This document shows positions 1 through 64,000 of a stretch of 64,000 bases of DNA, piece by piece. Position numbers and translations under genes: made by a program. The notes under the pieces are model-generated. The model was not told the origin of the DNA, searched no databases, and saw only the letters and a program-made list of their open reading frames with translations. Within the stretch, counting starts at the first letter, position 1. The number at the start of each line of letters is the position of its first letter. Location: the IMG/VR virus record IMGVR_UViG_3300034050_000451, positions 1-64,000 of that record. The stretch is one strand, 5' to 3'.

Positions 1-157
1 AAAAGGTATTTACTCTAAGTGTTTTATCCACTTCTATAAAAAGTATAGAACGAGCTTTAAGTTTACATAACTTTAATCTTTTTGTTTTAGTTGCGGTTCC
101 TTGTGAAACCGTTACATCAAAAATCTGTCCAGCGGGTACTCTATCAAAATTTATCAT
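1..157 (-). CDS. hypothetical protein, truncated by the window edge (3' part missing)
   Basis: Not in the ORF track. ATG at 157 reads open to the edge (MINFDRVPAGQIFDVTVSQGTATKTKRLKLCKLKARS...). Lies just downstream of a Bacteroidota-type promoter. Confidence 0.6.
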   Translation of the reverse strand, partial: MINFDRVPAGQIFDVTVSQGTATKTKRLKLCKLKARSILFIEVDKTLRVNTF

Positions 158-183
158 ATCTTTTAGGGTTTTAAGTTATAACT

Positions 184-215
184 CAAATATACAACAAATA
201 TTTGATAATTCCAAA
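184..215 (-). promoter_or_regulatory. Bacteroidota primary-sigma promoter (-33 TTTG / -7 TAnnTTTG)
   Basis: Minus strand reads TTTG-GAATTATCAAATATTTGTTG-TATATTTG, a 20-nt spacer matching the Bacteroidota consensus. Confidence 0.8.
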
Positions 216-216
216 T

Positions 217-245
217 AAAAAAGGGAAAACTTTCGCTTTCCCTTT
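217..245 (-). terminator. rho-independent terminator
   Basis: Minus strand AAAGGGAAAGC-GAAA-GTTTTCCCTTT: 11-bp stem with one GU pair, GNRA loop, then a T run, 25 nt after the stop of 270..869. Confidence 0.8.
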
Positions 246-269
246 AAATTATTGATATTCAATGTGTTA

Positions 270-869
270 TTAAACAATATCTTTCGATTCTATTAATGTA
301 TATGTAAACGATTTACCATGTATTGCACCTGATTTTCTCGTAATAACCATAAATTCTTCAAAATCAGCTGCTTTTTTGAATACTTGACATCCTTCAGACC
401 AATTTTCAACATAAGTTGAATCTGCTCCAGCTTTGTGGATGTTGATACCAAAGATACCTTCTTGGATTTTGGTTTCATCATAGTTCATATCTCTATTAGC
501 ATCTCTATAAACCTTAACCGGCTTTTGTTGTTTAAGTGCTTCGTATTTACCTTGATGTAATCCCAATGTATGTGAACCTCTATATTGACCCGGAACTAAA
601 CGAGCAACTCCAGCTGCATTATGATATTCTTTAACTCCCTTTGTACCAGGGTCGGTTGTGTTTACCCATTCTTTGTAAATCCAATTACCACCATCTTTAT
701 ATGATACTGAAATTGCATCATCAAATACGTTAGTAACCTTTGTACCGGTTGATGAATTTCTGATACCTACGATGTTTAAATCAAATCCTTTGTTAGAAGC
801 ATCTTCAAACCAAACGTATCCTTTTGATTTAACTGCTTTTTCAATTTGTTCTTTTGTGTACTTTGCCAT
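270..869 (-). CDS. L,D-transpeptidase (YkuD)-like cysteine peptidoglycan enzyme
   Basis: GINIHKAGADSTYVENWSEGCQVF fits the H...S-x-G-C catalytic signature of the YkuD fold. No signal peptide. Confidence 0.6.
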   Translation of the reverse strand: MAKYTKEQIEKAVKSKGYVWFEDASNKGFDLNIVGIRNSSTGTKVTNVFDDAISVSYKDGGNWIYKEWVNTTDPGTKGVKEYHNAAGVARLVPGQYRGSHTLGLHQGKYEALKQQKPVKVYRDANRDMNYDETKIQEGIFGINIHKAGADSTYVENWSEGCQVFKKAADFEEFMVITRKSGAIHGKSFTYTLIESKDIV

Positions 870-888
870 AATTTTTTTATTCTGTTTT

Positions 889-897
889 TATAAATAT
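889..897 (-). promoter_or_regulatory. late motif ATATTTATA
   Basis: Exact 9-mer 19 nt upstream of the ATG at 869; the same motif precedes many late genes. Confidence 0.6.
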
Positions 898-901
898 AAC
901 A

Positions 902-2575
902 TTAGTACGAAATTGTTGTACTATTAGAATAACCGGTATTAATTAAGTAGTAATTTGAACTTCCACCACTTGTTGGATTATTTATTATAATTGAGGATGT
1001 TCCTATATAGGTAGGGCGTAAATCAGTAGTTGATGAATTTATTATATTATATTGTGATTGGGTAAATAATCTAACATTTGGTAAAGAATTTTCCCATATA
1101 GATTTCATCCCAACTTTTTTCATATGAATATAATAAACATCAGATACAGTTACTTCACCATCATTATTTACATCGTACTTATAATAATCTAATCCATTAA
1201 ATGAATTACTAATAACTTTGTACATTATAGAATTAATATCACTGGTACTTAGTTGTGTTGTAGGTGTTGGAATATCATATTGAATATACCATTCGGTTGC
1301 TGGATTGGTTGATTGAGAAAATGAATAATATCCAGAAGAGTTAGTATAAACTGTTTGATGTAAAACCCATGGAGTAAAATCGTTAATATAATCAAATTCT
1401 ATAACATAAGGTAAAGATGTATTTCCTAAATCATTCCATTTACCACCTGTAACAAATTGTGTATAATCTTCACTGGGTGAGTTATTAGGTTCTCCGGAAT
1501 TCCAATTTGTGTATTGATTTAATTTATATCGATATGCATATAAGTTATATGTTCTATCAATTTCATCGGCTGTTATAGCTCTATTGAATATTTGATAATC
1601 ACCTAATCTAAAATTACCATAAGCTCCAGAACCCATATTAGTAACATCACTTAATCCAAATGCGAAATATTGTCCGTTTCCCGAATACACATACGGAACA
1701 TCTCTAGTAAAATTAGTACTTCCAAAATTTACATTATTTAAATATCCTTTCATTGATGCCCCATCATAAGTAATAGAAACCAAATGCCAAGCGTTTAATG
1801 TAATAGATGTACTTAATTGAGTAATTCCACTACCATTCCAAAATCCAACTCTAAGGGTATTACTTCCAGTGATTTCCATTATTGATTCATGCCAACCTGA
1901 TGTAGGACTACCAACACCTAATTCCGATGATATAACTCCATTTCCGGTTGGATATATCCAAGCCATTATAGTTATTTTATTATTCGAAAATTTGGATGCT
2001 AAATTATTTGTTATTGCGTATTGATTAGTTCCATTGAATGTTAAATATTTCCCACCAGTACTTGAGTATGATGGTGTATTGTATAATGTAGAATTAATAC
2101 CAGATACAATATCAGTTAGTGTGGTTCCTGATGTATAAGAAGAAACATCATAATCAGCAACCAATCCATCAGTTACTTTAGTTTCTGTCCAACGAAATCC
2201 ACCAGCTGCTTCCGAATAAGTATATCCAGAAACTCTATCTTGATAATATCCAATCCAACCAGATGGCCATGTATTAAATAAGAAATTGTTCTCAGCTGAA
2301 TTAGATACGGTAGCTAAGTGACCTCCCATATTTTCACAAGCAACCTTTGCATTAGTCCAAGTCATTGAACCAGTAGAACGATAGTAAGAGTGTCCGTTAT
2401 AATTGGTTTGTGATGTAAACCCAGTAAGAGTTGGTGTAGTACGTTTATATAATTTTACAGCAACATTTTGAGCTGGTAATCCACCCGCATTATACATATA
2501 ACCCGAATATGTAAATGTTTGAGCAAATACAATATTGGATATTATTAATAATAACAGGGTGAGATATCTTCTCAT
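902..2575 (-). CDS. secreted dockerin-bearing lectin: Ig-like domain interrupted by a C-type lectin, itself interrupted by a LamG/ConA-like domain
   Basis: Signal peptide MRRYL...IVFA|Q; the start at 2575 abuts the upstream stop. CTLD halves HSYY..TWTNAKVACENMGGHLATV..WIG and YTNWNSGEPNN..WND. LamG core ITIMAWIYP..WHLVSITYDG..YQIFNRAITADEI. Dockerin YDVNNDGEVTVSD. Confidence 0.75.
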   Translation of the reverse strand: MRRYLTLLLLIISNIVFAQTFTYSGYMYNAGGLPAQNVAVKLYKRTTPTLTGFTSQTNYNGHSYYRSTGSMTWTNAKVACENMGGHLATVSNSAENNFLFNTWPSGWIGYYQDRVSGYTYSEAAGGFRWTETKVTDGLVADYDVSSYTSGTTLTDIVSGINSTLYNTPSYSSTGGKYLTFNGTNQYAITNNLASKFSNNKITIMAWIYPTGNGVISSELGVGSPTSGWHESIMEITGSNTLRVGFWNGSGITQLSTSITLNAWHLVSITYDGASMKGYLNNVNFGSTNFTRDVPYVYSGNGQYFAFGLSDVTNMGSGAYGNFRLGDYQIFNRAITADEIDRTYNLYAYRYKLNQYTNWNSGEPNNSPSEDYTQFVTGGKWNDLGNTSLPYVIEFDYINDFTPWVLHQTVYTNSSGYYSFSQSTNPATEWYIQYDIPTPTTQLSTSDINSIMYKVISNSFNGLDYYKYDVNNDGEVTVSDVYYIHMKKVGMKSIWENSLPNVRLFTQSQYNIINSSTTDLRPTYIGTSSIIINNPTSGGSSNYYLINTGYSNSTTISY

Positions 2576-2576
2576 A

Positions 2577-3026
2577 TTACATTTGGTTAATAGCACTTAT
2601 TAATGATTTTTTTAATGCAGCTGAAAACGCTGATTTTTCAAATGGAATATTTTCATCTTGCAATTCAATAAATGTAGATTTTACATCAGTCTTACTTTCA
2701 CCAATTCCAGTATATACTTTACCATTAATAATTAAATCAACAGTCACAATAGTAACTTTTCTTTTCTTTTCAAATGGTCCAATTGAAATACTTGTTGTAG
2801 GTGCCTCAATACTCTTAACAACAACCATTACTGATTCACCATCTTCACATATACTATATTTTTCAGATAGAATTTCTTCAGTTATTTGTTTAACACCTAA
2901 TGTAAATCTTTTAGGATTTATATTTTCAATTTTAGCAAGACTCTCTACATTTTTAACAGTGTAGCATTTTTGTCCATAAGTTAATGATGTGATTAACATC
3001 AAAGATAGTAATAATAATTTTTTCAT
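2577..3026 (-). CDS. secreted compact CsgG-like protein (paralog of 4603..5322)
   Basis: Signal peptide MKKLLLL..LTYG|Q; likely start 3026. Shares LGV..I..E.L, TG.GE..T.K and F..S...A.KK.L with the CsgG-like gene. Confidence 0.55.
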   Translation of the reverse strand: MKKLLLLSLMLITSLTYGQKCYTVKNVESLAKIENINPKRFTLGVKQITEEILSEKYSICEDGESVMVVVKSIEAPTTSISIGPFEKKRKVTIVTVDLIINGKVYTGIGESKTDVKSTFIELQDENIPFEKSAFSAALKKSLISAINQM

Positions 3027-3027
3027 T

Positions 3028-4245
3028 TTATAAAAGTGCTTTAGCACCAAGTAATACTTGGTAGTTTATAGCATCACTCTTAAATTGTTGAACACCACTA
3101 AAACTGATGTTCATTTTAAATTTCTGAGTTAGCTTGTAATCAATTGCAACAAATGGAACTGCTAATAGTCCCGATTGATACCACATGCCTTCATAATAAT
3201 ATACAAATGGTGAATATACTGTAACAAACATCAATGTAGTACTCATTTTTTTTCCTACATCGAAATTACCAACAACTCCGCCTAAAGTTGATAAACTTTG
3301 GAATTTGGATTCACCAATATTACCAGTAGTATAATTTACTCCCAACGTTGCTGTTATTTTTTTTATTTTATACGATTCCATTATCGATGTTGTATTAAAA
3401 TAATCCTTTTCAAAATTCAACATAGATGAATTTGCAACTATTGATGTTAAGTTTTTACGTCTCCAAGCTGCAAATAGTGTTATACAAGAATTATCAATTG
3501 CAGTAGTATAATTTACCAAAGCCCCTTTAGCAAATGTATTCTCAGTATTTGATGTGATAAAACTCATATTAATTTTAAGTTGTTGTGGTTCATTACCAGA
3601 AGCACTTGATATAGTAACAATATCACCAGTCATCATAATATTACCACGTTTAACAGCTGCTACTTTAGCTTTAACCTGAGATGAATTAGATGATGAAGAT
3701 GATACAGCCTCTTCAGCTTTTTCTTCACCTGTTTTTTCTTCCGATTCTCCTTTTGATTTAGTTGATTGCGATGAACTACCAGATGTACCATTTTTATCAT
3801 CTGATTTATTGCCGTTAGATGCGACTTTTTCATTACTCTGAACTGTACCTTGTATTGCTGAACCAGCTGCTCCACTTATAGATGAAAGTGATGACATGGT
3901 TGACATAACGCTTGTTAACACTGCTATATTATTAGCTGCAACCGTTACATTTAAATTGGTACTTTGTGCTATACCAACACCACCACAAGGGCCGGAACCT
4001 TGCGGATTACTCGCATTAACTTGATTAATCCAACTTTCTAATGCACCGGATTGTAATTGTGTTTGAGTAAAACTTTGAATTTGCCCAGAATATATTAATG
4101 ATACGCTACCATTTGGGCTATTAATAAAAATATCTTTGGATTTTAAGGTACATGGGTCTGTAAATGTATATGAGAACCCTTGTCCTAACACCACCATAGT
4201 AGAGAACAAAAAACTTATTGTTATTAAAAGTTTTTTAATTTTCAT
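3028..4245 (-). CDS. secreted protein with probable C-terminal outer-membrane beta-barrel
   Basis: Signal peptide MKIKK..VVLG|Q; likely start 4245. N-domain with two Cys, Ser/Lys/Glu-rich linker, then about 200 aa of alternating amphipathic strands ending INYQVLLGAKALL. Confidence 0.55.
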   Translation of the reverse strand: MKIKKLLITISFLFSTMVVLGQGFSYTFTDPCTLKSKDIFINSPNGSVSLIYSGQIQSFTQTQLQSGALESWINQVNASNPQGSGPCGGVGIAQSTNLNVTVAANNIAVLTSVMSTMSSLSSISGAAGSAIQGTVQSNEKVASNGNKSDDKNGTSGSSSQSTKSKGESEEKTGEEKAEEAVSSSSSNSSQVKAKVAAVKRGNIMMTGDIVTISSASGNEPQQLKINMSFITSNTENTFAKGALVNYTTAIDNSCITLFAAWRRKNLTSIVANSSMLNFEKDYFNTTSIMESYKIKKITATLGVNYTTGNIGESKFQSLSTLGGVVGNFDVGKKMSTTLMFVTVYSPFVYYYEGMWYQSGLLAVPFVAIDYKLTQKFKMNISFSGVQQFKSDAINYQVLLGAKALL

Positions 4246-4597
4246 CTTGCGAATCCAATGTATTAGATAAAGATACGCCATCCTCTTCATCTACCTTTTG
4301 GATTAACATTTTGTCTCTATCTTCAGAGTTGAACCAATAATCTATAACTTTATTTAAGTTACCAACAAAGGCACCTAATAAAATTAATAACATTTCTTTC
4401 CAGTCTTGTCCAATTTCTACACCAAAAAATACACCAGAGTTGATTCCAACAATAATTAAGGTAAATAACCCTAATATAATTGCGGTAATTCTCCAACGAT
4501 TATTTTGCATTTGTTGCAACATAAAATAGAAACGATTTTTATCATCTACTTTAACATAATCAGATTTACCACCGAAAAATTCACTTATTTTGCCCAT
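4235..4597 (-). CDS. two-TM membrane protein, holin-like
   Basis: Two hydrophobic helices (ITAIILGLFTLIIVGINSGVFFG; MLLILLGAFVG), then IDYWFNS and an acidic tail. Confidence 0.5.
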   Translation of the reverse strand: MGKISEFFGGKSDYVKVDDKNRFYFMLQQMQNNRWRITAIILGLFTLIIVGINSGVFFGVEIGQDWKEMLLILLGAFVGNLNKVIDYWFNSEDRDKMLIQKVDEEDGVSLSNTLDSQDEN

Positions 4598-4602
4598 TAT
4601 AT

Positions 4603-5322
4603 TTAACTTTTAAATATTCCCTTTTTAATCATTTTTGAAACAACTCTAGATGCTCCAGTTTCAAGAGCTTTCTTAGTTGATATACCAATAGTTGATTGGT
4701 TAAATTTAATGTCATCAACACCATCTAATAATGATGCAGTTTTAACTGTACTTGCTTCACCCAAACCACTACCGGTAATAATTTCACCAGTTTCAGCATC
4801 AACGAATCTAACCTGTAAACCCAAACGAGTTGTTTGAGTTGTTTTTGAACCATCAGTCATTTTGATTTGTTCATCTTCGGATACTGAAAAGTCATATACC
4901 TCAATATAAACGAAGTATTTTGCTAAAATAACATTACCCTTCACTTCTATCTTATTACTTGATATACCCTTATCAGATGCCTTATCCTGTGCAATCATTT
5001 TTTGTTTAATCTCCTCACGGTCCTCAGTAAACTTAAATCTATCTGTTGACTCTAAGAATTCTAAAACAATATTAGCAACACCAAGCCCAACTCTCTTATC
5101 CTTTAACTCAGGATACATTTCGTAAAGTTCTTCGTTAATACCAATTTTTAAAACTTGAATTGGTAAAACGATATCACCATCATAGTCACCTACAACTGCA
5201 ATAGATTGTTTTTTTTCAAAATCAGCTTTATATTCTTCGGTTTTAATAGTTCCAATTGTTTGTGCATTACTAACAATAGAAAATAATAAAATTGAAGAAA
5301 TTATTAATATTAATTTTTTCAT
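4603..5322 (-). CDS. CsgG/HfaB-like secretion-channel fold protein
   Basis: Signal peptide ..VSNA|Q. LGVANIVLEFLESTDRFKFTEDRE, AKYFVYIEVYDF, LGLQVRFVDAETGEII and KKALETGASRVV follow the CsgG family layout. No lipobox Cys. Confidence 0.7.
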   Translation of the reverse strand: MKKLILIISSILLFSIVSNAQTIGTIKTEEYKADFEKKQSIAVVGDYDGDIVLPIQVLKIGINEELYEMYPELKDKRVGLGVANIVLEFLESTDRFKFTEDREEIKQKMIAQDKASDKGISSNKIEVKGNVILAKYFVYIEVYDFSVSEDEQIKMTDGSKTTQTTRLGLQVRFVDAETGEIITGSGLGEASTVKTASLLDGVDDIKFNQSTIGISTKKALETGASRVVSKMIKKGIFKS

Positions 5323-5323
5323 A

Positions 5324-5647
5324 TTACCAAGAATCCTCTTCTTTTGGTTTAGCAGGTGCTGCAGCTGGTGCAGGTTTTTCTACAATTGTTTTTTCTTTAA
5401 TAATTGTATTTGTACCACCCGATTGTTTTTGTTGATTAGTGTTATTATTTTGTAGATTGATAATTACAGGTGCAGCTGGAGCAGCTTGTTCTGTTTTAGT
5501 TTCTTCTTTATCATCTCCACCATTAAATAGAGTTGTTGTAACCCAAGTTCCACCTGCTAATACAGCAGTTGATAGAGTTCCAATAATTGTTTTCTTTAAA
5601 CCTGACCAAGTTCCTTCTGATTCGGGTGCGTTTGTTTCTTCTGACAT
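5324..5647 (-). CDS. single-pass membrane protein with Pro/Ala/Asn-rich tail
   Basis: One hydrophobic segment (IIGTLSTAVLAGGTWVTTTLF) followed by a low-complexity tail; 1 nt from the next gene. Confidence 0.6.
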   Translation of the reverse strand: MSEETNAPESEGTWSGLKKTIIGTLSTAVLAGGTWVTTTLFNGGDDKEETKTEQAAPAAPVIINLQNNNTNQQKQSGGTNTIIKEKTIVEKPAPAAAPAKPKEEDSW

Positions 5648-5692
5648 AGTATTGTTTTTTTGTTTAATTTGTTTTGAGTTGATTATAACAAT

Positions 5693-5718
5693 TATGAGGT
5701 CACATTTGTAACCTCATA
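5693..5718 (-). other. intergenic RNA hairpin without a U-tract
   Basis: Minus strand TATGAGGTTAC-AAAT-GTGACCTCATA: 11 bp with one GU pair, immediately after the stop of 5722..7626. Confidence 0.55.
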
Positions 5719-5721
5719 TTA

Positions 5722-7626
5722 TTATCTTAATATAATTTTTTTCGATAGGTTATTGGTAGTTTTTCTAAGAACTGCAACATAAACACCTGGAATTAAGTTA
5801 CCTAAACTAACTTGGTATTGGTAATTACCTTCAGGCATATTATCATTTACTACTACCCTATATTCAATACCATTAAGACCATATACTGATAACCTAACCG
5901 GTCCAAATTCTTTAACTTCAAATTTTACGTTAACATAATCATCAGTTGGGTTAGGGAATATTTGCATACCCTCTATTTCATCAATAGTAACATTTGCCAT
6001 TCTAAATACCTGTATAATACCATTTGTAGGTGTGATACTTAAATCAACACATTGATTGTTACCAGCGTATTTGTTAGTAGTCCAAAGAGGACTTGTACTC
6101 CATTGGTCTTGAGGTCTTTTTGCAATAAATTTTAAAGTTACAACATCATCACCATCTCTTAATGGTTTTATATGTGTACCACTAATATCATATCCACCCC
6201 AAGAAATTTCATTATTATTAGTATTCAAATATGTTAACCAACTTGAAGTAGCTGATTTCGATTCAATTCCTTTAAATTCCAATAGAGTATCGTTGTATTT
6301 TAATCCAAATTGTAATGAACCAACCTCAGTACCATTTGTTAATACCTTTACAGGTATATTAACTAAATTACCTTCCTGAACTGATAATGTTGGAACATTT
6401 ACTTCAATTGAAGTTGTTGGAAAATCATATTCTACCCTAGCATCAATTACATTGTAAATTTGAGATGGAACGCCAGGTTGTGGTCCTACTAAAACCTCAA
6501 TTGGAGTAATACGTGCCATACGATATCCCGTTCCATTTGCATCACCCGGTACTAATACATAGAATGTAACCGAATCAGGTTGTCCAGCAACAATATTAAA
6601 CGTAAAGTTAGTTACACCAGGAATTGTTGATGTATAATTGGTTGTTGAGCCATTAATAGTAGTATATTCAGATTGTGTAAAGAATTTTACATTTTGAACA
6701 CTATTAGGCCATGCGGTGAATCTACCAGAAATTCTACCAAATATACCATATGCATCCGATATACTTAAACCATTATCACCATTAACATCCGATGCGTAAA
6801 AATCAAATCCAGTTGGTGCTTGTGTACCTAATACATAATCTTGTACTCTTTGTGCATCTGCCGTAGATATTACATTACCAACTGATAACGTATCTCCCTG
6901 TATTTTTAATCTAACATCATAACCAGTTGTATCAATTGCAATTGCATTAAATGCAAAGTCACCATTTATATCAGTCATATCAGTTGTAACCTGAGTCCAA
7001 GCTCCACTTGGTCTAAGTTTCTTTTCTAAAGCTACAGTTAAATTCTTAGCAGCTGTTCCAGTTACGTTCTTAAATTTACCATGATAAGACATTGTTTGAG
7101 GTATAATATTACCACCAAAGTTTTGTAATGTAAGTGCGTTATCCATACCATTTTGCTTTGATGCAATTGCTGGATAAGTTACCGCTCCAAATGACATATC
7201 AGCAATAGTTGATAATGATGCAAATCCAGCTACGTGAGTTAATTTCAACTGAACAATTGGTCCATTTGGAATTTCAAAAGTAGATGAACTACCAGTATAA
7301 GTCATTGTGACAGTTACATAACCAGCAGCCGGATTATCAACATATTTTAGGTTCTGAGAAAATGTTGTATTCAATGTAGTAAGTGTGTCTACCCCAGTGA
7401 AAGCTTGTGTATCATAATAAACTCTAAACTGAAATGCTGTTATATCAGTTGTTGTATTGTTGTAAAAACATAGTCCTACATTAGTATAACCTTCAGCTAC
7501 CGTACCAGCTAAATAATTTGAATCAAGTGTTATAAAAACACCAGAAGTTGTTGGCGTTGGGCAAGTTTGTGAATACCCAAAGATTGGTACTAATGATACC
7601 AGCAGTAAAAATAATAGTTTTTTCAT
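5722..7626 (-). CDS. T9SS-cargo scaffold: cohesin - Ig - dockerin - cohesin - Por secretion C-terminal sorting domain
   Basis: Signal peptide ..FGYS|Q. Cohesin-like ITAFQFRVYYD and VNIPVKV..VGSLQFGLKYNDTLLEF..ISWGG. Dockerin ISTADA..ASDVNGDNGLSISDA. Type-A CTD IFPNPT..VYGLNG..LIPGVYVAVL..SKKIILR. Confidence 0.8.
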   Translation of the reverse strand: MKKLLFLLLVSLVPIFGYSQTCPTPTTSGVFITLDSNYLAGTVAEGYTNVGLCFYNNTTTDITAFQFRVYYDTQAFTGVDTLTTLNTTFSQNLKYVDNPAAGYVTVTMTYTGSSSTFEIPNGPIVQLKLTHVAGFASLSTIADMSFGAVTYPAIASKQNGMDNALTLQNFGGNIIPQTMSYHGKFKNVTGTAAKNLTVALEKKLRPSGAWTQVTTDMTDINGDFAFNAIAIDTTGYDVRLKIQGDTLSVGNVISTADAQRVQDYVLGTQAPTGFDFYASDVNGDNGLSISDAYGIFGRISGRFTAWPNSVQNVKFFTQSEYTTINGSTTNYTSTIPGVTNFTFNIVAGQPDSVTFYVLVPGDANGTGYRMARITPIEVLVGPQPGVPSQIYNVIDARVEYDFPTTSIEVNVPTLSVQEGNLVNIPVKVLTNGTEVGSLQFGLKYNDTLLEFKGIESKSATSSWLTYLNTNNNEISWGGYDISGTHIKPLRDGDDVVTLKFIAKRPQDQWSTSPLWTTNKYAGNNQCVDLSITPTNGIIQVFRMANVTIDEIEGMQIFPNPTDDYVNVKFEVKEFGPVRLSVYGLNGIEYRVVVNDNMPEGNYQYQVSLGNLIPGVYVAVLRKTTNNLSKKIILR

Positions 7627-7646
7627 CCGTTTTATATAATGTTTCC

Positions 7647-7655
7647 TATAAATAT
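7647..7655 (-). promoter_or_regulatory. late motif ATATTTATA for the secretion operon
   Basis: 20 nt upstream of the ATG at 7626. Confidence 0.6.
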
Positions 7656-7687
7656 GTAGCGATTACAATTTTATCTAACTTTTTTAA

Positions 7688-7696
7688 ATATTTATT
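7688..7696 (+). promoter_or_regulatory. late motif variant ATATTTATT on the plus strand
   Basis: 8 nt upstream of the only plus-strand gene, in that gene's own orientation. Confidence 0.5.
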
Positions 7697-7704
7697 GATA
7701 AAAT

Positions 7705-8160
7705 ATGAAACTGATTCTACTTTTAATTAATTTTTTATTTGTGTTTGATTGTTACTCACAAATTAAAATCGATGATGTTGGTGATAATTGGAAAGCAAAG
7801 GTAGCTACTTCATTATCACTAATAAAACAAGTTGACCCTAATAAATATGAATTAATTAATGATGTATGTAAACATATCACCTATTGGGATGGTGATTTTT
7901 CAACAACAGAAGATTCAGTTACCATAATGATATCCCAAAAAGATATGAGGTTTAATTCAATAAATAACATAGCAGCTATATTAGTGCATGAATCTAAACA
8001 TTTATTTTATTTAAAGCATAACATAAAATTACCTCCGAATTATGAGGAAATATTAGCATATCATTATGAATTGGAATTCCTATCAAAAATACCTAATGTA
8101 GAACCTTGGTTGGTTAACAACGCACTTAAGAATATAGAATATTATGGTTTAGTTAAATAA
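7705..8160 (+). CDS. secreted zincin metallopeptidase-like protein
   Basis: Signal peptide ..DCYS|Q; AAILVHESKH (HExxH) followed by EEILAY, a possible third ligand Glu. Confidence 0.65.
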   Translation: MKLILLLINFLFVFDCYSQIKIDDVGDNWKAKVATSLSLIKQVDPNKYELINDVCKHITYWDGDFSTTEDSVTIMISQKDMRFNSINNIAAILVHESKHLFYLKHNIKLPPNYEEILAYHYELEFLSKIPNVEPWLVNNALKNIEYYGLVK

Positions 8161-8173
8161 ACCAACCCCCATA

Positions 8174-8995
8174 TTACTTTAATAAGTTATAGTATTCTTT
8201 GAAGTGTTTGATTCTATCAGCTAATCCAATAGTACCACCATTTACTCTTTTAGTTACCGATGTTACAGTAGCATCATCAAAACCTTTATCACAAATAGAC
8301 CAAAGTTTATTTGAATCAAAGAAAAATGCAGCAGAAGCTAATGGATATTTAGTTGCTACCAAATCAGGATTTGCAACAGTATCTTCACCAATGAATTTAG
8401 CGAAGTTAGTATAGTTAGATTTACCAGTTAATTGAATATAACCACGTCCACGAAATTTAAATCCGTCTTTAGATGCTTCATCACCATTACCCATTCTTGA
8501 TGCGTAAACTTTAGATGCAATCTTTTCAGGGTTTCTAGCATATGCAGCTGCAGTTGTTGAATTAAAGTATTTTCCGAAGATTTTTACTAATCCATCTGCT
8601 GAATAGTTAACATTCTCAGTAACGGCTTTGAATCCACCACTTTCGTGTCCACATTGTGCTAAGAAATGAGCTAATCTTAGAGGAGTTGTAATATTGAATT
8701 TAGAAGCAGTGTCTGGAATTTGAGCAATTACAGAATCAGGAACGTGTCCTTTAAGAGCTGCCAATTTAAATGAAGATGCTGGTACAGCAACAGAAGGAGT
8801 TGGAGTACTTGCACCCAATCCCATCTTTTCCCAAGTAGCATCACCAACGATACCATCAGCAGTTAATCCATTTTTTGTTTGCCAAGCTTTTACAGCTGAT
8901 TCAGTACCAGCACCAAAAACTCCATCAGCGGTTAAACCTAATTTTGCTTGTAATTTTTTTACATTTTCGTTATTATCACCTTTTTTAACTAACAT
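8174..8995 (-). CDS. endolysin: N-terminal peptidoglycan-binding domain plus glycoside hydrolase family 19
   Basis: VKAWQTKNGLTADGIVGDATW (PG_binding_1); RLAHFLAQCGHESGGF, FRGRGYIQLTGKSNY and TKRVNGG (GH19). Confidence 0.9.
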   Translation of the reverse strand: MLVKKGDNNENVKKLQAKLGLTADGVFGAGTESAVKAWQTKNGLTADGIVGDATWEKMGLGASTPTPSVAVPASSFKLAALKGHVPDSVIAQIPDTASKFNITTPLRLAHFLAQCGHESGGFKAVTENVNYSADGLVKIFGKYFNSTTAAAYARNPEKIASKVYASRMGNGDEASKDGFKFRGRGYIQLTGKSNYTNFAKFIGEDTVANPDLVATKYPLASAAFFFDSNKLWSICDKGFDDATVTSVTKRVNGGTIGLADRIKHFKEYYNLLK

Positions 8996-9017
8996 AGTAT
9001 ATTATTTTATTTAATTG

Positions 9018-9413
9018 TTATTTTTTAAAATGACCGGAATCTATAATTTTAAAGTCATTTCCATTTCTATCTATCATTTGGTAGTGAGCTTCTATCAACC
9101 CAAACCATTCATCTATATGATTTAATACTTGAGTTGCAGTAAAATCTGAACAACTATATAAATCAAATTGGAACATTGGTGGATTATCATTATCCCAAAC
9201 GTGAATACTAGCATGCGATGTTGCTAATGTTACTGTTCCCGTTATTCCTTCGTTGCCCGGTTCGTTAACATAAACCGATGTAGGACCGGCAACTACTTTC
9301 ATTCCTACTTTATTAACTAATTCACTAAACCAAACGTTTAGTATTTTTTCCGTTTGAGGTGGAGTTTTAATGCTTCCCTTTACAAGTAAATGTAAATGAT
9401 TTGGTATAAACAT
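9018..9413 (-). CDS. speD: S-adenosylmethionine decarboxylase proenzyme family (pyruvoyl-dependent)
   Basis: HLHLLVKG; GITGTVTLATSHASIHVW..FQFDLYSCSDF. The self-cleavage site reads T-SH rather than E-SH. Confidence 0.85.
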   Translation of the reverse strand: MFIPNHLHLLVKGSIKTPPQTEKILNVWFSELVNKVGMKVVAGPTSVYVNEPGNEGITGTVTLATSHASIHVWDNDNPPMFQFDLYSCSDFTATQVLNHIDEWFGLIEAHYQMIDRNGNDFKIIDSGHFKK

Positions 9414-9439
9414 TTTAGATATTCCTTATTGTTTTTTTG

Positions 9440-9835
9440 TTATTTAAATTCTATAACCTCAAATACTCTAGTTTGTATTCGTTTTGTACCATCTGTATTG
9501 GTAAGTATTATTGAGTTCTTAAATTTGGCCCAATCCAACATAAATTTGTTATCCAATACTCCATTATTTTCTTCTTTCACCAATTGGTTTAAAGCATTAA
9601 TTGTGTATAAGGTATTTGATTCTTTTTTTCTATGAATAAGAATTGTATCCTCTAATGGATATGTTGGTTTATATTCGGTATTGATATTGTACGTTATGTA
9701 CAATTCGGATAAATCAGTTTTGTTCTGTAAAATATAAATATAATTATAGACAATAACGTATGTCTCTCTTATATTTTGTAGAGTTTGTTGTAATCCATCT
9801 TTCGTTGTAAATGTACACAATAATTGTGTTTTCAT
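9440..9835 (-). CDS. hypothetical protein
   Basis: Clean 131-aa ORF with its own late motif at 9873-9881; no recognisable domain. Confidence 0.7.
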   Translation of the reverse strand: MKTQLLCTFTTKDGLQQTLQNIRETYVIVYNYIYILQNKTDLSELYITYNINTEYKPTYPLEDTILIHRKKESNTLYTINALNQLVKEENNGVLDNKFMLDWAKFKNSIILTNTDGTKRIQTRVFEVIEFK

Positions 9836-9904
9836 ATATTAGTTTTTATTATAAAGGGGGTTATTAATCCCATATAAATATAAAATTAAATTTCAAAGGT
9901 TATT

Positions 9905-11914
9905 TTATGATTTGTAAACTTCATCATTTGCTGTTTTCAATACTTTAGCAAATCGTTTATCCAATGTCATTTCAAATTTAATCTGTCCACCATACCCAAC
10001 ACCATCTTCTCTAACTTTAATTTCAGCCAATGGAATTATCTTTCCACCCACTTCAGCTTGATATCCTAAAAATGGAGGAGGACCTGTTTCAGCACTCAAC
10101 TTTTCTTTTATCATATCGTAATCAGATGTTCCAAATATGTTTTTCATAATAGCTTTATCTAATGAATTTGAACCAATTGCCATAGATTCTTCACCATCAG
10201 AAACAGCTTTGAGTGGAAATTCAGAACGAATCTCATTTAACATACCTTCTTTCATTTTTGGATTTTCCGTAATTGCCTTTATTGCATTTGATTGGAATTC
10301 TTTATGGATTTTATCATTTTCCATAATATATTGTTTAGCTATATCATTTCCACCATCTGCTAATGTTTTAATACTTGCTAATATCACTTTAGATTTAGCT
10401 CTACTTCCTTTACCTTTAATAAGGTCATTTAATGCATCTGCAAATGTAGTTCCCTTTTCATCAAATATAGTTTTTAACTTTACAGACTCATCTGAACCAC
10501 TAGCTAATAATTTTTCAATTTCTGATTTTAGGTTTGTACCAGTTTCACTTAATCTAGCTCTTTGATTTTCTTTATAAACATTTTGGTTTATGTTATCTGG
10601 TAAATCAGAATCCCATTCCATAAATTTACCAGCACCAGAATTTAAAAAGTTTACTTCAGTTGATTTTTTCAAAGAAACCTCATCTAATATCTCATCACCA
10701 TTTTCAGTTTTTATCTTAATATACATATCAGTTGAGAATCCTTTGTTTTTACCATAATCTGATAATCCCAATGATTCAACATCATCTTTAGTATCCCAAG
10801 CAGTTGCAACTATTTTTGAGTTTGGGTATTCTTTTGTAATTCTATTTAAAATAGCCTGTCTATTATTTCTAGCGGATTGAATCCAACTCTTTGTTATAAT
10901 ACGACTTCCTTCAGTTTTTAATTTTGGATTGTTTTTTATTAACTCAGCCTCATGCGTTGATAATGAATCAGTAAATTCATTAAATTCATCAGCATTCATA
11001 GATGTACCCATCATCGTCATTAACTCACCGGCCTGTGCAGATATTTGGCCTTGTCCTCCAGGTAAATCACTATAATGTGTCCATTTTGTACCATCTCCAG
11101 TTGGTTTTGTATTCATCATTCTTTCCAATGCAGTTAAATACTTTTTAGGAAATTTAGGATTTTCAATTAATGATGCTGGTAACTTATATGGTTGAGGTGG
11201 AATCGGATTTGCTATTTTTTTATTTTTAATATCAAATTCCTCATCGCTTGGTTGAATACTTTTATTAAACTCCTCACTTTCAATTGAATTTATTTTAGTA
11301 AGTGTTTTATCTTTACCAGCTATTTCTCTCTTAGGAGATGCCATTTCTTTTTCAGCAGTATCCTTAGTTGGTTGATACGCAGGGTCATTAGGTGATAACC
11401 CAGCTCTATATGAATCACCACCCTGTCCAGCAAATACAGCAGGTTGTGGTGGTTCCGCTTCAGCAGGTGCTTCGCCAGCCTTTCCAGCTTCAACATCAGC
11501 TTTATCTTCCTTTTCTTTTTCTATATTTCTATTAGGTTGTCCTTCACCACCTAATTCATTATTTATTTTTTCTCTTTCAGGTGTTCCATCAGCAGGTAAT
11601 GCTCTTTCAGCCGCTTCTCTACCAGGTTGGTCTTTAGCTAATCTAAGTAATGAACCAACTAAACCTTCTTTATCCTTACCATCTCTATCTTTGTATTTAA
11701 CGGTCTTATTAAGTGCGGGTGATGAATAGTGTTTCTCTTCACTAGCTTCAGTAAGATTTTGAATAAGTTCATTTTTTATATGAGTATATCCCCACTCATC
11801 TAATATCTCAGATATAAGATAAATGTGTGATTGTTTACTCAATATAGGATAACCTTCATCGGAACGATAGGCTAACTCATGCAATAAGTCTAAAAGGAAG
11901 TCGTTTTTCTCCAT
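9905..11914 (-). CDS. large late protein with possible PD-(D/E)xK nuclease-like C-terminal domain
   Basis: Start probably MEKNDF at 11914, since the track start overlaps the polymerase gene and a late motif sits at 11944-11952. Acidic Pro/Ala linker; AQAGELM...STDMYI...DEVSLKK. Confidence 0.5.
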   Translation of the reverse strand: MEKNDFLLDLLHELAYRSDEGYPILSKQSHIYLISEILDEWGYTHIKNELIQNLTEASEEKHYSSPALNKTVKYKDRDGKDKEGLVGSLLRLAKDQPGREAAERALPADGTPEREKINNELGGEGQPNRNIEKEKEDKADVEAGKAGEAPAEAEPPQPAVFAGQGGDSYRAGLSPNDPAYQPTKDTAEKEMASPKREIAGKDKTLTKINSIESEEFNKSIQPSDEEFDIKNKKIANPIPPQPYKLPASLIENPKFPKKYLTALERMMNTKPTGDGTKWTHYSDLPGGQGQISAQAGELMTMMGTSMNADEFNEFTDSLSTHEAELIKNNPKLKTEGSRIITKSWIQSARNNRQAILNRITKEYPNSKIVATAWDTKDDVESLGLSDYGKNKGFSTDMYIKIKTENGDEILDEVSLKKSTEVNFLNSGAGKFMEWDSDLPDNINQNVYKENQRARLSETGTNLKSEIEKLLASGSDESVKLKTIFDEKGTTFADALNDLIKGKGSRAKSKVILASIKTLADGGNDIAKQYIMENDKIHKEFQSNAIKAITENPKMKEGMLNEIRSEFPLKAVSDGEESMAIGSNSLDKAIMKNIFGTSDYDMIKEKLSAETGPPPFLGYQAEVGGKIIPLAEIKVREDGVGYGGQIKFEMTLDKRFAKVLKTANDEVYKS

Positions 11915-11951
11915 AATTTCTGATTCTCTGAAACAATATTTTATATAAATA

Positions 11952-13217
11952 TTAAAGTTTCGAGTAATCAGTTCCCCAGCTAGCATTAATGGGGAATCCA
12001 CCACCTTCAGCTATCTCTTTTAACTTTTTAGCTTGAGATACATCGGAATTAGCAGGATATGAAAATAAGAATGAATCGTATGTGTATAGGGAAAGTTCTA
12101 TATCGGTATCTTTGATAAATTCCAATATTTTAGCTACCCTTTCCATATTTAATTCGGTTTCGGTCGCTTGAAGTAGGTAGTTGAACAATTTTTGCGGATT
12201 GTTTCCTTCAATCCAATCTAAGGGGATTCTCCTATGTTGTGTTTGAAGATATCCAGCTTTGGTACTCTTATCCCACAACTTCTCAATGAACTCCTTAACA
12301 CCCTTATAATAAGGTATTTGCTCAAACTCCTCAGGTATACCACCATATAGTAATTGGAACGTAATTCCTTTACCCTCACCATACTCACAACCATATTGGT
12401 CAGCTAACCATTGGTGTACGGATGTTTTGGGTAATTCGTAACCAATCAACTTACCAATAATACGTGGATGATACGCATCATAATCCATTTGTAGGAATAT
12501 GTGGTTTGGTTTTGGGATAAACACCTCTCTCGTACCATCGGATTTGTTTAGGGCAGAGAAGTTGATTCCACCAAATCGGTTGGATGGACGGGATGTAATG
12601 GTGTATGGGTTGTATTGGGTGTAAACGATATCGTTGTGTAAATGTTTAGAAGCTTGAGGCCATCTATCAAGAAATTTTTCCCTATCGACCCGAACACCAA
12701 AATGTTCTATATCTGAAAGAAGGGGAATCATCGAATCTCCAACCCAATCATTCTCTATACCAATAGTAAAAGTAGAAGATATCACTCTAAGATACTCACC
12801 CCATTTCATAATAGGTGCTATCTTGCCCAAATTATCTCGTATACCTCTTCGGGTATAGTGAGTTATAAATGGTTGGTCCTCAAAACCTATCGGATATAAT
12901 TTATTGTGTTGAAAAAATGCATCAGATTGTAAATCATTTAGGTTTTGTAAACCCAAATTACATTGAAGTAATCCCTTTTTGTTGATTACCCATTTTGCTT
13001 CCTTAGAAGTAGTCAAATCAATCGTAGGAGTCTTACAATCAATATGGTTAAATGGTACAATAAAGTCCTTATCATCAAATCTAACATATAGAAATGATAA
13101 TTTGTTATGTATAGGATGCTTTTCCAAATCAGACCATATTGGAATGATTATGGATGTCTTAGTATTCCATAAATTTAAAAACTCCGTTACTTCAGTTTGT
13201 GACTCTACTATAACCAT
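11952..13217 (-). CDS. compact, divergent family A DNA polymerase-like protein
   Basis: TITSRPSNRFGGINF; motif A QMDYDAYHPRII; motif B KGITFQLLYG; motif C LYTYDSFLF; C-terminal FPINASWGTDY. Confidence 0.8.
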   Translation of the reverse strand: MVIVESQTEVTEFLNLWNTKTSIIIPIWSDLEKHPIHNKLSFLYVRFDDKDFIVPFNHIDCKTPTIDLTTSKEAKWVINKKGLLQCNLGLQNLNDLQSDAFFQHNKLYPIGFEDQPFITHYTRRGIRDNLGKIAPIMKWGEYLRVISSTFTIGIENDWVGDSMIPLLSDIEHFGVRVDREKFLDRWPQASKHLHNDIVYTQYNPYTITSRPSNRFGGINFSALNKSDGTREVFIPKPNHIFLQMDYDAYHPRIIGKLIGYELPKTSVHQWLADQYGCEYGEGKGITFQLLYGGIPEEFEQIPYYKGVKEFIEKLWDKSTKAGYLQTQHRRIPLDWIEGNNPQKLFNYLLQATETELNMERVAKILEFIKDTDIELSLYTYDSFLFSYPANSDVSQAKKLKEIAEGGGFPINASWGTDYSKL

Positions 13218-13221
13218 CCTA

Positions 13222-13253
13222 CAAATATACGAAAATTATTTGAATTTACCAAA
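13222..13253 (-). promoter_or_regulatory. Bacteroidota-type promoter for the polymerase-like gene
   Basis: TTTG-GTAAATTCAAATAATTTTCG-TATATTTG, 20-nt spacer. Confidence 0.75.
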
Positions 13254-14213
13254 TTTATTAGATATTTGTTTTATTTTAAAGATATAATTTGAAAAATAGT
13301 GCTGATGTGCTGATGTTATACTACCTTCATTAAAATTTCCATCTAATTTAGGTAGATATATGTTGGATTGAAATCCTTCAGTTCTTAAATAGTCAACTTT
13401 ATCTCTGATATGGAATATATCGTTCCACAAATCAGTTCCATTTACTTTTAAACCAGTATCAGTTACCCTACCTTCATTATGTACTCTAGCATAAGTCAAA
13501 ATTCGTTTTATTGAAGTGTGTGCTAATCCTAAATAATCTAAACTACCCATAACTTCCAAATCATCAACGAAATTAGAAGTTACATCAAATTTATCGATTA
13601 CTTTTAGTAAAGATGAGGTTCTCATTACATATGTGTGATAAATGCACATAATATTTGCTTTACTACAATGAATTATAGATGTAAAATGCTTTGGTTCATC
13701 ATAATAGTTAGTTGTCCAACTCCAAGGATGAGTCCAAGGGTGATTATTAGGAATTGTATATGCTGTCCATAAATCTCTTGTCTTTGGGGCCTCTAATGGA
13801 GTTTGAGTTTGATTTATTTGTTGTAATGTAGTATTCTCAAAGAATACAGCTGAACCATATGAGAAATCTAACTCAGTATGTTGTGTATATGTGTTTGATA
13901 AGTACTCTAATGTATCTTCTGCCAATAAATCATCATCATCCAATCGTACAATCAATTCACCATTAGCAAGTTTTACTCCAATTTTCCAAGAATTCTTAAA
14001 TAAATCGTATGGAGTATTTGATGTGTGGTATAAAACATCATTTTTAGGATTTTGTGATTTAAAATCTTTATAAATGTTAAAATTAACATCAGATGCTGAA
14101 TCATCAAAAATAATAACCTCCCAATTCGTATGAGATTGAAGTTGGACAGATGCCAATGCTTCTTTTAATAAATCAGGTCGGTTGTATGTACGAACTATAA
14201 CACTTATTTTCAC
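13236..14213 (-). CDS. family 2 (GT-A) glycosyltransferase
   Basis: KISVIVRTYNRPDLLKEALASV..WEVIIFDDSASD..GELIVRLDDDD; GTG start. Confidence 0.9.
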   Translation of the reverse strand: MKISVIVRTYNRPDLLKEALASVQLQSHTNWEVIIFDDSASDVNFNIYKDFKSQNPKNDVLYHTSNTPYDLFKNSWKIGVKLANGELIVRLDDDDLLAEDTLEYLSNTYTQHTELDFSYGSAVFFENTTLQQINQTQTPLEAPKTRDLWTAYTIPNNHPWTHPWSWTTNYYDEPKHFTSIIHCSKANIMCIYHTYVMRTSSLLKVIDKFDVTSNFVDDLEVMGSLDYLGLAHTSIKRILTYARVHNEGRVTDTGLKVNGTDLWNDIFHIRDKVDYLRTEGFQSNIYLPKLDGNFNEGSITSAHQHYFSNYIFKIKQISNKFGKFK

Positions 14214-14232
14214 TATTGCACAATTTTATATA

Positions 14233-14264
14233 CAAATATATGAAATTATTTTGAATTATCCAAA
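14233..14264 (-). promoter_or_regulatory. Bacteroidota-type promoter for the glycosyltransferase
   Basis: TTTG-GATAATTCAAAATAATTTCA-TATATTTG, 20-nt spacer. Confidence 0.75.
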
Positions 14265-14617
14265 TTATATTTAATAAATTGTATAAGATTTGGTAAATAT
14301 AGTGCTATCTTTGGTAATTTAAGTGATGTTAATTTAAGTGATGATGAATTTGAAGCTTTAATCTCTTCTTTAGTTCCTGTTAATCTCCAATCTAATGAAG
14401 CAACAGTATAAAAACTATTAGAAGCGTATTTCATCATAGCACTTTGTTTAACTTCATATATAGGTGAATCAAAATCATTTGCCTTTTGTAAAAAGTATCT
14501 GGTTATATACCCTTTTTTATAATCAAAATCACTTGGTTCCGGTAAATGCGTAACTACCCTTACCGGCCTATACTCTAATGGTAATTTAATTATATTTTTA
14601 TATCTATCCAAATTCAT
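14246..14617 (-). CDS. hypothetical protein at the end of the baseplate operon
   Basis: Clean ORF 3 nt after the 731-aa gene. Confidence 0.65.
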   Translation of the reverse strand: MNLDRYKNIIKLPLEYRPVRVVTHLPEPSDFDYKKGYITRYFLQKANDFDSPIYEVKQSAMMKYASNSFYTVASLDWRLTGTKEEIKASNSSSLKLTSLKLPKIALYLPNLIQFIKYNLDNSK

Positions 14618-14620
14618 ATT

Positions 14621-16816
14621 TTATCGCTTTGGTCTATATCCACCAGTAACTTCAGTTGTCCATACCATACCTTCGATTGTATGCTTTACAGATAACACTT
14701 GGAAAAATCCACTATTATATGCAGATGGAATTCCATTTACTTTAAATTTATCACCCCTCTTAATACCACTTATACCATGTATTGAAAATGAAAAATTAAT
14801 CGGCATTAATGGAGCTGTTCCCTTTTCTTCGGTATTTTTTCCAGTTTTAAATGCTGAAAATATGGATGAGTCATTAAATGCACCTAAATAACATATATCA
14901 TATAAATCCAATCCATCTAATGTACTTTGCTCAGTATGTTCAACTTTAGGATAAAATGATAATTTACCTAATATTAAATTTAAATTAGCTTCTTTAGCAT
15001 CTTCCGTATCCATTGTTGGAATTTTAGGAGGTGGGTCTTTCTTTTTCATTTTAACCTTTATCATATCCGTTTTACTACTAAATAAAGCTTTTGGTATATG
15101 TTTAGTATCCCCATTTAAACTCTGACCTAGTCTACTTCCTATAATTTGGTTCATTTTTGCTCCACTAATATCCAAATCAAGACTAGCTTCCATAAAAATA
15201 GAATCAGGACCAGTTAATTGAAATGTATATGGGGTAGATGGTGTACTATTTGTTATACAATTAGTTTCAAATACTCTTAATTCTGTAGTTGTTTCATTTA
15301 CAGCATGCTCTACTAATTGGAAATCCCACATACCATTTACAGCAGATGATATTCCATTTAAAATTTGATAAAGTGCATCTTTAATAAAAAAGTTTTTAGT
15401 ATCCATTACACCTTTTGCAAAATCAAAATTTATATACAAATCATGCAAATATCCCCACTCTTCTGGGTTTTTAGTAATAGTATCTGCACCATTTGTTTGT
15501 TTTTGATTTAATGGACCTGAGTTTGGAAATTCTACTACTCCACCAACCCTATTATCAGTAACAGTTGCAGCGCTGATTAATGCATTTATATTAGGTAATA
15601 CATCTGAAATTCCTGCTAATTTCATAGCTGGTGTACTTTTATTTGGTATAAATAATTTAGTAGAATCAATACTATACATATGTTTAAATGCAGAACATGC
15701 AGTATCTTTTGTATTTAATATAAACGAAATTATTTTAGAATCTTCACCATTTAAAGTATATCCCTCTACACCAATTGCATTAAATATTTCCATTAATGCA
15801 CTAAATCTTATAAATTTTTGCTCAGATACAATTTTAGTTCCTTTTGGAAATGAAACTTTTTCACCACCAACAAGTAGTTTACTTTCAGCAAATGTAATAC
15901 CAAATAAACTTTTACCATCAGTTGAATCATTAACCATCCCAGATACCTCTTCATCAAATCCTATAAAATTATTTACATCAGATAAAGAATCTTGCAAAGC
16001 TTTTACATGAGCTGTTTGTCTTGTACCAGGAAGTGAATTATAACACTTCATCCATCTTTGTTTACCAAGAGCAGCTTCACCAGCAGTTTCTATATCATTT
16101 TCACCATAAATAGGTTCGCTTGCTAATGTACCTTCATCACCATCCTTTTGAACACCAGTTTCAGATGTAACTAAATACGATGGTAACTCTGTATATCCCG
16201 TACATTTGCCACTAATAATCCATTTATCACCATCTATACTAATACTTCCACCAGTATTAAATCCTAAGTAGTTATCGTATTCATAACCTCCCGTTTTTCT
16301 TTGTGCATCAGTTTTTTGAAATGATTGAAATGATGATACAGTTGCCGCATTTAATCCAACCAATCCACCAACTCCAGCAGCAGTGTTCCAACCCCATTCA
16401 ATGAATATGGAATAACCCGGTTCTAAGAAATATTTAGATAATTCCTCCATTTGCGATTTACTAAAACAAGTAATTGAAAATGTTGCTTTTCTAGAAAGAT
16501 TTCCTGCACCTTCATCAATTTCTAATGAAGTTACAATAGCAGCAGGTCTTTGAGGTCCACTACTACCACCACCAACAGCAGATTTACCATCCCAACGAGT
16601 TCCAATAATACCAGATGAATTAGAGCTACCATAAATACCAGCAGCATCAAATAGTTTTACATTTGGATTTGAATACATTGTTAAACCCGGACTTGCTCCA
16701 GATGTTAATCTAACCCACGCGTTTAAACCTGATACTTTAAATGAATTACCCTTTCTACCATCTAACTTGGATGTAATTCCACTTTTTATTTGAGAGAAAT
16801 TTGGAAATGTTGACAT
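14621..16816 (-). CDS. baseplate hub / late-control-D-like protein (putative)
   Basis: Position after the LysM/wedge gene; FIEWGW, LSRKATFSITCF, and C-terminal GIKRGDKFKVNGIP..FFQVLSVKHTI..WTTEV typical of hub proteins. Confidence 0.55.
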   Translation of the reverse strand: MSTFPNFSQIKSGITSKLDGRKGNSFKVSGLNAWVRLTSGASPGLTMYSNPNVKLFDAAGIYGSSNSSGIIGTRWDGKSAVGGGSSGPQRPAAIVTSLEIDEGAGNLSRKATFSITCFSKSQMEELSKYFLEPGYSIFIEWGWNTAAGVGGLVGLNAATVSSFQSFQKTDAQRKTGGYEYDNYLGFNTGGSISIDGDKWIISGKCTGYTELPSYLVTSETGVQKDGDEGTLASEPIYGENDIETAGEAALGKQRWMKCYNSLPGTRQTAHVKALQDSLSDVNNFIGFDEEVSGMVNDSTDGKSLFGITFAESKLLVGGEKVSFPKGTKIVSEQKFIRFSALMEIFNAIGVEGYTLNGEDSKIISFILNTKDTACSAFKHMYSIDSTKLFIPNKSTPAMKLAGISDVLPNINALISAATVTDNRVGGVVEFPNSGPLNQKQTNGADTITKNPEEWGYLHDLYINFDFAKGVMDTKNFFIKDALYQILNGISSAVNGMWDFQLVEHAVNETTTELRVFETNCITNSTPSTPYTFQLTGPDSIFMEASLDLDISGAKMNQIIGSRLGQSLNGDTKHIPKALFSSKTDMIKVKMKKKDPPPKIPTMDTEDAKEANLNLILGKLSFYPKVEHTEQSTLDGLDLYDICYLGAFNDSSIFSAFKTGKNTEEKGTAPLMPINFSFSIHGISGIKRGDKFKVNGIPSAYNSGFFQVLSVKHTIEGMVWTTEVTGGYRPKR

Positions 16817-16819
16817 AAC

Positions 16820-17110
16820 TTATTGATTAAAATTGTTGCTTATCTCTATATAATTTGTAGGTATTCTTAATACAGTTCCATCTTGAATTCCAAATGGTGC
16901 ATCATGTATATTATTAGCAGATGCAATTATCCACCAAAGTGATGCATCTTCATAGTATTGATATGCTAGAGTATCAAATCTATCATCTGATTCAGTAACT
17001 ACATAGATATCAGTATCACTTAATGGAATATCAGGGTATATCTTTGAACGATATACTCGTCTACCATCATTAGTATTTCTGATTTCTGTATTTTCGTATC
17101 TACTTGCCAT
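16820..17110 (-). CDS. LysM-like baseplate wedge protein (T4 gp53 / P2 gpX-like)
   Basis: DRFDTLAYQYYEDASLWWIIASANNI..GTVLRIP. Confidence 0.8.
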   Translation of the reverse strand: MASRYENTEIRNTNDGRRVYRSKIYPDIPLSDTDIYVVTESDDRFDTLAYQYYEDASLWWIIASANNIHDAPFGIQDGTVLRIPTNYIEISNNFNQ

Positions 17111-17121
17111 ATACTTTTATT

Positions 17122-18696
17122 TTATTTATATGCATATTTTGATTTGTTATAAGTTGTTGATTTACTTTCAATTAGTGTCATACTAATAGCAACATCAACT
17201 ATCATTGGCAATACCATACCTTTTTTAATTTCCCAAGGATAATTATCATCAATTGTATATGATAATGAATCTATAAATGCCTCTTTACCTTTATATAAGT
17301 TACCCACTGTAAAATACATTAAAGGTGGTGTAACAGATAACCCAGAATATGCAGTTGGATAAGTCATACCAGTCAACGCATCTAATTTTTTCCAAGCAAT
17401 TGTATGTTCAGCTTCATTTAAAGAAAATACTTTAAAATTAAAACTAACACTACGTTCAATTCCAGTATATGTATAATAATTAAATGGTGAACCTATAAAT
17501 TTATTAGAATCCCAACTTGGTGACATTGTTTCAGTTAATGCGGTAATTGTACCTCTAAATTGAACAAGCTTTTTATCAGCTACTGATTGAAATCTTAAAG
17601 CAACAAAATCAGCATCTTCATTTTTTGCATTTACATCCAATTCATTTATTATATCCCTATTGGTGTACATACCACGCTTATCAGTTTCTAAAAATGTAGT
17701 CTTATCCCACTTAGATTGTTTTTTAGATTCTGAGAATTTTTTTATTTTATCAGGTTCTTTTGAGAATATAATTGGTTTGAATTCTAATTCCTGCTTATAT
17801 GATAAATCATTTCTATCTTTAGGTGTATCTCCTTCTGGAAATATTGTTTTAGTATAAGATGCACCTTTTGCATCAAGCTGTCCATTTTCAGGTTTAGTTG
17901 ATGGAGTTGCATCTTTATCAAATCCATAATTAGTTGAAACAACTCCAAAAAAATCAGTACTGGTTTTAGTAAATCCAGTAACACTACCCTTTACAATTAC
18001 AGTTCCTTCTGTTTTTAATCCAGTACGTTCCGAACCTCCAAATAGTTTATTTCTAAGCGCATCTTTACCAAGTTTTATAGCGGCTCCTAATGCTTGTTTA
18101 CCAATAGTTTTTAAATTACCACCACCTAAACCTTTTAGTAACTTACCTAATAATGAACCTTCGGCTGATTTTTTAATTGCAGCTAAATCATTCATTCTAT
18201 CTTGAACCAATCCTAAATTTATTTTTTCAGTACCAAGCGTTCCACCTGCCATCAATTTACCAACTACATAAGTTGGAGTTGCTCCTATTGGAATACCTAA
18301 TTTAGAATTTACACTATCTCTTAATTTTGAAACCTTTCCACCAATCTTACCGCTATCACTCAATTCACCCGATGTAGCTGATTTCATAGCATCCAACATT
18401 GGTGTAGTTCTTAGTGTAATTCTCGTTAGTTCATTACCATATATTACAGGTGTTGATAATCCTCTGATTATACGAACTCCTGTCAACTCTTCTTCTAATA
18501 AAGTTTCACTTCTTCTTACACCAATTACTTTTCTTAATAATCTTGCAGCTGCAAATCCAGTATTATTTACTAATAAATCAGTAGTAGATATCCTAATATC
18601 TTTACTATTTCGTACATCATAAGCAACGGCAGCAGTTTTACCATCCTGAGATGCTAATTGTTTACTTTTAAATAATTCTTCTAATGTTTGTGCCAT
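17122..18696 (-). CDS. tail tube initiator / baseplate cap-like protein (putative)
   Basis: Follows the tape measure gene; C-terminal tube-like domain FRGTITALTETMSPSW..YTGIERSVSFNFKV..PPLMYFTVGNLY..IDSLSYTI. Confidence 0.55.
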   Translation of the reverse strand: MAQTLEELFKSKQLASQDGKTAAVAYDVRNSKDIRISTTDLLVNNTGFAAARLLRKVIGVRRSETLLEEELTGVRIIRGLSTPVIYGNELTRITLRTTPMLDAMKSATSGELSDSGKIGGKVSKLRDSVNSKLGIPIGATPTYVVGKLMAGGTLGTEKINLGLVQDRMNDLAAIKKSAEGSLLGKLLKGLGGGNLKTIGKQALGAAIKLGKDALRNKLFGGSERTGLKTEGTVIVKGSVTGFTKTSTDFFGVVSTNYGFDKDATPSTKPENGQLDAKGASYTKTIFPEGDTPKDRNDLSYKQELEFKPIIFSKEPDKIKKFSESKKQSKWDKTTFLETDKRGMYTNRDIINELDVNAKNEDADFVALRFQSVADKKLVQFRGTITALTETMSPSWDSNKFIGSPFNYYTYTGIERSVSFNFKVFSLNEAEHTIAWKKLDALTGMTYPTAYSGLSVTPPLMYFTVGNLYKGKEAFIDSLSYTIDDNYPWEIKKGMVLPMIVDVAISMTLIESKSTTYNKSKYAYK

Positions 18697-18697
18697 A

Positions 18698-21600
18698 TTA
18701 TATTGCGTATGAATTACTTCCTACCTTATTTACCACTCTACCAATTGCGGCTGATACTTTTGTTCCATCCATATAAACACCAACCTTACCAGAACTAAGG
18801 TCAGCTCTTAAACCTTTAATTTCATCTAATAATGCGGTATCACCACCTTCAGCACCGGCTCCTTCTCCACCACCCATTCCTAACATTGAACCAACACCAA
18901 CTGCTATTGCTCCAACAGCAGCTACAGCCATTAAACCAGGCAATGCAGCTATACCAGCTACACCTACTAAAGTCAATGCTCCAGCTAATCCTACTAACGC
19001 AAGAGATAGAGCGGCTATTGGTGCAATGTATTGGAACATTTCTCCAATAACACTACCAACCGTTGACATTGCCGTTATAACACTTGTCAATCCACCACCT
19101 AATGTAGCTAGTGAAGTAGTTATTAAACTTAATCCAGTACCAACCAACATTATACCAGCTCCCACAAGAAGTAAACCAGGTGCGGCAATTAAACCGGCTA
19201 ATCCGAATCCCATCAATGCTAACGATAATGTACCTAATGAAAGTGATAACATAGCAATCGGTCCAGCATATTCAAACATTCCACTCAATACACTTCCTAT
19301 TTGTGGAAGTATTCCTAACACACTTCCTAATCCACCACTTAATGTAGTAAGTGCAGTTGATATTAGTGTTAATCCAGCACCAACCATCATTATACCAGCT
19401 CCCACAAGAAGTAAACCAGGTGCGGCTATTAAACCAGCCATACCAAATCCTATCAATGCGAATGATAGTACCCCCAATGAAAGTGATAACATAGCCATTG
19501 GTCCTACAAATGCGAATATACCAGCCAATACATCTCCGATTTGTGATATTGATGATATTACACTTCCCATAGAACCACCAATTGCGTTAAATCCAGCTGC
19601 GGCAACTAATAAACCAGCACCCAATGTCATCATTGCAATTCCTAATCCAGCTAATGCTAATAAACCAGCTCCAAATATAAATGCTCCTGCACCAGTCATC
19701 ATTAATGAACCTAATGCGAATGCAGCTGCTCCAAATATTACTAAACCAGCTCCAGCTGCTATTACTGAACCAATGTCCAATCCACTTATTAAACTCATTG
19801 CGTATGCAAATGGTACTAATGCTAATCCTAATATTGCTACTGCCAATGCTCCTTTTATCATATCACCTTGTGCTTTTCCTAATACATAAGCAATTGCGGC
19901 CAAACCAGCTACCCCAACTAAACCCTTTCCAACATCTTCCCACTTAACAGTTGCAAATTCTTGGAATGCTTTAGCTGCTACATATAATGCGGCTGCCATA
20001 ATTAACATAGCTGCGGCTCCTTTAATTAAATCATTTGCCTTAATACCCTTACCCATTTTACCCATCTTATCCCCAGCATCGGTATCCGGTGTTTTTATAC
20101 TTTTTGCTTTATCACCAACACCAGCTAAAAGTTTATCTTTAGCTCCACCAGCAACAGCATCAGTAGCACCCCCACCAAATAAACCAGCTACTTTTTGTGC
20201 ACCCATCTTAACTAAGTTCTTTAAGAAATCAGCTGATTTAGTAACTATACCACCCATATCGATGCCCAATGATTTAAACCCTTGGCCAAGTTGACCACTC
20301 ATTGTAATCATCCCACCAAGCCCCTCTAATCCAGTACCTAAATATTTATTTAATCCCATGTTAAGGGTTTCCCCCATAGCACTAAACGTTTCATTTACAG
20401 CAGCACCCATTGTATTGGCATTCTCTTGGTTTGTAGCCATTTTTTCCAATTCTGCAACCGAAACTCCTAATAAATCAGCGGATGCTTTCTTTTGGAAGTA
20501 ATCCATTTTGTTGAATGCTTCAATACCACCTAATGCACTTAAGGTTTCATTCATTGCACCTTGCATATCACCTTCATATGCTAATGCTCTAGCTCTATCT
20601 AAGTTGATATCTTTACCAAGCATTGCACCTAATTCTAATTCCTTAGTAATAGATGATTCGAAATCCAATAGGTTATCAGCAACACCACTAATGGTACTCA
20701 TATTTACACCTAATTTCTTAGCGTATCCTGCTGCTTGTAATATATTTTTACCACCATCTTTTCCAAATAATGCAAACTCTTCAGCTGAACCAGCTAAATC
20801 TGCCATTAAATCGGCAGGTATAATTCCATTTTGGTTTGCAAACTCCTGAGTGGTTTTAATCATATTTGCTGCTATTTCGGTTGAACCACCATTCAACCTT
20901 GCAAATGAACCCATTAATCCAACTGCTTCGGTATTTGTTATACCCATATTAGCAGCTATTAACCCAACATTAGCTTGTGTTTGGAATGTTGCAGCAGATA
21001 CATCTCCGAATTCAGATGCTAATGATTTTACAGTACTAGCAGTATCTTCAAATATAAATCCTAATGCAGTTGCGGATGTAGTTGAAGAGTTCAATCCTTG
21101 TGAGAATGATTGCCCCAACTCTTTATTCATATCACCAAATTTATTGGCGAACGCACCAGTTGCAATTACTAATGCTCCAATAGCTGCTTGAGGTCTTAGT
21201 AAAAATGTTGTTAAGGTTGAACCTAATGCTCCTATTTTTTTCTTTATAGCATCAAACGCAGTTGCCTGTTCTTCTAATATATCTTTTTGTTCTTGTGTTA
21301 GAGATGCCATATCCCTTGCAGCTACAACCTGAGATTCAATGGATGCTTCTATTTGCCCTTGAATACTTAGAAATTGTTTAGCTACATTAGTTCTCTTATC
21401 CAATGCATTAACTTGCTCTTGAATTTGGTCACTAATTGAATTTAATTTATCTTCTAATTCAGCTTTTTGAACAATATCATCAGCGGTTAGTTGAGCTAAC
21501 TCTTTTGCTATCGATGATTGTTCGTTATATTGTGATAATATATCAGTTACAATATCAGATGATGTTTTATTTCTTTCAGAAATTTCACTACCTCTTGCTA

Positions 21601-21907
21601 ATTGGTCTGATACACTAGTTGCTATATCTCTTTGTAATATCGCTTGAGTTCGCATTTCATTAGAAACAGCTGAGTATATTGTACCCAACGATTTAGCTTC
21701 TTGCTCTAATGTAACAGCACCCTGTACTGTTTTATTTTGATTATCAACAAATGTCTTTAAAGTACCTACTATTCCCTCTAATCTACTTTTTAATTTAATA
21801 TAAGTTTCATCCAACTTAGCGGCATCTTTTCCCTGCTCAAGCTGAATTTGCTTAATTTGTTTTAGTATCTCAACTCTTTCTTTAAGTAGACTGTTGCTAT
21901 CTGCCAT
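18698..21907 (-). CDS. tape measure protein
   Basis: 1069 aa, N-terminal coiled coil, Ala/Gly-rich amphipathic and hydrophobic helical repeats; position between tail chaperone and baseplate. Confidence 0.85.
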   Translation of the reverse strand: MADSNSLLKERVEILKQIKQIQLEQGKDAAKLDETYIKLKSRLEGIVGTLKTFVDNQNKTVQGAVTLEQEAKSLGTIYSAVSNEMRTQAILQRDIATSVSDQLARGSEISERNKTSSDIVTDILSQYNEQSSIAKELAQLTADDIVQKAELEDKLNSISDQIQEQVNALDKRTNVAKQFLSIQGQIEASIESQVVAARDMASLTQEQKDILEEQATAFDAIKKKIGALGSTLTTFLLRPQAAIGALVIATGAFANKFGDMNKELGQSFSQGLNSSTTSATALGFIFEDTASTVKSLASEFGDVSAATFQTQANVGLIAANMGITNTEAVGLMGSFARLNGGSTEIAANMIKTTQEFANQNGIIPADLMADLAGSAEEFALFGKDGGKNILQAAGYAKKLGVNMSTISGVADNLLDFESSITKELELGAMLGKDINLDRARALAYEGDMQGAMNETLSALGGIEAFNKMDYFQKKASADLLGVSVAELEKMATNQENANTMGAAVNETFSAMGETLNMGLNKYLGTGLEGLGGMITMSGQLGQGFKSLGIDMGGIVTKSADFLKNLVKMGAQKVAGLFGGGATDAVAGGAKDKLLAGVGDKAKSIKTPDTDAGDKMGKMGKGIKANDLIKGAAAMLIMAAALYVAAKAFQEFATVKWEDVGKGLVGVAGLAAIAYVLGKAQGDMIKGALAVAILGLALVPFAYAMSLISGLDIGSVIAAGAGLVIFGAAAFALGSLMMTGAGAFIFGAGLLALAGLGIAMMTLGAGLLVAAAGFNAIGGSMGSVISSISQIGDVLAGIFAFVGPMAMLSLSLGVLSFALIGFGMAGLIAAPGLLLVGAGIMMVGAGLTLISTALTTLSGGLGSVLGILPQIGSVLSGMFEYAGPIAMLSLSLGTLSLALMGFGLAGLIAAPGLLLVGAGIMLVGTGLSLITTSLATLGGGLTSVITAMSTVGSVIGEMFQYIAPIAALSLALVGLAGALTLVGVAGIAALPGLMAVAAVGAIAVGVGSMLGMGGGEGAGAEGGDTALLDEIKGLRADLSSGKVGVYMDGTKVSAAIGRVVNKVGSNSYAI
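18950..19560 (-). repeat. 240-bp (80-aa) tandem repeat within the tape measure gene
   Basis: attataccagctcccacaagaagtaaaccaggtgcggc recurs exactly 240 nt apart (about 19149 and 19389); protein unit GLIAAPGLLLVGAGIM... Confidence 0.8.
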
Positions 21908-21913
21908 AATTTA

Positions 21914-22108
21914 TTATAAATCCTTAAGAATTTTCTCTAACTCTTTGATTTCTTTTTCAATGGTTGTTAATCTGGCAGTAACGTGAGTAGGAACTCCTTT
22001 CTTTTTGGCTTGTTGTATAAACCTGTCTTGAGTACCCTTTTGAAGGTCATCTAAAAAACGATTTATGAATCCAACAATTGAACCTTCGTTTAAATTTTTC
22101 TTTCCCAT
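21914..22108 (-). CDS. small hypothetical protein
   Basis: 64-aa ORF with a late motif at 22133-22141. Confidence 0.65.
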   Translation of the reverse strand: MGKKNLNEGSIVGFINRFLDDLQKGTQDRFIQQAKKKGVPTHVTARLTTIEKEIKELEKILKDL

Positions 22109-22147
22109 AATAATTTATGTTATTCGTACTCCTATAAATATAAAGAT

Positions 22148-22183
22148 AAAAAAAAGTGAGGATTATCTTTTAATCCTCACTTT
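22148..22183 (-). terminator. rho-independent terminator overlapping the stop of the chaperone extension
   Basis: Perfect 13-bp stem AAAGTGAGGATTA / TAATCCTCACTTT, 5-nt loop, followed by a T run on the minus strand. Confidence 0.85.
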
Positions 22184-22378
22184 CGATTGTTGTTGTGCTT
22201 TTTTATGTTCTTCGGATTCTTTCTTTTTTAACTCAATTAATTTGTTAAAATAGAATTTTCTCCATTGTGATGGCATGAAATACACATCATTCCAGCTGAA
22301 TCCATTACCATAATTAACCAACTCCCAAATTTGAGTATGGAGTTGAATACTATAATCACTCGGTAGGGTAAAAAAAGT
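22163..22378 (-). CDS. unannotated +1-frame extension of the tail assembly chaperone (GT-like product)
   Basis: 71 sense codons (TFFTLPSDYSIQLHTQIWELVNYGNGFSWNDVYFMPSQWRKFYFNKLIELKKKESEEHKKAQQQSKVRIKR) starting right after an in-frame TAA, at the U7 run near the end of 22356..23129. Confidence 0.7.
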   Translation of the reverse strand, partial: TFFTLPSDYSIQLHTQIWELVNYGNGFSWNDVYFMPSQWRKFYFNKLIELKKKESEEHKKAQQQSKVRIKR

Positions 22379-23129
22379 TTATCCCAAATGGGATATCTAG
22401 CGCCTCCGTTTCGCCTGTTACATCTGATGTGAAATCAAATTTTAAATCCATATCCGGACTTAACTCCTTAACATATTTTCTAAATGCCTTAGTATCCAAT
22501 GCAAGGAATCCATTTTGAATCCAGCTTGTAACAAACCCTTTATCTTCATTTCCATCAACAGATTGTATCATATATTTCAAACGAGTAGTAACATCAAATG
22601 TTTTTTCTCCCTTTCCTTTATATAATCTTTCTAATGCTTGAATTTCTTTTGTAATTTCAGTTTCATCACCGTGTGTTAGTAATTTAAATACCAACTCTTT
22701 ACCTGATTTTGGTAATTTGAATTTATATCTATTTTCACCATTTAATAGAGATTCATTAACATCTTTAGTTTTCACCTTAGATAAATCAATTGTTACTGAT
22801 TGTTTTTCCAATGTAAATGGGTCAGTAATTTCAACAGTATAATCAGCCCCATAACCTAATACTCTTGTTGCCATTAAAATTGCGTTTTTATCTCCAATAA
22901 ATACATCGTTGATATTAACACCTTCTTCAACAACAATAGATTCGAATAATTTATCCAATACCACACCTTTTTTAATTAAAGTTTGTGATGCAAGGATATC
23001 TTCTTCTCTAGCTGTCATGTATTTGATTTCAATGTTACCCTTTCTTAATGGGTGTTTTTCGGGATACACTAACCCCTTTGATGGTAAATCAATAATTTCC
23101 GTTGGGAAATCGAATTTAGTATTGCTCAT
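22356..23129 (-). CDS. tail assembly chaperone / T4 gp26-like baseplate hub assembly protein
   Basis: IDLPSKGLVYP..IEIKYMTAREEDIL..GDKNAILMATRVLGYG; lies between tube and tape measure; ends IPFGINFF. Confidence 0.75.
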   Translation of the reverse strand: MSNTKFDFPTEIIDLPSKGLVYPEKHPLRKGNIEIKYMTAREEDILASQTLIKKGVVLDKLFESIVVEEGVNINDVFIGDKNAILMATRVLGYGADYTVEITDPFTLEKQSVTIDLSKVKTKDVNESLLNGENRYKFKLPKSGKELVFKLLTHGDETEITKEIQALERLYKGKGEKTFDVTTRLKYMIQSVDGNEDKGFVTSWIQNGFLALDTKAFRKYVKELSPDMDLKFDFTSDVTGETEALDIPFGINFFYPTE

Positions 23130-23177
23130 AATTAACCTTTATTTGTTTGTATATAAATATATACTTTTTGAAAAATT

Positions 23178-23214
23178 AAAAAAAAAGAGAGATTCTTAAT
23201 AAAAGAACCTCTCT
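23178..23214 (-). terminator. rho-independent terminator after the tail tube gene
   Basis: Minus strand AGAGAGGTTCTT-TTATT-AAGAATCTCTCT followed by a T run. Confidence 0.75.
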
Positions 23215-23240
23215 AATTAATGTAATTATTGATTTTTATT

Positions 23241-23729
23241 TTAGAATTCTAAAATTGCGTAATCATAAGCCAATGTCAATTCGATATCAGCTGCATCGTT
23301 TGAATCAAATGATAAATCTCCGAAGTTAGCAGATACAATAAATGCTCCTTTTAACTTCCATTGTTCGATTTTATCACCAACAGGCCCTAGCATATAGAAA
23401 TCGATGTCCTTTTTATAGAAATCGGCGTAACCTTTTCTACCAGTTAACGATTCATATCCTAAACGAACCCATTCCATTACTTGTTGTGCTCCAGATGGAA
23501 CGATTGGGTCATACAATGTTATTGTAATGTCCTGCCATTCTCCCTTACCTTGCAATTTGCGATAAGTGTTGATATGGTCTAGTTTAACCGGTTCGAAAGT
23601 GATAGATGGTCTAGCCGCTGATTTTATTAAGTAAGATTGAATTCCGTCAATCTCCATAATATAGCGGTTCTTCATCTTCGGTTCGAAGTTGGTAAACATC
23701 ATTTGTGAAAATTCTAATACTTCTGCCAT
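23241..23729 (-). CDS. gp19: tail tube protein (T4 gp19-like)
   Basis: FEPKMKNRYIMEI..SAARPSI..WQDITITLYD..VMEW..EQWKLKGAF..ANFGDLSF..IELTLAYD. Confidence 0.9.
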   Translation of the reverse strand: MAEVLEFSQMMFTNFEPKMKNRYIMEIDGIQSYLIKSAARPSITFEPVKLDHINTYRKLQGKGEWQDITITLYDPIVPSGAQQVMEWVRLGYESLTGRKGYADFYKKDIDFYMLGPVGDKIEQWKLKGAFIVSANFGDLSFDSNDAADIELTLAYDYAILEF

Positions 23730-23749
23730 GTTTTATCTCCTATTATACT

Positions 23750-23758
23750 AATAAATAT
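23750..23758 (-). promoter_or_regulatory. late motif variant ATATTTATT before the tail tube gene
   Basis: 20 nt upstream of ATG; exact ATATTTATA copies also lie at 23152-23160 (chaperone) and at 26167-26175 and 26234-26242 (sheath). Confidence 0.55.
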
Positions 23759-23781
23759 TAGTTATTTTTTTATTTGTTAAT

Positions 23782-26118
23782 TTATGCTGAGAAACTTGCT
23801 CCAGTAGGTAAGATATTGAAATCAATTACAATAAATTCAGCAGTTTTTGCTGGTTGTAAGAATATCTGTCCTGCTAAAATGTTTCTATCTACTACATCAG
23901 GTGTGTTGTTAGATTCATCCATAACTACTTTGAATGCGTATAAACCTTGTCTTTGTTGAATTCCTTCTAAGTAAGGTTGTACAGTGTTGATAAATCTACC
24001 ACGAGTTGCTGCGGTATTTTGTTCGAACACTAAGAATCTAGAAGTAGATGCGATATACTTTTTAACGGTAATCAATAATCTTCTTACGTTGATTCTATCC
24101 AATGCTGATGCTTTATCTTGCAACGTTTTTTGTCCAAATGCTACAATACCTTGCCCAGGGAAAGAAGCGATTGGGTTTACTTTGTTTTCATATAAAGTAT
24201 CTCTTTCAGAATGTGTTAATCTATTAAGAACTGAAACAGCTCCTACGATTCCTCCTCTATTCAAACCAGCAGGTGCGAACCATTCAGCCGCAATAGCGTC
24301 ATTTGATGCGTACACAGCAGGTAACAATACTGATGGTGGAACACTTATTAATTTGTTAGTGTTTGAATCAACCATCTTAACCCAAGGGTAGTAAGTACCA
24401 GCGTAGTTTGAATCAACTGCTGCTGCCTGAGTAGTAGCTTGTGCTATTGTATCAGGTGCTGCGTTAAAATCAGCGATGTAGAAACAATCTTGTCTAGCTT
24501 CAACCATATCAATTACTTTAGTAGTAACCGGAGTGTGTAATCTTCTAATAACACCCGGAGTTACAACCATATTGATATCATATTCATCAGCGTTTGAAAT
24601 TGCGTTGATTGCTTTAGAGTATGCCTCATATCCACTAGCTACAGAAGTTGATAAATCAAATCCCTGTGAGTTAGCTGCTGATATTGCCGTTCCTAAGTTA
24701 ATTGGAGTTGCCGGAGATTGTCCGTTAAATCCACCTTGGAAACCTAATATAAATTGTCTCTTAGCCATATCAGTTGAATCAGAACCACTCATTACATAAG
24801 TAAGTTGAGAATCAAATCCGAAATCTACGTTTGCTCCAATTTTAGTAGTTGGTAATGGTGCCAAATAATTAGCGTTATCTAATTTAATACCAATTGTTTC
24901 GAAATCAAAACCAGCAAAATAAATTGGTGAACCAGCAGTATTATCTACTGAACCAGTTTGGAAAACAACAGCAGGTATCCATTCGGCCTGTGTTGTTGTT
25001 GTTGTTTCAATTGGATTAGTATAAGCTCCATGTCCAAATGGTGCTGCTGATACAGGGTATGAACCTTGCTCTTTAACTTCTACTCTAATATATTTTGAGT
25101 TATTCAACCAATCACCATATTCAGTAATTTTACCAGTTGAATCAATTGTCATAAATCTATCACCAATTACTCTAGCTATAAAGTTAGGAGATGCAGGGTC
25201 TAAGTTTACGTTGTTAAATGTTTCTAATACTGATTTTCTCTTATCAGTATCATTGTATGCTCTTACAGATACAGAGAATGTAGAGTAATCAGTTGCTCCA
25301 TCTTCACCAGCTGCTTTCACATTAGAAATACCGATTTTAAATCTTGTGTTTTCGTTGTTACCATATCCTAATGTATGGAAACGGAATAATTCATATCTCT
25401 CACCAGAAATAAGTTGTGATTTTACATAAGGAGTTTGTGCAGGAGATGCTCCAGCTTGCGAAGGTGCTCCTAATCCTAAATCAGTACCACCAAATACTTG
25501 AGATGGTAATGCAATTGCTACAACTGCTCCAGCAGGATTGCTTGTATTGTAATTAAATGCAGATGCTTCATTTTCAAAGTATGAATAAACATATCCATCT
25601 TTTGAACCAAATGGTGATTCACCAAATACATCACTTACATCATTAGTTGCCGATGGAACTAAAGATGATGATACAAAACCAATACCAGAACCAGAAACTA
25701 CAAATGAACCAGATATAGTTAATGATGGTGTTACAGTAAATGGACCAAATCCTACTTCAGCATCACCATTGTTGGTTGAGTGAATAGTAGAGATTAATTT
25801 CTTACCAGCAGAACCACTAGCAACTAAACCAATTGGTGTAGCTTGTGTATATCCTCCGGTATCCATTACCCTTACAACAGTCACAGTACCTGCTTCTCTT
25901 AAATAGTTTTGAACCGCATACTCTGTGTAGTATGTTCCATCAGGTGTTCCGAAAATGTTTTCGAATTCTGATTGTGTTCTTACGATTGTGGGAACAAACG
26001 CAGGTCCTTGTTTGAAAGGTCCTATAAACGCTGCTCCAATTTCTCCGATACCCTGAGCCAAGAACGATAAATCGTTTTCTCTTGTGAATACTCCGGGTGA
26101 TACAATTCTTTCTGCCAT
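23782..26118 (-). CDS. gp18: tail sheath protein (T4 gp18-like)
   Basis: SPGVFTRENDLS..GAAFIGPFKQGP; C-terminal WFAPAGLNRG, LYENKVNPI, FGQKTL..SALDRINVRRL, QPAKTAEFIVIDF. Confidence 0.95.
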   Translation of the reverse strand: MAERIVSPGVFTRENDLSFLAQGIGEIGAAFIGPFKQGPAFVPTIVRTQSEFENIFGTPDGTYYTEYAVQNYLREAGTVTVVRVMDTGGYTQATPIGLVASGSAGKKLISTIHSTNNGDAEVGFGPFTVTPSLTISGSFVVSGSGIGFVSSSLVPSATNDVSDVFGESPFGSKDGYVYSYFENEASAFNYNTSNPAGAVVAIALPSQVFGGTDLGLGAPSQAGASPAQTPYVKSQLISGERYELFRFHTLGYGNNENTRFKIGISNVKAAGEDGATDYSTFSVSVRAYNDTDKRKSVLETFNNVNLDPASPNFIARVIGDRFMTIDSTGKITEYGDWLNNSKYIRVEVKEQGSYPVSAAPFGHGAYTNPIETTTTTQAEWIPAVVFQTGSVDNTAGSPIYFAGFDFETIGIKLDNANYLAPLPTTKIGANVDFGFDSQLTYVMSGSDSTDMAKRQFILGFQGGFNGQSPATPINLGTAISAANSQGFDLSTSVASGYEAYSKAINAISNADEYDINMVVTPGVIRRLHTPVTTKVIDMVEARQDCFYIADFNAAPDTIAQATTQAAAVDSNYAGTYYPWVKMVDSNTNKLISVPPSVLLPAVYASNDAIAAEWFAPAGLNRGGIVGAVSVLNRLTHSERDTLYENKVNPIASFPGQGIVAFGQKTLQDKASALDRINVRRLLITVKKYIASTSRFLVFEQNTAATRGRFINTVQPYLEGIQQRQGLYAFKVVMDESNNTPDVVDRNILAGQIFLQPAKTAEFIVIDFNILPTGASFSA

Positions 26119-26245
26119 ATTTTATTTCTCCAATAAGTTTAGTTTGATTATAATATCAAATACACATATAAATATAAAGAAAAATCCCAAAACATAAATT
26201 TTGGTTGTATGATTGGGAGTTTTTCTTCTTTTATATAAATATCAA

Positions 26246-29200
26246 TTATTTTATCAAAGATTTAATCATTTCTTTTAATTCATCAATTTGTTTTTGCTGA
26301 GAATTGATTATTTCGGTTTGTTCTTTAATACCTTCAACTAAAAGAGGAACTACTTTAGCGTAGTTTACAGTTAAGTAATCTTCTCCAGATTTGGAACCTA
26401 CAATATTATTATTTTTATCAGTTTCCGTATCAAATGGTGCTAATGTCACAATTTCAGGTAAAACTTCTTGTACTTCTTGTGCTGATAAACCTAATTGTCT
26501 TTTTTCGTTTTTGTATCCGAATGATTTTGCTAAATCATTTTCAACATAATAGAATCCATTCAATTTAGAGATTTTATCTAAAGCGTTTTCAATAGAACCA
26601 ACTTTAGTTTTTAATCTTTCATCAGAGTAGTATGCAATAACATCACCCTGTGCGTAAACCCAGTTATAAGAATAAACATAATCATAGTTTGTTCTATTCA
26701 ATCTGGAAGTACCATTCGGAGCCAAATAATATGCAGTATCACTGTTGTGGTAATATACGTTACCATATACTCTATTATTGAAATATGCAATAGGGTTACC
26801 ACTCTCTCGTCCGATATATGCTACGGAAACTGACTGGCCAGTAGTATTATCATGTATTCTTACATATGAGTTTGCATTATTATCATTTGAATCTAATCTT
26901 AAGTTGATATCATTAAATGAGTTAATACTCATCGAATCACTAAACGAACCATTTAAATCAGTAGATGCGATACCATGATTTGAATAAGTGTCATAATTCG
27001 CGTTCCAGTCAAATGACATGTATGCCGTTTTATGGAATGAATTTGACCAAGTACCATATCCCTGTGCTCTACCTTTATTAGTATCTGAACCGAAGTATGT
27101 TGTATCAGTTATGGTTGTATTGAAACGAGATGTTGATGCAAAATCACCATAGTATCCAGAGTTATTACCATCGTAATATATACCACCATAAACTGTACCT
27201 GTTCCGAAATTTGAATAACCAGAATAGTTGTTTGAATTTAGATATCTAACCCATCCGCTGAAACTTCCTCCGGTAATATTTCTTTGATAAATTTCATTTG
27301 CATTATCTTCCCATCCATATGCCAATTGAGTTCCCCAATAGTTACTTGAGTTTGCATGTCTCATATTTACCTGGAACCACCAAGTTCCAGATGGACCACC
27401 ATTATATTTATCTTCACCAAACGTAAATGAACTTATTGGAGTTCGATTGAAATCTGAAACCCAGTTTCCTTCTCCATAACCACTCATATCATTATGAGCT
27501 TTTAATGCAGTCTTAGTTATATTTAAACGAGATGTTGATGCTGGGTCTGCATAATATGCACTATCAGCCGAATCATAATAAATTCCAGCATACATTGCTC
27601 CACTATTTCCATCATTCACATCAAGCATAGGTACAGTTCTCCAAGTACCAGCATTTGGCCAAGATTGACGGAATCGTAAATTTCCAATTGGACCACCTAC
27701 CAACTGCCAACCATATGCACTATTGTATGCATTGGTGTAGTGATATGCTTGAGTACCTACCCAATGTGAAGTACCAGATGGTTGATTTGATGGGTTTGAC
27801 CAAGAATCAATGAATCCACTACCCCATGTCATCATAGTGTTGAAGTCAGTTGTACCCCAACCCATACTTCCAACCCAATAATTAGAGTCGCCCGTATGAA
27901 TAAATCTTGGGATATTGTATTTCCATGTTCCTTTGGTTCCTTCTACTGTTCTTGCGGTAAATCCATTAACGCTGGTGCTTCTATCACCTGCATAATTACC
28001 ATAGTATCCAGTATCATCATTATCATAGAATATAGGTGCCTGAACTGAAGTTCTGAACCAACCACGTGATGATATTGCCGCAAAAGTTGTACCATAGTTC
28101 ATTACCAATAAACCGTGGTCATTTAAGAATCCAGCTTGTCCTCCAGCATTAGGATGTGACCAAGATAATCCATATAAGTTACCAGTACCAGTACCATCAA
28201 TTGCTAATTTATATGCATTACCCATTGCAAATATACCCTGATATCTAACAGATGTATAAACACCTACAATTGATTGTCCATAGTTGTTATCTAAGTAAAG
28301 GTTTTCATTTCCATCAATTCGGATACCACCATTTGCTACTACATATGATAATCTAGCAGTTCCATTAGGGTCTAAATAATATGCAGTATTTGCATAATCA
28401 TAGTAAAGATTAGCTCTTAAATTTTTATTACCACCACCAGGTCCAATGTAAACATCACCACCATCATAATAGTTTAATTCTAACGGGTCACTACCTCTAC
28501 CATTTACAGTATCAGCATATACGTTTCTACCAATGAAACCATAACTCGTATCTCCCGCCCAATATAAATTATCATAATTAATAGCGTTTATACGAGATGT
28601 TGATGCAAAATCACCATAGTATCCCGTATTATCCGAATCATAAAATATTGGTGCTCTTAATGAGTTACCACCCGTAGCGTAGTTGTTAAATAATACGGTA
28701 TTATTTGGATACATTTCCATATTAGTAACTCTAGTACCAGATGTATTTGTATTATAGAAATACAAATCACCACCATCACTAAATCTCATATATGCCTGTC
28801 CGTGTGCGGTATTTATTCTACCAAATCCGTTTGGTGAACCATTATTATTAGTTACGTTATATCCAAATCCACCCCAGTTCCACGTTACACCAGGTTCAGA
28901 TACCCACATTCTTAAATTAATTTCACCTGCACCAGCACCATTGTTTCCAGACAATAATCTAACTCCAATTTGAGAATCCCCATGTCCACCATTTACTTGA
29001 AATGTACCATATAAGTAAGTGTTACTATTGGGGTTCATATAATATGTAGTATCATCTATATCATAGAATATAGTAGCTCTTGATGAACCATATGCGTAAT
29101 GATTACCAGCAGTATCATATCCACCAACTGTTCTACCGGCAGTTTCAGAATACATATGGAATGCATCAGTACTACCTAACAATTGAGTTGATGTACGTTT

Positions 29201-32200
29201 ACCAACATACCAACTACTACCACTACCACCAATATAACGAACCATTGCTTCCCATCCGTTACCAGGGTTTATAGTAAGGTAGGTATGTTTAGCTCCAGTT
29301 AAATTTAAATTATAAAAATTAGATGTTGATGCAGGGTCTGCATAATATCCTGAATCATTTCTATCATAATATATAGTACCATAAATTGGACCTGCTCCAT
29401 CTAATGTGCCACCATTCATATTGATACCACCATACAACCAGTTATAACCAGCTGAATAGATACCAGATGGATGCCAAGATGCGTTTCCAGTTCCACCTAC
29501 GTTACCATTACCTTGATATGAATAAGTTTGTAGAGTATTTAGGTTTGATGCACCATCACCATTTATATAATACGCAGTGTTGGTATCATAATAAATTGGT
29601 GCCCTCATATCCGTATCAGCTCTAAATGTAGGAGCGTATGTATTAGATAATCTAATTTCAGGCGTTATTGCAGTTTGGACTGTACCAAATGATGTTACTA
29701 CTGCTATATTCCAATTTCTAGATTGTGAATCAGCGTTTGAACTTCTAAATCCAGATGTAAAATCAATAACACTAACTACCGGATAACTCCATCCAGTATT
29801 TGTTTCACCTATCCAAACACAATCAACTCCGTCCTGATTACCAAATCTTACAGTATGTGCAGTTGCACTTGCTCCACCTATAAAAGTAGCAGATGAGTTA
29901 TAACCACCTTGGTCATAAGCATAATTACCTAATAGATATTCTGATGTTTGGTTAGTAGAGTAATTATAAATTCGAACCTTCATAGTCCACATAGGGTTAT
30001 TTCCCCTAAATGGTAATTTAATTCTAATAGCTCCAGTAGAACCATCTGATGAAAATGCTGCTCCTTGTGGTGCAGTTATTCGTGTCACAACGTTTGGTGA
30101 TGATGATGAATAACCATCACTACTAAATGCTCCACCTGAATGAACAGTTCCACCTATTCTTAAAGAAATTCCAGTTGTATTAGGGTCTAAATAATACCCA
30201 CTATCATTGTAATCTCTAAATAATGTACCTCTTACTTCTTCAGATGCCACAATTCTAGATGAAATTGCTGCTCTAAATGTACCATTATTGATAATCAATA
30301 AACCGTGGTCATTAAGATTATTAGCTCCACCTAATCCACCTGCGTTTGGATGTGACCAACCAATACCATACATATTTGCCGTTGATGTACCTGCCGTATT
30401 TGGTTTGTATGAATCACCCATAGCAAATACCAATTGTAATCTCTCTGCTGAATAGTTACCAACTATACCTTTTCCGAAATCATCAAATACAATATTTCTA
30501 GCATATGTAATTCTAGTAGTATCTCTCGTATCATGGTAGTGAATTAGGGAATCAGTTCCAGCGAATCTACTATATCTATAAACATTATATCCAGAATCCC
30601 AATACCAATGGTCACCATACCAAGATGATGAATCTTCTCCAAAATAGAAATGAGAATCACCACTATCGGTTGCACCAACTCTTAAAGTATCATTAATATG
30701 AGTTTCATCAGCGTTACCATTTCCTAAATAAGTGTATCCATTTACATATAAATTATTAGTTACCCTAACATGTGCATCACCAGTACCAATTGAGAATATA
30801 AGCGTACCTAAATCTTCAGTATCATAAAAACGAATACCACCATATCCAGGTTGTGCACCCATACGGATACCAGTATGCCATCTTAAATCTAATTTAGTAT
30901 ATGAACCACCATAACCTTCTATATTAGTACCTATGTAATAGTTATCATTTGCATCAGAGTTACCTCCTCCAAAATGTAATCTAGCAGAACCTACTGAATT
31001 GTATGCGTTATTACTAAAGTTACCACCAATTACAACTCTTCCCGCAGTTTGTAAATCATTTAGGTTTGATGTTGATGCTCCATCTATATAATAATTAGTA
31101 TTATTTGCATCATAATAAATTGCTGCAAATAAGTTACCACTACCTCTATTATATCCAAATGCGGGTACAAGGTTTCCATTTAGATAAAGGTCATTTACGT
31201 TCATATAGAAATTACCTCTATCCGTATAGATATGAGCATATGAACTATTTGCAGGTCCTATTTGTATGTATCCAACGTCTGTAGTAAATCTAACACCCCA
31301 ATCACCAGCTCCAGATAATGTAGAATTATTTGCAGATGTACCCAATCTAATTGCGTTTAGTACAGAAGTAGATGCAGGGTCTAAGTAATATCCAGTATTA
31401 TTTTCATCATAGAATGCATATGCGTACATATTGTTAGCAACCAAATTTTCATATGATGTACCCGGATTATTTCTTATTGAAATTCTACCACTTGCTTCCA
31501 TTGTAATATTGGATGCAACTACACCACTCCAATGGAAACCAATTGATGGTGCGTATGCAATGGCCGAACCATTTGCACCACTAGCACCTGCTTCTCTAAT
31601 TTGAAAATGTTGTTGATATGATGTTCCAGCGGTTACACTATATACAGGCGATGCTGCATCAAATGCAATTCCATTCATACGAGATGTTCCTGCTGGATTT
31701 GTATAATACCCAGTATTATCAGAATCGTAGAATATAGGTGAACGCATGTTCCCAGTTGCAGTCAATTCACCACTTTGGTTACCATAAATTACGTTACTAC
31801 CACCTGAATTTCTCCAAATCCAGTCTCCAGCAGCTTGGAAATACCAATTATTAGAATGATATTGAATCTTACCACTAAATTCACCATCCCATGTAGATGA
31901 ATCACTTCTCCAACTACCAACAGTTCTTAACGATGTTGTTGATGTAGGGTCTAAATAATATGATGTATTATTCGAATCATAGAATATAGGTGCTCTAAAA
32001 CTTGCTGCTGCAGTAGCAACACCACTATCATTTACACTAAACTCAACAGTAGTCCAAGCATTATCTACTACTTCTAAATATCTACCTGCACCACCACCTA
32101 ATTGTACAGTTAATACACCGGCTGCTCTATCAGATGCTCTACCAATCCAAGCCTCACCAGTATTAGTTTGAGAATTATTAAATGTACCAACTTGAATTCT

Positions 32201-35200
32201 ACCCTGTAAATTAGCAGAAATTCCATTTGCTCCATTAGATGGGTCTATATAATATGATGTATTATCCGAATCGTAGAATGTTGGTGCAGCAATACCGAAT
32301 TGACCTGAAGTTGGATATACAATACTATCTGCCGTAAAATCGGAAATGTTAGTTGCAGAAGGTGATGTGTTAATATAAACCGCACCAATTGCACTATTTG
32401 TATTGGTAGTAATACTTCGTGTAGTTCTAATAAGAGCATCAACTGATGAGTAATATCTAACATCAACATATACAGGAATGTATCTATGGTCACCACTTAC
32501 AACTACTTCAGAACCAATAGTTACTTGGAAGTGATTTGAACCTATACCATTTGCTTCAACTAATTGAACTGATGCTGCAGAAACATATCCATAAGAAACT
32601 ATATATCTTTTTCTTAAACCTTTATCGTAGTAATTTTCCGAAAGTTCAACTTCAAATAAACCAACAGAGTTCCAATCATTAAAATCAATACCAATTCGTG
32701 CAACTTCAAATCTTCTAGCTTGAGTTGCAGATGCACCTAAGTTATTGATTCCAAAATATTTATAATCACCGATTTGGAAATCATTACCTAAATTTATTGT
32801 ACCATTTACAGTAAGAGTTCCAGCAATATTTAAGTTATTAAGAACAGATGTACTATTTCCATCAATTCTATATGTTGTATCATCCGAATCATAGAAAATT
32901 GGAGAACGCATATCACCTGTTGTTGATATGGTAGTATCCCCACTATGCCACAATCTTCTACCAGTACCCCAAGTTGCAGAATCAAATGCTTGTCTTGAGA
33001 ACCATAGGTTATCACCATACTTATCTCCAACAATTGCGTAACTTTGTTTAACATCACCACCATTATAAGTTGACATCCATAGAACATCATTCCAACTTCC
33101 ACCAAATCCAAGGTTTCCGTTACTAAGCATGGCTACCTTTAACTTACCAGCTCCGAATGTAGCTGAGTTAGGTTTTTCAGTTCCCCCAGATGAATAATGT
33201 CCTCCTAAAAAAGAACCAGCAATATTTCCAGTAGAAGTATATATTCTATGGTCATAATATGTCCCTTGTTGACCATCTAATAAATCTGCATCTAATCCAG
33301 AACCAGCACCATCTGTACTACCTGTCCAAACTTTTTCATTTTCCCAATAAAGAATACCATCAGTACGCATTTCCAAATACTTACCAACAACACCACTAAT
33401 GTGAAAAGCAATACCAGTGGTTGTAGTGCTATATGATTCAGTCCATAAAGCAGCGGTAGTATAATTGTTGTTTGTTTGTGCTTTTCTAAACTGCCCTCTT
33501 ACTGATACTATTTCATTTATATTTGAAGTACTAGCTGCATCTAAATAGTATGCGGTATTATCTGAATCATAAAATATTGGTGTTCTCATGCTTTCAGCTG
33601 AGAAGAATCTACCATTTGTAAACATTGAGTGTCTTATACTCCAAGAAGTACTATCAACGCCAGATGCAAAATAATGTTGTATATCACCACTACCATCCAT
33701 ATGTCTTAACCACATATTATTGGATATAGTATTTCTAAATGTCATAGATGGATACTGTCCTCTAATATTTATTGCACCATCATTAGGAGTAGTGTTAGCC
33801 CAGTTATTTACTAATTGGATATGGCTAAGTACAGAAAGTCCAGCAGGATTTGTATAATATGCAGTATTATCCGTATCATAGAATATAGGTGCCCTCATAT
33901 CTACTTCAGATGCAATCCTTACATTAGAATACCAACCACCATTTGTTAAATTAAGATAAAAATTATTTTCACCTAAGTAATACGCGTTTGATGCTCTAAA
34001 ATTAGTACCTCTTATCGTAGAAAAAGTAACATCATCCGTTGTACGAATGTTTTGGTTCATTAAATGAACTTCAGTTGAACCTTGTCCAGTATCTATCGAT
34101 GTACCACTTATTGTACCATCTGCTATAAAATTACCAGTTCTTAATGTTGGAGTTTTAGTGGATGTTACAGTACCAAATGATGTTGTTTCAAATGATAGAG
34201 CCCAATCACCATCCCATTGAGATACAGCGAAGTTTGAATGTCCACCAATAAACTCAGTAACAACTATTTTAGGGTATGACCAAGTTGTTGCTAATTCACC
34301 GATGAATATTGTACAATAAGTACCATCATGTGCAAATCTAACAGTATATGCAGGTGCCCCAGCTGCCCCAGCAACACTTGCATTTGTATTAATCCAAGAT
34401 GTTGATGGTGAATAATTATATCCACCCATTGAGTATTCCCAATAAGTATCTCCACTATAATTGTAAATACGAACTTTTAACTCCATCATAGTGTTTGTCC
34501 ACGATTGAGGAAGTCGTATCTTTATTGCTCCAGTTACGGATGATGTACTATTATTTAATGTACCTCCATTTGGATATGTTATTTTTAATACACTACCTTG
34601 CTCTTGTGCGAAAGCATTAGCATTTATATAATTTAATCGAGATATATCATTATTAATAAAATATGTAGTGCCACCACCTACATAAATTGTATTACCAGTT
34701 ATATTTGCAAAAGTTACACTATCAGTAGTTCTAACATTTTGGTTCATCAAATGAACTTCGGTTAATCCTTGCCCAGTATTAACTTGAGCTGCTACTAAAT
34801 TACCAGCTAATGTTAATGAGTTTAAGTTTGAAGTACCGGTGTTTAAATAATAAGTTGTATCGAATAAATACATTGTATCAATTCTATCCAACAATAAGTT
34901 ACCAGTTTGTGCTGAGTTTGCTGTAAAAACATTACCCCCTACACCCAATACAATTCTCTTAGATGCGTTTATGAATTTTAATCCTGCCCAACTATTATAA
35001 TCCCAATCATTATTATCAGTAAAACGTAAAGATGATAAGTTTCTCCAAATGGTTTCACCAGTTGAGATACTTGTCATTGTCAATCCATTTGCTGCAAAAT
35101 AATAATCATTACCTGTTGTTGTAAGATTTAGTCTAGCAAATGTTATAGTATCAGATGTACGAACGTTTTGGTTCATCAAATGAACTTCAGTTAATCCTTG

Positions 35201-38029
35201 CCCAGTATCTATTTGAGTACCATATAAATTACCAGCAGATTGTAAATCAGAATCAGCGTACCATCTATCAGTTGATTCGTTCCAATAAAATTGTTTTGTT
35301 GCTGCGTTTCCTCTCTTAACTTCTATACCAGCATTTTCAGTTGGTGCAGTTGCTGCTCCAATATCTGCATTTAATGTAATGATATTATCACCTACATTAA
35401 GAGTTGTTGTATTAATATATGTTGTTGTACCACTTACAGTAAGGTCACCACTAATTGTAGCGTTACCAGTTACTGCTAATGTAGTACCATCGAATCTTAA
35501 ATTACTTTCAACGGTTGCGTTTGGTGCAGTTCCGTTTAATGTGATTACACCATTATCAGTTGTACCAGTTAATGCTAATACACCAGATGAACCAGATGTT
35601 CCACTACTACCAGATGTTCCACTCGTTCCAGAAGTTCCACTCGTTCCAGAAGTTCCACTTGAACCAGACGAACCAGAAGTTCCACTACTTCCAGATGTTC
35701 CACTACTTCCACTAGTCCCAGATGAACCACCACTACCAGCAGTACCCCTTGTTCCAGAAGTTCCACTACTTCCACTTGTCCCAGAAGTTCCACTACTTCC
35801 ACTTGTCCCAGAAGTTCCACTACTTCCAGAAGAACCAGATGTTCCACTCGTTCCAGATGTTCCACTACTTCCAGAAGAACCACTTGAACCACCACTACCA
35901 GCAGTACCTCTTGTTCCAGAAGTTCCGCTTGTACCAGATGTTCCAGAAGTTCCGCTTGTGCCAGATGTTCCAGACGAACCACTACTTCCAGATGTACCAC
36001 CAGTTCCAGCAGTTCCACCTGTACCACTACTTCCTATTAATCCATTTATTCCACTCGTTCCAGATGTTCCAGATGTTCCACTACTTCCAGAAGAACCAGA
36101 TGTTCCAGAAGAACCACTACTTCCACTTGTCCCAGAAGAACCTGAAGTTCCACTCGTTCCACTTGTACCAGATGAACCACTACTTCCAGATGAACCAGAC
36201 GTTCCACCCGTACCAGCCGTTGAATTTGTACCTGATGAACCGCTAGTTCCAGAGGTTCCAGAAGAACCACTACTTCCAGAGGTTCCGCTACTACCGCTAC
36301 TCCCAGACGAACCTGATGTACCACCATCTCCAACAACTCCATCTATACCACTCGTTCCAGAAGTACCACGAGTACCACTTGTTCCAGAAGTTCCCGAGCT
36401 TCCACTTGAACCACTACTACCACTTGAACCAGATATTCCAGATGTTCCAGATGTTCCAGAAGAACCAGAAGAACCAGACGAACCAGATATCCCACTAGTC
36501 CCAGAAGTTCCTGAAGTTCCCGAAGTTCCTCTTGTTCCAGAAGTACCACTCGTTCCCGATGAACCAGATGAACCAGATGTTCCACTACTTCCACTTGAAC
36601 CACTACTTCCGCTTGTTGCGGATGTACCACCACTTCCGCTTGTTGCTGATGTTCCAGACGAACCACTTATTCCAGAAGAACCCGATGTTCCAGATGAACC
36701 AGAGGTTCCAGAAGAACCAGAGGTACCACGTGTACCACTTGTACCAGATGTTCCACCACTTCCAGATGTTCCGCTTGAACCGAATCCACTTGAACCAGAT
36801 GAACCTGAAGTTCCACTTGTTCCAGAAGTTCCAGATGTACCGCTACTTCCACTACTTCCACTACTTCCGCTTGTACCAGATGTCCCAGAAGTTCCAGATG
36901 AACCACTAGTTCCTCTCGTACCACTACTTCCGCTTGTACCAGATGAACCACCACTACCAGATGTTCCACCACTACCAGATGTTCCACTTGTCCCAGATGT
37001 TCCACTACTTCCACTTGAACCACTACTTCCACTTGAACCACTAGCTCCAGAAGAACCACTACTACCACTTGTCCCAGAAGTACCACTTGTCCCAGACGTA
37101 CCTGAAGTACCTGAAGTACCACTCGTACCTGATGTACCAGCCGTACCAGCCGCAGGTTCCCATATCAATCCAGTCCAACGATATATGTTAGTATCTGAAG
37201 TGTTATAATATATTTCACCAACTTTACCAGATACTGGGTTTGATGTATATGATGGTATTTGTATTGTATCTTTAACTCTTAACGAACCAGTAAATTCATG
37301 CGTATCCGAAGATTGGTCACCAAATTTATTGGAACCAGATGAAAATATTATTGATGAAGATATGTATGTTGTTTTTAATTCAGTTGCGGTAATTGTACCT
37401 GCTACATTTAAACTTTTTAAAGTTGTTGTACCATCTACATTTAAATTACCAGCTATTTGAGCAGAACCACTAACTCCTAAATATTTTTCAGTTACGATTC
37501 CTACATTTACTTCTAATCCTTTATTAGGAGAAATGGTTGCGGTTGCTGAACCTGATTTTAATCGATTAATATCACCAATCGATGCCGCTGATATATTTGT
37601 TATGTTTGAACCATCTCCAGCTAAGAAAGATGCCGATACCGTTCCAGTAGTTAATAAAGAACCGGTTATATCAGTATTAACATTTATAGAAAGTTTATTA
37701 TTTGATATTCTAGCTGTCCCATCTCCACTTTGAATTTTAGATTGTGCATCTGCGGTTAATCCTTCAAATGGAATTTTGGTTAAATTTGAACCATCACCAC
37801 TAAATGAACCAGAGAATGAGCCGGAAAATTGAGAACCAACAAATTTACTACCACTAAAAGCAGAACCAGTATATGATGATGCCAAAACACCATTAGTAAC
37901 TGATAATTTAGTGTTGATATCTAACGATGCCGTTGATACCGTTAATTGCTGTACTCCGTTTACATCAACCGATAGTAAACTTTGACTGACCTGATTAATA
38001 CCATTTGGATTCTTACCTGCGTACTTCAT
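26246..38029 (-). CDS. giant tail fibre (3927 aa): Gly-X-Y stalk, multi-knob shaft, C-terminal peptidase S74-type intramolecular chaperone
   Basis: About 520 aa of GTS/GSS; about 18 FYDSDNxxYYxDPxSTS linkers; C-terminal SDERLK..ALDKISKLNG..GLSAQEV..PEIV..VNYAKVVPLLVEGIKE coiled coil. Confidence 0.85.
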   Translation of the reverse strand: MKYAGKNPNGINQVSQSLLSVDVNGVQQLTVSTASLDINTKLSVTNGVLASSYTGSAFSGSKFVGSQFSGSFSGSFSGDGSNLTKIPFEGLTADAQSKIQSGDGTARISNNKLSINVNTDITGSLLTTGTVSASFLAGDGSNITNISAASIGDINRLKSGSATATISPNKGLEVNVGIVTEKYLGVSGSAQIAGNLNVDGTTTLKSLNVAGTITATELKTTYISSSIIFSSGSNKFGDQSSDTHEFTGSLRVKDTIQIPSYTSNPVSGKVGEIYYNTSDTNIYRWTGLIWEPAAGTAGTSGTSGTSGTSGTSGTSGTSGTSGSSGSSGASGSSGSSGSSGSSGTSGTSGTSGSGGTSGSGGSSGTSGSSGTRGTSGSSGTSGTSGTSGSSGSSGSSGTSGTSGTSGTSGSSGSSGFGSSGTSGSGGTSGTSGTRGTSGSSGTSGSSGTSGSSGISGSSGTSATSGSGGTSATSGSSGSSGSSGTSGSSGSSGTSGTSGTRGTSGTSGTSGTSGISGSSGSSGSSGTSGTSGISGSSGSSGSSGSSGTSGTSGTRGTSGTSGIDGVVGDGGTSGSSGSSGSSGTSGSSGSSGTSGTSGSSGTNSTAGTGGTSGSSGSSGSSGTSGTSGTSGSSGTSGSSGSSGTSGSSGSSGTSGTSGTSGINGLIGSSGTGGTAGTGGTSGSSGSSGTSGTSGTSGTSGTSGTSGTRGTAGSGGSSGSSGSSGTSGTSGTSGSSGSSGTSGTSGSSGTSGTSGSSGTSGTRGTAGSGGSSGTSGSSGTSGSSGTSGSSGSSGTSGTSGTSGTSGTSGSSGTSGSSGVLALTGTTDNGVITLNGTAPNATVESNLRFDGTTLAVTGNATISGDLTVSGTTTYINTTTLNVGDNIITLNADIGAATAPTENAGIEVKRGNAATKQFYWNESTDRWYADSDLQSAGNLYGTQIDTGQGLTEVHLMNQNVRTSDTITFARLNLTTTGNDYYFAANGLTMTSISTGETIWRNLSSLRFTDNNDWDYNSWAGLKFINASKRIVLGVGGNVFTANSAQTGNLLLDRIDTMYLFDTTYYLNTGTSNLNSLTLAGNLVAAQVNTGQGLTEVHLMNQNVRTTDSVTFANITGNTIYVGGGTTYFINNDISRLNYINANAFAQEQGSVLKITYPNGGTLNNSTSSVTGAIKIRLPQSWTNTMMELKVRIYNYSGDTYWEYSMGGYNYSPSTSWINTNASVAGAAGAPAYTVRFAHDGTYCTIFIGELATTWSYPKIVVTEFIGGHSNFAVSQWDGDWALSFETTSFGTVTSTKTPTLRTGNFIADGTISGTSIDTGQGSTEVHLMNQNIRTTDDVTFSTIRGTNFRASNAYYLGENNFYLNLTNGGWYSNVRIASEVDMRAPIFYDTDNTAYYTNPAGLSVLSHIQLVNNWANTTPNDGAINIRGQYPSMTFRNTISNNMWLRHMDGSGDIQHYFASGVDSTSWSIRHSMFTNGRFFSAESMRTPIFYDSDNTAYYLDAASTSNINEIVSVRGQFRKAQTNNNYTTAALWTESYSTTTTGIAFHISGVVGKYLEMRTDGILYWENEKVWTGSTDGAGSGLDADLLDGQQGTYYDHRIYTSTGNIAGSFLGGHYSSGGTEKPNSATFGAGKLKVAMLSNGNLGFGGSWNDVLWMSTYNGGDVKQSYAIVGDKYGDNLWFSRQAFDSATWGTGRRLWHSGDTTISTTGDMRSPIFYDSDDTTYRIDGNSTSVLNNLNIAGTLTVNGTINLGNDFQIGDYKYFGINNLGASATQARRFEVARIGIDFNDWNSVGLFEVELSENYYDKGLRKRYIVSYGYVSAASVQLVEANGIGSNHFQVTIGSEVVVSGDHRYIPVYVDVRYYSSVDALIRTTRSITTNTNSAIGAVYINTSPSATNISDFTADSIVYPTSGQFGIAAPTFYDSDNTSYYIDPSNGANGISANLQGRIQVGTFNNSQTNTGEAWIGRASDRAAGVLTVQLGGGAGRYLEVVDNAWTTVEFSVNDSGVATAAASFRAPIFYDSNNTSYYLDPTSTTSLRTVGSWRSDSSTWDGEFSGKIQYHSNNWYFQAAGDWIWRNSGGSNVIYGNQSGELTATGNMRSPIFYDSDNTGYYTNPAGTSRMNGIAFDAASPVYSVTAGTSYQQHFQIREAGASGANGSAIAYAPSIGFHWSGVVASNITMEASGRISIRNNPGTSYENLVANNMYAYAFYDENNTGYYLDPASTSVLNAIRLGTSANNSTLSGAGDWGVRFTTDVGYIQIGPANSSYAHIYTDRGNFYMNVNDLYLNGNLVPAFGYNRGSGNLFAAIYYDANNTNYYIDGASTSNLNDLQTAGRVVIGGNFSNNAYNSVGSARLHFGGGNSDANDNYYIGTNIEGYGGSYTKLDLRWHTGIRMGAQPGYGGIRFYDTEDLGTLIFSIGTGDAHVRVTNNLYVNGYTYLGNGNADETHINDTLRVGATDSGDSHFYFGEDSSSWYGDHWYWDSGYNVYRYSRFAGTDSLIHYHDTRDTTRITYARNIVFDDFGKGIVGNYSAERLQLVFAMGDSYKPNTAGTSTANMYGIGWSHPNAGGLGGANNLNDHGLLIINNGTFRAAISSRIVASEEVRGTLFRDYNDSGYYLDPNTTGISLRIGGTVHSGGAFSSDGYSSSSPNVVTRITAPQGAAFSSDGSTGAIRIKLPFRGNNPMWTMKVRIYNYSTNQTSEYLLGNYAYDQGGYNSSATFIGGASATAHTVRFGNQDGVDCVWIGETNTGWSYPVVSVIDFTSGFRSSNADSQSRNWNIAVVTSFGTVQTAITPEIRLSNTYAPTFRADTDMRAPIYYDTNTAYYINGDGASNLNTLQTYSYQGNGNVGGTGNASWHPSGIYSAGYNWLYGGINMNGGTLDGAGPIYGTIYYDRNDSGYYADPASTSNFYNLNLTGAKHTYLTINPGNGWEAMVRYIGGSGSSWYVGKRTSTQLLGSTDAFHMYSETAGRTVGGYDTAGNHYAYGSSRATIFYDIDDTTYYMNPNSNTYLYGTFQVNGGHGDSQIGVRLLSGNNGAGAGEINLRMWVSEPGVTWNWGGFGYNVTNNNGSPNGFGRINTAHGQAYMRFSDGGDLYFYNTNTSGTRVTNMEMYPNNTVLFNNYATGGNSLRAPIFYDSDNTGYYGDFASTSRINAINYDNLYWAGDTSYGFIGRNVYADTVNGRGSDPLELNYYDGGDVYIGPGGGNKNLRANLYYDYANTAYYLDPNGTARLSYVVANGGIRIDGNENLYLDNNYGQSIVGVYTSVRYQGIFAMGNAYKLAIDGTGTGNLYGLSWSHPNAGGQAGFLNDHGLLVMNYGTTFAAISSRGWFRTSVQAPIFYDNDDTGYYGNYAGDRSTSVNGFTARTVEGTKGTWKYNIPRFIHTGDSNYWVGSMGWGTTDFNTMMTWGSGFIDSWSNPSNQPSGTSHWVGTQAYHYTNAYNSAYGWQLVGGPIGNLRFRQSWPNAGTWRTVPMLDVNDGNSGAMYAGIYYDSADSAYYADPASTSRLNITKTALKAHNDMSGYGEGNWVSDFNRTPISSFTFGEDKYNGGPSGTWWFQVNMRHANSSNYWGTQLAYGWEDNANEIYQRNITGGSFSGWVRYLNSNNYSGYSNFGTGTVYGGIYYDGNNSGYYGDFASTSRFNTTITDTTYFGSDTNKGRAQGYGTWSNSFHKTAYMSFDWNANYDTYSNHGIASTDLNGSFSDSMSINSFNDINLRLDSNDNNANSYVRIHDNTTGQSVSVAYIGRESGNPIAYFNNRVYGNVYYHNSDTAYYLAPNGTSRLNRTNYDYVYSYNWVYAQGDVIAYYSDERLKTKVGSIENALDKISKLNGFYYVENDLAKSFGYKNEKRQLGLSAQEVQEVLPEIVTLAPFDTETDKNNNIVGSKSGEDYLTVNYAKVVPLLVEGIKEQTEIINSQQKQIDELKEMIKSLIK
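35582..37150 (-). repeat. Gly-Thr/Ser-Ser collagen-like tract
   Basis: Gly at every third residue for about 520 aa; GC-rich relative to the rest of the window. Confidence 0.95.
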
Positions 38030-38041
38030 TAATCTTTATAT

Positions 38042-38374
38042 TTATGTAATTTCTAATACTGATACTACAACATCAGCTGATGTGTTCACCGATGATGTTA
38101 CAGTAATAGAGTCATTTGCTTCTAATACTACTTTTTGGTCACCACCTACTAAAATAGTTGATGAACCTTGTGGAATTAATACTCCTTTAATTAAATATTT
38201 TGTTACCCCAGCTGAGTTATCAGTTATCTGAACATCAACGTTGATGTTTTGAGCAACAATATTTGCTACACTAACCCCAATTACCGTTGCAACAGCATTG
38301 GATGGAGTCGTATAAACACTTAAACCACCCGTTCCGGCTGGTCCTTTAACACTATTTTTAAATGTATTTGCCAT
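38042..38374 (-). CDS. small virion/fibre-associated beta protein (paralog of the outer halves of 52111..52971)
   Basis: MANTFKN..VYTTPS..YLIKGVLIP..KVVLE..DVVVSVLE. Confidence 0.65.
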   Translation of the reverse strand: MANTFKNSVKGPAGTGGLSVYTTPSNAVATVIGVSVANIVAQNINVDVQITDNSAGVTKYLIKGVLIPQGSSTILVGGDQKVVLEANDSITVTSSVNTSADVVVSVLEIT

Positions 38375-38385
38375 ATTTTATTTTT

Positions 38386-38706
38386 TTATCCCAATGCAAT
38401 CGCAAATGCTATCGCTGAATCCAATACATTTACACCATCCACATTAAATGAACCGCCTTGTAAATCTATCGAACCAGAAACCGCAATAGAGCCACTTGAT
38501 ACCAATACATATTGAGTAGTATTACCTTTATCATACCCTAATCGTAAACTATCTTTTACACTTAGGTTAGTAAATTCAGCAGTTGTTACTTCAATATCTC
38601 CCTTAAAGGAACCAGTAAAACTTCCAGTAAATGAACCACTTAGGGTTGCATATGCGGAAGGTGCTTGGTTAATTGAGCCCGAAAAACTTGGTGCATCTAT
38701 TCTCAT
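38386..38706 (-). CDS. short fibre-like protein with SGS/TGS motifs
   Basis: SGSFTGSFTGS; C-terminal SAIAFAIALG; late motif at 38733-38741. Confidence 0.6.
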   Translation of the reverse strand: MRIDAPSFSGSINQAPSAYATLSGSFTGSFTGSFKGDIEVTTAEFTNLSVKDSLRLGYDKGNTTQYVLVSSGSIAVSGSIDLQGGSFNVDGVNVLDSAIAFAIALG

Positions 38707-38757
38707 TTGCTATTTATTCCATTCTTTATAGGTATAAATATAAACAAATTTCTTTTA

Positions 38758-39210
38758 CTACATTGGTTTAGCCGGCCAGCTTAAATTATATGGATTTTGT
38801 TGAGATGTTACATCTCTTAAAGATTGTCTATATGTTTGCCACTCAACTAAAGTAGTACCACTTATAGGTGAGTCTTGAAATTGGGTCCAATCTGATTGTG
38901 CTAATAAAGCATCTCTCATAATTCTAATTTCTACCCATTTTTCTTCAAGTTTTACTGAAATTTCTGATTCAGTTGCATCGGTTATATTCCAAACTTGAAT
39001 ATATGATGAATCGGATAGGATTGGAGTACCTTCCTCTATGTTTTTTGTATAATCATCAGTATATTCAGTAGCTTCTACATAATATACATCAAATGATTCT
39101 AATACCTCATTAGTTAACACCGCAGGGAAACTTGTATTTGGATTTTCCAATTTAAGTTCACTAATTGTGTAAGGATATCTTATATTTCCGTTTTCTAATT
39201 TTAAATACAT
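38758..39210 (-). CDS. tail fibre assembly chaperone
   Basis: WVEIRIMRDALLAQSDWTQFQDSP..EWQTYRQSLRDVTSQ..WPAKP. Confidence 0.85.
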   Translation of the reverse strand: MYLKLENGNIRYPYTISELKLENPNTSFPAVLTNEVLESFDVYYVEATEYTDDYTKNIEEGTPILSDSSYIQVWNITDATESEISVKLEEKWVEIRIMRDALLAQSDWTQFQDSPISGTTLVEWQTYRQSLRDVTSQQNPYNLSWPAKPM

Positions 39211-39217
39211 ATCTTTA

Positions 39218-40096
39218 TTATTTCCAATTTACAGGTATTGATGCGTAATTTGTAATTCCAGTACAATTGTTAAATGCGTTTGTACCTAATGGTTCAGGTG
39301 ACCTAGACCAAAGTGCTTCAACAGTTCCCCAACTAGCTGAACCATTGGTTATGGAACTCATATTAAATATATTCGTAAATACCGTAACATTTGGATTATA
39401 TGAAAATGTTGGTATATTTGTTAACGCTCTATTATTTCTAAATGTAGATGAAAAGTTAATTACTTGTGTATTATATCTGAATAATTCATTTGGTACACTC
39501 ACTAATGATGTACATGCGTTAAAAGTTGAGTTAAATGATGTTACTAAAGTACATTCATCAAATAAATTGTTTGGAACTGATGTTATTCTTGTAAATGAAA
39601 ATGTATCTATAAAATCCAATACTATTGGAGAATAACTAAATAAATCAGATGGGATTGATGTTATACCAGTACCCCTAAATGTATTGTTAAATTGAGTTAT
39701 TCTACTTAAACCAATTGCACCACCAGGTATTGATGTTATATTTGTACATCCATAAAAGTTAATACTTCTTAATCCAACATTTCCCCAATCAAGTATCGCA
39801 GTATATAATACTCTATATGTACTATTATCAACCCTAAATCCAGGTAGTGAACCAATTACAGATACCGTATATGTACCAGCGGTTGCATATGTATGAAATC
39901 TATTAATATCAGTTACACTTTCTATAATAGGTGATGAATTACCATCACCCCATCCTACTTGAACTTTTGGTTGAGTACCACCAACAGTTACTAAAGGTAA
40001 TTCAAATAATTGCCCAGCACCAACTGTTAGTTGGAATTGAAATGGTAGTACCTCACTACCACCGGCTGCTGTTACTAATCTTCTTGCTATACTCAT
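39218..40096 (-). CDS. BspA/DUF285-like leucine-rich-repeat fibre tip or receptor-binding partner with PKD-like N-domain
   Basis: VQVGWGDGNS..HTYATAGTYTV; repeats FNNTFRGTGITSIPSDLF, FIDTFSFTRITSVPNNLF, FNSTFNACTSLVSVPNELF. Confidence 0.7.
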   Translation of the reverse strand: MSIARRLVTAAGGSEVLPFQFQLTVGAGQLFELPLVTVGGTQPKVQVGWGDGNSSPIIESVTDINRFHTYATAGTYTVSVIGSLPGFRVDNSTYRVLYTAILDWGNVGLRSINFYGCTNITSIPGGAIGLSRITQFNNTFRGTGITSIPSDLFSYSPIVLDFIDTFSFTRITSVPNNLFDECTLVTSFNSTFNACTSLVSVPNELFRYNTQVINFSSTFRNNRALTNIPTFSYNPNVTVFTNIFNMSSITNGSASWGTVEALWSRSPEPLGTNAFNNCTGITNYASIPVNWK

Positions 40097-40103
40097 AACT
40101 TTC

Positions 40104-43100
40104 TTAACTTAAATTTGCTGCGGATAAGAATCCATAATATGTTGTTCCACCATCATAAGTATAGAATACTAAAATATCAGTTCCATTTGCAGTTAACGCA
40201 GGTGCTATACCACCAGCCCAATCTACTGATGCCGGCCATGTTGTTGTAAAGTTACCACCATTCACATAAACCAACGTAAATCCAAATCCCTGAGGAGATG
40301 ATGGTGGGTTTGAGAATGTGTAAGTAACATTTGCATTAGCCGTATATCTAAAATTATTTGCAGTTGTTAAATTAATTGTTACACTTCCACCCGTACCTAA
40401 ATTAGAAAATAATTCTCTAAAGTTAGGTGTATAAACTGATGTATTTGCAGTTACATTATTTCCAGTTATATTACCTGATATAGTTGCGTTACCCGTTACA
40501 TCTAATAAAGTACCATCATAAGTAAGTCCACTTTCAGCTGTAATATTGGGTGATGACCCATTTAGTGTAAGAACTCCGTTATTAGTAGTTCCAGTAATTG
40601 TAGCCGATATCCCAGATGAACCAGATGTACCAGATGAACCACCATCACCAGTAATACCAGATGTACCACTTAAACCACTTGAACCACTTGAACCAGCCAT
40701 TCCAGATGTTCCAGATGAACCACTACTTCCAAATAAAGTTCCATCTAAACCAGATGTACCTGCGGTTCCAGATGAACCATTTGTACCCAATCCAGATGAA
40801 CCCGATGTACCAGATGTACCGGATGAACCAAATAAAGTTCCATCCTGCCCAGATGTTCCAGAAGTACCATTAGTACCTAATCCAGATGTACCATTAGTAC
40901 CTAATCCAGATGTACCAGAAGTACCACTACTTCCGAATAAAGTTCCATCTTGTCCACTTGTTCCAGATGAACCATTTGTTCCAATGCCAGATGTTCCATT
41001 ACTTCCACTTACTCCGCTTGTTCCAGAAGAACCACTACTTCCAAATAAAGTTCCATCTTGTCCACTTGTCCCAGATGTTCCAGCAGTACCCGTTATACCA
41101 GATGTACCATCAGTACCAATACCAGATGTTCCCGATGTTCCAGAAGAACCAAATAAAGTTCCATCCTGTCCAGATGTTCCCGAAGTACCAGCGGTGCCCG
41201 TTATACCAGAAGTACCAGATGAGCCACTTTCACCACTTGTACCAGAAGTACCTGATGAACCAAATAATGTTCCATCTTGTCCAGAAGTACCTGATGTTCC
41301 ATTCGTACCAACTCCAGATGTTCCAGAAGAACCACTTTCACCTGATGTTCCGCTTGTACCAGACGAACCAAATAAAGTTCCATCTTGTCCAGAAGTACCC
41401 GATGTTCCATTAGTTCCAACACCAGATGTTCCAGACGAACCACTTTCACCTGATGTACCAGATGTTCCAGATGAACCGAATAAAGTTCCATCTTGCCCAG
41501 AAGTACCTGATGTTCCATTTGTACCTAACCCAGAAGTACCAGATGAACCACTTTCACCTGATGTTCCAGATGTACCAGATGAACCGAATAACGTACCATC
41601 CTGTCCACTTGTTCCAGAAGTACCATTTGTACCTAACCCAGATGTTCCTGATGAACCACTTTCACCACTTGTACCAGATGTTCCAGACGAACCGAATAAA
41701 GTTCCATCTTGTCCAGAAGTACCTGATGTTCCATTTGTCCCAATACCACTTGTACCAGATGAACCACTTTCACCACTTGTCCCAGATGTTCCACTACTTC
41801 CAAATAAAGTTCCATCTTGTCCACTAGTCCCAGAGGTTCCGTTTGTACCTAAACCAGAAGTACCTGATGAACCACTTTGACCACTTGTTCCAGATGTTCC
41901 ACTACTTCCAAATAAAGTTCCATCTTGTCCGCTTGTTCCAGAGGTTCCGTTTGTACCTAAACCAGAAGTACCTGATGAACCACTTTGACCTGATGTACCA
42001 GATGTACCACTACTTCCAAATAAAGTTCCATCTTGTCCGCTTGTTCCAGACGTACCAGCAGTTCCACTACTTCCGCTTGTTCCAGATGAACCAGATGTAC
42101 CAGATGTACCAGCAGTTCCATTACTTCCAAAGAATGTTCCATCTTGTCCGCTTGTTCCAGAAGTTCCAGATGTACCACTTGAACCGGATGTACCATTAGT
42201 ACCAACACCAGATGTTCCAGAGGTTCCAGATGAACCAAAGAATGTTCCATCTTGTCCGCTTGTTCCAGAAGTTCCAGATGTACCGCTTGAACCACTCAAA
42301 CCACTTGTTCCACTACTTCCACTTGTACCAGAAGTACCCGATGAACCAGAAGAACCGAAGAATGTTCCATCAACTCCACTTGTTCCAGAAGTTCCACTAC
42401 TTCCCGATGTTCCAGTTGAACCAGAAGAACCCGAAGTACCACTACTTCCAAATAAAGTTCCATCTAAACCAGATGTACCTGCGGTTCCAGATGTTCCAGA
42501 TGTACCACTTGAACCAGATGTACCACTACTTCCACTACTTCCACTTGTCCCAGAAGTTCCACTAATTCCCGATGAACCAGACGTACCATTAGTACCAGAT
42601 GAACCAGATGAACCACTTGTACCAGACGAACCTGAAGTTCCATTTAAACCTGAAGTTCCAGATGTACCATTTGAACCAGATAAACCACTTGTTCCAGATG
42701 TACCATATGAACCAGATGTACCATCCGTTCCAGTTGAACCAGAAGTTCCACTACTTCCACTCGTTCCATCAACTCCACTTGTTCCAGATGAACCAGATGA
42801 ACCAGATGTACCATCCGTTCCCGTTGAACCACTTGAACCAGAAGTTCCACTACTTCCACTCGTTCCATTCGAACCACTTGTCCCACTTGTCCCAGAAGAA
42901 CCAGAAGTACCAGAAGTTCCACTACTACCAGTTGAACCAGAAGAACCAGAAGTACCACTACTTCCTGATGTACCATTCGAACCACTCGTACCACTTGTTC
43001 CAGAAGAACCACTTGTCCCATCCGTTCCCGTTGAACCACTTGTTCCAGATGTTCCACTACTTCCGCTTGTTCCATTTGAACCACTCGTACCACTTGTCCC

Positions 43101-46100
43101 AGAAGAACCACTACTTCCCGATGTACCATCAGTACCGGTTGAACCAGATGAACCAGAAGTACCACTACTTCCACTCGTTCCGTTTGTACCAGAGGTTCCA
43201 GATGTTGCACTTGTTCCAGATGTACCTGATGTTCCACTCGTTCCCGATGTTCCAGAAGAACCAGATGTTCCAGATGAACCATTCTCACCACTAGTTCCAG
43301 AAGTTCCAGAAGTTCCCGATGTACCACTTGTCCCAGATGTACCAGAAGTGCCAGAAGTTCCCGATGTACCAGATGTACCCGATGTTCCATCTAATCCGCT
43401 TGTTCCACTTGAACCAGAAGTACCATCAACTCCACTTGTCCCGCTTGAACCAGAAGTTCCAGATGAACCACTTTCACCGCTCGTACCACTCGTACCAGAA
43501 GAACCACTACTTCCACTCGTTCCACTCGTTCCAGACGAACCAGATGAACCAGATGAACCAGAAGAACCCGATGTCCCACTACTTCCACTACTTCCTGATG
43601 AACCCGATGTTCCACTACTTCCACTACTTCCACTTGAACCACTACTACCACTTGAACCAGAAGTTCCACTACTACCACTCGTTCCAGAGGTACCAGAAGT
43701 ACCACTACTTCCACTTGTTCCAGAAGAACCAGAGGTTCCACTTGTCCCAGAAGAACCTGAAGTTCCACTCGTACCAGATGTTCCACTACTACCAGAAGTA
43801 CCAGATGTACCAGAAGTTCCGTTTTTATCAACAATTTCAATAATTCCAATCATTGATGAATGAACTGCACATTGATAAACAATATTGTTTGGTGCATCTT
43901 CAGGTACTCTATATGCTATTAAATCAGTTGTTCCAGCTAATCCATTTAATGGGTCATTATTTATTGTACCATCTACAACTGAAGTATTACCGCTTGATAA
44001 TCTTAATGCAAATGGGTGTGATGCTGAAACTCCACTTACATCAAAGTAAAATAATTCACCTCTTACTAATGTTAAGGTTGGGAATGTAGCATCATCATAT
44101 CCATCAAATGCATAATTGAATCCATCATTAATTACTTCGAAAAGTCTACCACCTTCTCTACCAGATGTTCCAGAAGAACCAGAAGTGCCCGATGTTCCCG
44201 AAGAACCAGATGTACCAGTAGTACCACTTGAACCAGACGTTCCACTCGTACCACTACTTCCACTTGAACCACTTGTTCCAGATGAACCTGATGAACCAGA
44301 GGTTCCAGACGAACCTGATGTTCCTGAAGAACCACTACTTCCACTACTTCCACTCGTTCCGCTTGTTCCAGATGAACCAGACGAACCTGATGAACCAGAG
44401 GTTCCACTACTTCCACTACTTCCGCTTGAACCACTACTTCCGCTTGAACCAGATGTTCCAGATGAACCACTACTACCACTTGAACCACTTGAACCAGATG
44501 TTCCAGAAGAACCACTTGAACCAGATGTTCCAGAAGAACCACTACTTCCAGAAGAACCAGATGTTCCACTACTTCCAGATGTTGCTGAAGTACCAGACGT
44601 TCCAGATGTTCCACTTGTCCCACTTGTTCCAGATGAACCACTACTTCCACTACTTCCAGAAGTACCAGACGTTCCAGATGTTCCAGATGTTGCTGAAGTA
44701 CCAGACGTTCCAGATGTTCCACTTGTTCCACTTGTCCCAGATGAACCAGACGTACCATTTGTTCCAGATGTACCTGATGTTCCAGATGTACCTGATGTTC
44801 CACTCGTACCAGAAGTTCCACTACTTCCACTCGTTCCACTCGTTCCGCTTGTTCCAGATGTACCACCAGTTCCAGATGTACCACCAGTTCCAGATGTACC
44901 ATCTACTCCACTCGTACCAACAGCTGCATCGATTGATTGTTGTTCTAATCTTCCAGTTGTTGGGTTATAGGTAACCACTAAATTTGTTGAACCTAATGGT
45001 AAATTTTGTATGAATGTACTACCAGTTACAATTAAACTACCCGATACATTTAAACTTCCCGTTAGTGCAGCATAACCTTCAAATGGGAAACCAGTACCAC
45101 TTCCACCACCAACTGCGTTTAATGCGTATTCGGCTATTGATGCAAATGATGATGAGAACACATACATTGATGCGGTTTGAGATGATAGTAAATCACCATC
45201 ACCAGTACCACCGCCACCTAAGATAGTTACTAATATACCATCAGAACCAGAATCAATTACACTTACACCAGAACCAGTAAAGTTAATTTTTCCAGTTTCA
45301 GTTTGTACTAACGAACTTGTATAGTAAATGAATAAATCAGTTCCACCACTACCAGCTTCACCAGCATTTAATGCGTAAGATGCAGTAAGAGCGAAAGATG
45401 AACTCAACACCGTCATAGATGATGTTTGTTCGTTTCTTACAAAGTTTTGTAAATCGTTTAATAATGCAAGAGATGCCGAATCAATACCAGCTACATTTAA
45501 TGCAGTATCAGCAGTTTCTGCTGAAATTGCTCTAGACGCTGATGGTACAATTCCAATTACGTTGTTACCACTAATTGCTCCACTTATTTTTGAACCACCA
45601 CTACCAACTACTACAACTCCAGAAGTTAAACCACTAAATACTACTCTAACTCTATCACTGTCCAATGGTATGATAGCTTGAGGTATAATCATTCCATTTG
45701 TACCAGCTTCATAAACTTGTACGATTGGATAATCAACATCAAAGTTGTGTACAACCGTTACTTCAGTTACATTTGTAAATGGTTCTGCGGTTGTTGGTGT
45801 ACTCTCAGGTACAGGTACATATTTAGAACGGGCCGCATCATAGATAAGAATATCTCTATCTTCAGCATCACCCTCTCCATAGTATCCACCATAGAATGAA
45901 CCGGTAATTTGTCCACCATAAATTACAGGTGCGTATATATTTTTTTCAACACTTAAGTTTCCACTAACTGATGCGGATGCGTTAACAACTAATCCAAAGT
46001 TTGGTGAAAGTACCGTTGTAAATGAACCACTTTGTAAAAGTGAAGTTTCAAATGATAAGTTAGCTATATTGATGTTAGTCAATCCACTACCATCTCCAAC

Positions 46101-49100
46101 AAATGATGAACCAGAAGATAAAATAACACTTCCACCAGTTACAAATAATCCACCACTTACACTAAGTGAACCAGATATAGATGTTTTTGTACCAACCTCA
46201 AATCCTTTATCAGGTGAAATTACCGCCTGAGTTGAACCAGATATAATTCTATCTAATTGAAGGTCTTGTAATGCGTTTGCAGGAATGTTAAATAATCCAC
46301 TACCATCTCCATCAAATCGAGATGCTGTTATTGGAACGTTTACATCTAATTTTAATGGGTCAATAATTGCTATACCAGAGCCAGAGTTAATTTTTACTAA
46401 TTGTAAATCTTCAAGTGCTTCTAATGGAATATTGAATAACCCACTACCATCACCACTAAATAAAGATGCCGATATTGAACCACTAATATCAACTGAACCC
46501 GTAAACTCAGAACCACTTCGTGCGGATTCTACTTTAAATCCAAAATTAGGTGAAACTGAAGCCGTTACTGAACCAGATGAAATTCTTGGAGATGCTGCAG
46601 CGGTTACGTTTGTGATAAAAGTACCATCACCAAATATAAATTTGTTTACATATATTGATTCAGATACATAAACTGAACCACTAAATTCGGATTTAATTGC
46701 TCTTAATGTAGTACCATCTAAAACTCTAAAGTGGCCATCAGTAGATACCGAAGCAGTAACGGAACCAGTGTAAATTCTAGAAGTATCAATTGCCAAATTA
46801 GCAATATCAATATTTGTCAATCCACTACCATCTCCAGTATAAATACCATCAATAGTTATTGAACCAGATACATCAATTGAACCAGTAAATTTAGAACCAC
46901 TATCCAAAGATTCAACTTTGAATCCTTCAGTTGGTGTTACGGATGCCGTAACTGAACCACTCACTAAACGATATACATCAAATGATAAGTTAGCAAGTGA
47001 AATATTAGTTAATCCACCACCATCTCCAAAGAATGAACCAGAGAATGAACCAGATAATTCATTTGCTTTTACAATACTTGAACTTATAGTTTGGGTTACA
47101 TATAAACTTCCACTTACATCAACTGAACCAGTAAATTCAGAACCACTTTCAGCTGATACTACTACAAATCCAAAATCAGGTGTTACTGATGCGGTTACAC
47201 TACCACTTTTAATTTCAGTTGAAATAAGTGCTTCAATTGCTTCAGTAGAAAGTGCGGTTAGTGGGATATTAAATAAGTTTTCACCACTACCACTAAATGA
47301 TGAACCACTAACAACCTCAATATTACCACTTACAAAAAGTGAACCACTAAATGTAGAACCACTTTCGATTGAAGTTACAACAAATCCGTTATCAGGTGTT
47401 ACTGATGCGGTAACTGAACCACTTGCGATTAAGTTTGATAAAAGTGCATCAGGCGTTAATGCTGCTCTTGGTATATCGAACAATCTAGCACCACTACCAC
47501 TAAACGATGAACCACTACTTAATTCTACTCCACCACTTACAAATAATGAACCTGTAAATTGTGAACCACTATCAATTGATTCTACTTTAAATCCAAACTC
47601 ATTCGAAACTGATGCCGTTACACTACCACTAGCCAATATTCCACTTTGGATTGCCAATAGTGAATTAATTGCATCTTGTGCATCAGGTGAAAATGCTGAT
47701 ATTGGGATATTGAATAAATCAGCTCCACTACCACTAAATGTTGAACCACTATTTATAGAAACACCACCACTTACAAAAAGTGAACCACTAAATGTAGAAC
47801 CACTTTCGATTGAAGTTACAACAAATCCGTTATTAGGGTTAACCGATGCCGTTACACTTCCACTAGCAATTAATGTTGCTGCTTCAGTAAGTGCTGATTG
47901 TGGGATATTAAATAATCCACTACCATCACCAGTGATTACACCATCAACAGTCAAAGAACCAGTTATTTTAACCGAACCAGTCATTTGTTGTATATCTGTC
48001 AATGAATCACCAAATATATTTGAACCAGAAGAATAAATTACTTCCGAATTTATAAACGTTACATTTATTTCTGTTGCGTTGATTGCCCCAGCTACATTTA
48101 AATCACCATCAATAGATGCGGATGTATTAACAACTAATCCTAAATTTGGTGAAATAGATGCAGTAGCAGAACCACTAGCAATTCTATTTGAATCTCCAGT
48201 TAAATTAGAAAAAGGAATATCGAATAAATTTCTACCACTACCACTAAATGAACCAGTTACTAATTCTATATTACCAAAGAATTTTGAACCACTTTCAATT
48301 GATGTTACAACAAATCCAGTATTTGGTGCTACTGATGCGGTAACTGAACCAGATGTAATAGTTGTACTAATAAGTGCATCAGGTGTTAGTGCTGTTCTTG
48401 GTATGTTAAATAATTTTGCACCACTACCAGAGAAAGAACCAGTTACCAATTGAACATCACCAAAGAAAGTTGAACCACTTACAACTGATGTTACAATAAA
48501 TCCATTTTGAGGGTGAGTTGATGCGGTAACCGAACCACTAAATATTTTAGAAGTATCTAAATCAGAAATTGCTGATTTTGGTATATCAAATAATCTTGCA
48601 CCACTACCAGAGAAAGAACCAGTTGCTAATTGAATATCACCAAAGAAAGTTGAACCACTTTGATATGATATAACAACAAACCCAGTATTTGGTGCTACCG
48701 ATGCAGTTACACTTCCACTTACAATGAATGATGAAAGTAACGCATCTTCAGTTAATGCTGAACGGGGGATATTTGTTAACCCCTCACCACTACCACTAAA
48801 GTATCCACTACCAGATAGAATTTTTACTTGCCCTAATACTTTAACAGAACCAGTAAATTGTGAACCACTATCCAATGATTCTACTTTGAATCCAAAATTA
48901 GGAGATACTGATGCAGTAACAGACCCACTTTGGATACGAGTTGATGCAATTACCTCTTCAGCAAATGCAGATAAAGGAATATTAGTTAATCCAGCTCCAC
49001 TACCACTAAAGAATGAACCAATATTAGCTTGTATGTTTCCATTTGCTATGATATCATCATTAGATACAATACCATTATTTGCTATTATATTACCATAGAA

Positions 49101-52088
49101 AGTTGAACCACTTTTGAAAGAATCAACTACAAAACCATTCTCATTTGAAACAGATGCAGTTATTTCACCATCTTGGATAATAGATATTTGAATATTAGTA
49201 ATTTGAGAACCATCTCCTGCAAAATTACCTCTAAATTCAGATGCAGTTACAAATGTATTAACTCTAACAGAACCAGTAAATTGTGAACCATATGCCTGAG
49301 ATGTAACTATAAATCCATTAGAATCATCAACTGAGGCAGTTACATTACCATCGGTAATTACAGGTATAGTTATATTTGTTAATCCACTACCATCACCTCT
49401 AAATAAAGATGCTGATACCGAACCAGATACATCTATTGAACCAGTAAATTCCGAACCACTTTGAGCCGAATTTACTACAAATCCAATATTAGGAGATACC
49501 GATGCCGTTACTGAACCTGATTTTATTTCAGTTGAAATAAGTGCATCTTCAGTTAATGCCGAACGAGGTATGTTTAATAACCCCTGCCCACTACCACTAA
49601 AGAATGAACCAGTTAATGCTTGAATAATACCACCACCACTTACAAATAATGAACCACTTACATTTACAGACCCAGTAACATAAACTGAACCTTTAAATGT
49701 AGAACCACTTAATGGTGATGTTACTACAAATCCATTTATATTATCAACAGATGCAGTTACTTGCCCATCTGCTATGAAATTTCTATTAATTACCTCTTCA
49801 GATAATGCTGATAATGGAATATTAAATAATCCCTCACCACTACCAGAGTAAAATGAACCAGATTTAAGAGTTACACTACCACTTACATCAATTGAACCAG
49901 TAAATTCAGAACCAAATTGTGCAGATTCTACTTTAAATCCAAAATTACTTCCAACAGAAGCCGTTACTGAACCGGTTGCTATCCTAGTAGCTTGAGCTAC
50001 TTGTTCAGCTAATGCAGATAATGGAATATTAAATAAACCAGCACCACTACCACTAAACATTGATGCAGTTACAGTTCCCCTTACATTAAGGTTATCTCTA
50101 AGTCTAACCGAACCTGTAAATTCCGAACCACTTGCAACTGAAATTACTTGAAATCCATTTTGTGGAGTTACCGATGCGGTAACTGAACCACTTGCTATTA
50201 TATTTGATAATTGTGCATCCGGTGTTAATGCTGCTCTTGGTATATTGAATAAACCAGCACCACTACCAGTAAACATCGATGCGGTTACATTACCAGCTAC
50301 TATAAGATTATCTCTAAATCTAACTGAACCACTAAATTGTGAACCACTTTGGATTGAAGTTACTACAAATCCAGCTTTAGGGTCAACGGATGCCGTTACA
50401 CTTCCACTTGTTATTAAATTTGATAATAATGCATCCGGTGTTAATGCTGCCCTAGGAATATCAAATAAACCAGCACCACTACCACTAAACATTGATGCGG
50501 ATACGTTTCCACTAACATCAACTGAACCTGTAAACTCAGAACCACTTTGTTGTGATTCAACTCTGAATCCAAAGTTTGGAGAAACAGACGCTGTTACTGA
50601 ACCCGATGATATAAATGTACTCAATAATGCATCAGGTGTTAATGCTGCTCTCGGAATATTAAATAAACCAGCACCACTACCACTAAAAATTGAACCACTA
50701 TTTATAGAAATACCACCACTTACAAATAATGAACCTGTAAATTGTGAACCGCTTTCGATTGAAGTTACAACAAATCCAGACTTAGGGTCAACCGATGCGG
50801 TTACACTTCCACTACTAATTAATGGTGATACAAGTGCATCAGGCGTTAAAGCTGCTCTCGGAATATTAAATAAACCAGCACCACTACCACTAAACATTGA
50901 TGCAGTTACATTACCATCTACATATACCGATGAGCTAAACTCTGCTCTATTGGTACCCTCTAATCTAAATCCATAATTTGGATTAACCGATGCCGTTACA
51001 CTTCCACTACCAATTAATGGAGAAACCAATGCATCCGGTGTTAATGCTGCCCTTGGAATATCGAATAAACCAGCACCACTACCAGTAAACATCGATGCGG
51101 TTACATTACCAGCTACAAATAGTGAAGAACTAAATTCTGCTCTATTGGTACCTTCTAATCGAAACCCATAATTTGGATTAACCGATGCGGTGACCGAACC
51201 TGATGTAATAAATGCCGACAGAAGAGCGTCAGGCGTTAAAGCTGCCCTCGGAATATCAAATAAGTTAGCACCACTACCACTAAATGATGAACCACTAACA
51301 ATTTCTATGTTTCCACTCACAAAAAGTGAAGAACTGAACTCTGCTCTTGTAGTTCCTTCTAATCTAAACCCATAAGATTCATTAACGGATGCCGTAACAG
51401 CCCCATCAACGATTCTTGGTGATTCTGCTGCCGCAGGAAGGTTAAATAACTTACTACCATCACCCTCAAAGAAGGATGCTGAAGCTGTATTTGATATGTA
51501 AACGTTATTACTGAATCTACCCTCACCATTTACATCAAATGAACCTGTAACTGATACAGAACCAGTGAATTCTTGTAAATCTACTAATGAATTTCCAAAT
51601 CGGTTTGACCCAGATGAAAAAATAATTGAAGATGATATGATTTGAACCAATATTTCTCTTGCAACTATCCTATTATTAACATATAAGTCACCAGTAACCC
51701 TAACATCACCATTTATATCCATATCACCATCAAAAGATGATGATACATTTACTAAAAATCCGGTTTGTGGTGAAATTGATGCCGATGCTGAACCAGAAAT
51801 TAATCTAGAAGCATCTTTTACTAAGGGTAAATTGGTTAATCGTGAACCATCTCCTTGAAATGAACCACTAAATGAACCACTATACTCAGGAAATTGTAAT
51901 TTTGTTACAAATAAACGATTACCAAACTCATCAGATGCTAATAAAGCAACTGAACCGCTCGATAAACTACCACTAATAGGTACCCCTAAATTAGGTTCTG
52001 CTTCATTCAGTTGAAGAAACTCATATCTATCTTCAGAAACATTCTGAGGAAGCGTTACTTTTACCTTACCACTTAATAATTGACTCAT
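40104..52088 (-). CDS. giant fibre protein (3994 aa): about 28 SGSVTASV shaft repeats, Gly-X-Y stalks, cupredoxin-like insert, C-terminal fibre domain
   Basis: Repeats as described; C-terminal TINLTTANNFRYT..TWPASVDWAGGIAPALT..DILVFYTYDGGTTYYG, followed by an LRR partner and a chaperone gene. Confidence 0.85.
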   Translation of the reverse strand: MSQLLSGKVKVTLPQNVSEDRYEFLQLNEAEPNLGVPISGSLSSGSVALLASDEFGNRLFVTKLQFPEYSGSFSGSFQGDGSRLTNLPLVKDASRLISGSASASISPQTGFLVNVSSSFDGDMDINGDVRVTGDLYVNNRIVAREILVQIISSSIIFSSGSNRFGNSLVDLQEFTGSVSVTGSFDVNGEGRFSNNVYISNTASASFFEGDGSKLFNLPAAAESPRIVDGAVTASVNESYGFRLEGTTRAEFSSSLFVSGNIEIVSGSSFSGSGANLFDIPRAALTPDALLSAFITSGSVTASVNPNYGFRLEGTNRAEFSSSLFVAGNVTASMFTGSGAGLFDIPRAALTPDALVSPLIGSGSVTASVNPNYGFRLEGTNRAEFSSSVYVDGNVTASMFSGSGAGLFNIPRAALTPDALVSPLISSGSVTASVDPKSGFVVTSIESGSQFTGSLFVSGGISINSGSIFSGSGAGLFNIPRAALTPDALLSTFISSGSVTASVSPNFGFRVESQQSGSEFTGSVDVSGNVSASMFSGSGAGLFDIPRAALTPDALLSNLITSGSVTASVDPKAGFVVTSIQSGSQFSGSVRFRDNLIVAGNVTASMFTGSGAGLFNIPRAALTPDAQLSNIIASGSVTASVTPQNGFQVISVASGSEFTGSVRLRDNLNVRGTVTASMFSGSGAGLFNIPLSALAEQVAQATRIATGSVTASVGSNFGFKVESAQFGSEFTGSIDVSGSVTLKSGSFYSGSGEGLFNIPLSALSEEVINRNFIADGQVTASVDNINGFVVTSPLSGSTFKGSVYVTGSVNVSGSLFVSGGGIIQALTGSFFSGSGQGLLNIPRSALTEDALISTEIKSGSVTASVSPNIGFVVNSAQSGSEFTGSIDVSGSVSASLFRGDGSGLTNITIPVITDGNVTASVDDSNGFIVTSQAYGSQFTGSVRVNTFVTASEFRGNFAGDGSQITNIQISIIQDGEITASVSNENGFVVDSFKSGSTFYGNIIANNGIVSNDDIIANGNIQANIGSFFSGSGAGLTNIPLSAFAEEVIASTRIQSGSVTASVSPNFGFKVESLDSGSQFTGSVKVLGQVKILSGSGYFSGSGEGLTNIPRSALTEDALLSSFIVSGSVTASVAPNTGFVVISYQSGSTFFGDIQLATGSFSGSGARLFDIPKSAISDLDTSKIFSGSVTASTHPQNGFIVTSVVSGSTFFGDVQLVTGSFSGSGAKLFNIPRTALTPDALISTTITSGSVTASVAPNTGFVVTSIESGSKFFGNIELVTGSFSGSGRNLFDIPFSNLTGDSNRIASGSATASISPNLGLVVNTSASIDGDLNVAGAINATEINVTFINSEVIYSSGSNIFGDSLTDIQQMTGSVKITGSLTVDGVITGDGSGLFNIPQSALTEAATLIASGSVTASVNPNNGFVVTSIESGSTFSGSLFVSGGVSINSGSTFSGSGADLFNIPISAFSPDAQDAINSLLAIQSGILASGSVTASVSNEFGFKVESIDSGSQFTGSLFVSGGVELSSGSSFSGSGARLFDIPRAALTPDALLSNLIASGSVTASVTPDNGFVVTSIESGSTFSGSLFVSGNIEVVSGSSFSGSGENLFNIPLTALSTEAIEALISTEIKSGSVTASVTPDFGFVVVSAESGSEFTGSVDVSGSLYVTQTISSSIVKANELSGSFSGSFFGDGGGLTNISLANLSFDVYRLVSGSVTASVTPTEGFKVESLDSGSKFTGSIDVSGSITIDGIYTGDGSGLTNIDIANLAIDTSRIYTGSVTASVSTDGHFRVLDGTTLRAIKSEFSGSVYVSESIYVNKFIFGDGTFITNVTAAASPRISSGSVTASVSPNFGFKVESARSGSEFTGSVDISGSISASLFSGDGSGLFNIPLEALEDLQLVKINSGSGIAIIDPLKLDVNVPITASRFDGDGSGLFNIPANALQDLQLDRIISGSTQAVISPDKGFEVGTKTSISGSLSVSGGLFVTGGSVILSSGSSFVGDGSGLTNINIANLSFETSLLQSGSFTTVLSPNFGLVVNASASVSGNLSVEKNIYAPVIYGGQITGSFYGGYYGEGDAEDRDILIYDAARSKYVPVPESTPTTAEPFTNVTEVTVVHNFDVDYPIVQVYEAGTNGMIIPQAIIPLDSDRVRVVFSGLTSGVVVVGSGGSKISGAISGNNVIGIVPSASRAISAETADTALNVAGIDSASLALLNDLQNFVRNEQTSSMTVLSSSFALTASYALNAGEAGSGGTDLFIYYTSSLVQTETGKINFTGSGVSVIDSGSDGILVTILGGGGTGDGDLLSSQTASMYVFSSSFASIAEYALNAVGGGSGTGFPFEGYAALTGSLNVSGSLIVTGSTFIQNLPLGSTNLVVTYNPTTGRLEQQSIDAAVGTSGVDGTSGTGGTSGTGGTSGTSGTSGTSGSSGTSGTSGTSGTSGTSGTSGTNGTSGSSGTSGTSGTSGTSGTSATSGTSGTSGTSGSSGSSGSSGTSGTSGTSGTSGTSATSGSSGTSGSSGSSGSSGTSGSSGSSGTSGSSGSSGSSGSSGTSGSSGSSGSSGSSGSSGTSGSSGSSGSSGTSGTSGSSGSSGSSGTSGSSGTSGSSGSSGTSGSSGSSGTSGTSGSSGTTGTSGSSGTSGTSGSSGTSGREGGRLFEVINDGFNYAFDGYDDATFPTLTLVRGELFYFDVSGVSASHPFALRLSSGNTSVVDGTINNDPLNGLAGTTDLIAYRVPEDAPNNIVYQCAVHSSMIGIIEIVDKNGTSGTSGTSGSSGTSGTSGTSGSSGTSGTSGSSGTSGSSGTSGTSGTSGSSGTSGSSGSSGSSGSSGSSGTSGSSGSSGSSGTSGSSGSSGSSGSSGTSGTSGSSGSSGTSGTSGESGSSGTSGSSGTSGVDGTSGSSGTSGLDGTSGTSGTSGTSGTSGTSGTSGTSGTSGTSGTSGENGSSGTSGSSGTSGTSGTSGTSGTSATSGTSGTNGTSGSSGTSGSSGSTGTDGTSGSSGSSGTSGTSGSNGTSGSSGTSGTSGSTGTDGTSGSSGTSGTSGSNGTSGSSGTSGSSGSTGSSGTSGTSGSSGTSGTSGSNGTSGSSGTSGSSGSTGTDGTSGSSGSSGTSGVDGTSGSSGTSGSTGTDGTSGSYGTSGTSGLSGSNGTSGTSGLNGTSGSSGTSGSSGSSGTNGTSGSSGISGTSGTSGSSGSSGTSGSSGTSGTSGTAGTSGLDGTLFGSSGTSGSSGSTGTSGSSGTSGTSGVDGTFFGSSGSSGTSGTSGSSGTSGLSGSSGTSGTSGTSGQDGTFFGSSGTSGTSGVGTNGTSGSSGTSGTSGTSGQDGTFFGSNGTAGTSGTSGSSGTSGSSGTAGTSGTSGQDGTLFGSSGTSGTSGQSGSSGTSGLGTNGTSGTSGQDGTLFGSSGTSGTSGQSGSSGTSGLGTNGTSGTSGQDGTLFGSSGTSGTSGESGSSGTSGIGTNGTSGTSGQDGTLFGSSGTSGTSGESGSSGTSGLGTNGTSGTSGQDGTLFGSSGTSGTSGESGSSGTSGLGTNGTSGTSGQDGTLFGSSGTSGTSGESGSSGTSGVGTNGTSGTSGQDGTLFGSSGTSGTSGESGSSGTSGVGTNGTSGTSGQDGTLFGSSGTSGTSGESGSSGTSGITGTAGTSGTSGQDGTLFGSSGTSGTSGIGTDGTSGITGTAGTSGTSGQDGTLFGSSGSSGTSGVSGSNGTSGIGTNGSSGTSGQDGTLFGSSGTSGTSGLGTNGTSGLGTNGTSGTSGQDGTLFGSSGTSGTSGSSGLGTNGSSGTAGTSGLDGTLFGSSGSSGTSGMAGSSGSSGLSGTSGITGDGGSSGTSGSSGISATITGTTNNGVLTLNGSSPNITAESGLTYDGTLLDVTGNATISGNITGNNVTANTSVYTPNFRELFSNLGTGGSVTINLTTANNFRYTANANVTYTFSNPPSSPQGFGFTLVYVNGGNFTTTWPASVDWAGGIAPALTANGTDILVFYTYDGGTTYYGFLSAANLS
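40610..43820 (-). repeat. Gly-X-Y collagen-like tract 2 (about 1070 aa), containing 17 x about 36-aa (108-bp) DGT(L/F)F units
   Basis: 17 DGTLF/DGTFF motifs between about 40730 and 42470; ccactacttccaaataaagttccatcttgtcc recurs 108 nt apart. Confidence 0.95.
44160..44920 (-). repeat. Gly-X-Y collagen-like tract 1 of the 3994-aa protein (about 250 aa)
   Basis: Uninterrupted GTS/GSS triplets. Confidence 0.95.
45900..51850 (-). repeat. about 28 tandem 55-75-aa shaft repeats (FxGxGxxLxxIP...SGSVTASV..GF.V.S..SGS.F.GS)
   Basis: Counted by eye in the translation; adjacent units near 50941 and 51136 are 195 nt apart and highly similar at DNA level. Confidence 0.9.
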
Positions 52089-52110
52089 TTATGTTTTTTC
52101 AACTTAATTA

Positions 52111-52971
52111 TTACTCATTTGCACTTTCAAGAAGTGATAAAACTATTTTCAAATCGGTAGAACCTGAGAATAGTAATCCAAACTCTTGCTCTAATACTAA
52201 TTTACCAGCCACTACGGGTGAAAATGAATCACTTTTTGGGATAGGATAGTTCCTTACTAACTCTACCGCCTCTTGCGTTTCTCTCACCGGGTCATAAATA
52301 GTATCCGATATAACAGTAAATAGTTGAGAAATAATTTCTTGTGACCCAGTTTCTGCAATTAAACCATAATTGAATGATTGGGTGAAAATTGTTTGATAAA
52401 TTCTATCCACATTAACCGAACCAGTGATGGATTGGTTAATTAAAATTTGTTTTACTAATGTATCTGTATAATTAATTGCTTCGTAAGATGCCGTTACCTG
52501 TCCAGTTGGAACTAACGTTTCACCATTTTTATTATAAAATGATAAAGCTGCTTTATTTGTTCGGATAGTACCCCCATTTTGAATATCATAAACTACCGCA
52601 TTTACTGCAGTATCCACATATGCTTCATATCTAGATTGTGAAAATCCAAATGGAACTTCTGCTAAGTTATTATTGAAGTTAGTATAAGCTGCTACTTCTT
52701 TTTTCAAAAATGTTAAATTTTGTTCTAAAAGCGCTGATGCGCTATACATACTTCCGGTGTTGATAATTCCAGCAACTTGTGGTACTGGTATTTCTCTATT
52801 CGAAGCTAATTTAATTGTTACTTCTTCAGTTTGATTACCATTATTGGTAACTTGAGTCGATAGTATAATAGTAGATACACCACTCGGAGTGGTGTATACT
52901 TGGTCTTCTTCACCGGTTAGTGTCGTTACTACCGATTTGAATGCGTTAAGTGGTACAAATACGTCTGCCAT
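52111..52971 (-). CDS. virion-associated protein: 38042..38374-like beta domain with an inserted helical (globin-like) unit
   Basis: VYTTPS..IILSTQVTN and ELVRNYPIP..KLVLE..IVLSLLE flank NLTFLKKEVAAY..AVVYDIQNGGT..AINYTDTLVKQIL. Confidence 0.6.
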   Translation of the reverse strand: MADVFVPLNAFKSVVTTLTGEEDQVYTTPSGVSTIILSTQVTNNGNQTEEVTIKLASNREIPVPQVAGIINTGSMYSASALLEQNLTFLKKEVAAYTNFNNNLAEVPFGFSQSRYEAYVDTAVNAVVYDIQNGGTIRTNKAALSFYNKNGETLVPTGQVTASYEAINYTDTLVKQILINQSITGSVNVDRIYQTIFTQSFNYGLIAETGSQEIISQLFTVISDTIYDPVRETQEAVELVRNYPIPKSDSFSPVVAGKLVLEQEFGLLFSGSTDLKIVLSLLESANE

Positions 52972-52981
52972 AATTTTATTT

Positions 52982-55900
52982 TTATCCTTCTAATGCTAAT
53001 GAGAATGGTGTTACTAATGAGAACAATGAACGAGAGAATGTTCTACCTTGCAATGTTCCGGTTGCTTGATTAATTATAAGCCCCGTACCAATTTTAAAGT
53101 CACCAAGCTCGTTACCAGATGTAAAGTAAACTCTACCTCCAGCCAATTCGGTAATTTCTTTCGTTGGGTCAGCAACTCCAGCTCCACCCTGGTTAAAAGG
53201 TAATGCCTTATAAGTTACTCCAGCTCCAGAATAAGAAAAGTCATGTCCAGTAGTAATTATCAAAGAACCAAATTCTTCAACAGGAGCATTTCTCACTATT
53301 CTTTGGAATTGTGTTCTTAAATATCTATTAGTTTCAGCTGTTTCTTTCTTTTGTTCGTTTACAACTACTGCTGCTGAACCATATACCCCAGTATAATATG
53401 ATGATGCTGCTCTAACACTTCTTAGATTTCCACCATATAATAAATCCGTTGCTATTGCATCTACAATAAATCCAGTATCTCTATAACACTTTTCTTCATT
53501 ATAAACAAAGTTAGGAAATGCTCCAGCGGTATATGATATTGCGATTGATTGTAATGTTTTTTTACTTCCCCTTAATAAATCAACCGATAATTTTGTTTGG
53601 AATGATGGTCTTACTAATTGTTCTTTCAAAATTACCTTTTCAGCCATTCCCTTAGCAAAATCAATACCATCAATTGTTTGTGGTTTTTGTTTAGTTGTTG
53701 CTTCCGATGGAATATAGTAATAAAACGTTCCAGCCTTAATACTTCTTTCATTTCCACCATAAACTAAATCCGTTCTAGCTGCATCTATAATATACCCAAT
53801 ATCACGAGAACAACTTGCTTCATTATAATAAAATTCACTCCAAGATGATGAAAGATATTGAATTACTTCAGTTTGGATGAATCTTTTATTTCCAATTAAT
53901 AAATCAGCACCTACTAATACTGAAGCCGATGGTTGTACAAATTCTACATTTTGAATTACTTTTTGTGATAATCCACTTGCGTATATTATACCATCAACAG
54001 TTGGGTCCAATTGAGAAGTTGTTGAAGGAACTCCATTTTGAGTAGCCGCAGATGGGAATAGATAATAGAATGAACCAGCGGTTACACTTCTCTCATTTCC
54101 ACCATAATAAAGGTCAGTTGCAGCTGCATCAATTAAATAACCAACATCTCTCTTACACTTATCTTCATTATAATAAACACCACTCCAAGAAGATGATACA
54201 TAAGCGATTACCTCATTTTGGATAAACTCCTTATTATCTCTTAATAAATGCCAAGATGCAGATACTTCGTTTGAAGCAGTTACGAATTGAATATTTTGTG
54301 CTATTTTATTACTTAAACTAGCTGCGTATTTGATTCCATCTAATGTTTGATATAGTTGTGAACCAGTTGCCGCTGATGGGTATTCAAAATAGTATTTAGC
54401 ATTTACTACTGATGCTGATACTGAACCAAATAGTAAATCTTCAATTGCCCCACTTACAATTAATCCCACATCTCTACTACAACTAGCTTCATTGTATGCG
54501 AATCCACTCCAAGAAGAACTAATATATGCAATTACCTCATTTTGGATAAATGGTATATTTGATTTTATTAATGAATATGCTTGTAAAGTTCCAGAATCTA
54601 TTAACGATGCAGTATATTGAGAAATGGCTGGGAGTGAACCCGTTCCATTTGTTATAGTATTCATTACTAATCCAAATGATGAACTTAATGCGTTTAATAC
54701 ATTAATATTAGATGTACCTGCTCCACTTATTTGATTACTATTAGTAAATTTAATATTATTATTAGTATTTGAAGTTACAGTTGGTACTTGTAATATATTA
54801 TTTTGAATTAATTTGTTTATAATTGTTTTAACATATGATATTGCTTCAGTAGTTTCATTTAACTGAATAGTTGTAGCTTCAGATGGATATCTATAATAGT
54901 AATCAGCTGCTACAATACTTCTTTCGTTACCACCCCATAGTAAATCGGTTGCTATTGCATCTACAATGTAACCAACATCTCTTCTACACTTAGTTCTATT
55001 GTAAGTAAAGTATGGATATACTGAATCTATATAATAAATTACGTTTGTTTGTATTAATCCTTTATTATCTAATATTACATCATAATTTGCAATAGTTTCA
55101 GCACTTGCGGTTACTAATAAAGTATTTCTAACTATTTTATCAGCCAAACCAAATGCATGATTTACACCGGTGATTGTTTGGTCGGATTGAACCGAAGTAG
55201 CTTGTGATGGATATAAGTAATAAAACTCACCAGCAGTTACACTTCTTTCATTTCCACCATATAATACATCGGTTGCTACTGCATCTACAATATATCCTAC
55301 ATCTCTCTTACATTTAGATTCAATATATTCAAATCCACTCCAAGAAGAACTCATAAATGAAATTACTTCGTTTTGGATTAATAATTTGTTATCTAATAAT
55401 AAGTCATATGTAGTTTGTCTTTCTAATGAAGCAGTTACTAATGTTATATTATTAATTATTTTGTTAGTCAATCTTTGTGCGTATGTTACACCATCAACCG
55501 TTGGGTATAATTGAGCATCAACGCTTGGGGATGAACTTCCACTAACAGTTGCTGCTGATGGGAATAGGTAATAGAATGTTCCAGCGGTAATACTTCTTTC
55601 ATTTCCACCATAGTAGAAATCAGTTGCTACTGCATCTAAGATATATCCAACATCTCTACTACAACTTGCTTCGTTATATTGAAAATTACTCCAAGATGAA
55701 GAAATATATGAAATTACTTCATTTTGAATTAATGGTTTGTTATCGATTATTAAATTTGTTACACCAATGGTTTGTAATGAAGCAGTTACAAAGATATTAT
55801 TTTGTAATAACTGATTTACCATTCCTTTAGCGTAATTAATACCACTTAAAGTTGAATCTAATTGATTATTTTCAGATGGAACACCACCATTTGTTGCTCT

Positions 55901-58900
55901 TGATGGGAATAGATAATAGAATTCACCAGCTACTGAACTACGTTCATTTCCACCATATAAGGTATCAGTTGCTACTGCATCTAAAATATATCCAATATCA
56001 CGAGAACAACTTATATCATTGTATAATACACCACTCCAAGAAGATGATACATAAGAAACAACTTCCGATTGAATTAATGATTTATTTTCAACGATTAAAT
56101 CATATGCGTTTGTTCTACTATCAGGTGCTAATGCAAATTGATTATTTACAACAATATTTTGAACTAATCGTCTAGCATAATTAATACCATCCAATGTTGG
56201 GTATAATTGTGCTGCGGTTGTTGGAGATACACTACCACTAACAGTTGCAGATGATGGATATTTGTAATAGAATTCACCAGCGGTGTTACTTCTTTCATTT
56301 CCACCATATAATAAATCCGTAGAAACTGCATCAATTATATGTCCGATATCTCTTCTACATAATGATTCGTTATAATCGAATGTACTCCAAGAAGATGATA
56401 AGTAAGCGATAGTTTCACTCTTAACAAATTCTCTATTTTTTCTAATCAAATTATAAGATGCCGAAACCTCCATTGATGCGGTTTCAAAAATTATATTTTG
56501 AATTAATTTTTGTGTTAATTTACTTGCGTACTCAATACCATCTAATGTTTGGTTTATTTGAGTAGTTTCTGCTGCCGATGGGTATTCTAAATAATACTTA
56601 CCATTCACAATTGATGATGAAATAGTATTATATAATAAATCCTCAGCTGCTCCACTTACAATCAATCCAATATCTCTACTACAACTTGCTTCATTATATG
56701 AAGCCGTACTCCAAGAAGAAGATAAGTAAGATAAAGTTTCTATTTGAATAAATGGAATATTTTGCTTAATAATTTGATAAGCTGCTAATGTAGATGGTTG
56801 GGTTGAGGCCGCTCCATATAAACTAGCCGTAATATACGAACCACTGCCATTTGTAATGATTGTAGAAACGATTGATATCGAATTGGATACAAAGGTTACA
56901 TCTTCTAAACTAGCGCTTAAAGAGGCTGTAAATTGCTCTGTGCTACTAAACTTAGTTAATCCATTTATATTACTAATTTCAACCGGAATTGAACCAGTAC
57001 CATTTTTAATAATATTAATTATATTAGCAAAAGATGAACTTACGTTGTTAACCTGAGTTATACTTCCAGATTGTAATCCAATTATTTGAGGTACCGAAGT
57101 TACTTTAATTAAATCGTTAGTATTTTCAATTAATGCTGGAACTGAGCCCGTACCATTTGTTACTATATTAGTTACAATATTAAATGATGAACTTATAGTA
57201 TTTCTTAATGCCGATGATACCGCAAATGATGATGTATATTGTGATAGTTCACGTTTCTTAATTAATCCACTTACATTTGTAATTGTAGTTGGTAAATTAC
57301 TCACACCATTAAATAAAATATCAATTGTAGTTGCGAATGATGAACTTACTGATAATGATTCTGATATAGAAGCAGTATATATTGATTGAATTTGTGGTAT
57401 GTTAGTAACTTTAATATTATTAATAGTATTTGCTACAACCTCAAAATCACCCAATGATGGTATTTCAATATATCTTTGCGTATCTGAAATTGGTAACTCA
57501 TCAACAATATTAATAATTCCACTTGCTTCAATATCTTTACCATTTACATAGTATAAAGTATCAGGTGCATCGAATGGTACAATAAATGTTAAAGTTCCAA
57601 AGGTAACACCATTATTAGTTACACCTTTTGTATATTGATTTCTAAGACCTGGTTTTATATCAGTTTTAATATAAAATGGTCTAAAATCTAATTCAGTTGC
57701 ATTTACAATATTTAGTGAATTTACAGAGAATGTATAAAGTTCACCTCTCTTTAATGTTAAAGTAGGGTCTATACTACCATCTTCGATAGATGCAGTTAAT
57801 ACGTTATCAAATTTATTTAATTGATTTTCATTAAATAAATAATTTGCAGATTCAAATGCAATTACTTCATAATAAGTTGAGTATTCAGATGAACCACTTA
57901 AACTCAAACTTCCACTAATACCATATTTGATAATATCAGTTACAATTGAAAATGATGATGATACTTTTTGTATTTCAGTAGCACTAGCAGATATAGATGA
58001 TGTGATTTGTAAGCCATTACCAAATTTAATACCAGCTGCAGTATTTTTAACCAATTGAATTTCAGCAGGAATAGTTGTTCCAATAACAGTTGTTATTAAA
58101 TTACTTCCATATGAATTTTTAGGAATACCAACCGTTGAAATCGGAGCCCCATTTCTATCAGTTCCAATTGTTTGTTCGGTTGTAACTGAACTACCACTTT
58201 CAATTATTTTAATAATTGTATTAACGTTGTTAGAAATACTTTGAGTATTTGCGTTTGCTAACGTTGATTGAATTTGTGTTATACCACTAACATTTATTGG
58301 ATTATTTATATTCCAAATATAATCGTTTGAATTACCAACTATTGCCGATGGTATATAATCAGTTCCATATCTAATAATATCCTCAATAATACCAAATGAT
58401 TGTGATACTAATGTAACTTCAGTATTACTTGCAGATATAGATGATGTTACCGAATTAAATGCCGTAACTTTTATGTTACTATCAATATTTAATCCAATTT
58501 TTGGAGTTGGTAATATTTCTGATATTAAAATTTTATCGGTTAACGCATTTACATATTGAAGTGCATTTATTGTTTCAGTTAATTGAGTAGTATTTGCTAC
58601 TGATGGAAATAAGAAATAATATAATCCAGCAGTTTCAGTTCTTTCATTACCACCATACAATAAATCAGTTGTAATATTATCAACAATGTATCCAACATCT
58701 CTTCTACATTTAGCTTGGTTATAATCTAAATTAGGATATTGAGTATTGATATATGTAATAGTTTCAGTTTGAATTAAACTACGATTTTTTCTCATTAAAT
58801 CAACAGCCCCAATTACAGAATTAGATGCCGTTACAAATGTATCGTTGTTTAATAATTTTTCAGTTAATCGTTTAGCATATCTAATAGCATCTAATGTTTG

Positions 58901-61300
58901 ATTTAACTGAGTAGTTGTTGCCTCCGATGGATATCTAAAGTAGAATTGTCCAGCAGTTACACTTCGGTCGTTACCTTCATATTTTAAATCAGTTCCTACT
59001 GCATCTAAAATATATCCAATATCACGTGAACAACTTACCTCATTATATTCGAATTCAGACCAAGATGATGAAATATATGCAATGGTTTCTGCTCTAACAA
59101 AATCTTTGTTATTAAAAATAATATTATATCCATTATTAATATTAGCGGATGATGTTATGTATTGATTTCCTTTTAAAATATTTTGTGCAACACCACTTGC
59201 GTATTTAACCGCAGTTAATGTTGGTTCTAATTGAGTTGTAGTAGCTTCAGATGGATATAAGTAATAAAATCTTGCACTCTTTATAGATTCTTCATTTCCA
59301 CCATAAAGAATATCATATGCAGCTCCACTTACAATATATGAAATATCTCTCTTACAAGTTGTTTCATTATATGAAAACTCACTCCAAGACGAACTCATAT
59401 ATGCAATAGTTTCAGATTGTATAAATGGTATATTATTTATAAGTAAATTATATGCGTTTTGTTTTTCACTTGATGTGCTAGCATTTGAACTACTTGGTAT
59501 AATTGTAGGTAAATCACCAGTCCCATATTCAATAGTATCATACACAATTGAAAATGATGATGATACCGAATTTATTGTTTGTAAAGATGATGTTGTACCT
59601 GTTTGATATTGGTTTACATTACTAAATTTAAAACTAGCAGATGTATTACTTACAATATTTGGAGCTATACCACCAGCTACAATAGACATAATTGTATCAA
59701 AACTATTATTAGTTGTAGTAATTGTAGGTGAATCTACAGCTGAGGTTTTGTATTGAACAATATCAGTTGCTTGAATTGAATGAGATACATTTGATATACG
59801 AACATATGATTCGGTTGCAGGATTTCCTCTTTCAATTATATCATATAATATATTAAAATTAGTATCAACACTTGCAATATTTTGTAATGATGCGGTTGTT
59901 GATGAAGTATATTGATTTTCACCAGAAATATTGTAAACAGATTGCGATGAATATCCATTTATACTACTTTTTGCAATTAAACTTGGTTTATTTACAATTC
60001 CATTGTCAATAATTGAACTTATTAATTTAAAATCAGCTTTAACTATATCAGACACTTCATTCGAAGAATCTTCCGATAAAAAGTATTGTGGTAAAACATT
60101 AGGGTCAGTTACTCTAATTCCGTTTTCAGTATTTGGTACCAATGCAGGAATCGTAGATAATCCACCTTCAATAGTATTAACAATAATTGAGTAATTATCT
60201 TGTACATTTAAGAACGCATCAAAGTTACCACCACTACCCGTAATAAAACGTGAACCAGATGCGTACATACCATAATCACCAAATGAGGTGTTAGAGTTAA
60301 GTAATACCGCATGTCCACCATCGATAACTTTTACTGAATATGCTGAGAAGTTTGTGAAGAATGATACCAACTGAATGAATCCCCTTCCAACAACTTGACA
60401 ACCCACACCATTTGGTGCAACCTGTGTATATGCATCCAATACCATAGAGGCTAATGGAGAATCAGGATGGATTCTATTTCCATCTACGTTCAATCCACCA
60501 CCTCCAGCAGGAATATCCTCATACAGCTCAAGGAATGAGTTCTCCTGATTTGAAATCATAGAACAGTTCTGAACGTATGGTGATGTTGTAATAAATGCGT
60601 TTGGTGCGAATGCAATTGCGAATCCACTTTGAGAATCATCAACCGATGGATATACTCTCAAACCAGCAAATGTCATCTCAGCAAGATAACAACCACTATT
60701 TACCCAAAATAAATCTTCGTTTTCGTTTTTAGCAATAATTTTAGTTACCCTTAATCCAGCTCCCCAAACAGTTGTGTTTCTTGGAAGTTCAATTGGGTTT
60801 TCTTCTAAATAAGTACCCGCATCAACAGTGATTCTAAATCCACTAAAAAGAGAACCAGTTGGTAAACCATATCTACCATCATCACCCGGAGTTGCTAATT
60901 GAGCAGCTTTCTTAATAGTTCTTAATGGAAATTGCGGTGAAGTACCACTATTATTATCATTACCATTTGTAGATGATACATAGATAGTTGAATCACTTTT
61001 TGCAAAATCCTCAACTAATATTCCACCAAATCTTTGTGTATCAACCGATATATCAGAAAAAGATGCAGTTGCATCCAATCTACTTGCCGCATTGGCAAAT
61101 GATAATGCACCATCAATTTGTAATGACCCAGTAATTTCAACCGAACCAGTTATTCTTTGCTTATCCGAAGTACGAGTACCAATATCAATACTTTGTGATA
61201 CTAATAAAGAGCCAGATATAAATACAGAGTTGCCTACGGATATACTATCCCTAAACTGATTTACTTCTTCTATTTGTTTCTGTGGTATTAATCTAGCCAT
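52982..61300 (-). CDS. giant virion structural protein (2772 aa): beta-helix (pectin-lyase-like) N-domain, 13 phycobiliprotein-like repeats, cupredoxin-like insert
   Basis: IYVSSTNGNDNNSG..PLRTIKKA..DAGTYLEENPIELP..TVWG; 13 x YNExxCxRDxGYxxDAxxxDLxYGGNERS; C-terminal GHDFSYSGAG..GGRVYFTSGNELGDFKIG. Confidence 0.8.
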   Translation of the reverse strand: MARLIPQKQIEEVNQFRDSISVGNSVFISGSLLVSQSIDIGTRTSDKQRITGSVEITGSLQIDGALSFANAASRLDATASFSDISVDTQRFGGILVEDFAKSDSTIYVSSTNGNDNNSGTSPQFPLRTIKKAAQLATPGDDGRYGLPTGSLFSGFRITVDAGTYLEENPIELPRNTTVWGAGLRVTKIIAKNENEDLFWVNSGCYLAEMTFAGLRVYPSVDDSQSGFAIAFAPNAFITTSPYVQNCSMISNQENSFLELYEDIPAGGGGLNVDGNRIHPDSPLASMVLDAYTQVAPNGVGCQVVGRGFIQLVSFFTNFSAYSVKVIDGGHAVLLNSNTSFGDYGMYASGSRFITGSGGNFDAFLNVQDNYSIIVNTIEGGLSTIPALVPNTENGIRVTDPNVLPQYFLSEDSSNEVSDIVKADFKLISSIIDNGIVNKPSLIAKSSINGYSSQSVYNISGENQYTSSTTASLQNIASVDTNFNILYDIIERGNPATESYVRISNVSHSIQATDIVQYKTSAVDSPTITTTNNSFDTIMSIVAGGIAPNIVSNTSASFKFSNVNQYQTGTTSSLQTINSVSSSFSIVYDTIEYGTGDLPTIIPSSSNASTSSEKQNAYNLLINNIPFIQSETIAYMSSSWSEFSYNETTCKRDISYIVSGAAYDILYGGNEESIKSARFYYLYPSEATTTQLEPTLTAVKYASGVAQNILKGNQYITSSANINNGYNIIFNNKDFVRAETIAYISSSWSEFEYNEVSCSRDIGYILDAVGTDLKYEGNDRSVTAGQFYFRYPSEATTTQLNQTLDAIRYAKRLTEKLLNNDTFVTASNSVIGAVDLMRKNRSLIQTETITYINTQYPNLDYNQAKCRRDVGYIVDNITTDLLYGGNERTETAGLYYFLFPSVANTTQLTETINALQYVNALTDKILISEILPTPKIGLNIDSNIKVTAFNSVTSSISASNTEVTLVSQSFGIIEDIIRYGTDYIPSAIVGNSNDYIWNINNPINVSGITQIQSTLANANTQSISNNVNTIIKIIESGSSVTTEQTIGTDRNGAPISTVGIPKNSYGSNLITTVIGTTIPAEIQLVKNTAAGIKFGNGLQITSSISASATEIQKVSSSFSIVTDIIKYGISGSLSLSGSSEYSTYYEVIAFESANYLFNENQLNKFDNVLTASIEDGSIDPTLTLKRGELYTFSVNSLNIVNATELDFRPFYIKTDIKPGLRNQYTKGVTNNGVTFGTLTFIVPFDAPDTLYYVNGKDIEASGIINIVDELPISDTQRYIEIPSLGDFEVVANTINNIKVTNIPQIQSIYTASISESLSVSSSFATTIDILFNGVSNLPTTITNVSGLIKKRELSQYTSSFAVSSALRNTISSSFNIVTNIVTNGTGSVPALIENTNDLIKVTSVPQIIGLQSGSITQVNNVSSSFANIINIIKNGTGSIPVEISNINGLTKFSSTEQFTASLSASLEDVTFVSNSISIVSTIITNGSGSYITASLYGAASTQPSTLAAYQIIKQNIPFIQIETLSYLSSSWSTASYNEASCSRDIGLIVSGAAEDLLYNTISSSIVNGKYYLEYPSAAETTQINQTLDGIEYASKLTQKLIQNIIFETASMEVSASYNLIRKNREFVKSETIAYLSSSWSTFDYNESLCRRDIGHIIDAVSTDLLYGGNERSNTAGEFYYKYPSSATVSGSVSPTTAAQLYPTLDGINYARRLVQNIVVNNQFALAPDSRTNAYDLIVENKSLIQSEVVSYVSSSWSGVLYNDISCSRDIGYILDAVATDTLYGGNERSSVAGEFYYLFPSRATNGGVPSENNQLDSTLSGINYAKGMVNQLLQNNIFVTASLQTIGVTNLIIDNKPLIQNEVISYISSSWSNFQYNEASCSRDVGYILDAVATDFYYGGNERSITAGTFYYLFPSAATVSGSSSPSVDAQLYPTVDGVTYAQRLTNKIINNITLVTASLERQTTYDLLLDNKLLIQNEVISFMSSSWSGFEYIESKCKRDVGYIVDAVATDVLYGGNERSVTAGEFYYLYPSQATSVQSDQTITGVNHAFGLADKIVRNTLLVTASAETIANYDVILDNKGLIQTNVIYYIDSVYPYFTYNRTKCRRDVGYIVDAIATDLLWGGNERSIVAADYYYRYPSEATTIQLNETTEAISYVKTIINKLIQNNILQVPTVTSNTNNNIKFTNSNQISGAGTSNINVLNALSSSFGLVMNTITNGTGSLPAISQYTASLIDSGTLQAYSLIKSNIPFIQNEVIAYISSSWSGFAYNEASCSRDVGLIVSGAIEDLLFGSVSASVVNAKYYFEYPSAATGSQLYQTLDGIKYAASLSNKIAQNIQFVTASNEVSASWHLLRDNKEFIQNEVIAYVSSSWSGVYYNEDKCKRDVGYLIDAAATDLYYGGNERSVTAGSFYYLFPSAATQNGVPSTTSQLDPTVDGIIYASGLSQKVIQNVEFVQPSASVLVGADLLIGNKRFIQTEVIQYLSSSWSEFYYNEASCSRDIGYIIDAARTDLVYGGNERSIKAGTFYYYIPSEATTKQKPQTIDGIDFAKGMAEKVILKEQLVRPSFQTKLSVDLLRGSKKTLQSIAISYTAGAFPNFVYNEEKCYRDTGFIVDAIATDLLYGGNLRSVRAASSYYTGVYGSAAVVVNEQKKETAETNRYLRTQFQRIVRNAPVEEFGSLIITTGHDFSYSGAGVTYKALPFNQGGAGVADPTKEITELAGGRVYFTSGNELGDFKIGTGLIINQATGTLQGRTFSRSLFSLVTPFSLALEG
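53300..59450 (-). repeat. 13 copies of an about 105-115-aa helical repeat with invariant C-x-R-D
   Basis: Cys (TGT) codons at + coordinates 59354, 59030, 58706, 56681, 56357, 56006, 55661, 55310, 54986, 54479, 54155, 53810 and 53486. Confidence 0.95.
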
Positions 61301-61680
61301 TATACTATTTGTGTAATTTTACCTTTAATTTCAAAATCAGTTCTAACTACGTCAGCCGGAACTCTTGTTATACTTTCAGTAAAGGTTATAGTTATAGAAG
61401 TATCATCAAATGTTACCGAATATCTATCGTTTGTTTGCTTCACTCCGTATAAATATACATCTAAATAATCCTTGGAATCTGCAACGATTAAATCTTCATA
61501 AACAAATCTAAAATCATCCAAATTTAAAGTAAATAGTTCACCATTTAAAGAAATTGATGTTGGAGTTGCCTCATAGATAAACGTATCTTTGATTACTTCC
61601 AACACAAAATTTTGAAAAGATTCTCTATCCCTCTTTGTAGTTATACTACCTATATCTATATTTGGTTTTAATCTAGCCAT
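61300..61680 (-). CDS. small beta-rich neck/collar-associated protein
   Basis: YLDVYLYG..FTESI..FEIKGKI; shares its pattern with the two neighbouring genes; overlaps both by 1 nt. Confidence 0.6.
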   Translation of the reverse strand: MARLKPNIDIGSITTKRDRESFQNFVLEVIKDTFIYEATPTSISLNGELFTLNLDDFRFVYEDLIVADSKDYLDVYLYGVKQTNDRYSVTFDDTSITITFTESITRVPADVVRTDFEIKGKITQIV

Positions 61681-62054
61681 TAATTAATATTTTCTAAATC
61701 ACCTTCTATTTTTACTTCATCATTAGATTCAAATGCCCAAGGTTGTCCATAATTTGGGTCATTTGTATTTTCAATTGTTGTTGGGAAATTTGTTCTTATA
61801 AATTTTATGTGAAAATCATTTCCAACTTGTTCAAATTGATAATCTCTTGCGGCAATAAATCCACCCCATACAAATACATCAAATCTAGCAGCAGTTCTTC
61901 TTTTATCAGCAACTCTACTATCTAATGTTTTTAATCTACAATTTGTAGCTTTCCATATCCAATATAATGAATGTACCAAATCAACGGGTTCCAAAATGAA
62001 TTCATTTGGTTCGTTAACTTCTTTCATTATATTTTTAAGAGTCTTTATGTTCAT
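61680..62054 (-). CDS. small beta-rich neck/collar-associated protein
   Basis: RFDVFVWG..DEVKIEGDL. Confidence 0.6.
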   Translation of the reverse strand: MNIKTLKNIMKEVNEPNEFILEPVDLVHSLYWIWKATNCRLKTLDSRVADKRRTAARFDVFVWGGFIAARDYQFEQVGNDFHIKFIRTNFPTTIENTNDPNYGQPWAFESNDEVKIEGDLENIN

Positions 62055-63133
62055 AGTTGTTCAAATTTTCCTACAATATCCACTTCATCATTTATATCAA
62101 TATCAAATCCTAATGTATTATTAAATGTAAAAACGATTTCATTTGTAGTTCCGTTAAAAGAATAACTATAAGTTGATGCTGGTTTAAATTCTGAATTAAC
62201 ATAAACTCTAAACCAATTTAAAGTATCAAACGAACCAATTAGTTCATTTGGTAATATTGGTTTTCTAACATTTGTTAATTTAACAACACCTCTATTTACC
62301 CCACCAGTTATACCTACAAATTGTGCTGCTTGAGAACCCCTTATAGCAACAAAATCTATAACAAACTGATATTCATTATATATGTTAGGATTGGTGAACA
62401 TAGTACCACTTAAATCCGTTTCTACACCCCATACAACTTTCTTTGGTGTGAATGATTTTTTAACAACTGGTGCCTCATCACGAGTTTCAGGAAGTAAATA
62501 TGCATTTACCACCATTGTGAATGTTGTTCTTATAATTCTTTCCGAACCCTCTCCAACTTCTTGTTGATTATCAAACGAATCAATACGAGTTCTAAATTTG
62601 AATCCATTTTCAGTTCCCCAATATCTATCAGTTGCGTATTGAAATTGTTCAACAATTTTATTCATATGCTCGGTGAATGATGACCACACCATTACCTCAT
62701 AAGTTACTGTTACATAGTCGGGTACCGAAACTTCATATTGTTCATATGCGGGTTTTGTACCACTTTGTAATGAAAATCGTTCGTATCTATTTGTTTTAGA
62801 GTATCTTACATAAGCAGGTAACGTATTAACATCTTTGAATTGAGCCATAGCGGCATCTCTTTCAATAGAGTTTCGTTTGAACATTACTAATGGTATTTGA
62901 ATCTTACCTCTAGCATCTCTCAAATACCCATCTACTCTAGCGTTTTTCCAACGTTCTGCATTACCATATATAAGTGGTACTTTAACCGCATTACCATTTT
63001 CTTCCACATCAGGAATAATGGTATCTACCATATACTCAGCTATGGTAGTATCTATATCAATAAGTTTTACACCTTTAGTGAACTCTTTAGATATCGAACG
63101 CTGTAAACCTCTATTTGTTTCTTTTTTATTCAT
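62051..63133 (-). CDS. tail terminator / sheath stabiliser (T4 gp15-like) with an extra C-terminal domain
   Basis: VKVPLIYGNAERW..KIQIPLVMF..VPDYVTVTYEVMVWSS..MNKIVEQF..IIRTTFTMVVNAYL. Confidence 0.7.
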   Translation of the reverse strand: MNKKETNRGLQRSISKEFTKGVKLIDIDTTIAEYMVDTIIPDVEENGNAVKVPLIYGNAERWKNARVDGYLRDARGKIQIPLVMFKRNSIERDAAMAQFKDVNTLPAYVRYSKTNRYERFSLQSGTKPAYEQYEVSVPDYVTVTYEVMVWSSFTEHMNKIVEQFQYATDRYWGTENGFKFRTRIDSFDNQQEVGEGSERIIRTTFTMVVNAYLLPETRDEAPVVKKSFTPKKVVWGVETDLSGTMFTNPNIYNEYQFVIDFVAIRGSQAAQFVGITGGVNRGVVKLTNVRKPILPNELIGSFDTLNWFRVYVNSEFKPASTYSYSFNGTTNEIVFTFNNTLGFDIDINDEVDIVGKFEQL

Positions 63134-63588
63134 TAGATATCTCTCATTTCAGTTTGTATAGAACTTCTACGTGTCATAAATGTAGAACATATAATTGAGA
63201 ATTTTTCTCCAGTCTGTCCACCAATTAATTGGTCCTCTCTTACATTATCAATTTCAAAGTATGCATTATTATGAGAAATAATATCTCCAATTTCTGGATA
63301 GAATCCCTTTCCCTCTAATGTGAAACGATTAAAACGGAATTGTACAGTCTGTCCACTATCTGGTCCAAATCCTTCATACGAAATACCAGTATCATCTCTC
63401 TCAATTACAGCAGTACATTGTGTTCCTTGAAAATACGATTTATTTAAAGATTCCCCATACAAATTTGTTTTCATATCAGAAATGACAAGTTTGTATAGAA
63501 CTACAGTTGTTTCAATAACTGCATCTACCAATTCTCTTGATATTCCTTCAAAAAATCGGATATCTCTATCTAATGCAAATCTTGGCAT
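63133..63588 (-). CDS. neck / head-closure protein (T4 gp14-like)
   Basis: NLYGES..FRFNR..YPEIGDIISHNNAYFEIDNV; position between gp13-like and gp15-like genes. Confidence 0.7.
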   Translation of the reverse strand: MPRFALDRDIRFFEGISRELVDAVIETTVVLYKLVISDMKTNLYGESLNKSYFQGTQCTAVIERDDTGISYEGFGPDSGQTVQFRFNRFTLEGKGFYPEIGDIISHNNAYFEIDNVREDQLIGGQTGEKFSIICSTFMTRRSSIQTEMRDI

Positions 63589-63589
63589 A

Positions 63590-64000
63590 TTATCCTACAT
63601 ATATTAGTAATGGAATTTTTTTCAACATCTCTTGCTGATGTTCTGATTCCTGAGCCTTAACTTCGAATTGGTTTTTTCTACTCAACTCCTCTAAGTTTTC
63701 TCTCAATTGTTCCATTAAATTATCCTTTTCAGTTTGAGCTTCAGCTCTTAGAGCAGCACCATCTAATGAAATTTCAGAACCTGGAATTGGAACTGAACTA
63801 TATTTTTCTCTAATTGCTCCTAATAATTCCTTAGCAAGAGCAAGTGTATATTTTCTAATCCATTGTCTACCAACATCATTTATACTTTCATATTGAATAA
63901 AACTATATCCAATATTAGCATAATCAGAAACTACATTTGGCTTTACCTTTGTAGAATTGGTTACAAATTCATCGGATACAAAATATTCAAAATATAATTT
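63590..64000 (-). CDS. neck / head-tail adaptor (T4 gp13-like), 5' truncated
   Basis: Not in the ORF track. Open from the edge: ..RQWIRKYTLALAKELLGAIREKYSSVPIPGSEISLDGAALRAEAQTEKDKL..IPLLIYVG*. Confidence 0.8.
   Translation of the reverse strand, partial: KLYFEYFVSDEFVTNSTKVKPNVVSDYANIGYSFIQYESINDVGRQWIRKYTLALAKELLGAIREKYSSVPIPGSEISLDGAALRAEAQTEKDNLMEQLRENLEELSRKNQFEVKAQESEHQQEMLKKIPLLIYVG

What the first reader, a model, noticed from the sequence alone, without database searches (positions are those of the whole stretch)
889..38741. Late regulatory motif ATATTTATW: the reverse complement of the T4 late promoter
Seen: on the coding strand, ATATTTATA lies upstream of late genes or operons at 889, 7647, 9873, 11944, 22133, 23152, 26167, 26234 and 38733. 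The variant ATATTTATT lies at 23750. Most copies are 19-48 nt before a start codon. The one plus-strand gene has ATATTTATT on its own strand (7688), which supports orientation. It is absent before the three genes that carry host-type promoters. Established: T4 gp55 recognises TATAAATA on the non-template strand. Inference: a phage-encoded late sigma or RNAP reads a flipped or independently evolved element; alternatively it is a leader RNA element.
Basis: partly seen in the sequence, partly recalled or inferred. Interest (0 to 1): 0.6.

Follow-up and report, generated by a model that had tools for sequence, protein, structure and literature searches.

The report
Late promoter of Flavobacteria T4-like phages
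The 9-mer ATATTTATA is a real, conserved late-gene promoter of a very abundant lake-water jumbo phage group; it is the T4 late promoter with its two middle bases changed, most likely read by a divergent, so far unannotated phage sigma factor.

Summary
All listed copies exist. The raw count is barely above chance, but placement is not. In the window, 8 of 11 coding-strand copies lie in the 2.5% of DNA that is intergenic. Genome-wide, 35 of 41 do (about 2.4 expected), against 6 copies in all on the other strand.

The window is the first 64 kb of a 270-kb T4-like jumbo phage from lake water, with virion and lysis genes. The box has no upstream partner element, sits a median 27 nt before start codons, and twice follows an intrinsic terminator. 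It is invariant at orthologous sites in 80 related contigs, in Flavobacterium phage immuto and in phage Mel-JY01.

A second class, TTTG-N19-20-TATATTTG (the Bacteroidota host promoter type), serves early genes.

"Flipped" is not a separate idea. TATAAATA is a palindrome except for its central AA, so its reverse complement equals TATTTATA, 6 of 8 identical in the same orientation.

The genome encodes a 238-aa protein outside the window. Its family profile and predicted fold match T4 gp55 best. Pocket residues for the retained adenines are kept; those touching the changed position differ.

Start sites were not mapped. This is a new variant of a known system.

The parts
889..897 (-). Late box ATATTTATA, 19 nt before ORF 270-869 (endolysin-like, phrog_3000/33083).
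7647..7655 (-). Late box ATATTTATA, 20 nt before ORF 5722-7626. It is one half of a divergent promoter region.
7688..7696 (+). Variant ATATTTATT on the plus strand, 8 nt before the only plus-strand ORF (7705-8160). In relatives L128 and L132 this gene keeps its own-strand copy; L132 has TATTTATA.
9873..9881 (-). Late box, 37 nt before ORF 9440-9835.
11944..11952 (-). Late box, 29 nt before ORF 9905-11914. It overlaps the stop codon of ORF 11952-13217 by one base.
22133..22141 (-). Late box, 24 nt before ORF 21914-22108, which leads into the 1069-aa ORF 18698-21907.
22152..22184 (-). Intrinsic terminator hairpin and T-run, immediately 5' of the late box at 22133.
23152..23160 (-). Late box, 22 nt before the baseplate-hub ORF 22356-23129. 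Orthologous sites in relatives read ATATTTATA, ATACTTATA or GTATTTATA.
23186..23214 (-). Intrinsic terminator after the tail-tube gene, about 25 nt 5' of the hub late box. Relatives keep a hairpin here with a different stem sequence.
23750..23758 (-). Variant ATATTTATT, 20 nt before the tail-tube ORF 23241-23729. ATATTTATT is invariant in every distinct upstream sequence of the related contigs (usually followed by A[AG]TAT) while the flanks diverge.
26167..26175 (-). Late box, 48 nt before the tail-sheath ORF 23782-26118. It is kept in all but one (L067) of the distinct related upstream sequences.
26234..26242 (-). Second copy, 115 nt before the sheath ORF and 4 nt after the stop of the 3927-aa fibre gene. 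It is not conserved in relatives, so its function is doubtful.
38733..38741 (-). Late box, 26 nt before ORF 38386-38706, downstream of the fibre-assembly-like ORF 38758-39210.
9733..9741 (-). Copy inside ORF 9440-9835. It may be an internal promoter or a chance copy; not tested.
61448..61456 (-). Copy inside ORF 61300-61680, 147 nt before the 2772-aa fibre ORF. Not tested.
184..215 (-). Contrast class: host-type (Bacteroidota) promoter, TTTG then about 20 nt then TATATTTG.
13222..13253 (-). Contrast class: host-type promoter before ORF 11952-13217.
14233..14264 (-). Contrast class: host-type promoter before the glycosyltransferase-like ORF 13236-14213.

Best explanation
ATATTTATA (core TATTTATA; accepted variants ATACTTATA, GTATTTATA, ATATTTATT, and CTATTTATA in phage immuto) is the late-gene promoter of a clade of T4-like jumbo phages that infect Bacteroidota. 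It is a single -10-like box without an upstream partner.

How it most likely works: the host core RNA polymerase reads it on the non-template strand, in the direction of the genes, when that polymerase carries a phage-encoded sigma. The sigma is a divergent gp55 homologue (238 aa, G000:129671-130387, outside the window) made from a host-type promoter. It has a sigma-2 domain most like T4 gp55 plus an extra C-terminal helix-turn-helix domain that aligns with sigma region 4.

Compared with T4's TATAAATA, only the two central bases differ (AA to TT). That is also why the box looks like the T4 box reversed.

Shown here:
- enrichment, strand bias and intergenic placement;
- absence of a -35/-33 element;
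- conservation at orthologous sites;
- terminator-then-box arrangement;
- a separate early class of host type;
- presence and fold of the sigma candidate.

Inferred:
- that this sigma reads this box;
- the transcription start position;
- late timing, which is inferred from gene function only;
- any role of the sliding clamp.
For: Placement:
- 35 of 41 coding-strand copies lie in the 8.4% of the genome that is intergenic, against 6 copies on the other strand. Median distance to the start codon is 27 nt.

Shape of the element:
- No conserved element lies upstream of the box.
- The 9-mer is strict. Among single-base variants, only ATACTTATA is also clearly enriched in intergenic DNA without belonging to the host-type box (9 of 12 copies).

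Genes served:
- Downstream genes are sheath, tube, hub, fibre-related, head-tail adaptor-like and endolysin-like.
- Late boxes cluster at 0-143 kb (26 of 36). The host-type class clusters at 143-270 kb (32 of 40).

Conservation:
- Flavobacterium phage immuto has 16 forward and 1 reverse copies, 22-31 nt before its hub, tube and sheath genes. It has 26 intergenic [AC]TATTTATA sites.
- 80 related IMG/VR contigs have 197 coding-strand copies against 8 on the other strand. 288 of 299 coding-strand ATATTTATW sites there are intergenic.
- The box is kept before tube and (but for one contig) sheath genes while the flanks diverge.

Direction:
- Terminator hairpins precede the box in the sense direction and never in the antisense direction.
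- In a divergent gene pair, each gene keeps a copy on its own strand in relatives.

Sigma candidate:
- phrog_234 (gp55) hits the immuto orthologue at E 0.008. The G000 orthologue is 40% identical to it.
- The top hit of the 57-sequence family profile in the PDB is T4 gp55 (7d7c_F), E 0.025, collinear over residues 10-158 against 5-159. hhalign gives E 1.2e-4.
- The AlphaFold model has pLDDT 89. Its best structural match is gp55 in the open complex, Z 10.0, 118 residues, rmsd 3.8. Two-domain sigma factors then align over residues 8-223.

Pocket residues:
- In T4, gp55 flips A-12 (onto Y97), A-8 (T99) and A-9 (N13, H95) (PMC7892883).
- In the alignments, Y97 maps to the nearly invariant Y91 and T99 to S93. 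N13 and H95 are replaced by T12 and F89.
- This fits a box that keeps both outer adenines and changes the centre.
Against: - No transcription start site, time course or biochemical data exist.
- Metatranscriptome material was available only as assembled contigs and is inconclusive.
- The sigma assignment rests on weak sequence scores. The protein alone hits no PHROG, Pfam or PDB entry. phrog_234, phrog_12791 and PF04542 find nothing in the genome. The structural Z of 10 for gp55 is within 1 of other sigma-2 domains.
- No gp33 homologue was detected.
- The major capsid gene (73077-74717) has no box directly upstream.
- Ten boxes lie in the mostly early half of the genome, some before non-structural genes such as the ssDNA-binding protein and an HNH endonuclease.
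- Four boxes sit only 3-4 nt from the predicted ATG. That does not fit T4's 6-nt spacing to the start site.
Confidence: 0.8

Rival explanations
1. The box is a weak host-type promoter: a -7 box with A in place of G and no -33 element. The host primary sigma would read it, switched on late by a phage activator or by changes in template or polymerase, with no phage sigma involved.
For: - The box overlaps the host -7 box in sequence. ATATTT is shared with TATATTTG, and in this genome the two differ mainly by G to A.
- Immuto's early promoters themselves use TATATTTA.
- A/T-rich patches about 6 and 15 nt upstream of the box recall the AT-rich motifs at -18 and -28 of Flavobacterium johnsoniae promoters (PMC6847099).
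Against: - G-5 and T-12 are nearly invariant in Flavobacterium promoters (PMC6847099). In the late class G is never present and the T is not conserved (16 of 36).
- Immuto allows C at the position that would be the key A-11.
- The trailing TA is invariant, unlike in host boxes.
- A gp55-like sigma gene is present and conserved in exactly the phages that carry the box.
Confidence: 0.09
2. The 9-mer acts in RNA, as a leader element for translation, stability or processing of late mRNAs. The real promoters would lie elsewhere.
For: - It always lies on the coding strand, shortly before start codons.
- Bacteroidota lack Shine-Dalgarno use and rely on A/U-rich leaders (PMC6847099).
Against: - Spacing to the start codon ranges from 3 to 68 nt and more.
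- The box follows intrinsic terminators by 2-27 nt, leaving no room for another promoter.
- No other conserved element lies upstream.
- Early genes lack it.
- No Rfam family matches.
Confidence: 0.05
3. The sites are true T4-type TATAAATA promoters on the opposite strand, driving antisense transcription.
For: On the plus strand the sites read TATAAATAT, an exact T4 late consensus.
Against: - 315 of 321 genes are on the minus strand, so such promoters would fire into the 3' ends of upstream genes.
- No terminator precedes them in that direction, against 4 in the sense direction.
- In a divergent gene pair the box follows each gene's own strand.
- On the coding strand, 6 of the 9 intergenic TATAAATA copies are just the leader of host-type promoters.
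- In run X15, RNA-contig depth lies downstream of the sheath box and is near zero upstream. This is weak, and run X19 shows no drop.
Confidence: 0.02
4. It is a chance product of A+T-rich intergenic DNA.
For: The raw count of ATATTTATW on both strands of the window is only 17 against 10.7 expected.
Against: - 35 intergenic coding-strand copies are observed against 2.4 in Markov simulations of the same intergenic DNA, with 1 on the other strand.
- Orthologous sites keep the box while their flanks diverge.
Confidence: 0.01

Closest known systems
Bacteriophage T4 late promoter (TATAAATA) read by gp55, with gp33 and the gp45 sliding clamp
   Same: - An 8-9 bp A/T-only box with no -35 partner, placed in front of virion and lysis genes of a T4-like myovirus.
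- 6 of 8 bases are identical in the same orientation, including the two adenines that gp55 buries in deep pockets (-12 and -8).
- A gp55-like sigma-2 protein and a gp45-type clamp are encoded, next to a T4-type DNA polymerase and clamp loader.
   Different: - The centre is TT, not AA.
- The residues that touch A-9 in T4 (N13, H95) are replaced.
- The sigma is longer (238 against 185 aa), with an added sigma-4-like helix-turn-helix domain.
- No gp33 was found.
- The host is Bacteroidota, whose polymerase uses -33/-7 promoters.
- Four sites imply a shorter box-to-start distance than in T4.
Bacteroidota primary-sigma promoters (-33 TTTG, -7 TAnnTTTG)
   Same: The late box shares ATATTT with the -7 box that this phage's own early promoters use (TATATTTG), and it shows similar periodic A/T-rich patches upstream.
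   Different: - No -33 element.
- A replaces the invariant G.
- The leading T is not conserved.
- An invariant TA follows the box.
- It serves a different gene class in a different half of the genome.
Late promoters of cyanophage and other T4-like phages (NATAAATA-type, from general knowledge)
   Same: The same logic: a short -10-like box serves the late genes.
   Different: As far as I know, those keep the A-rich centre. I found no paper describing a T-centred version.

Membership tests
T4-type late promoter | The consensus TATAAATA lies on the non-template strand. | tested here: not met
   The core is TATTTATA: 6 of 8 identical, with the central AA changed to TT. On the coding strand, canonical TATAAATA occurs 9 times in intergenic DNA, 6 of them as part of early-promoter leaders.
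T4-type late promoter | No -35 element; a single -10-like box is enough. | tested here: met
   No information-rich position lies upstream of the box in 36 aligned sites. The early class, by contrast, has a clear TTTG.
T4-type late promoter | It precedes late (virion, lysis) genes. | tested here: met
   It precedes sheath, tube, hub, fibre-associated, adaptor-like and endolysin-like genes. Timing itself was not measured.
T4-type late promoter | The box lies at -13 to -6, with the start site 6 nt downstream. | not testable with these tools
   No 5'-end data are available; only assembled RNA contigs. Four sites 3-4 nt from an ATG argue for a shorter spacing.
T4-type late promoter | It depends on a gp55-family sigma. 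| tested here: inconclusive
   A candidate is present. Dependence of the box on it cannot be tested here.
T4-type late promoter | It is activated by the gp45 clamp through gp33 and clamp-binding tails. | tested here: inconclusive
   - A clamp is present.
- gp33 was not detected.
- The sigma ends in MDFFAY and the DNA polymerase in KFFAF. T4's tails are SLDFLY, TLDFLL and SLDFLFG.
- The complex prediction gave no verdict.
gp55 family (for the 238-aa protein) | Sequence membership in phrog_234 or significant similarity to gp55. | tested here: inconclusive
   - The protein alone gives no hit.
- Its immuto orthologue hits at E 0.008.
- The family profile against the PDB puts gp55 top at E 0.025.
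- hhalign gives probability 55%, E 1.2e-4.
gp55 family (for the 238-aa protein) | A sigma region-2 fold with the gp55-specific helix-loop-helix. | tested here: met
   The best structural match is 7d7c_F, Z 10.0 over 118 of 137 residues. Other sigma-2 domains score within about 1 Z.
gp55 family (for the 238-aa protein) | No region 4 (T4 gp55 is sigma-2 only). | tested here: not met
   - The C-terminal 80 residues fold as a helix-turn-helix.
- Two-domain sigma factors align across residues 8-223.
- The profile hits TrpR-like HTH proteins at E 0.065.
Bacteroidota sigma-A promoter | A -7 box TAnnTTTG and a -33 TTTG. | tested here: not met
   The late box has A in place of G in all copies and no TTTG upstream. 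The phage's other class meets both features.
Known RNA families (Rfam 15) | A match at gathering score. | tested here: not met
   There are no matches in the window.

The most novel reading that the evidence does not exclude
This clade shows a natural specificity swap in the gp55 system. The sigma keeps the two deep adenine pockets of T4 gp55 but has re-tooled the pocket for the central bases (N13 to T, H95 to F), so it reads TATTTATA.

Because the T4 box is palindromic apart from its centre, that swap reverses the apparent polarity of the box.

The same protein has gained a sigma-4-like domain that may stand in for the missing gp33. In this phage it also carries a polymerase-like FFA[FY] tail that would tether it to the sliding clamp, so one polypeptide would do the work of gp55 plus gp33.
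Probability: 0.3. Interest if true: 0.65.

Novelty: new variant of a known kind. Interest (0 to 1): 0.5.

Why it matters
- **Annotation.** It gives a usable late-promoter rule (TATTTATA, no upstream element) and an early-promoter rule for a phage group that is very abundant in lake and marine metagenomes. The sigma family has more than 8,000 clusters at 90% identity and 1,464 representatives at 50%, and every copy with a source name, public phage records included, is called hypothetical.
- **How promoters set direction.** The two central bases of the T4-type box carry its polarity. The data pair a natural promoter change with changes in the sigma residues that touch that position, which can be tested directly by residue swaps.
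- **Host prediction.** The host-type early promoters also give a sequence-only way to assign such uncultured phages to Bacteroidota hosts.

Tried and rejected
- Direct searches of the genome with T4 gp55 and gp45 proteins found nothing.
- The family models phrog_234, phrog_12791 and PF04542 found no sigma in the genome. The candidate was reached only through its immuto orthologue.
- The candidate alone hit no PHROG, Pfam or PDB sequence.
- phrog_254 (gp33) gave no hit. This is a weak negative, because gp55 was missed the same way.
- The search for related loci with the sigma alignment failed for lack of a conserved stretch.
- The complex prediction of the clamp with the sigma tail gave no verdict, which is neither support nor evidence against.
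- Metatranscriptome runs were available only as contigs of relatives at 85-99% identity.
  - They cover tube and sheath.
  - In X15, depth falls about 25-fold after the tube terminator and to about zero upstream of the sheath box.
  - X19 shows no drop, and contigs cannot show starts or strand.
  - This is inconclusive.
- A 40-kb stretch of the 484-kb uncultured phage LR756508 around its sigma gene showed no enrichment of the box and was uninformative.
- Aligning the box to the host -7 box was considered as the primary register. It became less likely because immuto tolerates C at the position that would be A-11.
- A phage RNA polymerase hidden in the giant ORFs was rejected: the two largest are collagen-repeat fibres, one with an S74 chaperone domain.
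- E. coli-type -35/-10 promoters are not enriched: 15 found against 22.9 expected.
- Paper searches found no earlier description of this box.
Full report
**What the window is**

The window is the first 64 kb of a single 270,865-bp virus contig (32.8% G+C) that occurs in many lake-water metagenomes. A crude codon-bias gene caller puts 315 of 321 genes on the minus strand.

The window encodes:
- a tail sheath (23782-26118), tail tube (23241-23729) and baseplate hub (22356-23129);
- an endolysin (8174-8995) and a fibre-assembly-like protein;
- giant ORFs of 3927, 3994 and 2772 aa. The two largest carry collagen repeats, and the 3927-aa one has a C-terminal S74 chaperone domain, so they are fibres and not polymerases.

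The nearest cultured relatives are Flavobacterium phage vB_FspM_immuto and 'Microcystis' phage Mel-JY01. Elsewhere the genome has a T4-type DNA polymerase, sliding clamp and clamp loader in a row, and a block of 25 tRNA genes.

**The observation**

Counted naively, ATATTTATW is hardly over-represented: 17 against 10.7, and 4 of 100 shuffles reach 17.

The evidence lies in strand and placement.
- In the window, 8 of 11 coding-strand ATATTTATA copies lie in the 1,569 bp (2.5%) that is intergenic. Simulation gives a mean of 0.45, and P is about 2e-11. A ninth copy touches a stop codon.
- Genome-wide, 41 copies are on the coding strand and 6 on the other. 35 of the 41 are intergenic, against about 2.4 expected.
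- The median distance to the start codon is 27 nt.
- The 9-mer is strict. Among single-base variants, only ATACTTATA (9 of 12 copies intergenic) is also clearly enriched without belonging to the host-type box.
- Thirty-six aligned sites show no conserved upstream element. There are only weak A/T-rich patches about 6 and 15 nt upstream.

**A second promoter class**

Unbiased k-mer enrichment in intergenic DNA found a stronger motif, TTCGTATATTTG(TA).
- It has 40 intergenic TATATTTG sites on the coding strand and 1 on the other.
- It has a clear TTTG about 20 nt upstream.
- This is the -33 TTTG / -7 TAnnTTTG promoter type of Bacteroidota (PMC6847099), so the host is almost certainly a member of that phylum.
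- These sites cluster at 143-270 kb (32 of 40), while the late box clusters at 0-143 kb (26 of 36).

**Conservation**

- Phage immuto has 16 forward and 1 reverse copies of ATATTTATA, 22-31 nt before its hub, tube and sheath genes. Its late consensus is [AC]TATTTATA, with 26 intergenic sites.
- Mel-JY01 has 17 forward and 6 reverse copies, including one before its tube gene.
- In 80 IMG/VR contigs whose tube protein is 80-100% identical to the window's, there are 197 coding-strand copies against 8 on the other strand. 288 of 299 coding-strand ATATTTATW sites there are intergenic.
- Before the sheath gene the box is kept in all but one of the distinct related sequences, amid diverged flanks.
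- Before the tube gene the variant ATATTTATT is invariant.
- Before the hub gene, orthologous sites read ATATTTATA, ATACTTATA or GTATTTATA.

The shared core is therefore TATTTATA.

**Direction of action**

- After the tube gene, every relative has a G+C-rich hairpin with a T-run. The stem sequences differ between lineages. About 20-25 nt further on comes the box, then 22-30 nt, then the hub start codon.
- The window's terminators at 23214-23186 and 22184-22152 were also found by an independent scan.
- Strict terminators precede 4 of 36 boxes in the sense direction and none in the antisense direction.
- The divergent pair at 7626/7705 keeps one copy per gene, each on that gene's own strand, in relatives 62-67% identical.

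So the box works in the direction of the genes, and there is no room for another promoter between terminator and box.

**'Reverse complement of T4'**

The T4 box TATAAATA is palindromic except for its central AA. Its reverse complement, TATTTATA, is therefore identical to a same-orientation copy with AA changed to TT. 'Flipped' and 'diverged at two positions' are one and the same statement about the sequence.

What decides the biology is which strand is read, and the context says the coding strand.

In T4, gp55 reads non-template single-stranded DNA. It buries A-12 (stacked on Y97) and A-8 (bonded to T99) in deep pockets, and A-9 in a shallow pocket formed by N13 and H95 (PMC7892883). In the same register, TATTTATA keeps both deep-pocket adenines and changes positions -10 and -9.

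**The sigma candidate**

Direct searches failed. However, phrog_234 gave a weak hit in immuto (E 0.008), and its orthologue in this genome is a 238-aa protein at 129671-130387 (40% identity).

Alone, this protein matches nothing. Its family is very large and is unnamed, or called only 'hypothetical protein', by its sources.

With a family profile and a model, the picture is clearer.
- A 57-member profile has T4 gp55 as its top PDB hit: E 0.025, collinear over nearly the whole of gp55. hhalign gives E 1.2e-4.
- The AlphaFold model (pLDDT 89) matches gp55 in the open complex best (Z 10.0, 118 residues).
- After that it matches many sigma factors over both domains, which shows an extra sigma-4-like helix-turn-helix.
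- In the alignments, Y97 maps to the nearly invariant Y91, T99 to S93 and F86 to F81. N13 and H95 map to T12 and F89.

That pattern fits the promoter change, but it rests on low-scoring alignments and is an inference.

The gene lies at the end of an operon with a host-type promoter, and is followed by a terminator-like hairpin with a T-run and a late box. This is the layout expected for an early-to-late cascade.

**Clamp link (speculative)**

- The sigma ends in MDFFAY and the DNA polymerase in KFFAF.
- T4 gp55, gp33 and gp43 share SLDFLY, TLDFLL and SLDFLFG.
- About 17 of 57 family members end in a similar aromatic tail, but the immuto and Mel-JY01 sigmas do not.
- gp33 was not detected.
- The complex prediction gave no verdict.

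**Geometry**

Four boxes lie 3-4 nt from well-supported ATG starts. Those genes need a start site at most 4-5 nt after the box, giving leaderless or nearly leaderless mRNAs. This resembles the 4-5 nt spacing reported for Flavobacterium johnsoniae rather than T4's 6 nt. Only 5'-end mapping can settle it.

**RNA data**

Metatranscriptome contigs of relatives cover the tube and sheath genes. In one run, depth drops about 25-fold after the tube terminator and to near zero upstream of the sheath box. Another run shows no drop, and contigs cannot show starts or strand. I count this as inconclusive.

**Verdict**

This is a real, conserved late promoter of T4 type with a T-centred box, in a clade of Bacteroidota phages. 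It is probably read by a divergent two-domain gp55 homologue.

It is a new variant of a known system and not a new kind of element. I found no earlier description of it.

Noticed in passing
L098-L108 (PP395634.1, 'Microcystis phage Mel-JY01'): This phage, recorded as infecting Microcystis, has upstream regions enriched in TTCGTATATTTG, the Bacteroidota -7 box. It also carries the same late box and the same gp55-like sigma. Its promoters therefore look made for a Bacteroidota host, which raises doubt about the recorded host.
   Followed up: partly
window 26246-38029, 40104-52088, 52982-61300 (minus strand): Three giant ORFs of 3927, 3994 and 2772 aa. The first two carry many collagen triple-helix repeats, and the first has a C-terminal S74 intramolecular chaperone domain. 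They are G+C-richer than their surroundings and throw up long spurious ORFs on the opposite strand.
   Followed up: partly
G000:253354-255825 and 129671-130387: The T4-type DNA polymerase ends in KFFAF and the sigma candidate in MDFFAY. This recalls the shared clamp-binding tails of T4 gp43, gp55 and gp33. About 17 of 57 sigma relatives have such a tail.
   Followed up: partly
window 11952-14213 (minus strand): Two genes sit behind host-type promoters in the middle of the late region. One is a 421-aa ORF with a partial DNA-polymerase-like match (phrog_17). The other is a GtrB-like glycosyltransferase. They look like early-expressed inserts.
   Followed up: no
G000: 162290, 186782, 187433, 190313, 269863, 270321: Six host-type promoters are followed at once by the canonical T4 box (TATATTTG then TATAAATA) and a shared leader, AAATAAGTTATG. 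This may be a conserved leader or a dual promoter.
   Followed up: no
window 184 and G000:270811: The same promoter region (at least 83 nt identical) stands at both ends of the contig. The assembly therefore probably wraps a circular or terminally redundant genome of about 270.6 kb. An exact end-to-end repeat was not found.
   Followed up: partly
G000:179964-186124 (minus strand): A block of 25 tRNA genes covers nearly all amino acids. It explains the T-loop k-mers seen in the intergenic enrichment.
   Followed up: yes
window 26119-26166 and the same place in L023-L095: The sheath leader carries a short inverted repeat (TTTGAT...ATCAAA in the window), and most relatives have a similar one just after the box. 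It may be a 5' stem-loop of the late mRNA.
   Followed up: no
L109-L116 (immuto, NC_055915.1), 60-77 kb: Fifteen immuto early promoters share GTTG, about 20 nt, then TATATTTAGG, and most continue with a near-identical leader, TATCAATAATTAAAAC. Here the -7 box ends in A, not G.
   Followed up: partly
G000:73077-74717: The major capsid gene (phmmer E 1e-160 to the Mel-JY01 capsid protein) has no late box directly upstream. It seems to lie inside a long operon whose nearest box is at 81114.
   Followed up: partly

What the first reader, a model, noticed from the sequence alone, without database searches (positions are those of the whole stretch)
902..2575. Russian-doll domain nesting: Ig contains C-type lectin, which contains LamG
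Seen: the Ig-like module that is contiguous in the scaffold (SYHGKFKNVTGTAAKNLTVALEKK-LRPSGA-WTQVTTDMTDINGDFAF) is split here (TYSGYMYNAGGLPAQNVAVKLYKR...about 350 aa...WVLHQTVYTNSSGYYSF). The insert is a C-type lectin, itself split by an about 220-aa LamG domain between FRW and YTNW. The lectin keeps EPN and WND motifs. Established: EPN marks Man/Glc/GlcNAc-type Ca2+-dependent binding. Inference: two sequential insertions into loops stacked two glycan-binding heads on a dockable base, suggesting a swappable cargo slot.
Basis: partly seen in the sequence, partly recalled or inferred. Interest (0 to 1): 0.65.

Follow-up and report, generated by a model that had tools for sequence, protein, structure and literature searches.

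The report
Phage lectin with doubly nested domains
A secreted protein of a 271-kb phage carries a sugar-binding LamG domain inside a C-type lectin domain inside a small beta-sandwich. Related phages put other binding domains in the same sandwich loop, and the protein's tail is predicted to plug into a neighbouring phage-encoded cohesin anchor.

Summary
Gene 902-2575 (minus strand; 557 aa from Met8 of the ORF) encodes these parts in order:
- a signal peptide;
- a beta-sandwich split at one hairpin;
- a C-type lectin domain (CTLD) in that hairpin, with EPN, WND and all five Ca2+-site-2 residues;
- a ~220-aa LamG/ConA-like jelly roll inside the CTLD long loop;
- a single-loop dockerin-like module and a small C-terminal domain.

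Pfam, a PDB profile search and an AlphaFold2 model (pLDDT 89.9) agree. Whole solved CTLDs superpose across both halves (Z 16, 120-125 of about 130 residues).

The "Ig" is more precisely transthyretin/prealbumin-like, and that assignment rests on sub-threshold matches.

The "swappable slot" idea holds up. At the orthologous gene of the same cassette, related phages carry CTLD only, PA14, or an unannotated ~187-aa domain. A further 211-aa insert was seen on a partial cassette. All sit at the identical junction. Cultured Flavobacterium phage immuto has the CTLD-only form.

A complex prediction supports docking on the cohesin of the neighbouring T9SS-tailed scaffold protein (ipSAE 0.61; best control 0.00).

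The order of the two insertions is not resolved, and the tree indicates mosaic exchange. Glycan binding, surface display and biological role remain inferred.

Verdict: new variant of known kinds; interest about 0.6.

The parts
902..2575 (-). Gene for the nested lectin protein. It is 557 aa from Met8, with the stop at 902-904; the open frame extends upstream to a GTG at 2596.
   Evidence: Homologues of 555-558 aa begin at the equivalent Met.
2519..2575 (-). Predicted Sec signal peptide, ORF residues 8-26 (basic start, hydrophobic core, ending ..FAQ).
   Evidence: Read from the sequence; this is inference. The region is a low-pLDDT helix in the model.
2426..2518 (-). Beta-sandwich N-terminal half: two strands, ORF residues 27-57.
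   Evidence: BLASTP to the contiguous module of P0122. HMM matches in all cargo variants. pLDDT 90-96.
2183..2425 (-). CTLD N-terminal part (beta1, two helices, WIG strand, ..FRW), ORF residues 58-138.
   Evidence: Pfam Lectin_C, profile positions 2-59 of 107, 38 bits against a cut-off of 22.6. PDB profile hits. VIA alignments.
1523..2182 (-). LamG / concanavalin-A-like jelly roll plus a return helix, ORF residues 139-358, inserted in the CTLD long-loop hairpin.
   Evidence: Pfam Laminin_G_3, E 4e-15. Model residues 134-344 against 5hon_B: Z 20.7, 190 of 206 residues.
1385..1522 (-). CTLD C-terminal part, ORF residues 359-404. It holds YTNW, EPN (1484-1492), the Glu seven residues on, WND (1430-1438) and the last strand.
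   Evidence: PDB profile hits to MBP-C, DC-SIGN and CD23. The motif residues are invariant in alignment A1.
1256..1384 (-). Beta-sandwich C-terminal half: three strands, ORF residues 405-447.
   Evidence: BLASTP E 1e-13 to P0122. HMM matches. pLDDT 88-97.
1103..1255 (-). Dockerin-like three-helix module, ORF residues 448-498, with one canonical DxNxDGxxxxxD loop (1139-1174).
   Evidence: Pfam Dockerin_1 is sub-threshold at 13.1 bits. Loop residues are invariant. Predicted cohesin contacts lie on helices 1 and 3.
905..1102 (-). Small C-terminal alpha/beta domain, ORF residues 499-564, shared with the scaffold protein.
   Evidence: HMM hit on P0122, E 4e-25, and nowhere else in the genome. Model.
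5722..7626 (-). Scaffold protein P0122 (634 aa). Parts in order: signal peptide, N-terminal domain, contiguous sandwich (6892-7107), dockerin-like module plus C-terminal domain (6535-6870), cohesin (6007-6408), T9SS C-terminal sorting domain (5731-5961).
   Evidence: Pfam Cohesin 43.2 bits and Por_Secre_tail 38.1 bits.. Translation.
2577..5647 (-). Five intervening cassette genes. Two encode small proteins with a predicted membrane span (5324-5647, 4235-4597). Three encode signal-peptide proteins (4603-5322, 3028-4290, 2577-3050).
   Evidence: Conserved in order in L001, L005, L008 and the contig carrying P0177. No family match.

Best explanation
Shown or strongly supported:
- The gene encodes a phage protein built by two nested domain insertions.
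- A transthyretin-like beta-sandwich carries a complete C-type lectin domain in its second hairpin.
- The CTLD keeps the five Ca2+-site-2 ligands of mannose/GlcNAc-type lectins: EPN, a Glu, and the N and D of WND.
- The CTLD in turn carries a LamG/ConA-like jelly roll in its long-loop hairpin.
- The sandwich hairpin is a natural cargo slot. Orthologous genes in related phages hold CTLD only, PA14 or unannotated domains at exactly this junction.

Supported by prediction only:
- The dockerin-like module after the sandwich binds the single cohesin of the scaffold protein encoded 3 kb upstream in the same conserved cassette.

Inferred:
- Both proteins have Sec signal peptides, and the scaffold ends in a type IX secretion sorting domain.
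- So in an infected Bacteroidota cell (probably a flavobacterium) the scaffold would be exported and surface-attached by the host T9SS.
- It would then display the lectin, giving the infected cell or its debris two phage-chosen glycan-binding heads.
- Likely purposes are adhesion to glycan-rich particles, or masking of surface glycans against further phage adsorption.
For: Architecture:
- Pfam.
- PDB profile with both CTLD halves collinear.
- AF2 model at pLDDT 89.9.
- Whole CTLD chains align over model 46-401 (Z 16.4) and LamG over 134-344 (Z 20.7).
- An ESM Atlas CTLD-only viral model superposes on 319 non-LamG residues (TM 0.88).
- Motif residues are invariant.

Slot:
- Split relative to the contiguous module.
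- Identical junction with five insert types.
- Same cassette position.
- A GEVED-domain cluster superposes on the base, so it may be a further cargo (junction not checked).

Docking:
- Cohesin and T9SS CTD are above Pfam cut-offs on the neighbour.
- The 271-kb genome holds only one cohesin, one CTD and two dockerin-type modules.
- Complex prediction ipSAE 0.61 against a best control of 0.00 (mark reached by 58 of 80 solved complexes and 2 of 110 mismatched pairs); runs agree in at least 93% of contacts; partner pLDDT at least 74. Own alignments were used, so these counts hold only roughly. Contacts lie on dockerin helices 1 and 3.
- A lectin gene and a cohesin gene also lie close together in cultured Flavobacterium phage immuto.

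T9SS substrates are defined by a Sec signal plus a CTD (PMC12618676 abstract).
Against: - No experiment bears on any of this. Sugar binding, Ca2+ dependence, export and docking are all predictions.
- The dockerin match is below Pfam's cut-off and has only one canonical Ca2+ loop.
- Cohesin-dockerin complexes are solved, so the complex score may reflect recall of the family rather than this pair.
- The scaffold has its own dockerin-like module, which could compete for the same cohesin.
- The lectin lacks a T9SS CTD, so how it would cross the outer membrane is unexplained.
- Canonical CTLD disulfides are absent: the protein has one Cys.
- CTLD segment 111-130 (model numbering, from Met8) stays at low confidence.
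- Contact between the two sandwich halves could not be inspected directly, because no coordinates or PAE were available.
- The cassette always sits next to lysis enzymes, which could point to a role in lysis instead.
Confidence: 0.6

Rival explanations
1. The protein is a virion component, such as a receptor-binding or decoration protein. Its lectin heads would bind host surface polysaccharide, and the cohesin-dockerin pair would attach it to the particle.
For: - LamG and CTLD folds are common in phage fibres and virion proteins. Examples are the cyanopodophage Pan3 tailspike (Z 18.1) and Synechococcus phage S-PM2 virion structural proteins with LamG-like folds.
- The window also encodes giant collagen-like fibre proteins.
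Against: - Both the lectin and the scaffold have N-terminal Sec-type signal peptides, and the scaffold ends in a T9SS sorting domain. Proteins assembled into virions in the cytoplasm do not normally have these.
- The cassette is about 24 kb from the fibre genes and lies next to lysis enzymes.
Confidence: 0.15
2. The cassette is an accessory part of the lysis or envelope module. The lectin would bind the host's own envelope glycans (LPS, capsule or peptidoglycan-linked sugars). That could help outer-membrane disruption, or coat debris so that progeny phage are not wasted on dead cells.
For: - In every locus examined the cassette adjoins a cell-wall hydrolase: GH19 with PG_binding, glucosaminidase, Peptidase_M15_3, or phrog_3000 with an endolysin match.
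- The cassette includes two small proteins with a predicted membrane span and three exported proteins.
Against: - No cassette protein matches a known holin, spanin or lysis family.
- A T9SS-tailed cohesin scaffold with exchangeable lectin, PA14 and possibly GEVED heads looks like adhesin display rather than lysis machinery.
- In phage immuto the genes lie among replication genes.
Confidence: 0.2
3. The apparent nesting is an artefact: a misassembly, a chimeric contig, or chance similarity of short flanks.
For: The N-terminal flank match to the scaffold alone is weak (E 1e-3).
Against: - More than 120 independent homologues from several sources share the full architecture at 66-97% identity.
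- Both flanks are recovered by HMMs in all cargo variants.
- The model is confident and its domains superpose on solved folds.
Confidence: 0.02

Closest known systems
Animal collectin / DC-SIGN-type C-type lectin carbohydrate-recognition domains (Pfam PF00059; e.g. langerin 5g6u, ASGPR 6yau, CL-K1 4yli, MBP-C)
   Same: Same double-loop fold in the model (Z 15-16.4, rmsd 1.6-2.6 over 111-125 residues). The EPN, Glu and WND Ca2+-site-2 residues are conserved.
   Different: The domain is interrupted by a 220-aa LamG in the long loop. Both canonical disulfides are missing. The beta2 region is remodelled with 7 extra residues. The domain is itself an insert in another domain, and it is encoded by a phage.
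LamG_3 / concanavalin-A-like jelly rolls (Pfam PF13385), e.g. domain 4 of Geobacillus arabinanase AbnA (5hon)
   Same: Pfam match above cut-off. Z 20.7 over 190 of 206 residues. The domain is 40-46% identical to free-standing LamG_3 domains in metagenomic proteins.
   Different: Here it is an internal insert with both termini emerging from a CTLD hairpin. Its ligand is unknown. The fold is also shared with the jelly-roll subdomain of clostridial neurotoxin binding domains and with trans-sialidase lectin domains. That is a fold resemblance only.
Cellulosome cohesin-dockerin assembly
   Same: There is a cohesin above the Pfam cut-off on an anchored scaffold and a dockerin-like EF-hand module on the cargo protein. 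The predicted interface uses dockerin helices 1 and 3.
   Different: The system is phage-encoded. The scaffold has one cohesin above cut-off; a second is only hinted at (E 0.058). The cargo is a lectin, PA14 or another binding domain, not an enzyme. Anchoring is by a T9SS sorting domain rather than SLH or sortase. The dockerin has a single canonical Ca2+ loop.
Flavobacterium phage vB_FspM_immuto protein immuto35A_13, annotated 'lectin C-type domain-containing protein' (MW353176)
   Same: Same base (sandwich, dockerin-like module, C-terminal domain) with a CTLD in the same hairpin; 56% identity over the shared parts. A cohesin-domain protein lies two genes downstream.
   Different: Its CTLD is uninterrupted (332 aa, no LamG). 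Its cohesin protein is 243 aa, and the annotation lists no T9SS tail.
Nested ('Russian-doll') domain insertions catalogued in structural surveys of multidomain proteins (recalled from the literature, not checked here)
   Same: A whole domain is inserted in a loop of a parent domain whose termini are adjacent, repeated at two levels.
   Different: This particular triple was not found in the paper searches. Here the outer slot is demonstrably polymorphic between orthologues.

Membership tests
C-type lectin-like domain (PF00059) | Sequence match above the curated cut-off | tested here: met
   38 bits against a cut-off of 22.6, but only profile positions 2-59 of 107. The C-terminal half is matched separately by MBP-C, DC-SIGN and CD23 chains.
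C-type lectin-like domain (PF00059) | Single double-loop fold with paired first and last strands and two helices | tested here: met
   Predicted model only. Whole CTLD chains align across model 46-401: Z 16.4, 120-125 of 129-131 residues, rmsd 2.0-2.6.
C-type lectin-like domain (PF00059) | Two conserved disulfides (C1-C4, C2-C3) | tested here: not met
   Only one Cys is present, at the helix-1 position. The other three positions are Tyr, a non-Cys residue and Ile.
Ca2+-dependent Man/GlcNAc-type CRD | Five Ca2+-site-2 ligands: the E and N of EPN, a Glu, and the N and D of WND | tested here: met
   All five are present and invariant in 37 homologues, with a one-residue shorter spacer than in MBP or CD23.
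Ca2+-dependent Man/GlcNAc-type CRD | Ca2+-dependent sugar binding | not testable with these tools
   Needs a glycan array or ITC with and without EDTA.
LamG / ConA-like (PF13385) | Sequence match above cut-off and a jelly-roll fold | tested here: met
   56.7 bits against a cut-off of 27.6. Z 20.7 to 5hon_B over 190 of 206 residues.
Type I dockerin (PF00404) | Sequence match above cut-off with two duplicated Ca2+-binding segments | tested here: not met
   13.1 bits against a cut-off of 22.9. There is only one canonical DxNxDGxxxxxD loop, and the first segment is degenerate.
Type I dockerin (PF00404) | Binds a cohesin through helices 1 and 3 | tested here: inconclusive
   Complex prediction 0.61 against a best control of 0.00, with contacts on residues 448-457 and 470-491 (numbering from Met8). 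This is a prediction, not a measurement.
Cohesin (PF00963), on the partner P0122 | Sequence match above cut-off | tested here: met
   43.2 bits against a cut-off of 24.1, full profile 1-139.
T9SS cargo (PF18962 CTD plus Sec signal), on the partner P0122 | C-terminal sorting domain above cut-off and an N-terminal signal peptide | tested here: met
   38-40 bits against a cut-off of 27. The signal peptide was read from the sequence. The lectin protein itself has no CTD.
Transthyretin / prealbumin-like sandwich (CarboxypepD_reg, SdrD_B, Transthyretin) | Sequence match above cut-off | tested here: inconclusive
   The matches are consistent but all sub-threshold: Transthyretin in 11 of 17 members, CarboxypepD_reg in 8 of 17 (best E 1e-3), SdrD_B in 6 of 17; PDB 2igl E 0.022.
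Cellulosome | Multi-cohesin scaffoldin carrying dockerin-tagged carbohydrate-active enzymes | tested here: not met
   One cohesin above cut-off. No CAZyme carries the dockerin module. Only two dockerin-type modules occur in the genome.

The most novel reading that the evidence does not exclude
Large phages of Bacteroidota carry a conserved cassette that hijacks the host type IX secretion system. It would install a phage-made cohesin anchor on the infected cell and load it, via a fast-evolving dockerin, with exchangeable glycan-binding heads: CTLD, CTLD+LamG, PA14, possibly GEVED, and others. The heads are swapped between phage lineages by recombination at one sandwich hairpin. This would be a viral, cellulosome-like surface-display system, in which the lectin possibly rides through T9SS attached to its scaffold.
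Probability: 0.3. Interest if true: 0.8.

Novelty: new variant of a known kind. Interest (0 to 1): 0.62.

Why it matters
1. It is a clean natural example of two-level domain nesting in which the outer insertion site varies between orthologues. That makes it a ready-made model for how loops become cargo slots, and a possible scaffold for protein engineering.

2. It points to an undescribed phage cassette that combines a cohesin-dockerin pair with a T9SS sorting signal. All database copies I looked up are named "hypothetical protein", and four targeted paper searches found no description. If phages decorate infected flavobacterial cells with lectins, this bears on particle attachment, superinfection exclusion and carbon cycling in waters where Bacteroidota degrade algal glycans.

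3. A cultured phage-host pair (immuto / Flavobacterium sp. LMO8) carries the CTLD-only form, so the idea can be tested directly.

Tried and rejected
- First AF2 job, shallow alignment A1 (37 rows at 66% identity or more): both CTLD halves came out below pLDDT 50. This was resolved by a 130-row alignment that added uninterrupted CTLD repeats and free LamG domains. In that alignment MAFFT scattered about 17 mid-CTLD residues of the uninterrupted rows across LamG columns. This probably explains why segment 111-130 stays at low confidence.
- My by-eye idea that the scaffold's N-terminal domain (residues 20-172) is a second cohesin is not supported. hhalign against cohesin 2 gave probability 0.2, the PDB profile search gave nothing, and Pfam Cohesin gave only E 0.058.
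- Megablast of the first 20 kb against phage records found no match.
- PHROGs gave no family for the lectin, the scaffold or the intervening genes.
- Pfam at E up to 1 gave nothing for the unannotated inserts of P0170, P0177 and P0202, or for the cassette proteins.
- Covariation of dockerin with cohesin was tried on four phage lineages. Both evolve fast (27-51% and 45-52% identity), but six pairs show no usable trend.
- I looked for recent horizontal transfer of the cargo. Cargo identity of 70-97% falls within the range of the more conserved cassette genes (63-83%), so nothing can be concluded.
- Foldseek against PDB and BFVD was dominated by the LamG domain and said nothing about the sandwich.
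- Four paper searches found nothing on phage cohesin-dockerin systems, phage T9SS cargo, or LamG-in-CTLD nesting.
- A diversity-generating-retroelement target was considered and set aside without a dedicated search. The CTLD is the canonical Ca2+-site type and its binding-site residues are invariant.
- Sequencing-run and read-laying tools were not used.
Full report
CONTEXT

The window is the first 64 kb of a 270,865-bp virus record, rated complete by CheckV and linear. GC content is about 30-35%. Other genes in the window are:
- a GH19 endolysin with a PG_binding domain;
- a second endolysin-like protein;
- pieces resembling DNA polymerase A;
- three giant proteins of 2,772-3,994 aa, two of which carry collagen repeats and one of those a Peptidase_S74 chaperone domain.

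This is therefore a jumbo tailed phage. The only cultured relatives of the gene in question are Flavobacterium phages of the genus Immutovirus. The partner protein carries a Bacteroidota-specific T9SS sorting domain. The host is thus probably a flavobacterium or another member of Bacteroidota.

NUMBERING

"ORF numbering" counts from the GTG at 2596 (564 aa). "Model numbering" counts from Met8 (557 aa), so it is ORF numbering minus 7.

THE OBSERVATION

The ORF at 902-2596 (minus strand) gives 564 aa from a GTG. Homologues are 555-558 aa and start at the equivalent of Met8.

Evidence that the sandwich is split:
- After a signal-peptide-like N-terminus, BLASTP against the neighbouring 634-aa protein P0122 (5722-7626, minus) gives two collinear matches.
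- The first pairs P0001 23-56 with P0122 174-207 (E 1e-3). The second pairs P0001 410-560 with P0122 210-366 (E 1e-13).
- So 353 residues (57-409) interrupt a module that is continuous in the neighbour.

Evidence that the insert is a split CTLD holding a LamG:
- Pfam places Lectin_C at 77-138, covering only profile positions 2-59 of 107, and Laminin_G_3 at 188-346.
- A profile of 37 family members hits solved CTLDs with both halves in the same chains and in the right order. For CD23, profile 58-112 aligns to chain 13-68 and profile 355-384 to chain 86-116. MBP-C and DC-SIGN match the second half.
- EPN, WND and the intervening Glu are invariant in the family.

A first AlphaFold2 run used a shallow alignment. 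It left both CTLD halves below pLDDT 50.

I then ran the exhaustive representative search. It returned uninterrupted CTLD repeats, free LamG domains and variants of the base. From these I built a 130-row alignment.

The second model has mean pLDDT 89.9 and pTM 0.67. Only the signal peptide and residues 111-130 (model numbering) stay at low confidence.

Structural comparisons of the second model:
- An all-against-representatives alignment shows whole CTLD chains aligned across model residues 46-401. Examples are langerin 5g6u (Z 16.4, 125 of 131 residues, rmsd 2.6), ASGPR 6yau (Z 16.4, 120 of 129, rmsd 2.0) and CL-K1 4yli (rmsd 1.6 over 114).
- The LamG aligns at 134-344. The best match is AbnA domain 4, 5hon (Z 20.7, 190 of 206 residues).
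- Only about 137 residues in the range 46-401 lie outside the LamG. The two CTLD pieces therefore close into one domain.
- The ESM Atlas holds a 327-aa viral "C-type lectin-like" cluster with 99 members. Its model superposes on 319 residues of mine spanning 10-557 (rmsd 2.4, TM 0.88 by that model). So everything except the LamG has the same arrangement as in the natural LamG-less protein.

I could not inspect coordinates or PAE. Closure of the sandwich therefore rests on three things: the homology to contiguous copies, strand assignments with pLDDT 88-97 on both halves, and the Atlas superposition.

WHAT THE "Ig" IS

The contiguous copies in the scaffold family and in P0252 give consistent but sub-threshold matches to prealbumin-like families:
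- Transthyretin in 11 of 17 members;
- CarboxypepD_reg in 8 of 17;
- SdrD_B in 6 of 17;
- the transthyretin-like protein 2igl at E 0.022.

The alignment to 2igl puts the insertion point in the hairpin between the second and third strands.

IS THE SLOT SWAPPABLE?

Yes, by comparison. HMMs of the two sandwich halves find the same flanks in proteins with different inserts:

| Insert | Length (aa) | Examples |
|---|---|---|
| CTLD + LamG | 347-349 | This protein, P0008, P0040, P0123 |
| Uninterrupted CTLD | 121-123 | P0124, immuto P0392, P0146 (which has lost EPN) |
| PA14 | 173-178 | P0160, P0200 |
| Unannotated | 186-187 | P0177, P0202 |
| Unannotated | 211 | P0170 |
| None | 0 | P0122, P0252 |

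The Atlas also holds a GEVED-domain cluster and another unannotated cluster that superpose on the base. Their junctions were not checked.

Several of these are orthologues, not just paralogues. The CTLD+LamG, CTLD-only, PA14 and 187-aa forms each sit at the same end of the same cassette. The 211-aa form (P0170) was seen only on a short contig with a partial cassette and no scaffold gene. The cassette is:
- a cohesin/T9SS scaffold of about 616-636 aa;
- two or three small proteins;
- a protein of about 236-243 aa;
- a protein of about 420-565 aa;
- a protein of about 147-157 aa, whose position relative to the cargo gene varies;
- the cargo gene.

ORDER OF EVENTS

The CTLD-only form shows that the intermediate is viable, but I cannot polarise the history.
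- On a maximum-likelihood tree of the shared, non-LamG columns, cargo types are interleaved. P0124 pairs with the nested P0084 (support 100/100). The PA14 protein P0200 pairs with the nested P0113 (100/99). The AU test rejects a single clade of LamG-bearing genes (p 1.4e-17).
- Region-by-region identities show a mosaic. P0124 matches P0084 in the signal peptide, sandwich and dock (70-97%), but its CTLD C-half is closest to the immuto type (89%).
- P0124 is not a simple deletion of the LamG. The strand region before the insert differs between the two CTLD types: 7 extra residues and a different sequence in the LamG-bearing type.
- Across lineages the cargo is much better conserved (71-97%) than the dockerin and C-terminal domain (32-48%) or the cohesin (45-52%).
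- The simplest reading is recombination at the conserved sandwich flanks, with docking parts that evolve fast.

THE DOCK

After the sandwich come three helices with one canonical DxNxDGxxxxxD loop. Its positions 1, 3, 5 and 12 are invariant. A small alpha/beta domain follows. Pfam Dockerin_1 matches only at 13.1 bits, below its cut-off.

In the whole 271-kb genome, only this protein and the scaffold carry this module. There is one cohesin and one T9SS sorting domain, both on the scaffold.

A complex prediction paired the scaffold cohesin (P0122 395-548) with the lectin's last 120 residues:
- It scored 0.61 in three runs against 0.00 for the best of three controls.
- That mark was reached by 58 of 80 solved complexes and by 2 of 110 mismatched pairs. 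My own alignments were used, so these counts hold only roughly.
- The runs agree in at least 93% of contacts, and the partner pLDDT is at least 74.
- Contacts fall on residues 448-457 and 470-491 (model numbering), which are dockerin helices 1 and 3.
- Because cohesin-dockerin complexes are solved, this shows likeness to the family. It does not show that this pair binds.

MECHANISM

Shown:
- the nested architecture;
- intact Ca2+-site-2 residues;
- a variable slot;
- a conserved cassette.

Supported by prediction:
- lectin dockerin to scaffold cohesin.

Inferred:
- Both proteins are Sec-exported.
- The scaffold is a T9SS substrate. Substrates of that system are defined by a Sec signal plus the C-terminal domain (PMC12618676 abstract).
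- The complex ends up on the surface of the infected cell and presents an EPN-type CTLD head and a LamG head.

Unexplained:
- how a lectin without a sorting domain crosses the outer membrane;
- what the five other exported or membrane cassette proteins do;
- why the cassette is always next to cell-wall hydrolases.

COMPARISON AND NOVELTY

Each domain is a known kind, and so is domain nesting. The GenBank record of phage immuto already names a "lectin C-type domain-containing protein" and a "cohesin domain-containing protein". All metagenomic copies I looked up are "hypothetical protein".

As far as four full-text searches show, the following have not been described:
- a LamG inside a CTLD;
- a polymorphic cargo slot at one sandwich hairpin;
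- a phage cassette pairing cohesin-dockerin with a T9SS tail.

I rate this a new variant of known kinds.

The Foldseek matches of the LamG to the jelly-roll subdomain of clostridial neurotoxin binding domains reflect the shared ConA-like fold only.

Noticed in passing
window 902-7626 (minus strand); also L001, L005, L008: The lectin gene closes a conserved cassette of 7-8 genes: the cohesin/T9SS scaffold, two small proteins with a predicted membrane span, three signal-peptide proteins without any family match, and the cargo gene. Between lineages the small 120-aa membrane protein is about 80% identical, whereas the 420-aa and 157-aa proteins are only 27-44% identical.
   Followed up: partly
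window 270-869 and 8174-8995; L008 2863-3381; L010 4117-4587; L011 2932-3659: In every locus examined, the cassette lies next to a cell-wall hydrolase: phrog_3000 with an endolysin match, GH19 with PG_binding_1, glucosaminidase, or Peptidase_M15_3. This suggests a link to the lysis module.
   Followed up: partly
window 26246-38029, 40104-52088, 52982-61300 (minus strand): Three giant ORFs of 3,927, 3,994 and 2,772 aa. The first two carry many collagen triple-helix repeats, and the first ends in a Peptidase_S74 intramolecular chaperone domain. They are probably very long fibres. The third was not scanned.
   Followed up: partly
window 7111-7566 (P0122 residues 20-172): The scaffold's N-terminal domain has a sub-threshold Pfam cohesin match (E 0.058). 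It shows no profile-profile similarity to the C-terminal cohesin. It could be a very divergent second cohesin or something else.
   Followed up: yes
window 2577-4290 (minus strand): Here a 420-aa ORF and a 157-aa ORF overlap by 23 bases. Relatives have a 521-565-aa gene plus a separate 141-154-aa gene, so gene lengths in this part of the cassette vary a lot between lineages.
   Followed up: no
window 9905-13217 (minus strand): Two overlapping ORFs of 699 and 421 aa. The second gives only weak, partial DNA polymerase A matches (Pfam E 1e-4, phrog_17). This may be a split or highly divergent polymerase.
   Followed up: no
proteins P0195 and P0270 (metagenomic, not in the window): Close relatives of the LamG insert (35-36% identity) are fused to a C-terminal region that looks fibrinogen-related by eye (a ..DGGGWTL.. 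motif). This is another lectin-type combination in the same sequence pool.
   Followed up: no
proteins P0127, P0129, P0133, P0134, P0148 and others (metagenomic): The CTLD halves are 38-47% identical to uninterrupted CTLDs that occur as 4-11 tandem repeats in giant metagenomic proteins of up to 6,674 aa. EPN-type CTLDs therefore appear common in this microbial and viral sequence pool.
   Followed up: partly

Follow-up and report, generated by a model that had tools for sequence, protein, structure and literature searches.

The gene block and its predicted products

We analysed a window of 64,000 nucleotides from the IMG/VR virus record IMGVR_UViG_3300034050_000451, which derives from a large Flavobacterium-type phage and encodes tail sheath, tube and hub proteins. 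At positions 902-7626 seven co-directional genes (g1 to g7) lie on the minus strand. The spacing is 74 nt between g1 and g2, 1 nt between g2 and g3 and 5 nt between g3 and g4, while the remaining genes overlap or abut. The features of the block and its flanks are as follows.

7647..7655 (-), promoter-like motif ATATTTATA, 20 nt upstream of the g1 start
5722..7626 (-), g1, scaffold of 634 aa: signal peptide, Coh1, Ig-like, dockerin-like, extension, Coh2, T9SS type-A C-terminal domain (CTD)
7102..7569 (-), g1 Coh1 (residues 20-175), divergent cohesin-like domain
6637..6876 (-), g1 dockerin-like EF-hand module (residues 251-330), followed by a conserved extension at 6427-6636
5992..6414 (-), g1 Coh2 (residues 405-545), cohesin
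5725..5961 (-), g1 T9SS type-A C-terminal sorting domain (residues 556-634)
5693..5718 (-), conserved stem-loop directly after the g1 stop codon
5324..5647 (-), g2, 107 aa: N-terminal membrane anchor, Pro/Ala-rich stretch, conserved acidic C-terminus ending in W
4603..5322 (-), g3, CsgG-superfamily protein of 239 aa: signal peptide, no lipobox Cys
4235..4597 (-), g4, 120 aa: hydrophobic segments and an acidic tail (holin-like shape)
3028..4290 (-), g5, 420 aa (probable start at 4245): N-terminal Cys-pair domain (3871-4179), low-complexity linker of variable length, predicted C-terminal 12-strand beta-barrel (3037-3642)
2577..3050 (-), g6, 157 aa (probable start at 3026): short CsgG-fold paralogue of g3 with a conserved Cys pair
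902..2596 (-), g7, 564 aa (probable start at 2575): C-type lectin (2177-2368 and 1382-1558) with LamG inserted (1559-2035), Ig-like, dockerin-like (1022-1261), extension (905-1021), no CTD
270..869 (-), g0, 199 aa: no signal peptide, phrog_3000 (endolysin-related), with its own ATATTTATA at 889-897 and a terminator-like hairpin downstream at 220-245
7705..8160 (+), gx, exported protein of 151 aa with a conserved HESxH motif (putative small zinc metallopeptidase)

To assess the domain content of the scaffold g1, we compared it with profile libraries. Residues 407-540 were firmly identified as a cohesin (Pfam 5.7e-11), and the family profile matched the PDB cohesins 1g1k and 2vn5 over the full length at about 4e-8 (3.7e-8 for 1g1k). 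The sorting domain at the extreme C-terminus was also firm and scored above the curated cutoffs, with PF18962 at 1.9e-9 and TIGR04183 at 4.5e-6 and 26.6 bits against a cutoff of 23. The N-terminal domain Coh1 was only weakly cohesin-like: Pfam Cohesin gave 0.068, the only PDB profile hit was a cohesin (4ums) at 0.15, and hhalign to Coh2 gave an E-value of 0.0047. The dockerin-like module of g1 scored 1.4e-3 and 19.3 bits against Dockerin_1, which is below the gathering cutoff of 22.9, and that of g7 gave an E-value of 0.11. The family profile produced sub-significant hits to the dockerins 4uyp, 5m2o and 6kg9, and only one canonical Ca loop (DxNxDxxxxxxD) is present.

The lectin g7 contains Laminin_G_3 (4e-15) and Lectin_C (3e-9). 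Its predicted sugar site is intact, with EPN at residue 369 and WND at residue 387. It shares the Ig, dockerin-like and extension module with the scaffold (g1 210-366 versus g7 410-560, 31% identity, BLASTP E 1e-13), and these are the only two such modules in the window.

We next examined the remaining proteins of the block. Although the g3 protein itself gave no Pfam CsgG hit, 18 of 37 relatives hit PF03783, its profile matched E. coli CsgG at 2.6e-5, and the top Foldseek hits of its AF2 model (pLDDT 80.6) were all CsgG at about 1e-8. Together these place g3 in the CsgG superfamily by profile and by predicted fold. It is also the most conserved member of the module (mean p-distance 0.24). The g6 protein is a paralogue of g3 at profile level only: hhalign of the g6 alignment against the g3 alignment gave 96.7% and an E-value of 3.5e-10, and the g6 HMM hit g3 at 1.4e-6, while BLASTP found nothing. 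For g5, AF2 predicted 12 strands over residues 217-418, and Foldseek matched this region to KdgM (TM 0.71), followed by NanC, FapF and autotransporter barrels, whereas no Pfam family was found.

In a hydropathy analysis, g1, g3, g5 and g7 scored as having signal-peptide-like N-termini. One hydrophobic segment of g4 scored strongly as transmembrane, while a second, weaker one was judged by eye. The weakly hydrophobic anchor of g2 and the signal peptide of g6, which is present only from its internal ATG, fell below the threshold used and were likewise judged by eye.

The promoter-like motif ATATTTATA occurs 12 times in the window, 11 of them on the minus (coding) strand, against 5.0 expected, and 0 of 100 shuffles reached 12. 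It also lies upstream of the tail sheath, baseplate hub and g0 genes, and an ATATTTAT core recurs upstream of the scaffold gene in relatives. That it marks late expression, as the first-pass annotation had it, is an inference. The stem-loop after g1 has an 11-bp stem and is kept with compensatory changes in the relatives L012-L036. The first-pass annotation had described seven co-directional genes for a T9SS-tagged cohesin scaffold, two membrane proteins, two CsgG-like paralogues, a barrel and an untagged dockerin-lectin, and this observation was confirmed, with the dockerin and Coh1 assignments remaining weak.

Conservation and modularity among relatives

The block is truly phage-borne. It recurs in at least 195 viral contigs, in marine lineages at about 41-45% identity, and in the cultured Flavobacterium phage immuto. 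The gene order g1-g2-g3-g5-g6 is kept in marine and other lineages at about 41-45% g3 identity, with conserved blocks comprising seven to nine genes. By contrast, g4 was detected in 38 of 80 loci and sits at varying positions within the module. The g0 gene travels with the module in several lineages, and gx, which is divergent from g1 here, is co-oriented within the module in other lineages.

To find out whether the scaffold has a regular partner, we counted dockerin-module proteins per locus. Of 67 complete loci, 65 carry exactly one extra dockerin-module protein. Its C-terminal module is constant while its head is swapped between lineages (C-lectin, C-lectin+LamG, PA14, GEVED or unknown). 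The GEPN...WND site is conserved in 35 of 35 lectin heads of non-redundant relatives. In 22 loci the scaffold is naturally split into Coh1-Ig-Doc and Coh2-CTD, each with its own signal peptide, which keeps two cohesins to two dockerin-like modules. These comparative data favour an assembled complex, although the cargo dockerin co-varied only weakly with either cohesin (partial r 0.16 and 0.06).

Comparison with described systems

Coh2 is a sequence-level cohesin, and as in cellulosomes (e.g. the Clostridium cellulolyticum CipC cohesin, PDB 1g1k, and the Acetivibrio ScaB dockerin, 4uyp) a scaffold with two cohesin-type modules sits beside partner proteins with a C-terminal dockerin-like module and variable functional heads. 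Here, however, the genes belong to a phage of a diderm Bacteroidota host, the cargo heads are lectins or glycan binders rather than enzymes, and the anchoring signal is a T9SS CTD rather than SLH or sortase. Moreover, the scaffold itself carries a dockerin-like module, and this module has one canonical Ca loop, a long conserved extension and a score below the Pfam cutoff. The N-terminal Sec signal and type-A sorting domain resemble those of T9SS cargo of Bacteroidota, such as the Flavobacterium johnsoniae lectin-adhesin RemA, and of the phage-encoded cargo of 'Cryophage', which likewise varies between variants (PMC7468147). In our case the tagged protein is a cohesin scaffold and not an enzyme, the variable part is an untagged partner, and the gene is locked into a conserved envelope module of 7-9 genes.

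The g3 protein matches the curli secretion channel CsgG, including an aligned constriction-loop Tyr-Pro, and is a phage copy without curli subunits, as in the published pelagimyophages and the methylophage Melnitz (PMC9004378). It differs in having no lipidation Cys and a shorter, polar hairpin, in the absence of CsgF, CsgE, CsgA or CsgB from the profile search, and in being accompanied by a short paralogue and a 12-strand barrel. A tblastn search of the phage records found homologues only in immuto and not in pelagimyophages. After CsgG, g3 hit PelC, GNA1162 and LptE, and g6 is in the size range of the PelC and LptE chains. In PelC/PelB, LptE/LptD and Caulobacter HfaB, small CsgG/LptE-fold lipoproteins work with an outer-membrane partner, and HfaB serves a surface adhesin anchor. 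Here too both genes are adjacent to a barrel gene, but the similarity is only at fold level and no polysaccharide-export or LPS genes are in the module. The C-terminal domain of g5 superposes on the twelve-stranded KdgM/NanC porins (rmsd 3.8 Å for KdgM), the FapF amyloid exporter, and type V autotransporter and intimin beta-domains. Its order of N-terminal domain, disordered linker and C-terminal barrel resembles FapF and autotransporters. Nevertheless, no sequence family match was found, model confidence is only moderate, and the linker is an extremely length-variable S/N/G/T/Q tract.

The first-pass annotation knew of no such combination in a phage, a statement that needs softening since phage T9SS cargo and phage CsgG are published, and GenBank annotates the immuto homologues as cohesin- and lectin-domain proteins. 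We found no description of the combination itself in the literature searched, and no role for the block has been described.

A putative glycan-binding complex and its alternatives

Our preferred, though tentative, explanation is that the block builds a multivalent glycan-binding complex on or around the infected cell. In this view, the phage would transcribe the block from its own promoter-like motif, and g1 would cross the inner membrane by Sec and be delivered to the cell surface or the medium by the host type IX secretion system through its type-A CTD. Each of its two cohesin-type modules would take one dockerin-like module, one from the scaffold itself (in split lineages, from the separate adaptor protein) and the other from the untagged cargo, whose head here is predicted to be a Ca-dependent, mannose-type (EPN/WND) C-type lectin and elsewhere another glycan-binding domain. 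The CsgG-superfamily proteins g3 and g6, the barrel protein g5 and the small membrane proteins g2 and g4 would form the conserved envelope 'machine', which most likely anchors the complex or helps the untagged parts across the outer membrane. That cultured relatives infect Flavobacterium is consistent with the T9SS tag, but only conserved adjacency ties g2-g6 mechanistically to g1 and g7. What our analysis establishes are the domains, at the strengths given above, the export signals, and the conservation, co-occurrence and modular swapping, whereas cohesin-dockerin binding, the secretion route, localisation and the biological role are inferred.

The interpretation offered by the first-pass annotation was therefore supported in part. 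The phage-encoded, conserved and entirely envelope-targeted nature of the module, the bona fide type-A tag on g1, the dockerin-like module shared with an untagged lectin, and a clip-on assembly (on comparative grounds) are supported. Actual binding, surface anchoring as opposed to release, and export of the lectin through a phage CsgG/barrel channel are not supported by our data. A CsgG-type pore is not assured, since the distal hairpin of g3 is polar, the protein has no lipidation Cys, and the same domain is fused to Ser/Thr kinases (Pkinase) and caspases (Peptidase_C14) in bacteria.

A lysis-related role remains a live rival, although we consider it less likely. The holin-shaped g4, g2 as an inner-membrane anchored and periplasm-spanning protein, g3 and g6 (lipoproteins in relatives) and g5 would then time lysis or breach the outer membrane with the neighbouring endolysin-type genes, while scaffold and lectin would be a linked but functionally separate passenger. 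Consistent with this, a GH19 + PG_binding endolysin (8174-8995) and g0 flank the block, the endolysin directly follows the module in many relatives, and in the relative L094 the g0-like gene precedes it. Furthermore, g0 shares the promoter-like motif, a terminator lies only after g0, no canonical spanin or holin was seen nearby, and published speculation gives phage CsgG a role in regulating lysis (PMC9004378). However, in immuto and the TARA contigs the module sits next to replication genes, with the immuto endolysin about 6 kb away, and g1 stays immediately upstream of g2-g3 across about 41-45% divergence, so it is not a casual neighbour. In addition, g2 appears by eye Pro/Ala-rich and low-complexity rather than obviously coiled-coil, the g3 of this window lacks a lipobox, and g4 is detectable in fewer than half of the loci.

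It is also possible, but in our view unlikely, that T9SS cleaves the CTD and the same complex is shed as a soluble multivalent agglutinin or decoy that coats host-type glycans on neighbouring cells, debris or particles rather than decorating the infected cell. The domain and co-occurrence evidence is shared with the preferred explanation, type-A cargo of Flavobacterium is frequently released rather than anchored, and two cohesins would give multivalency, but the constant presence of g3, g6 and a barrel protein with an exposed-looking N-terminal domain fits an anchor better. More doubtful still is the absence of any docking, in which the shared module is a common stalk inherited by two paralogous exported proteins, g3 and g6 are periplasmic binding or sensor-type domains, and the genes act independently, for example as separate host-takeover or exclusion factors. 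The sub-threshold dockerin and Coh1 scores, the weak covariation, and the kinase- and caspase-fused relatives, together with bacterial homologues next to caspase, TIR and STAND genes, would fit this reading. One cargo per scaffold with only the head swapped, the parity kept in split scaffolds with a signal peptide on each half, and the tightly coupled gene order speak against it.

If the proposed complex is formed, the likely benefit to the phage would be the binding of host-type glycans, either to stick infected cells to neighbours or particles, or to mask receptors on infected cells and debris.

Gene content and domain assignments

The region 902-7626 was confirmed to hold seven minus-strand ORFs of 634, 107, 239, 120, 420, 157 and 564 aa, which we named g1 to g7 in transcription order. 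The gaps are 74 nt (g1-g2), 1 nt (g2-g3) and 5 nt (g3-g4), while the other genes overlap or abut once the likely internal ATG starts of g5, g6 and g7 are used. The window is a tailed phage, and a megablast of 20 kb against INPHARED returned no close DNA match. Besides a fibre-assembly protein, the following features of the window were recorded:

220-245 (-): terminator-like hairpin after g0
270-869 (-): g0, a phrog_3000 protein related to the C-terminal part of an endolysin family, without signal peptide
889-897 (-): copy of the promoter-like motif ATATTTATA belonging to g0
1559-2035 within 902-2596 (-): LamG domain inserted in the lectin fold of g7
5693-5718 (-): stem-loop immediately after the g1 stop codon
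7705-8160 (+): gx, a 151-aa exported protein with a HESxH motif
8174-8995: GH19 + PG_binding endolysin
9018-9413 (-): S-adenosylmethionine decarboxylase homologue, just upstream of the module
11952-13217 (-): 421-aa ORF with only a weak family-A DNA polymerase match, just upstream of the module
13236-14213 (-): family-2 glycosyltransferase, just upstream of the module
22356-23129: baseplate hub
23241-23729: tail tube
23782-26118: tail sheath
26246-38029 (-): giant ORF of 3927 aa with collagen triple-helix repeats and a C-terminal endosialidase-chaperone (S74) domain
40104-52088 (-): giant ORF of 3994 aa
52982-61300 (-): giant ORF of 2772 aa

In parts of the first two giant ORFs the GC content rises from about 0.30 to 0.41-0.45.

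The scaffold protein g1 carries a firm cohesin (Coh2) at residues 407-540 (PF00963, 5.7e-11, 43.2 bits versus a cutoff of 24.1), and a profile of this domain built from relatives hit cellulosomal cohesins in the PDB at about 4e-8 over their full length. Its type-A T9SS sorting domain is equally firm, occupying residues 556-634 of 634 at the extreme C-terminus (PF18962, 38.1 bits versus 27; TIGR04183, 26.6 versus 23), and the N-terminus is hydrophobic, as expected for a Sec signal. The N-terminal domain (Coh1) is only weakly cohesin-like, although three independent weak signals all point to cohesin: a Pfam match at 0.068, a lone PDB hit, which is a cohesin, at 0.15, and an hhalign match to Coh2 with E 0.0047 and a probability of 7%.

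The domain called a dockerin in the first-pass annotation falls below the gathering score of PF00404 in both g1 (19.3 versus 22.9 bits) and g7 (13.1 bits, E 0.11), and a 33-sequence profile of the module found several PDB dockerins at E 0.036 to 2 only. Rather than the two Ca-binding loops of a duplicated F-hand, only the second loop is canonical (D-V-N-x-D-x-x-x-x-x-S-D), while the first is degenerate and lacks the acidic ligands in both scaffold and cargo. We therefore refer to this module as dockerin-like. That g1 and g7 share it is nevertheless real (31% identity over 160 residues, E 1e-13); these are the only two copies in the 64-kb window, and the tail and fibre genes have none.

The cargo protein g7 is a C-type lectin (PF00059, 3e-9, 38 bits versus 22.6; the homologue in Flavobacterium phage immuto scores 3e-15) with a Laminin_G_3 domain (4e-15) inserted inside the lectin fold. 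Relatives of about 332 aa have the uninterrupted lectin, which makes this a domain-insertion polymorphism within one gene family. The classical Ca/sugar motifs are kept, with EPN at 369 and WND at 387, and all 35 non-redundant lectin heads in relatives keep GEPN and WND. Mannose/GlcNAc/glucose-type ligands are predicted from the EPN motif.

Direct Pfam, NCBIfam and PHROG searches of g3, g5 and g6 gave nothing usable, and g3 itself has no Pfam hit. However, of 37 aligned g3 relatives from an exhaustive HMMER search, 18 match Pfam CsgG (PF03783, best 1.9e-17) and 8 match LpoB. The family profile hits E. coli CsgG in the PDB at 2.6e-5, with the near-invariant Tyr-Pro of g3 aligned to the Tyr-Pro of the CsgG constriction loop. 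An AF2 model of g3 (pLDDT 80.6) has CsgG structures as its best Foldseek hits (about 1e-8, TM about 0.55), followed by PelC, FlgT, GNA1162 and LptE. Between g6 and g3 BLASTP found no similarity, but g6 aligns to the g3 family by hhalign (96.7% probability, E 3.5e-10) with an internal deletion, and its plain HMM hits g3 at 1.4e-6. The earlier description of two CsgG-fold paralogues is thus right at profile level. No CsgA, CsgB, CsgE or CsgF was found among the seven proteins by Pfam, NCBIfam or PHROG searches. PDB sequence searches with g3 and g6 as single sequences, with the g5 and g6 profiles, and with g0 and gx gave nothing meaningful, and the S1 and P450 hits obtained for g6 are treated as chance.

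In g5, a conserved N-terminal domain with a Cys pair is followed by a low-complexity S/N/G/T/Q linker, which in relatives ranges from a few tens to several hundred residues, and by a C-terminal beta-rich domain of about 200 aa. AF2 predicts twelve antiparallel strands in this last domain, with a barrel pLDDT that is mostly 70-86 but dips to 48-68 in some blocks, and a whole-protein mean of 60.5. Foldseek matched the prediction to 12-stranded outer-membrane barrels, namely KdgM (TM 0.71), NanC, FapF, and autotransporter and intimin beta-domains. As regards a C-terminal beta-signal, many relatives end in F, whereas the window protein ends in L-L. No sequence family covers g5, and it showed no relation to a bacterial DUF3187 barrel found next to a CsgG-like gene. 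Of the two small proteins, g2 has a weakly hydrophobic N-terminal segment that fell below the scan threshold and was read as an anchor by eye, a Pro/Ala-rich stretch and a conserved acidic C-terminus ending in Trp, while g4 has one strongly hydrophobic segment, a second weaker one judged by eye, and an acidic tail.

Expression signals, distribution and synteny

The motif ATATTTATA occurs 12 times, 11 of them on the coding strand, against 5.0 expected, and none of 100 shuffles reached 12. It lies 20 nt upstream of g1, and also upstream of the tail sheath, the baseplate hub and g0. An ATATTTAT core recurs upstream of the scaffold gene in divergent relatives. Calling it a late promoter, as had been proposed, is inference, and a sigma-70 promoter scan showed no enrichment. 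The 11-bp stem-loop after g1 is conserved with compensatory base changes in the nearer relatives (loci L012-L036). It lacks a T-run and could be an attenuator or an RNA-stability element that sets the expression ratio of g1 to g2-g7. The first clear terminator-like site is the hairpin after g0.

A scan of viral contigs with g3 found at least 195 confirmed loci in IMG/VR, of which 80 were fetched, on contigs of up to 308 kb; the family occurs in freshwater, Baltic and open-ocean samples. Relatives of g3 number 6,485 in the metagenome protein collection. The order g1-g2-g3-(g4)-g5-g6 is kept throughout, while the cargo gene moves between the two ends of the module. The same module occurs in TARA Oceans contigs at 41% g3 identity, and in a 103-kb contig whose g3 homologue belongs to a protein cluster with a representative 45% identical to g3. 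In the TARA contigs of the marine lineage (L084-L086), an Endonuclease_NS gene and a 104-aa ORF are inserted between the scaffold gene and g2, and extra ORFs of 343 and 170 aa lie between g3 and the g5 homologue. The module tolerates insertions without losing its order.

Among deposited phage genomes, only the Flavobacterium phage vB_FspM_immuto isolates (Immutovirus, host Flavobacterium sp. LMO8) carry the module, as gp013-gp019, annotated merely as a lectin C-type protein, a cohesin-domain protein and hypotheticals. Flavobacterium is a genus that possesses a T9SS. A genome scan with the single g3 protein found only two MAG contigs, one Bacteroidetes and one Flavobacterium, which agree on the host group.

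Two neighbours also associate with the module. The conserved HESxH motif of gx, kept in all 22 non-redundant relatives, and a downstream EE..Y.YEL suggest a small zinc metallopeptidase, although gx has no Pfam or PHROG hit. This gene travels with the module, being divergent here but co-oriented within it in the related loci L061, L069 and L094. A g0-like gene adjoins the module in L094, which it directly precedes, and lies near it in loci L063-L080.

Indications of an assembled complex and competing interpretations

To judge whether scaffold and cargo might dock, we compared module composition across loci. Of 67 loci with the complete core, 65 have exactly one further protein carrying the dockerin-like module, one has two, and the one with none is cut by the contig end. 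This protein always keeps the C-terminal Ig + dockerin-like + extension module, while its head varies between C-type lectin, C-type lectin + LamG, PA14, GEVED and unknown domains of up to 770 aa. In 22 loci, including immuto, the scaffold is split into Coh1-Ig-Doc-extension (about 363 aa, no CTD) and Coh2-CTD (about 243 aa), each with its own signal peptide. Fused or split, each genome has two cohesin-type and two dockerin-like modules. This is what a docking system would look like, and it is the strongest, though still indirect, support for the idea that the untagged lectin clips on to the scaffold. A mirror-tree test did not assign partners: the scaffold dockerin-like module tracks Coh2 best (partial r 0.82), but this is confounded by physical linkage, and the cargo module tracks Coh1 at 0.16 and Coh2 at 0.06, which is too weak.

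The observation made in the first-pass annotation therefore stands, whereas its interpretation is supported only in part. The best reading, which we hold tentatively and at somewhat less than even confidence, is an exported, T9SS-routed cohesin scaffold that docks a swappable glycan-binding head. The genes, the domains at the strengths given, their conserved order and the exchange of heads rest on the sequence comparisons, whereas Ca-dependent dockerin-cohesin binding, dependence of secretion on the host T9SS and the role of the complex are inferred. The further claim that the lectin leaves through a phage CsgG/barrel pore is unsupported. The g3 of the window has no cysteine at all, so it cannot be lipidated like CsgG, although many relatives, including L094, have an L-x-G-C lipobox. 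AF2 gives g3 long strands at 136-154, 158-175 and 181-196, but the distal hairpin (146-166) is polar and acidic, and shorter than the aligned E. coli transmembrane hairpin. The same domain occurs at the C-terminus of Ser/Thr kinases and N-terminal to caspase domains. In bacterial-looking metagenome contigs (L090-L093), g3 homologues are paired with a g6-like short paralogue beside Peptidase_C14 (caspase), TIR, nSTAND and WD40 genes, an uncharacterised envelope-facing use of the CsgG fold, possibly in conflict systems. The fold is clearly used for things other than pores. By far the most conserved module member is g3 (mean p-distance 0.24 against 0.46-0.59 for the rest), which suggests that it contacts something invariant.

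A lysis-related role for g2-g6 is less likely than this reading but stays a live rival. The block is flanked by the endolysin and by g0, the endolysin directly follows the module in many relatives, g4 is holin-shaped, and published speculation links phage CsgG to lysis timing (PMC9004378). On the other hand, the module follows replication genes in immuto and the TARA contigs, and g1 is described as never separated from g2-g3 by more than one inserted gene, the two ORFs between the scaffold gene and g2 in L084-L086 notwithstanding. Canonical spanin features were not seen: g2 looks Pro/Ala-rich and low-complexity rather than coiled-coil, by eye only, g3 is 239 aa without a lipobox, and PHROG hits are only marginal. 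Release of the complex rather than its anchoring is somewhat less likely still, and the absence of any docking is the least likely of these alternatives. A role as virion component was considered and rejected, since every module protein has a predicted signal peptide or membrane segment (those of g2 and g6 by eye) and no cohesin or dockerin module occurs in the tail or fibre genes of the window.

Relation to known systems and biological meaning

Phage-borne T9SS cargo has been reported once, as a 'unique occurrence' (PMC7468147), and phage CsgG/CsgF without curli subunits is known, with unknown function, in pelagimyophages and Melnitz (PMC9004378). Dockerin domains on putative archaeal-virus contigs have been linked to adhesion (PMC13452462). 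In the literature searched, we found no description of a phage cohesin scaffold with a T9SS tag, of the swappable dockerin-module cargo, or of this module as a unit.

In a more far-reaching and improbable view, the 7-9 genes would form one self-contained, phage-built envelope apparatus. Inner-membrane proteins g2 and g4, a CsgG-like ring (g3/g6) and a 12-strand barrel (g5) would export and/or anchor the parts that lack a T9SS tag, while the host T9SS would deliver the cohesin scaffold. Together they would coat the infected Flavobacterium with an exchangeable lectin head, and this coat would capture neighbouring host cells or particles ('sibling capture') or mask the phage's own glycan receptor. 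If so, it would be a widespread strategy in very abundant freshwater and marine Bacteroidota phages.

The module is abundant in nature, and a cultured phage-host pair carrying it exists in vB_FspM_immuto and Flavobacterium sp. LMO8. As these phages have no recognised spanins, part of the block may be their outer-membrane step in lysis. If they decorate or surround infected Flavobacteriia with a swappable lectin complex, this changes how infected cells stick to each other and to particles, which matters for particle-attached carbon turnover. It would also be a phage 'auxiliary' function that acts on cell-surface architecture rather than on metabolism.
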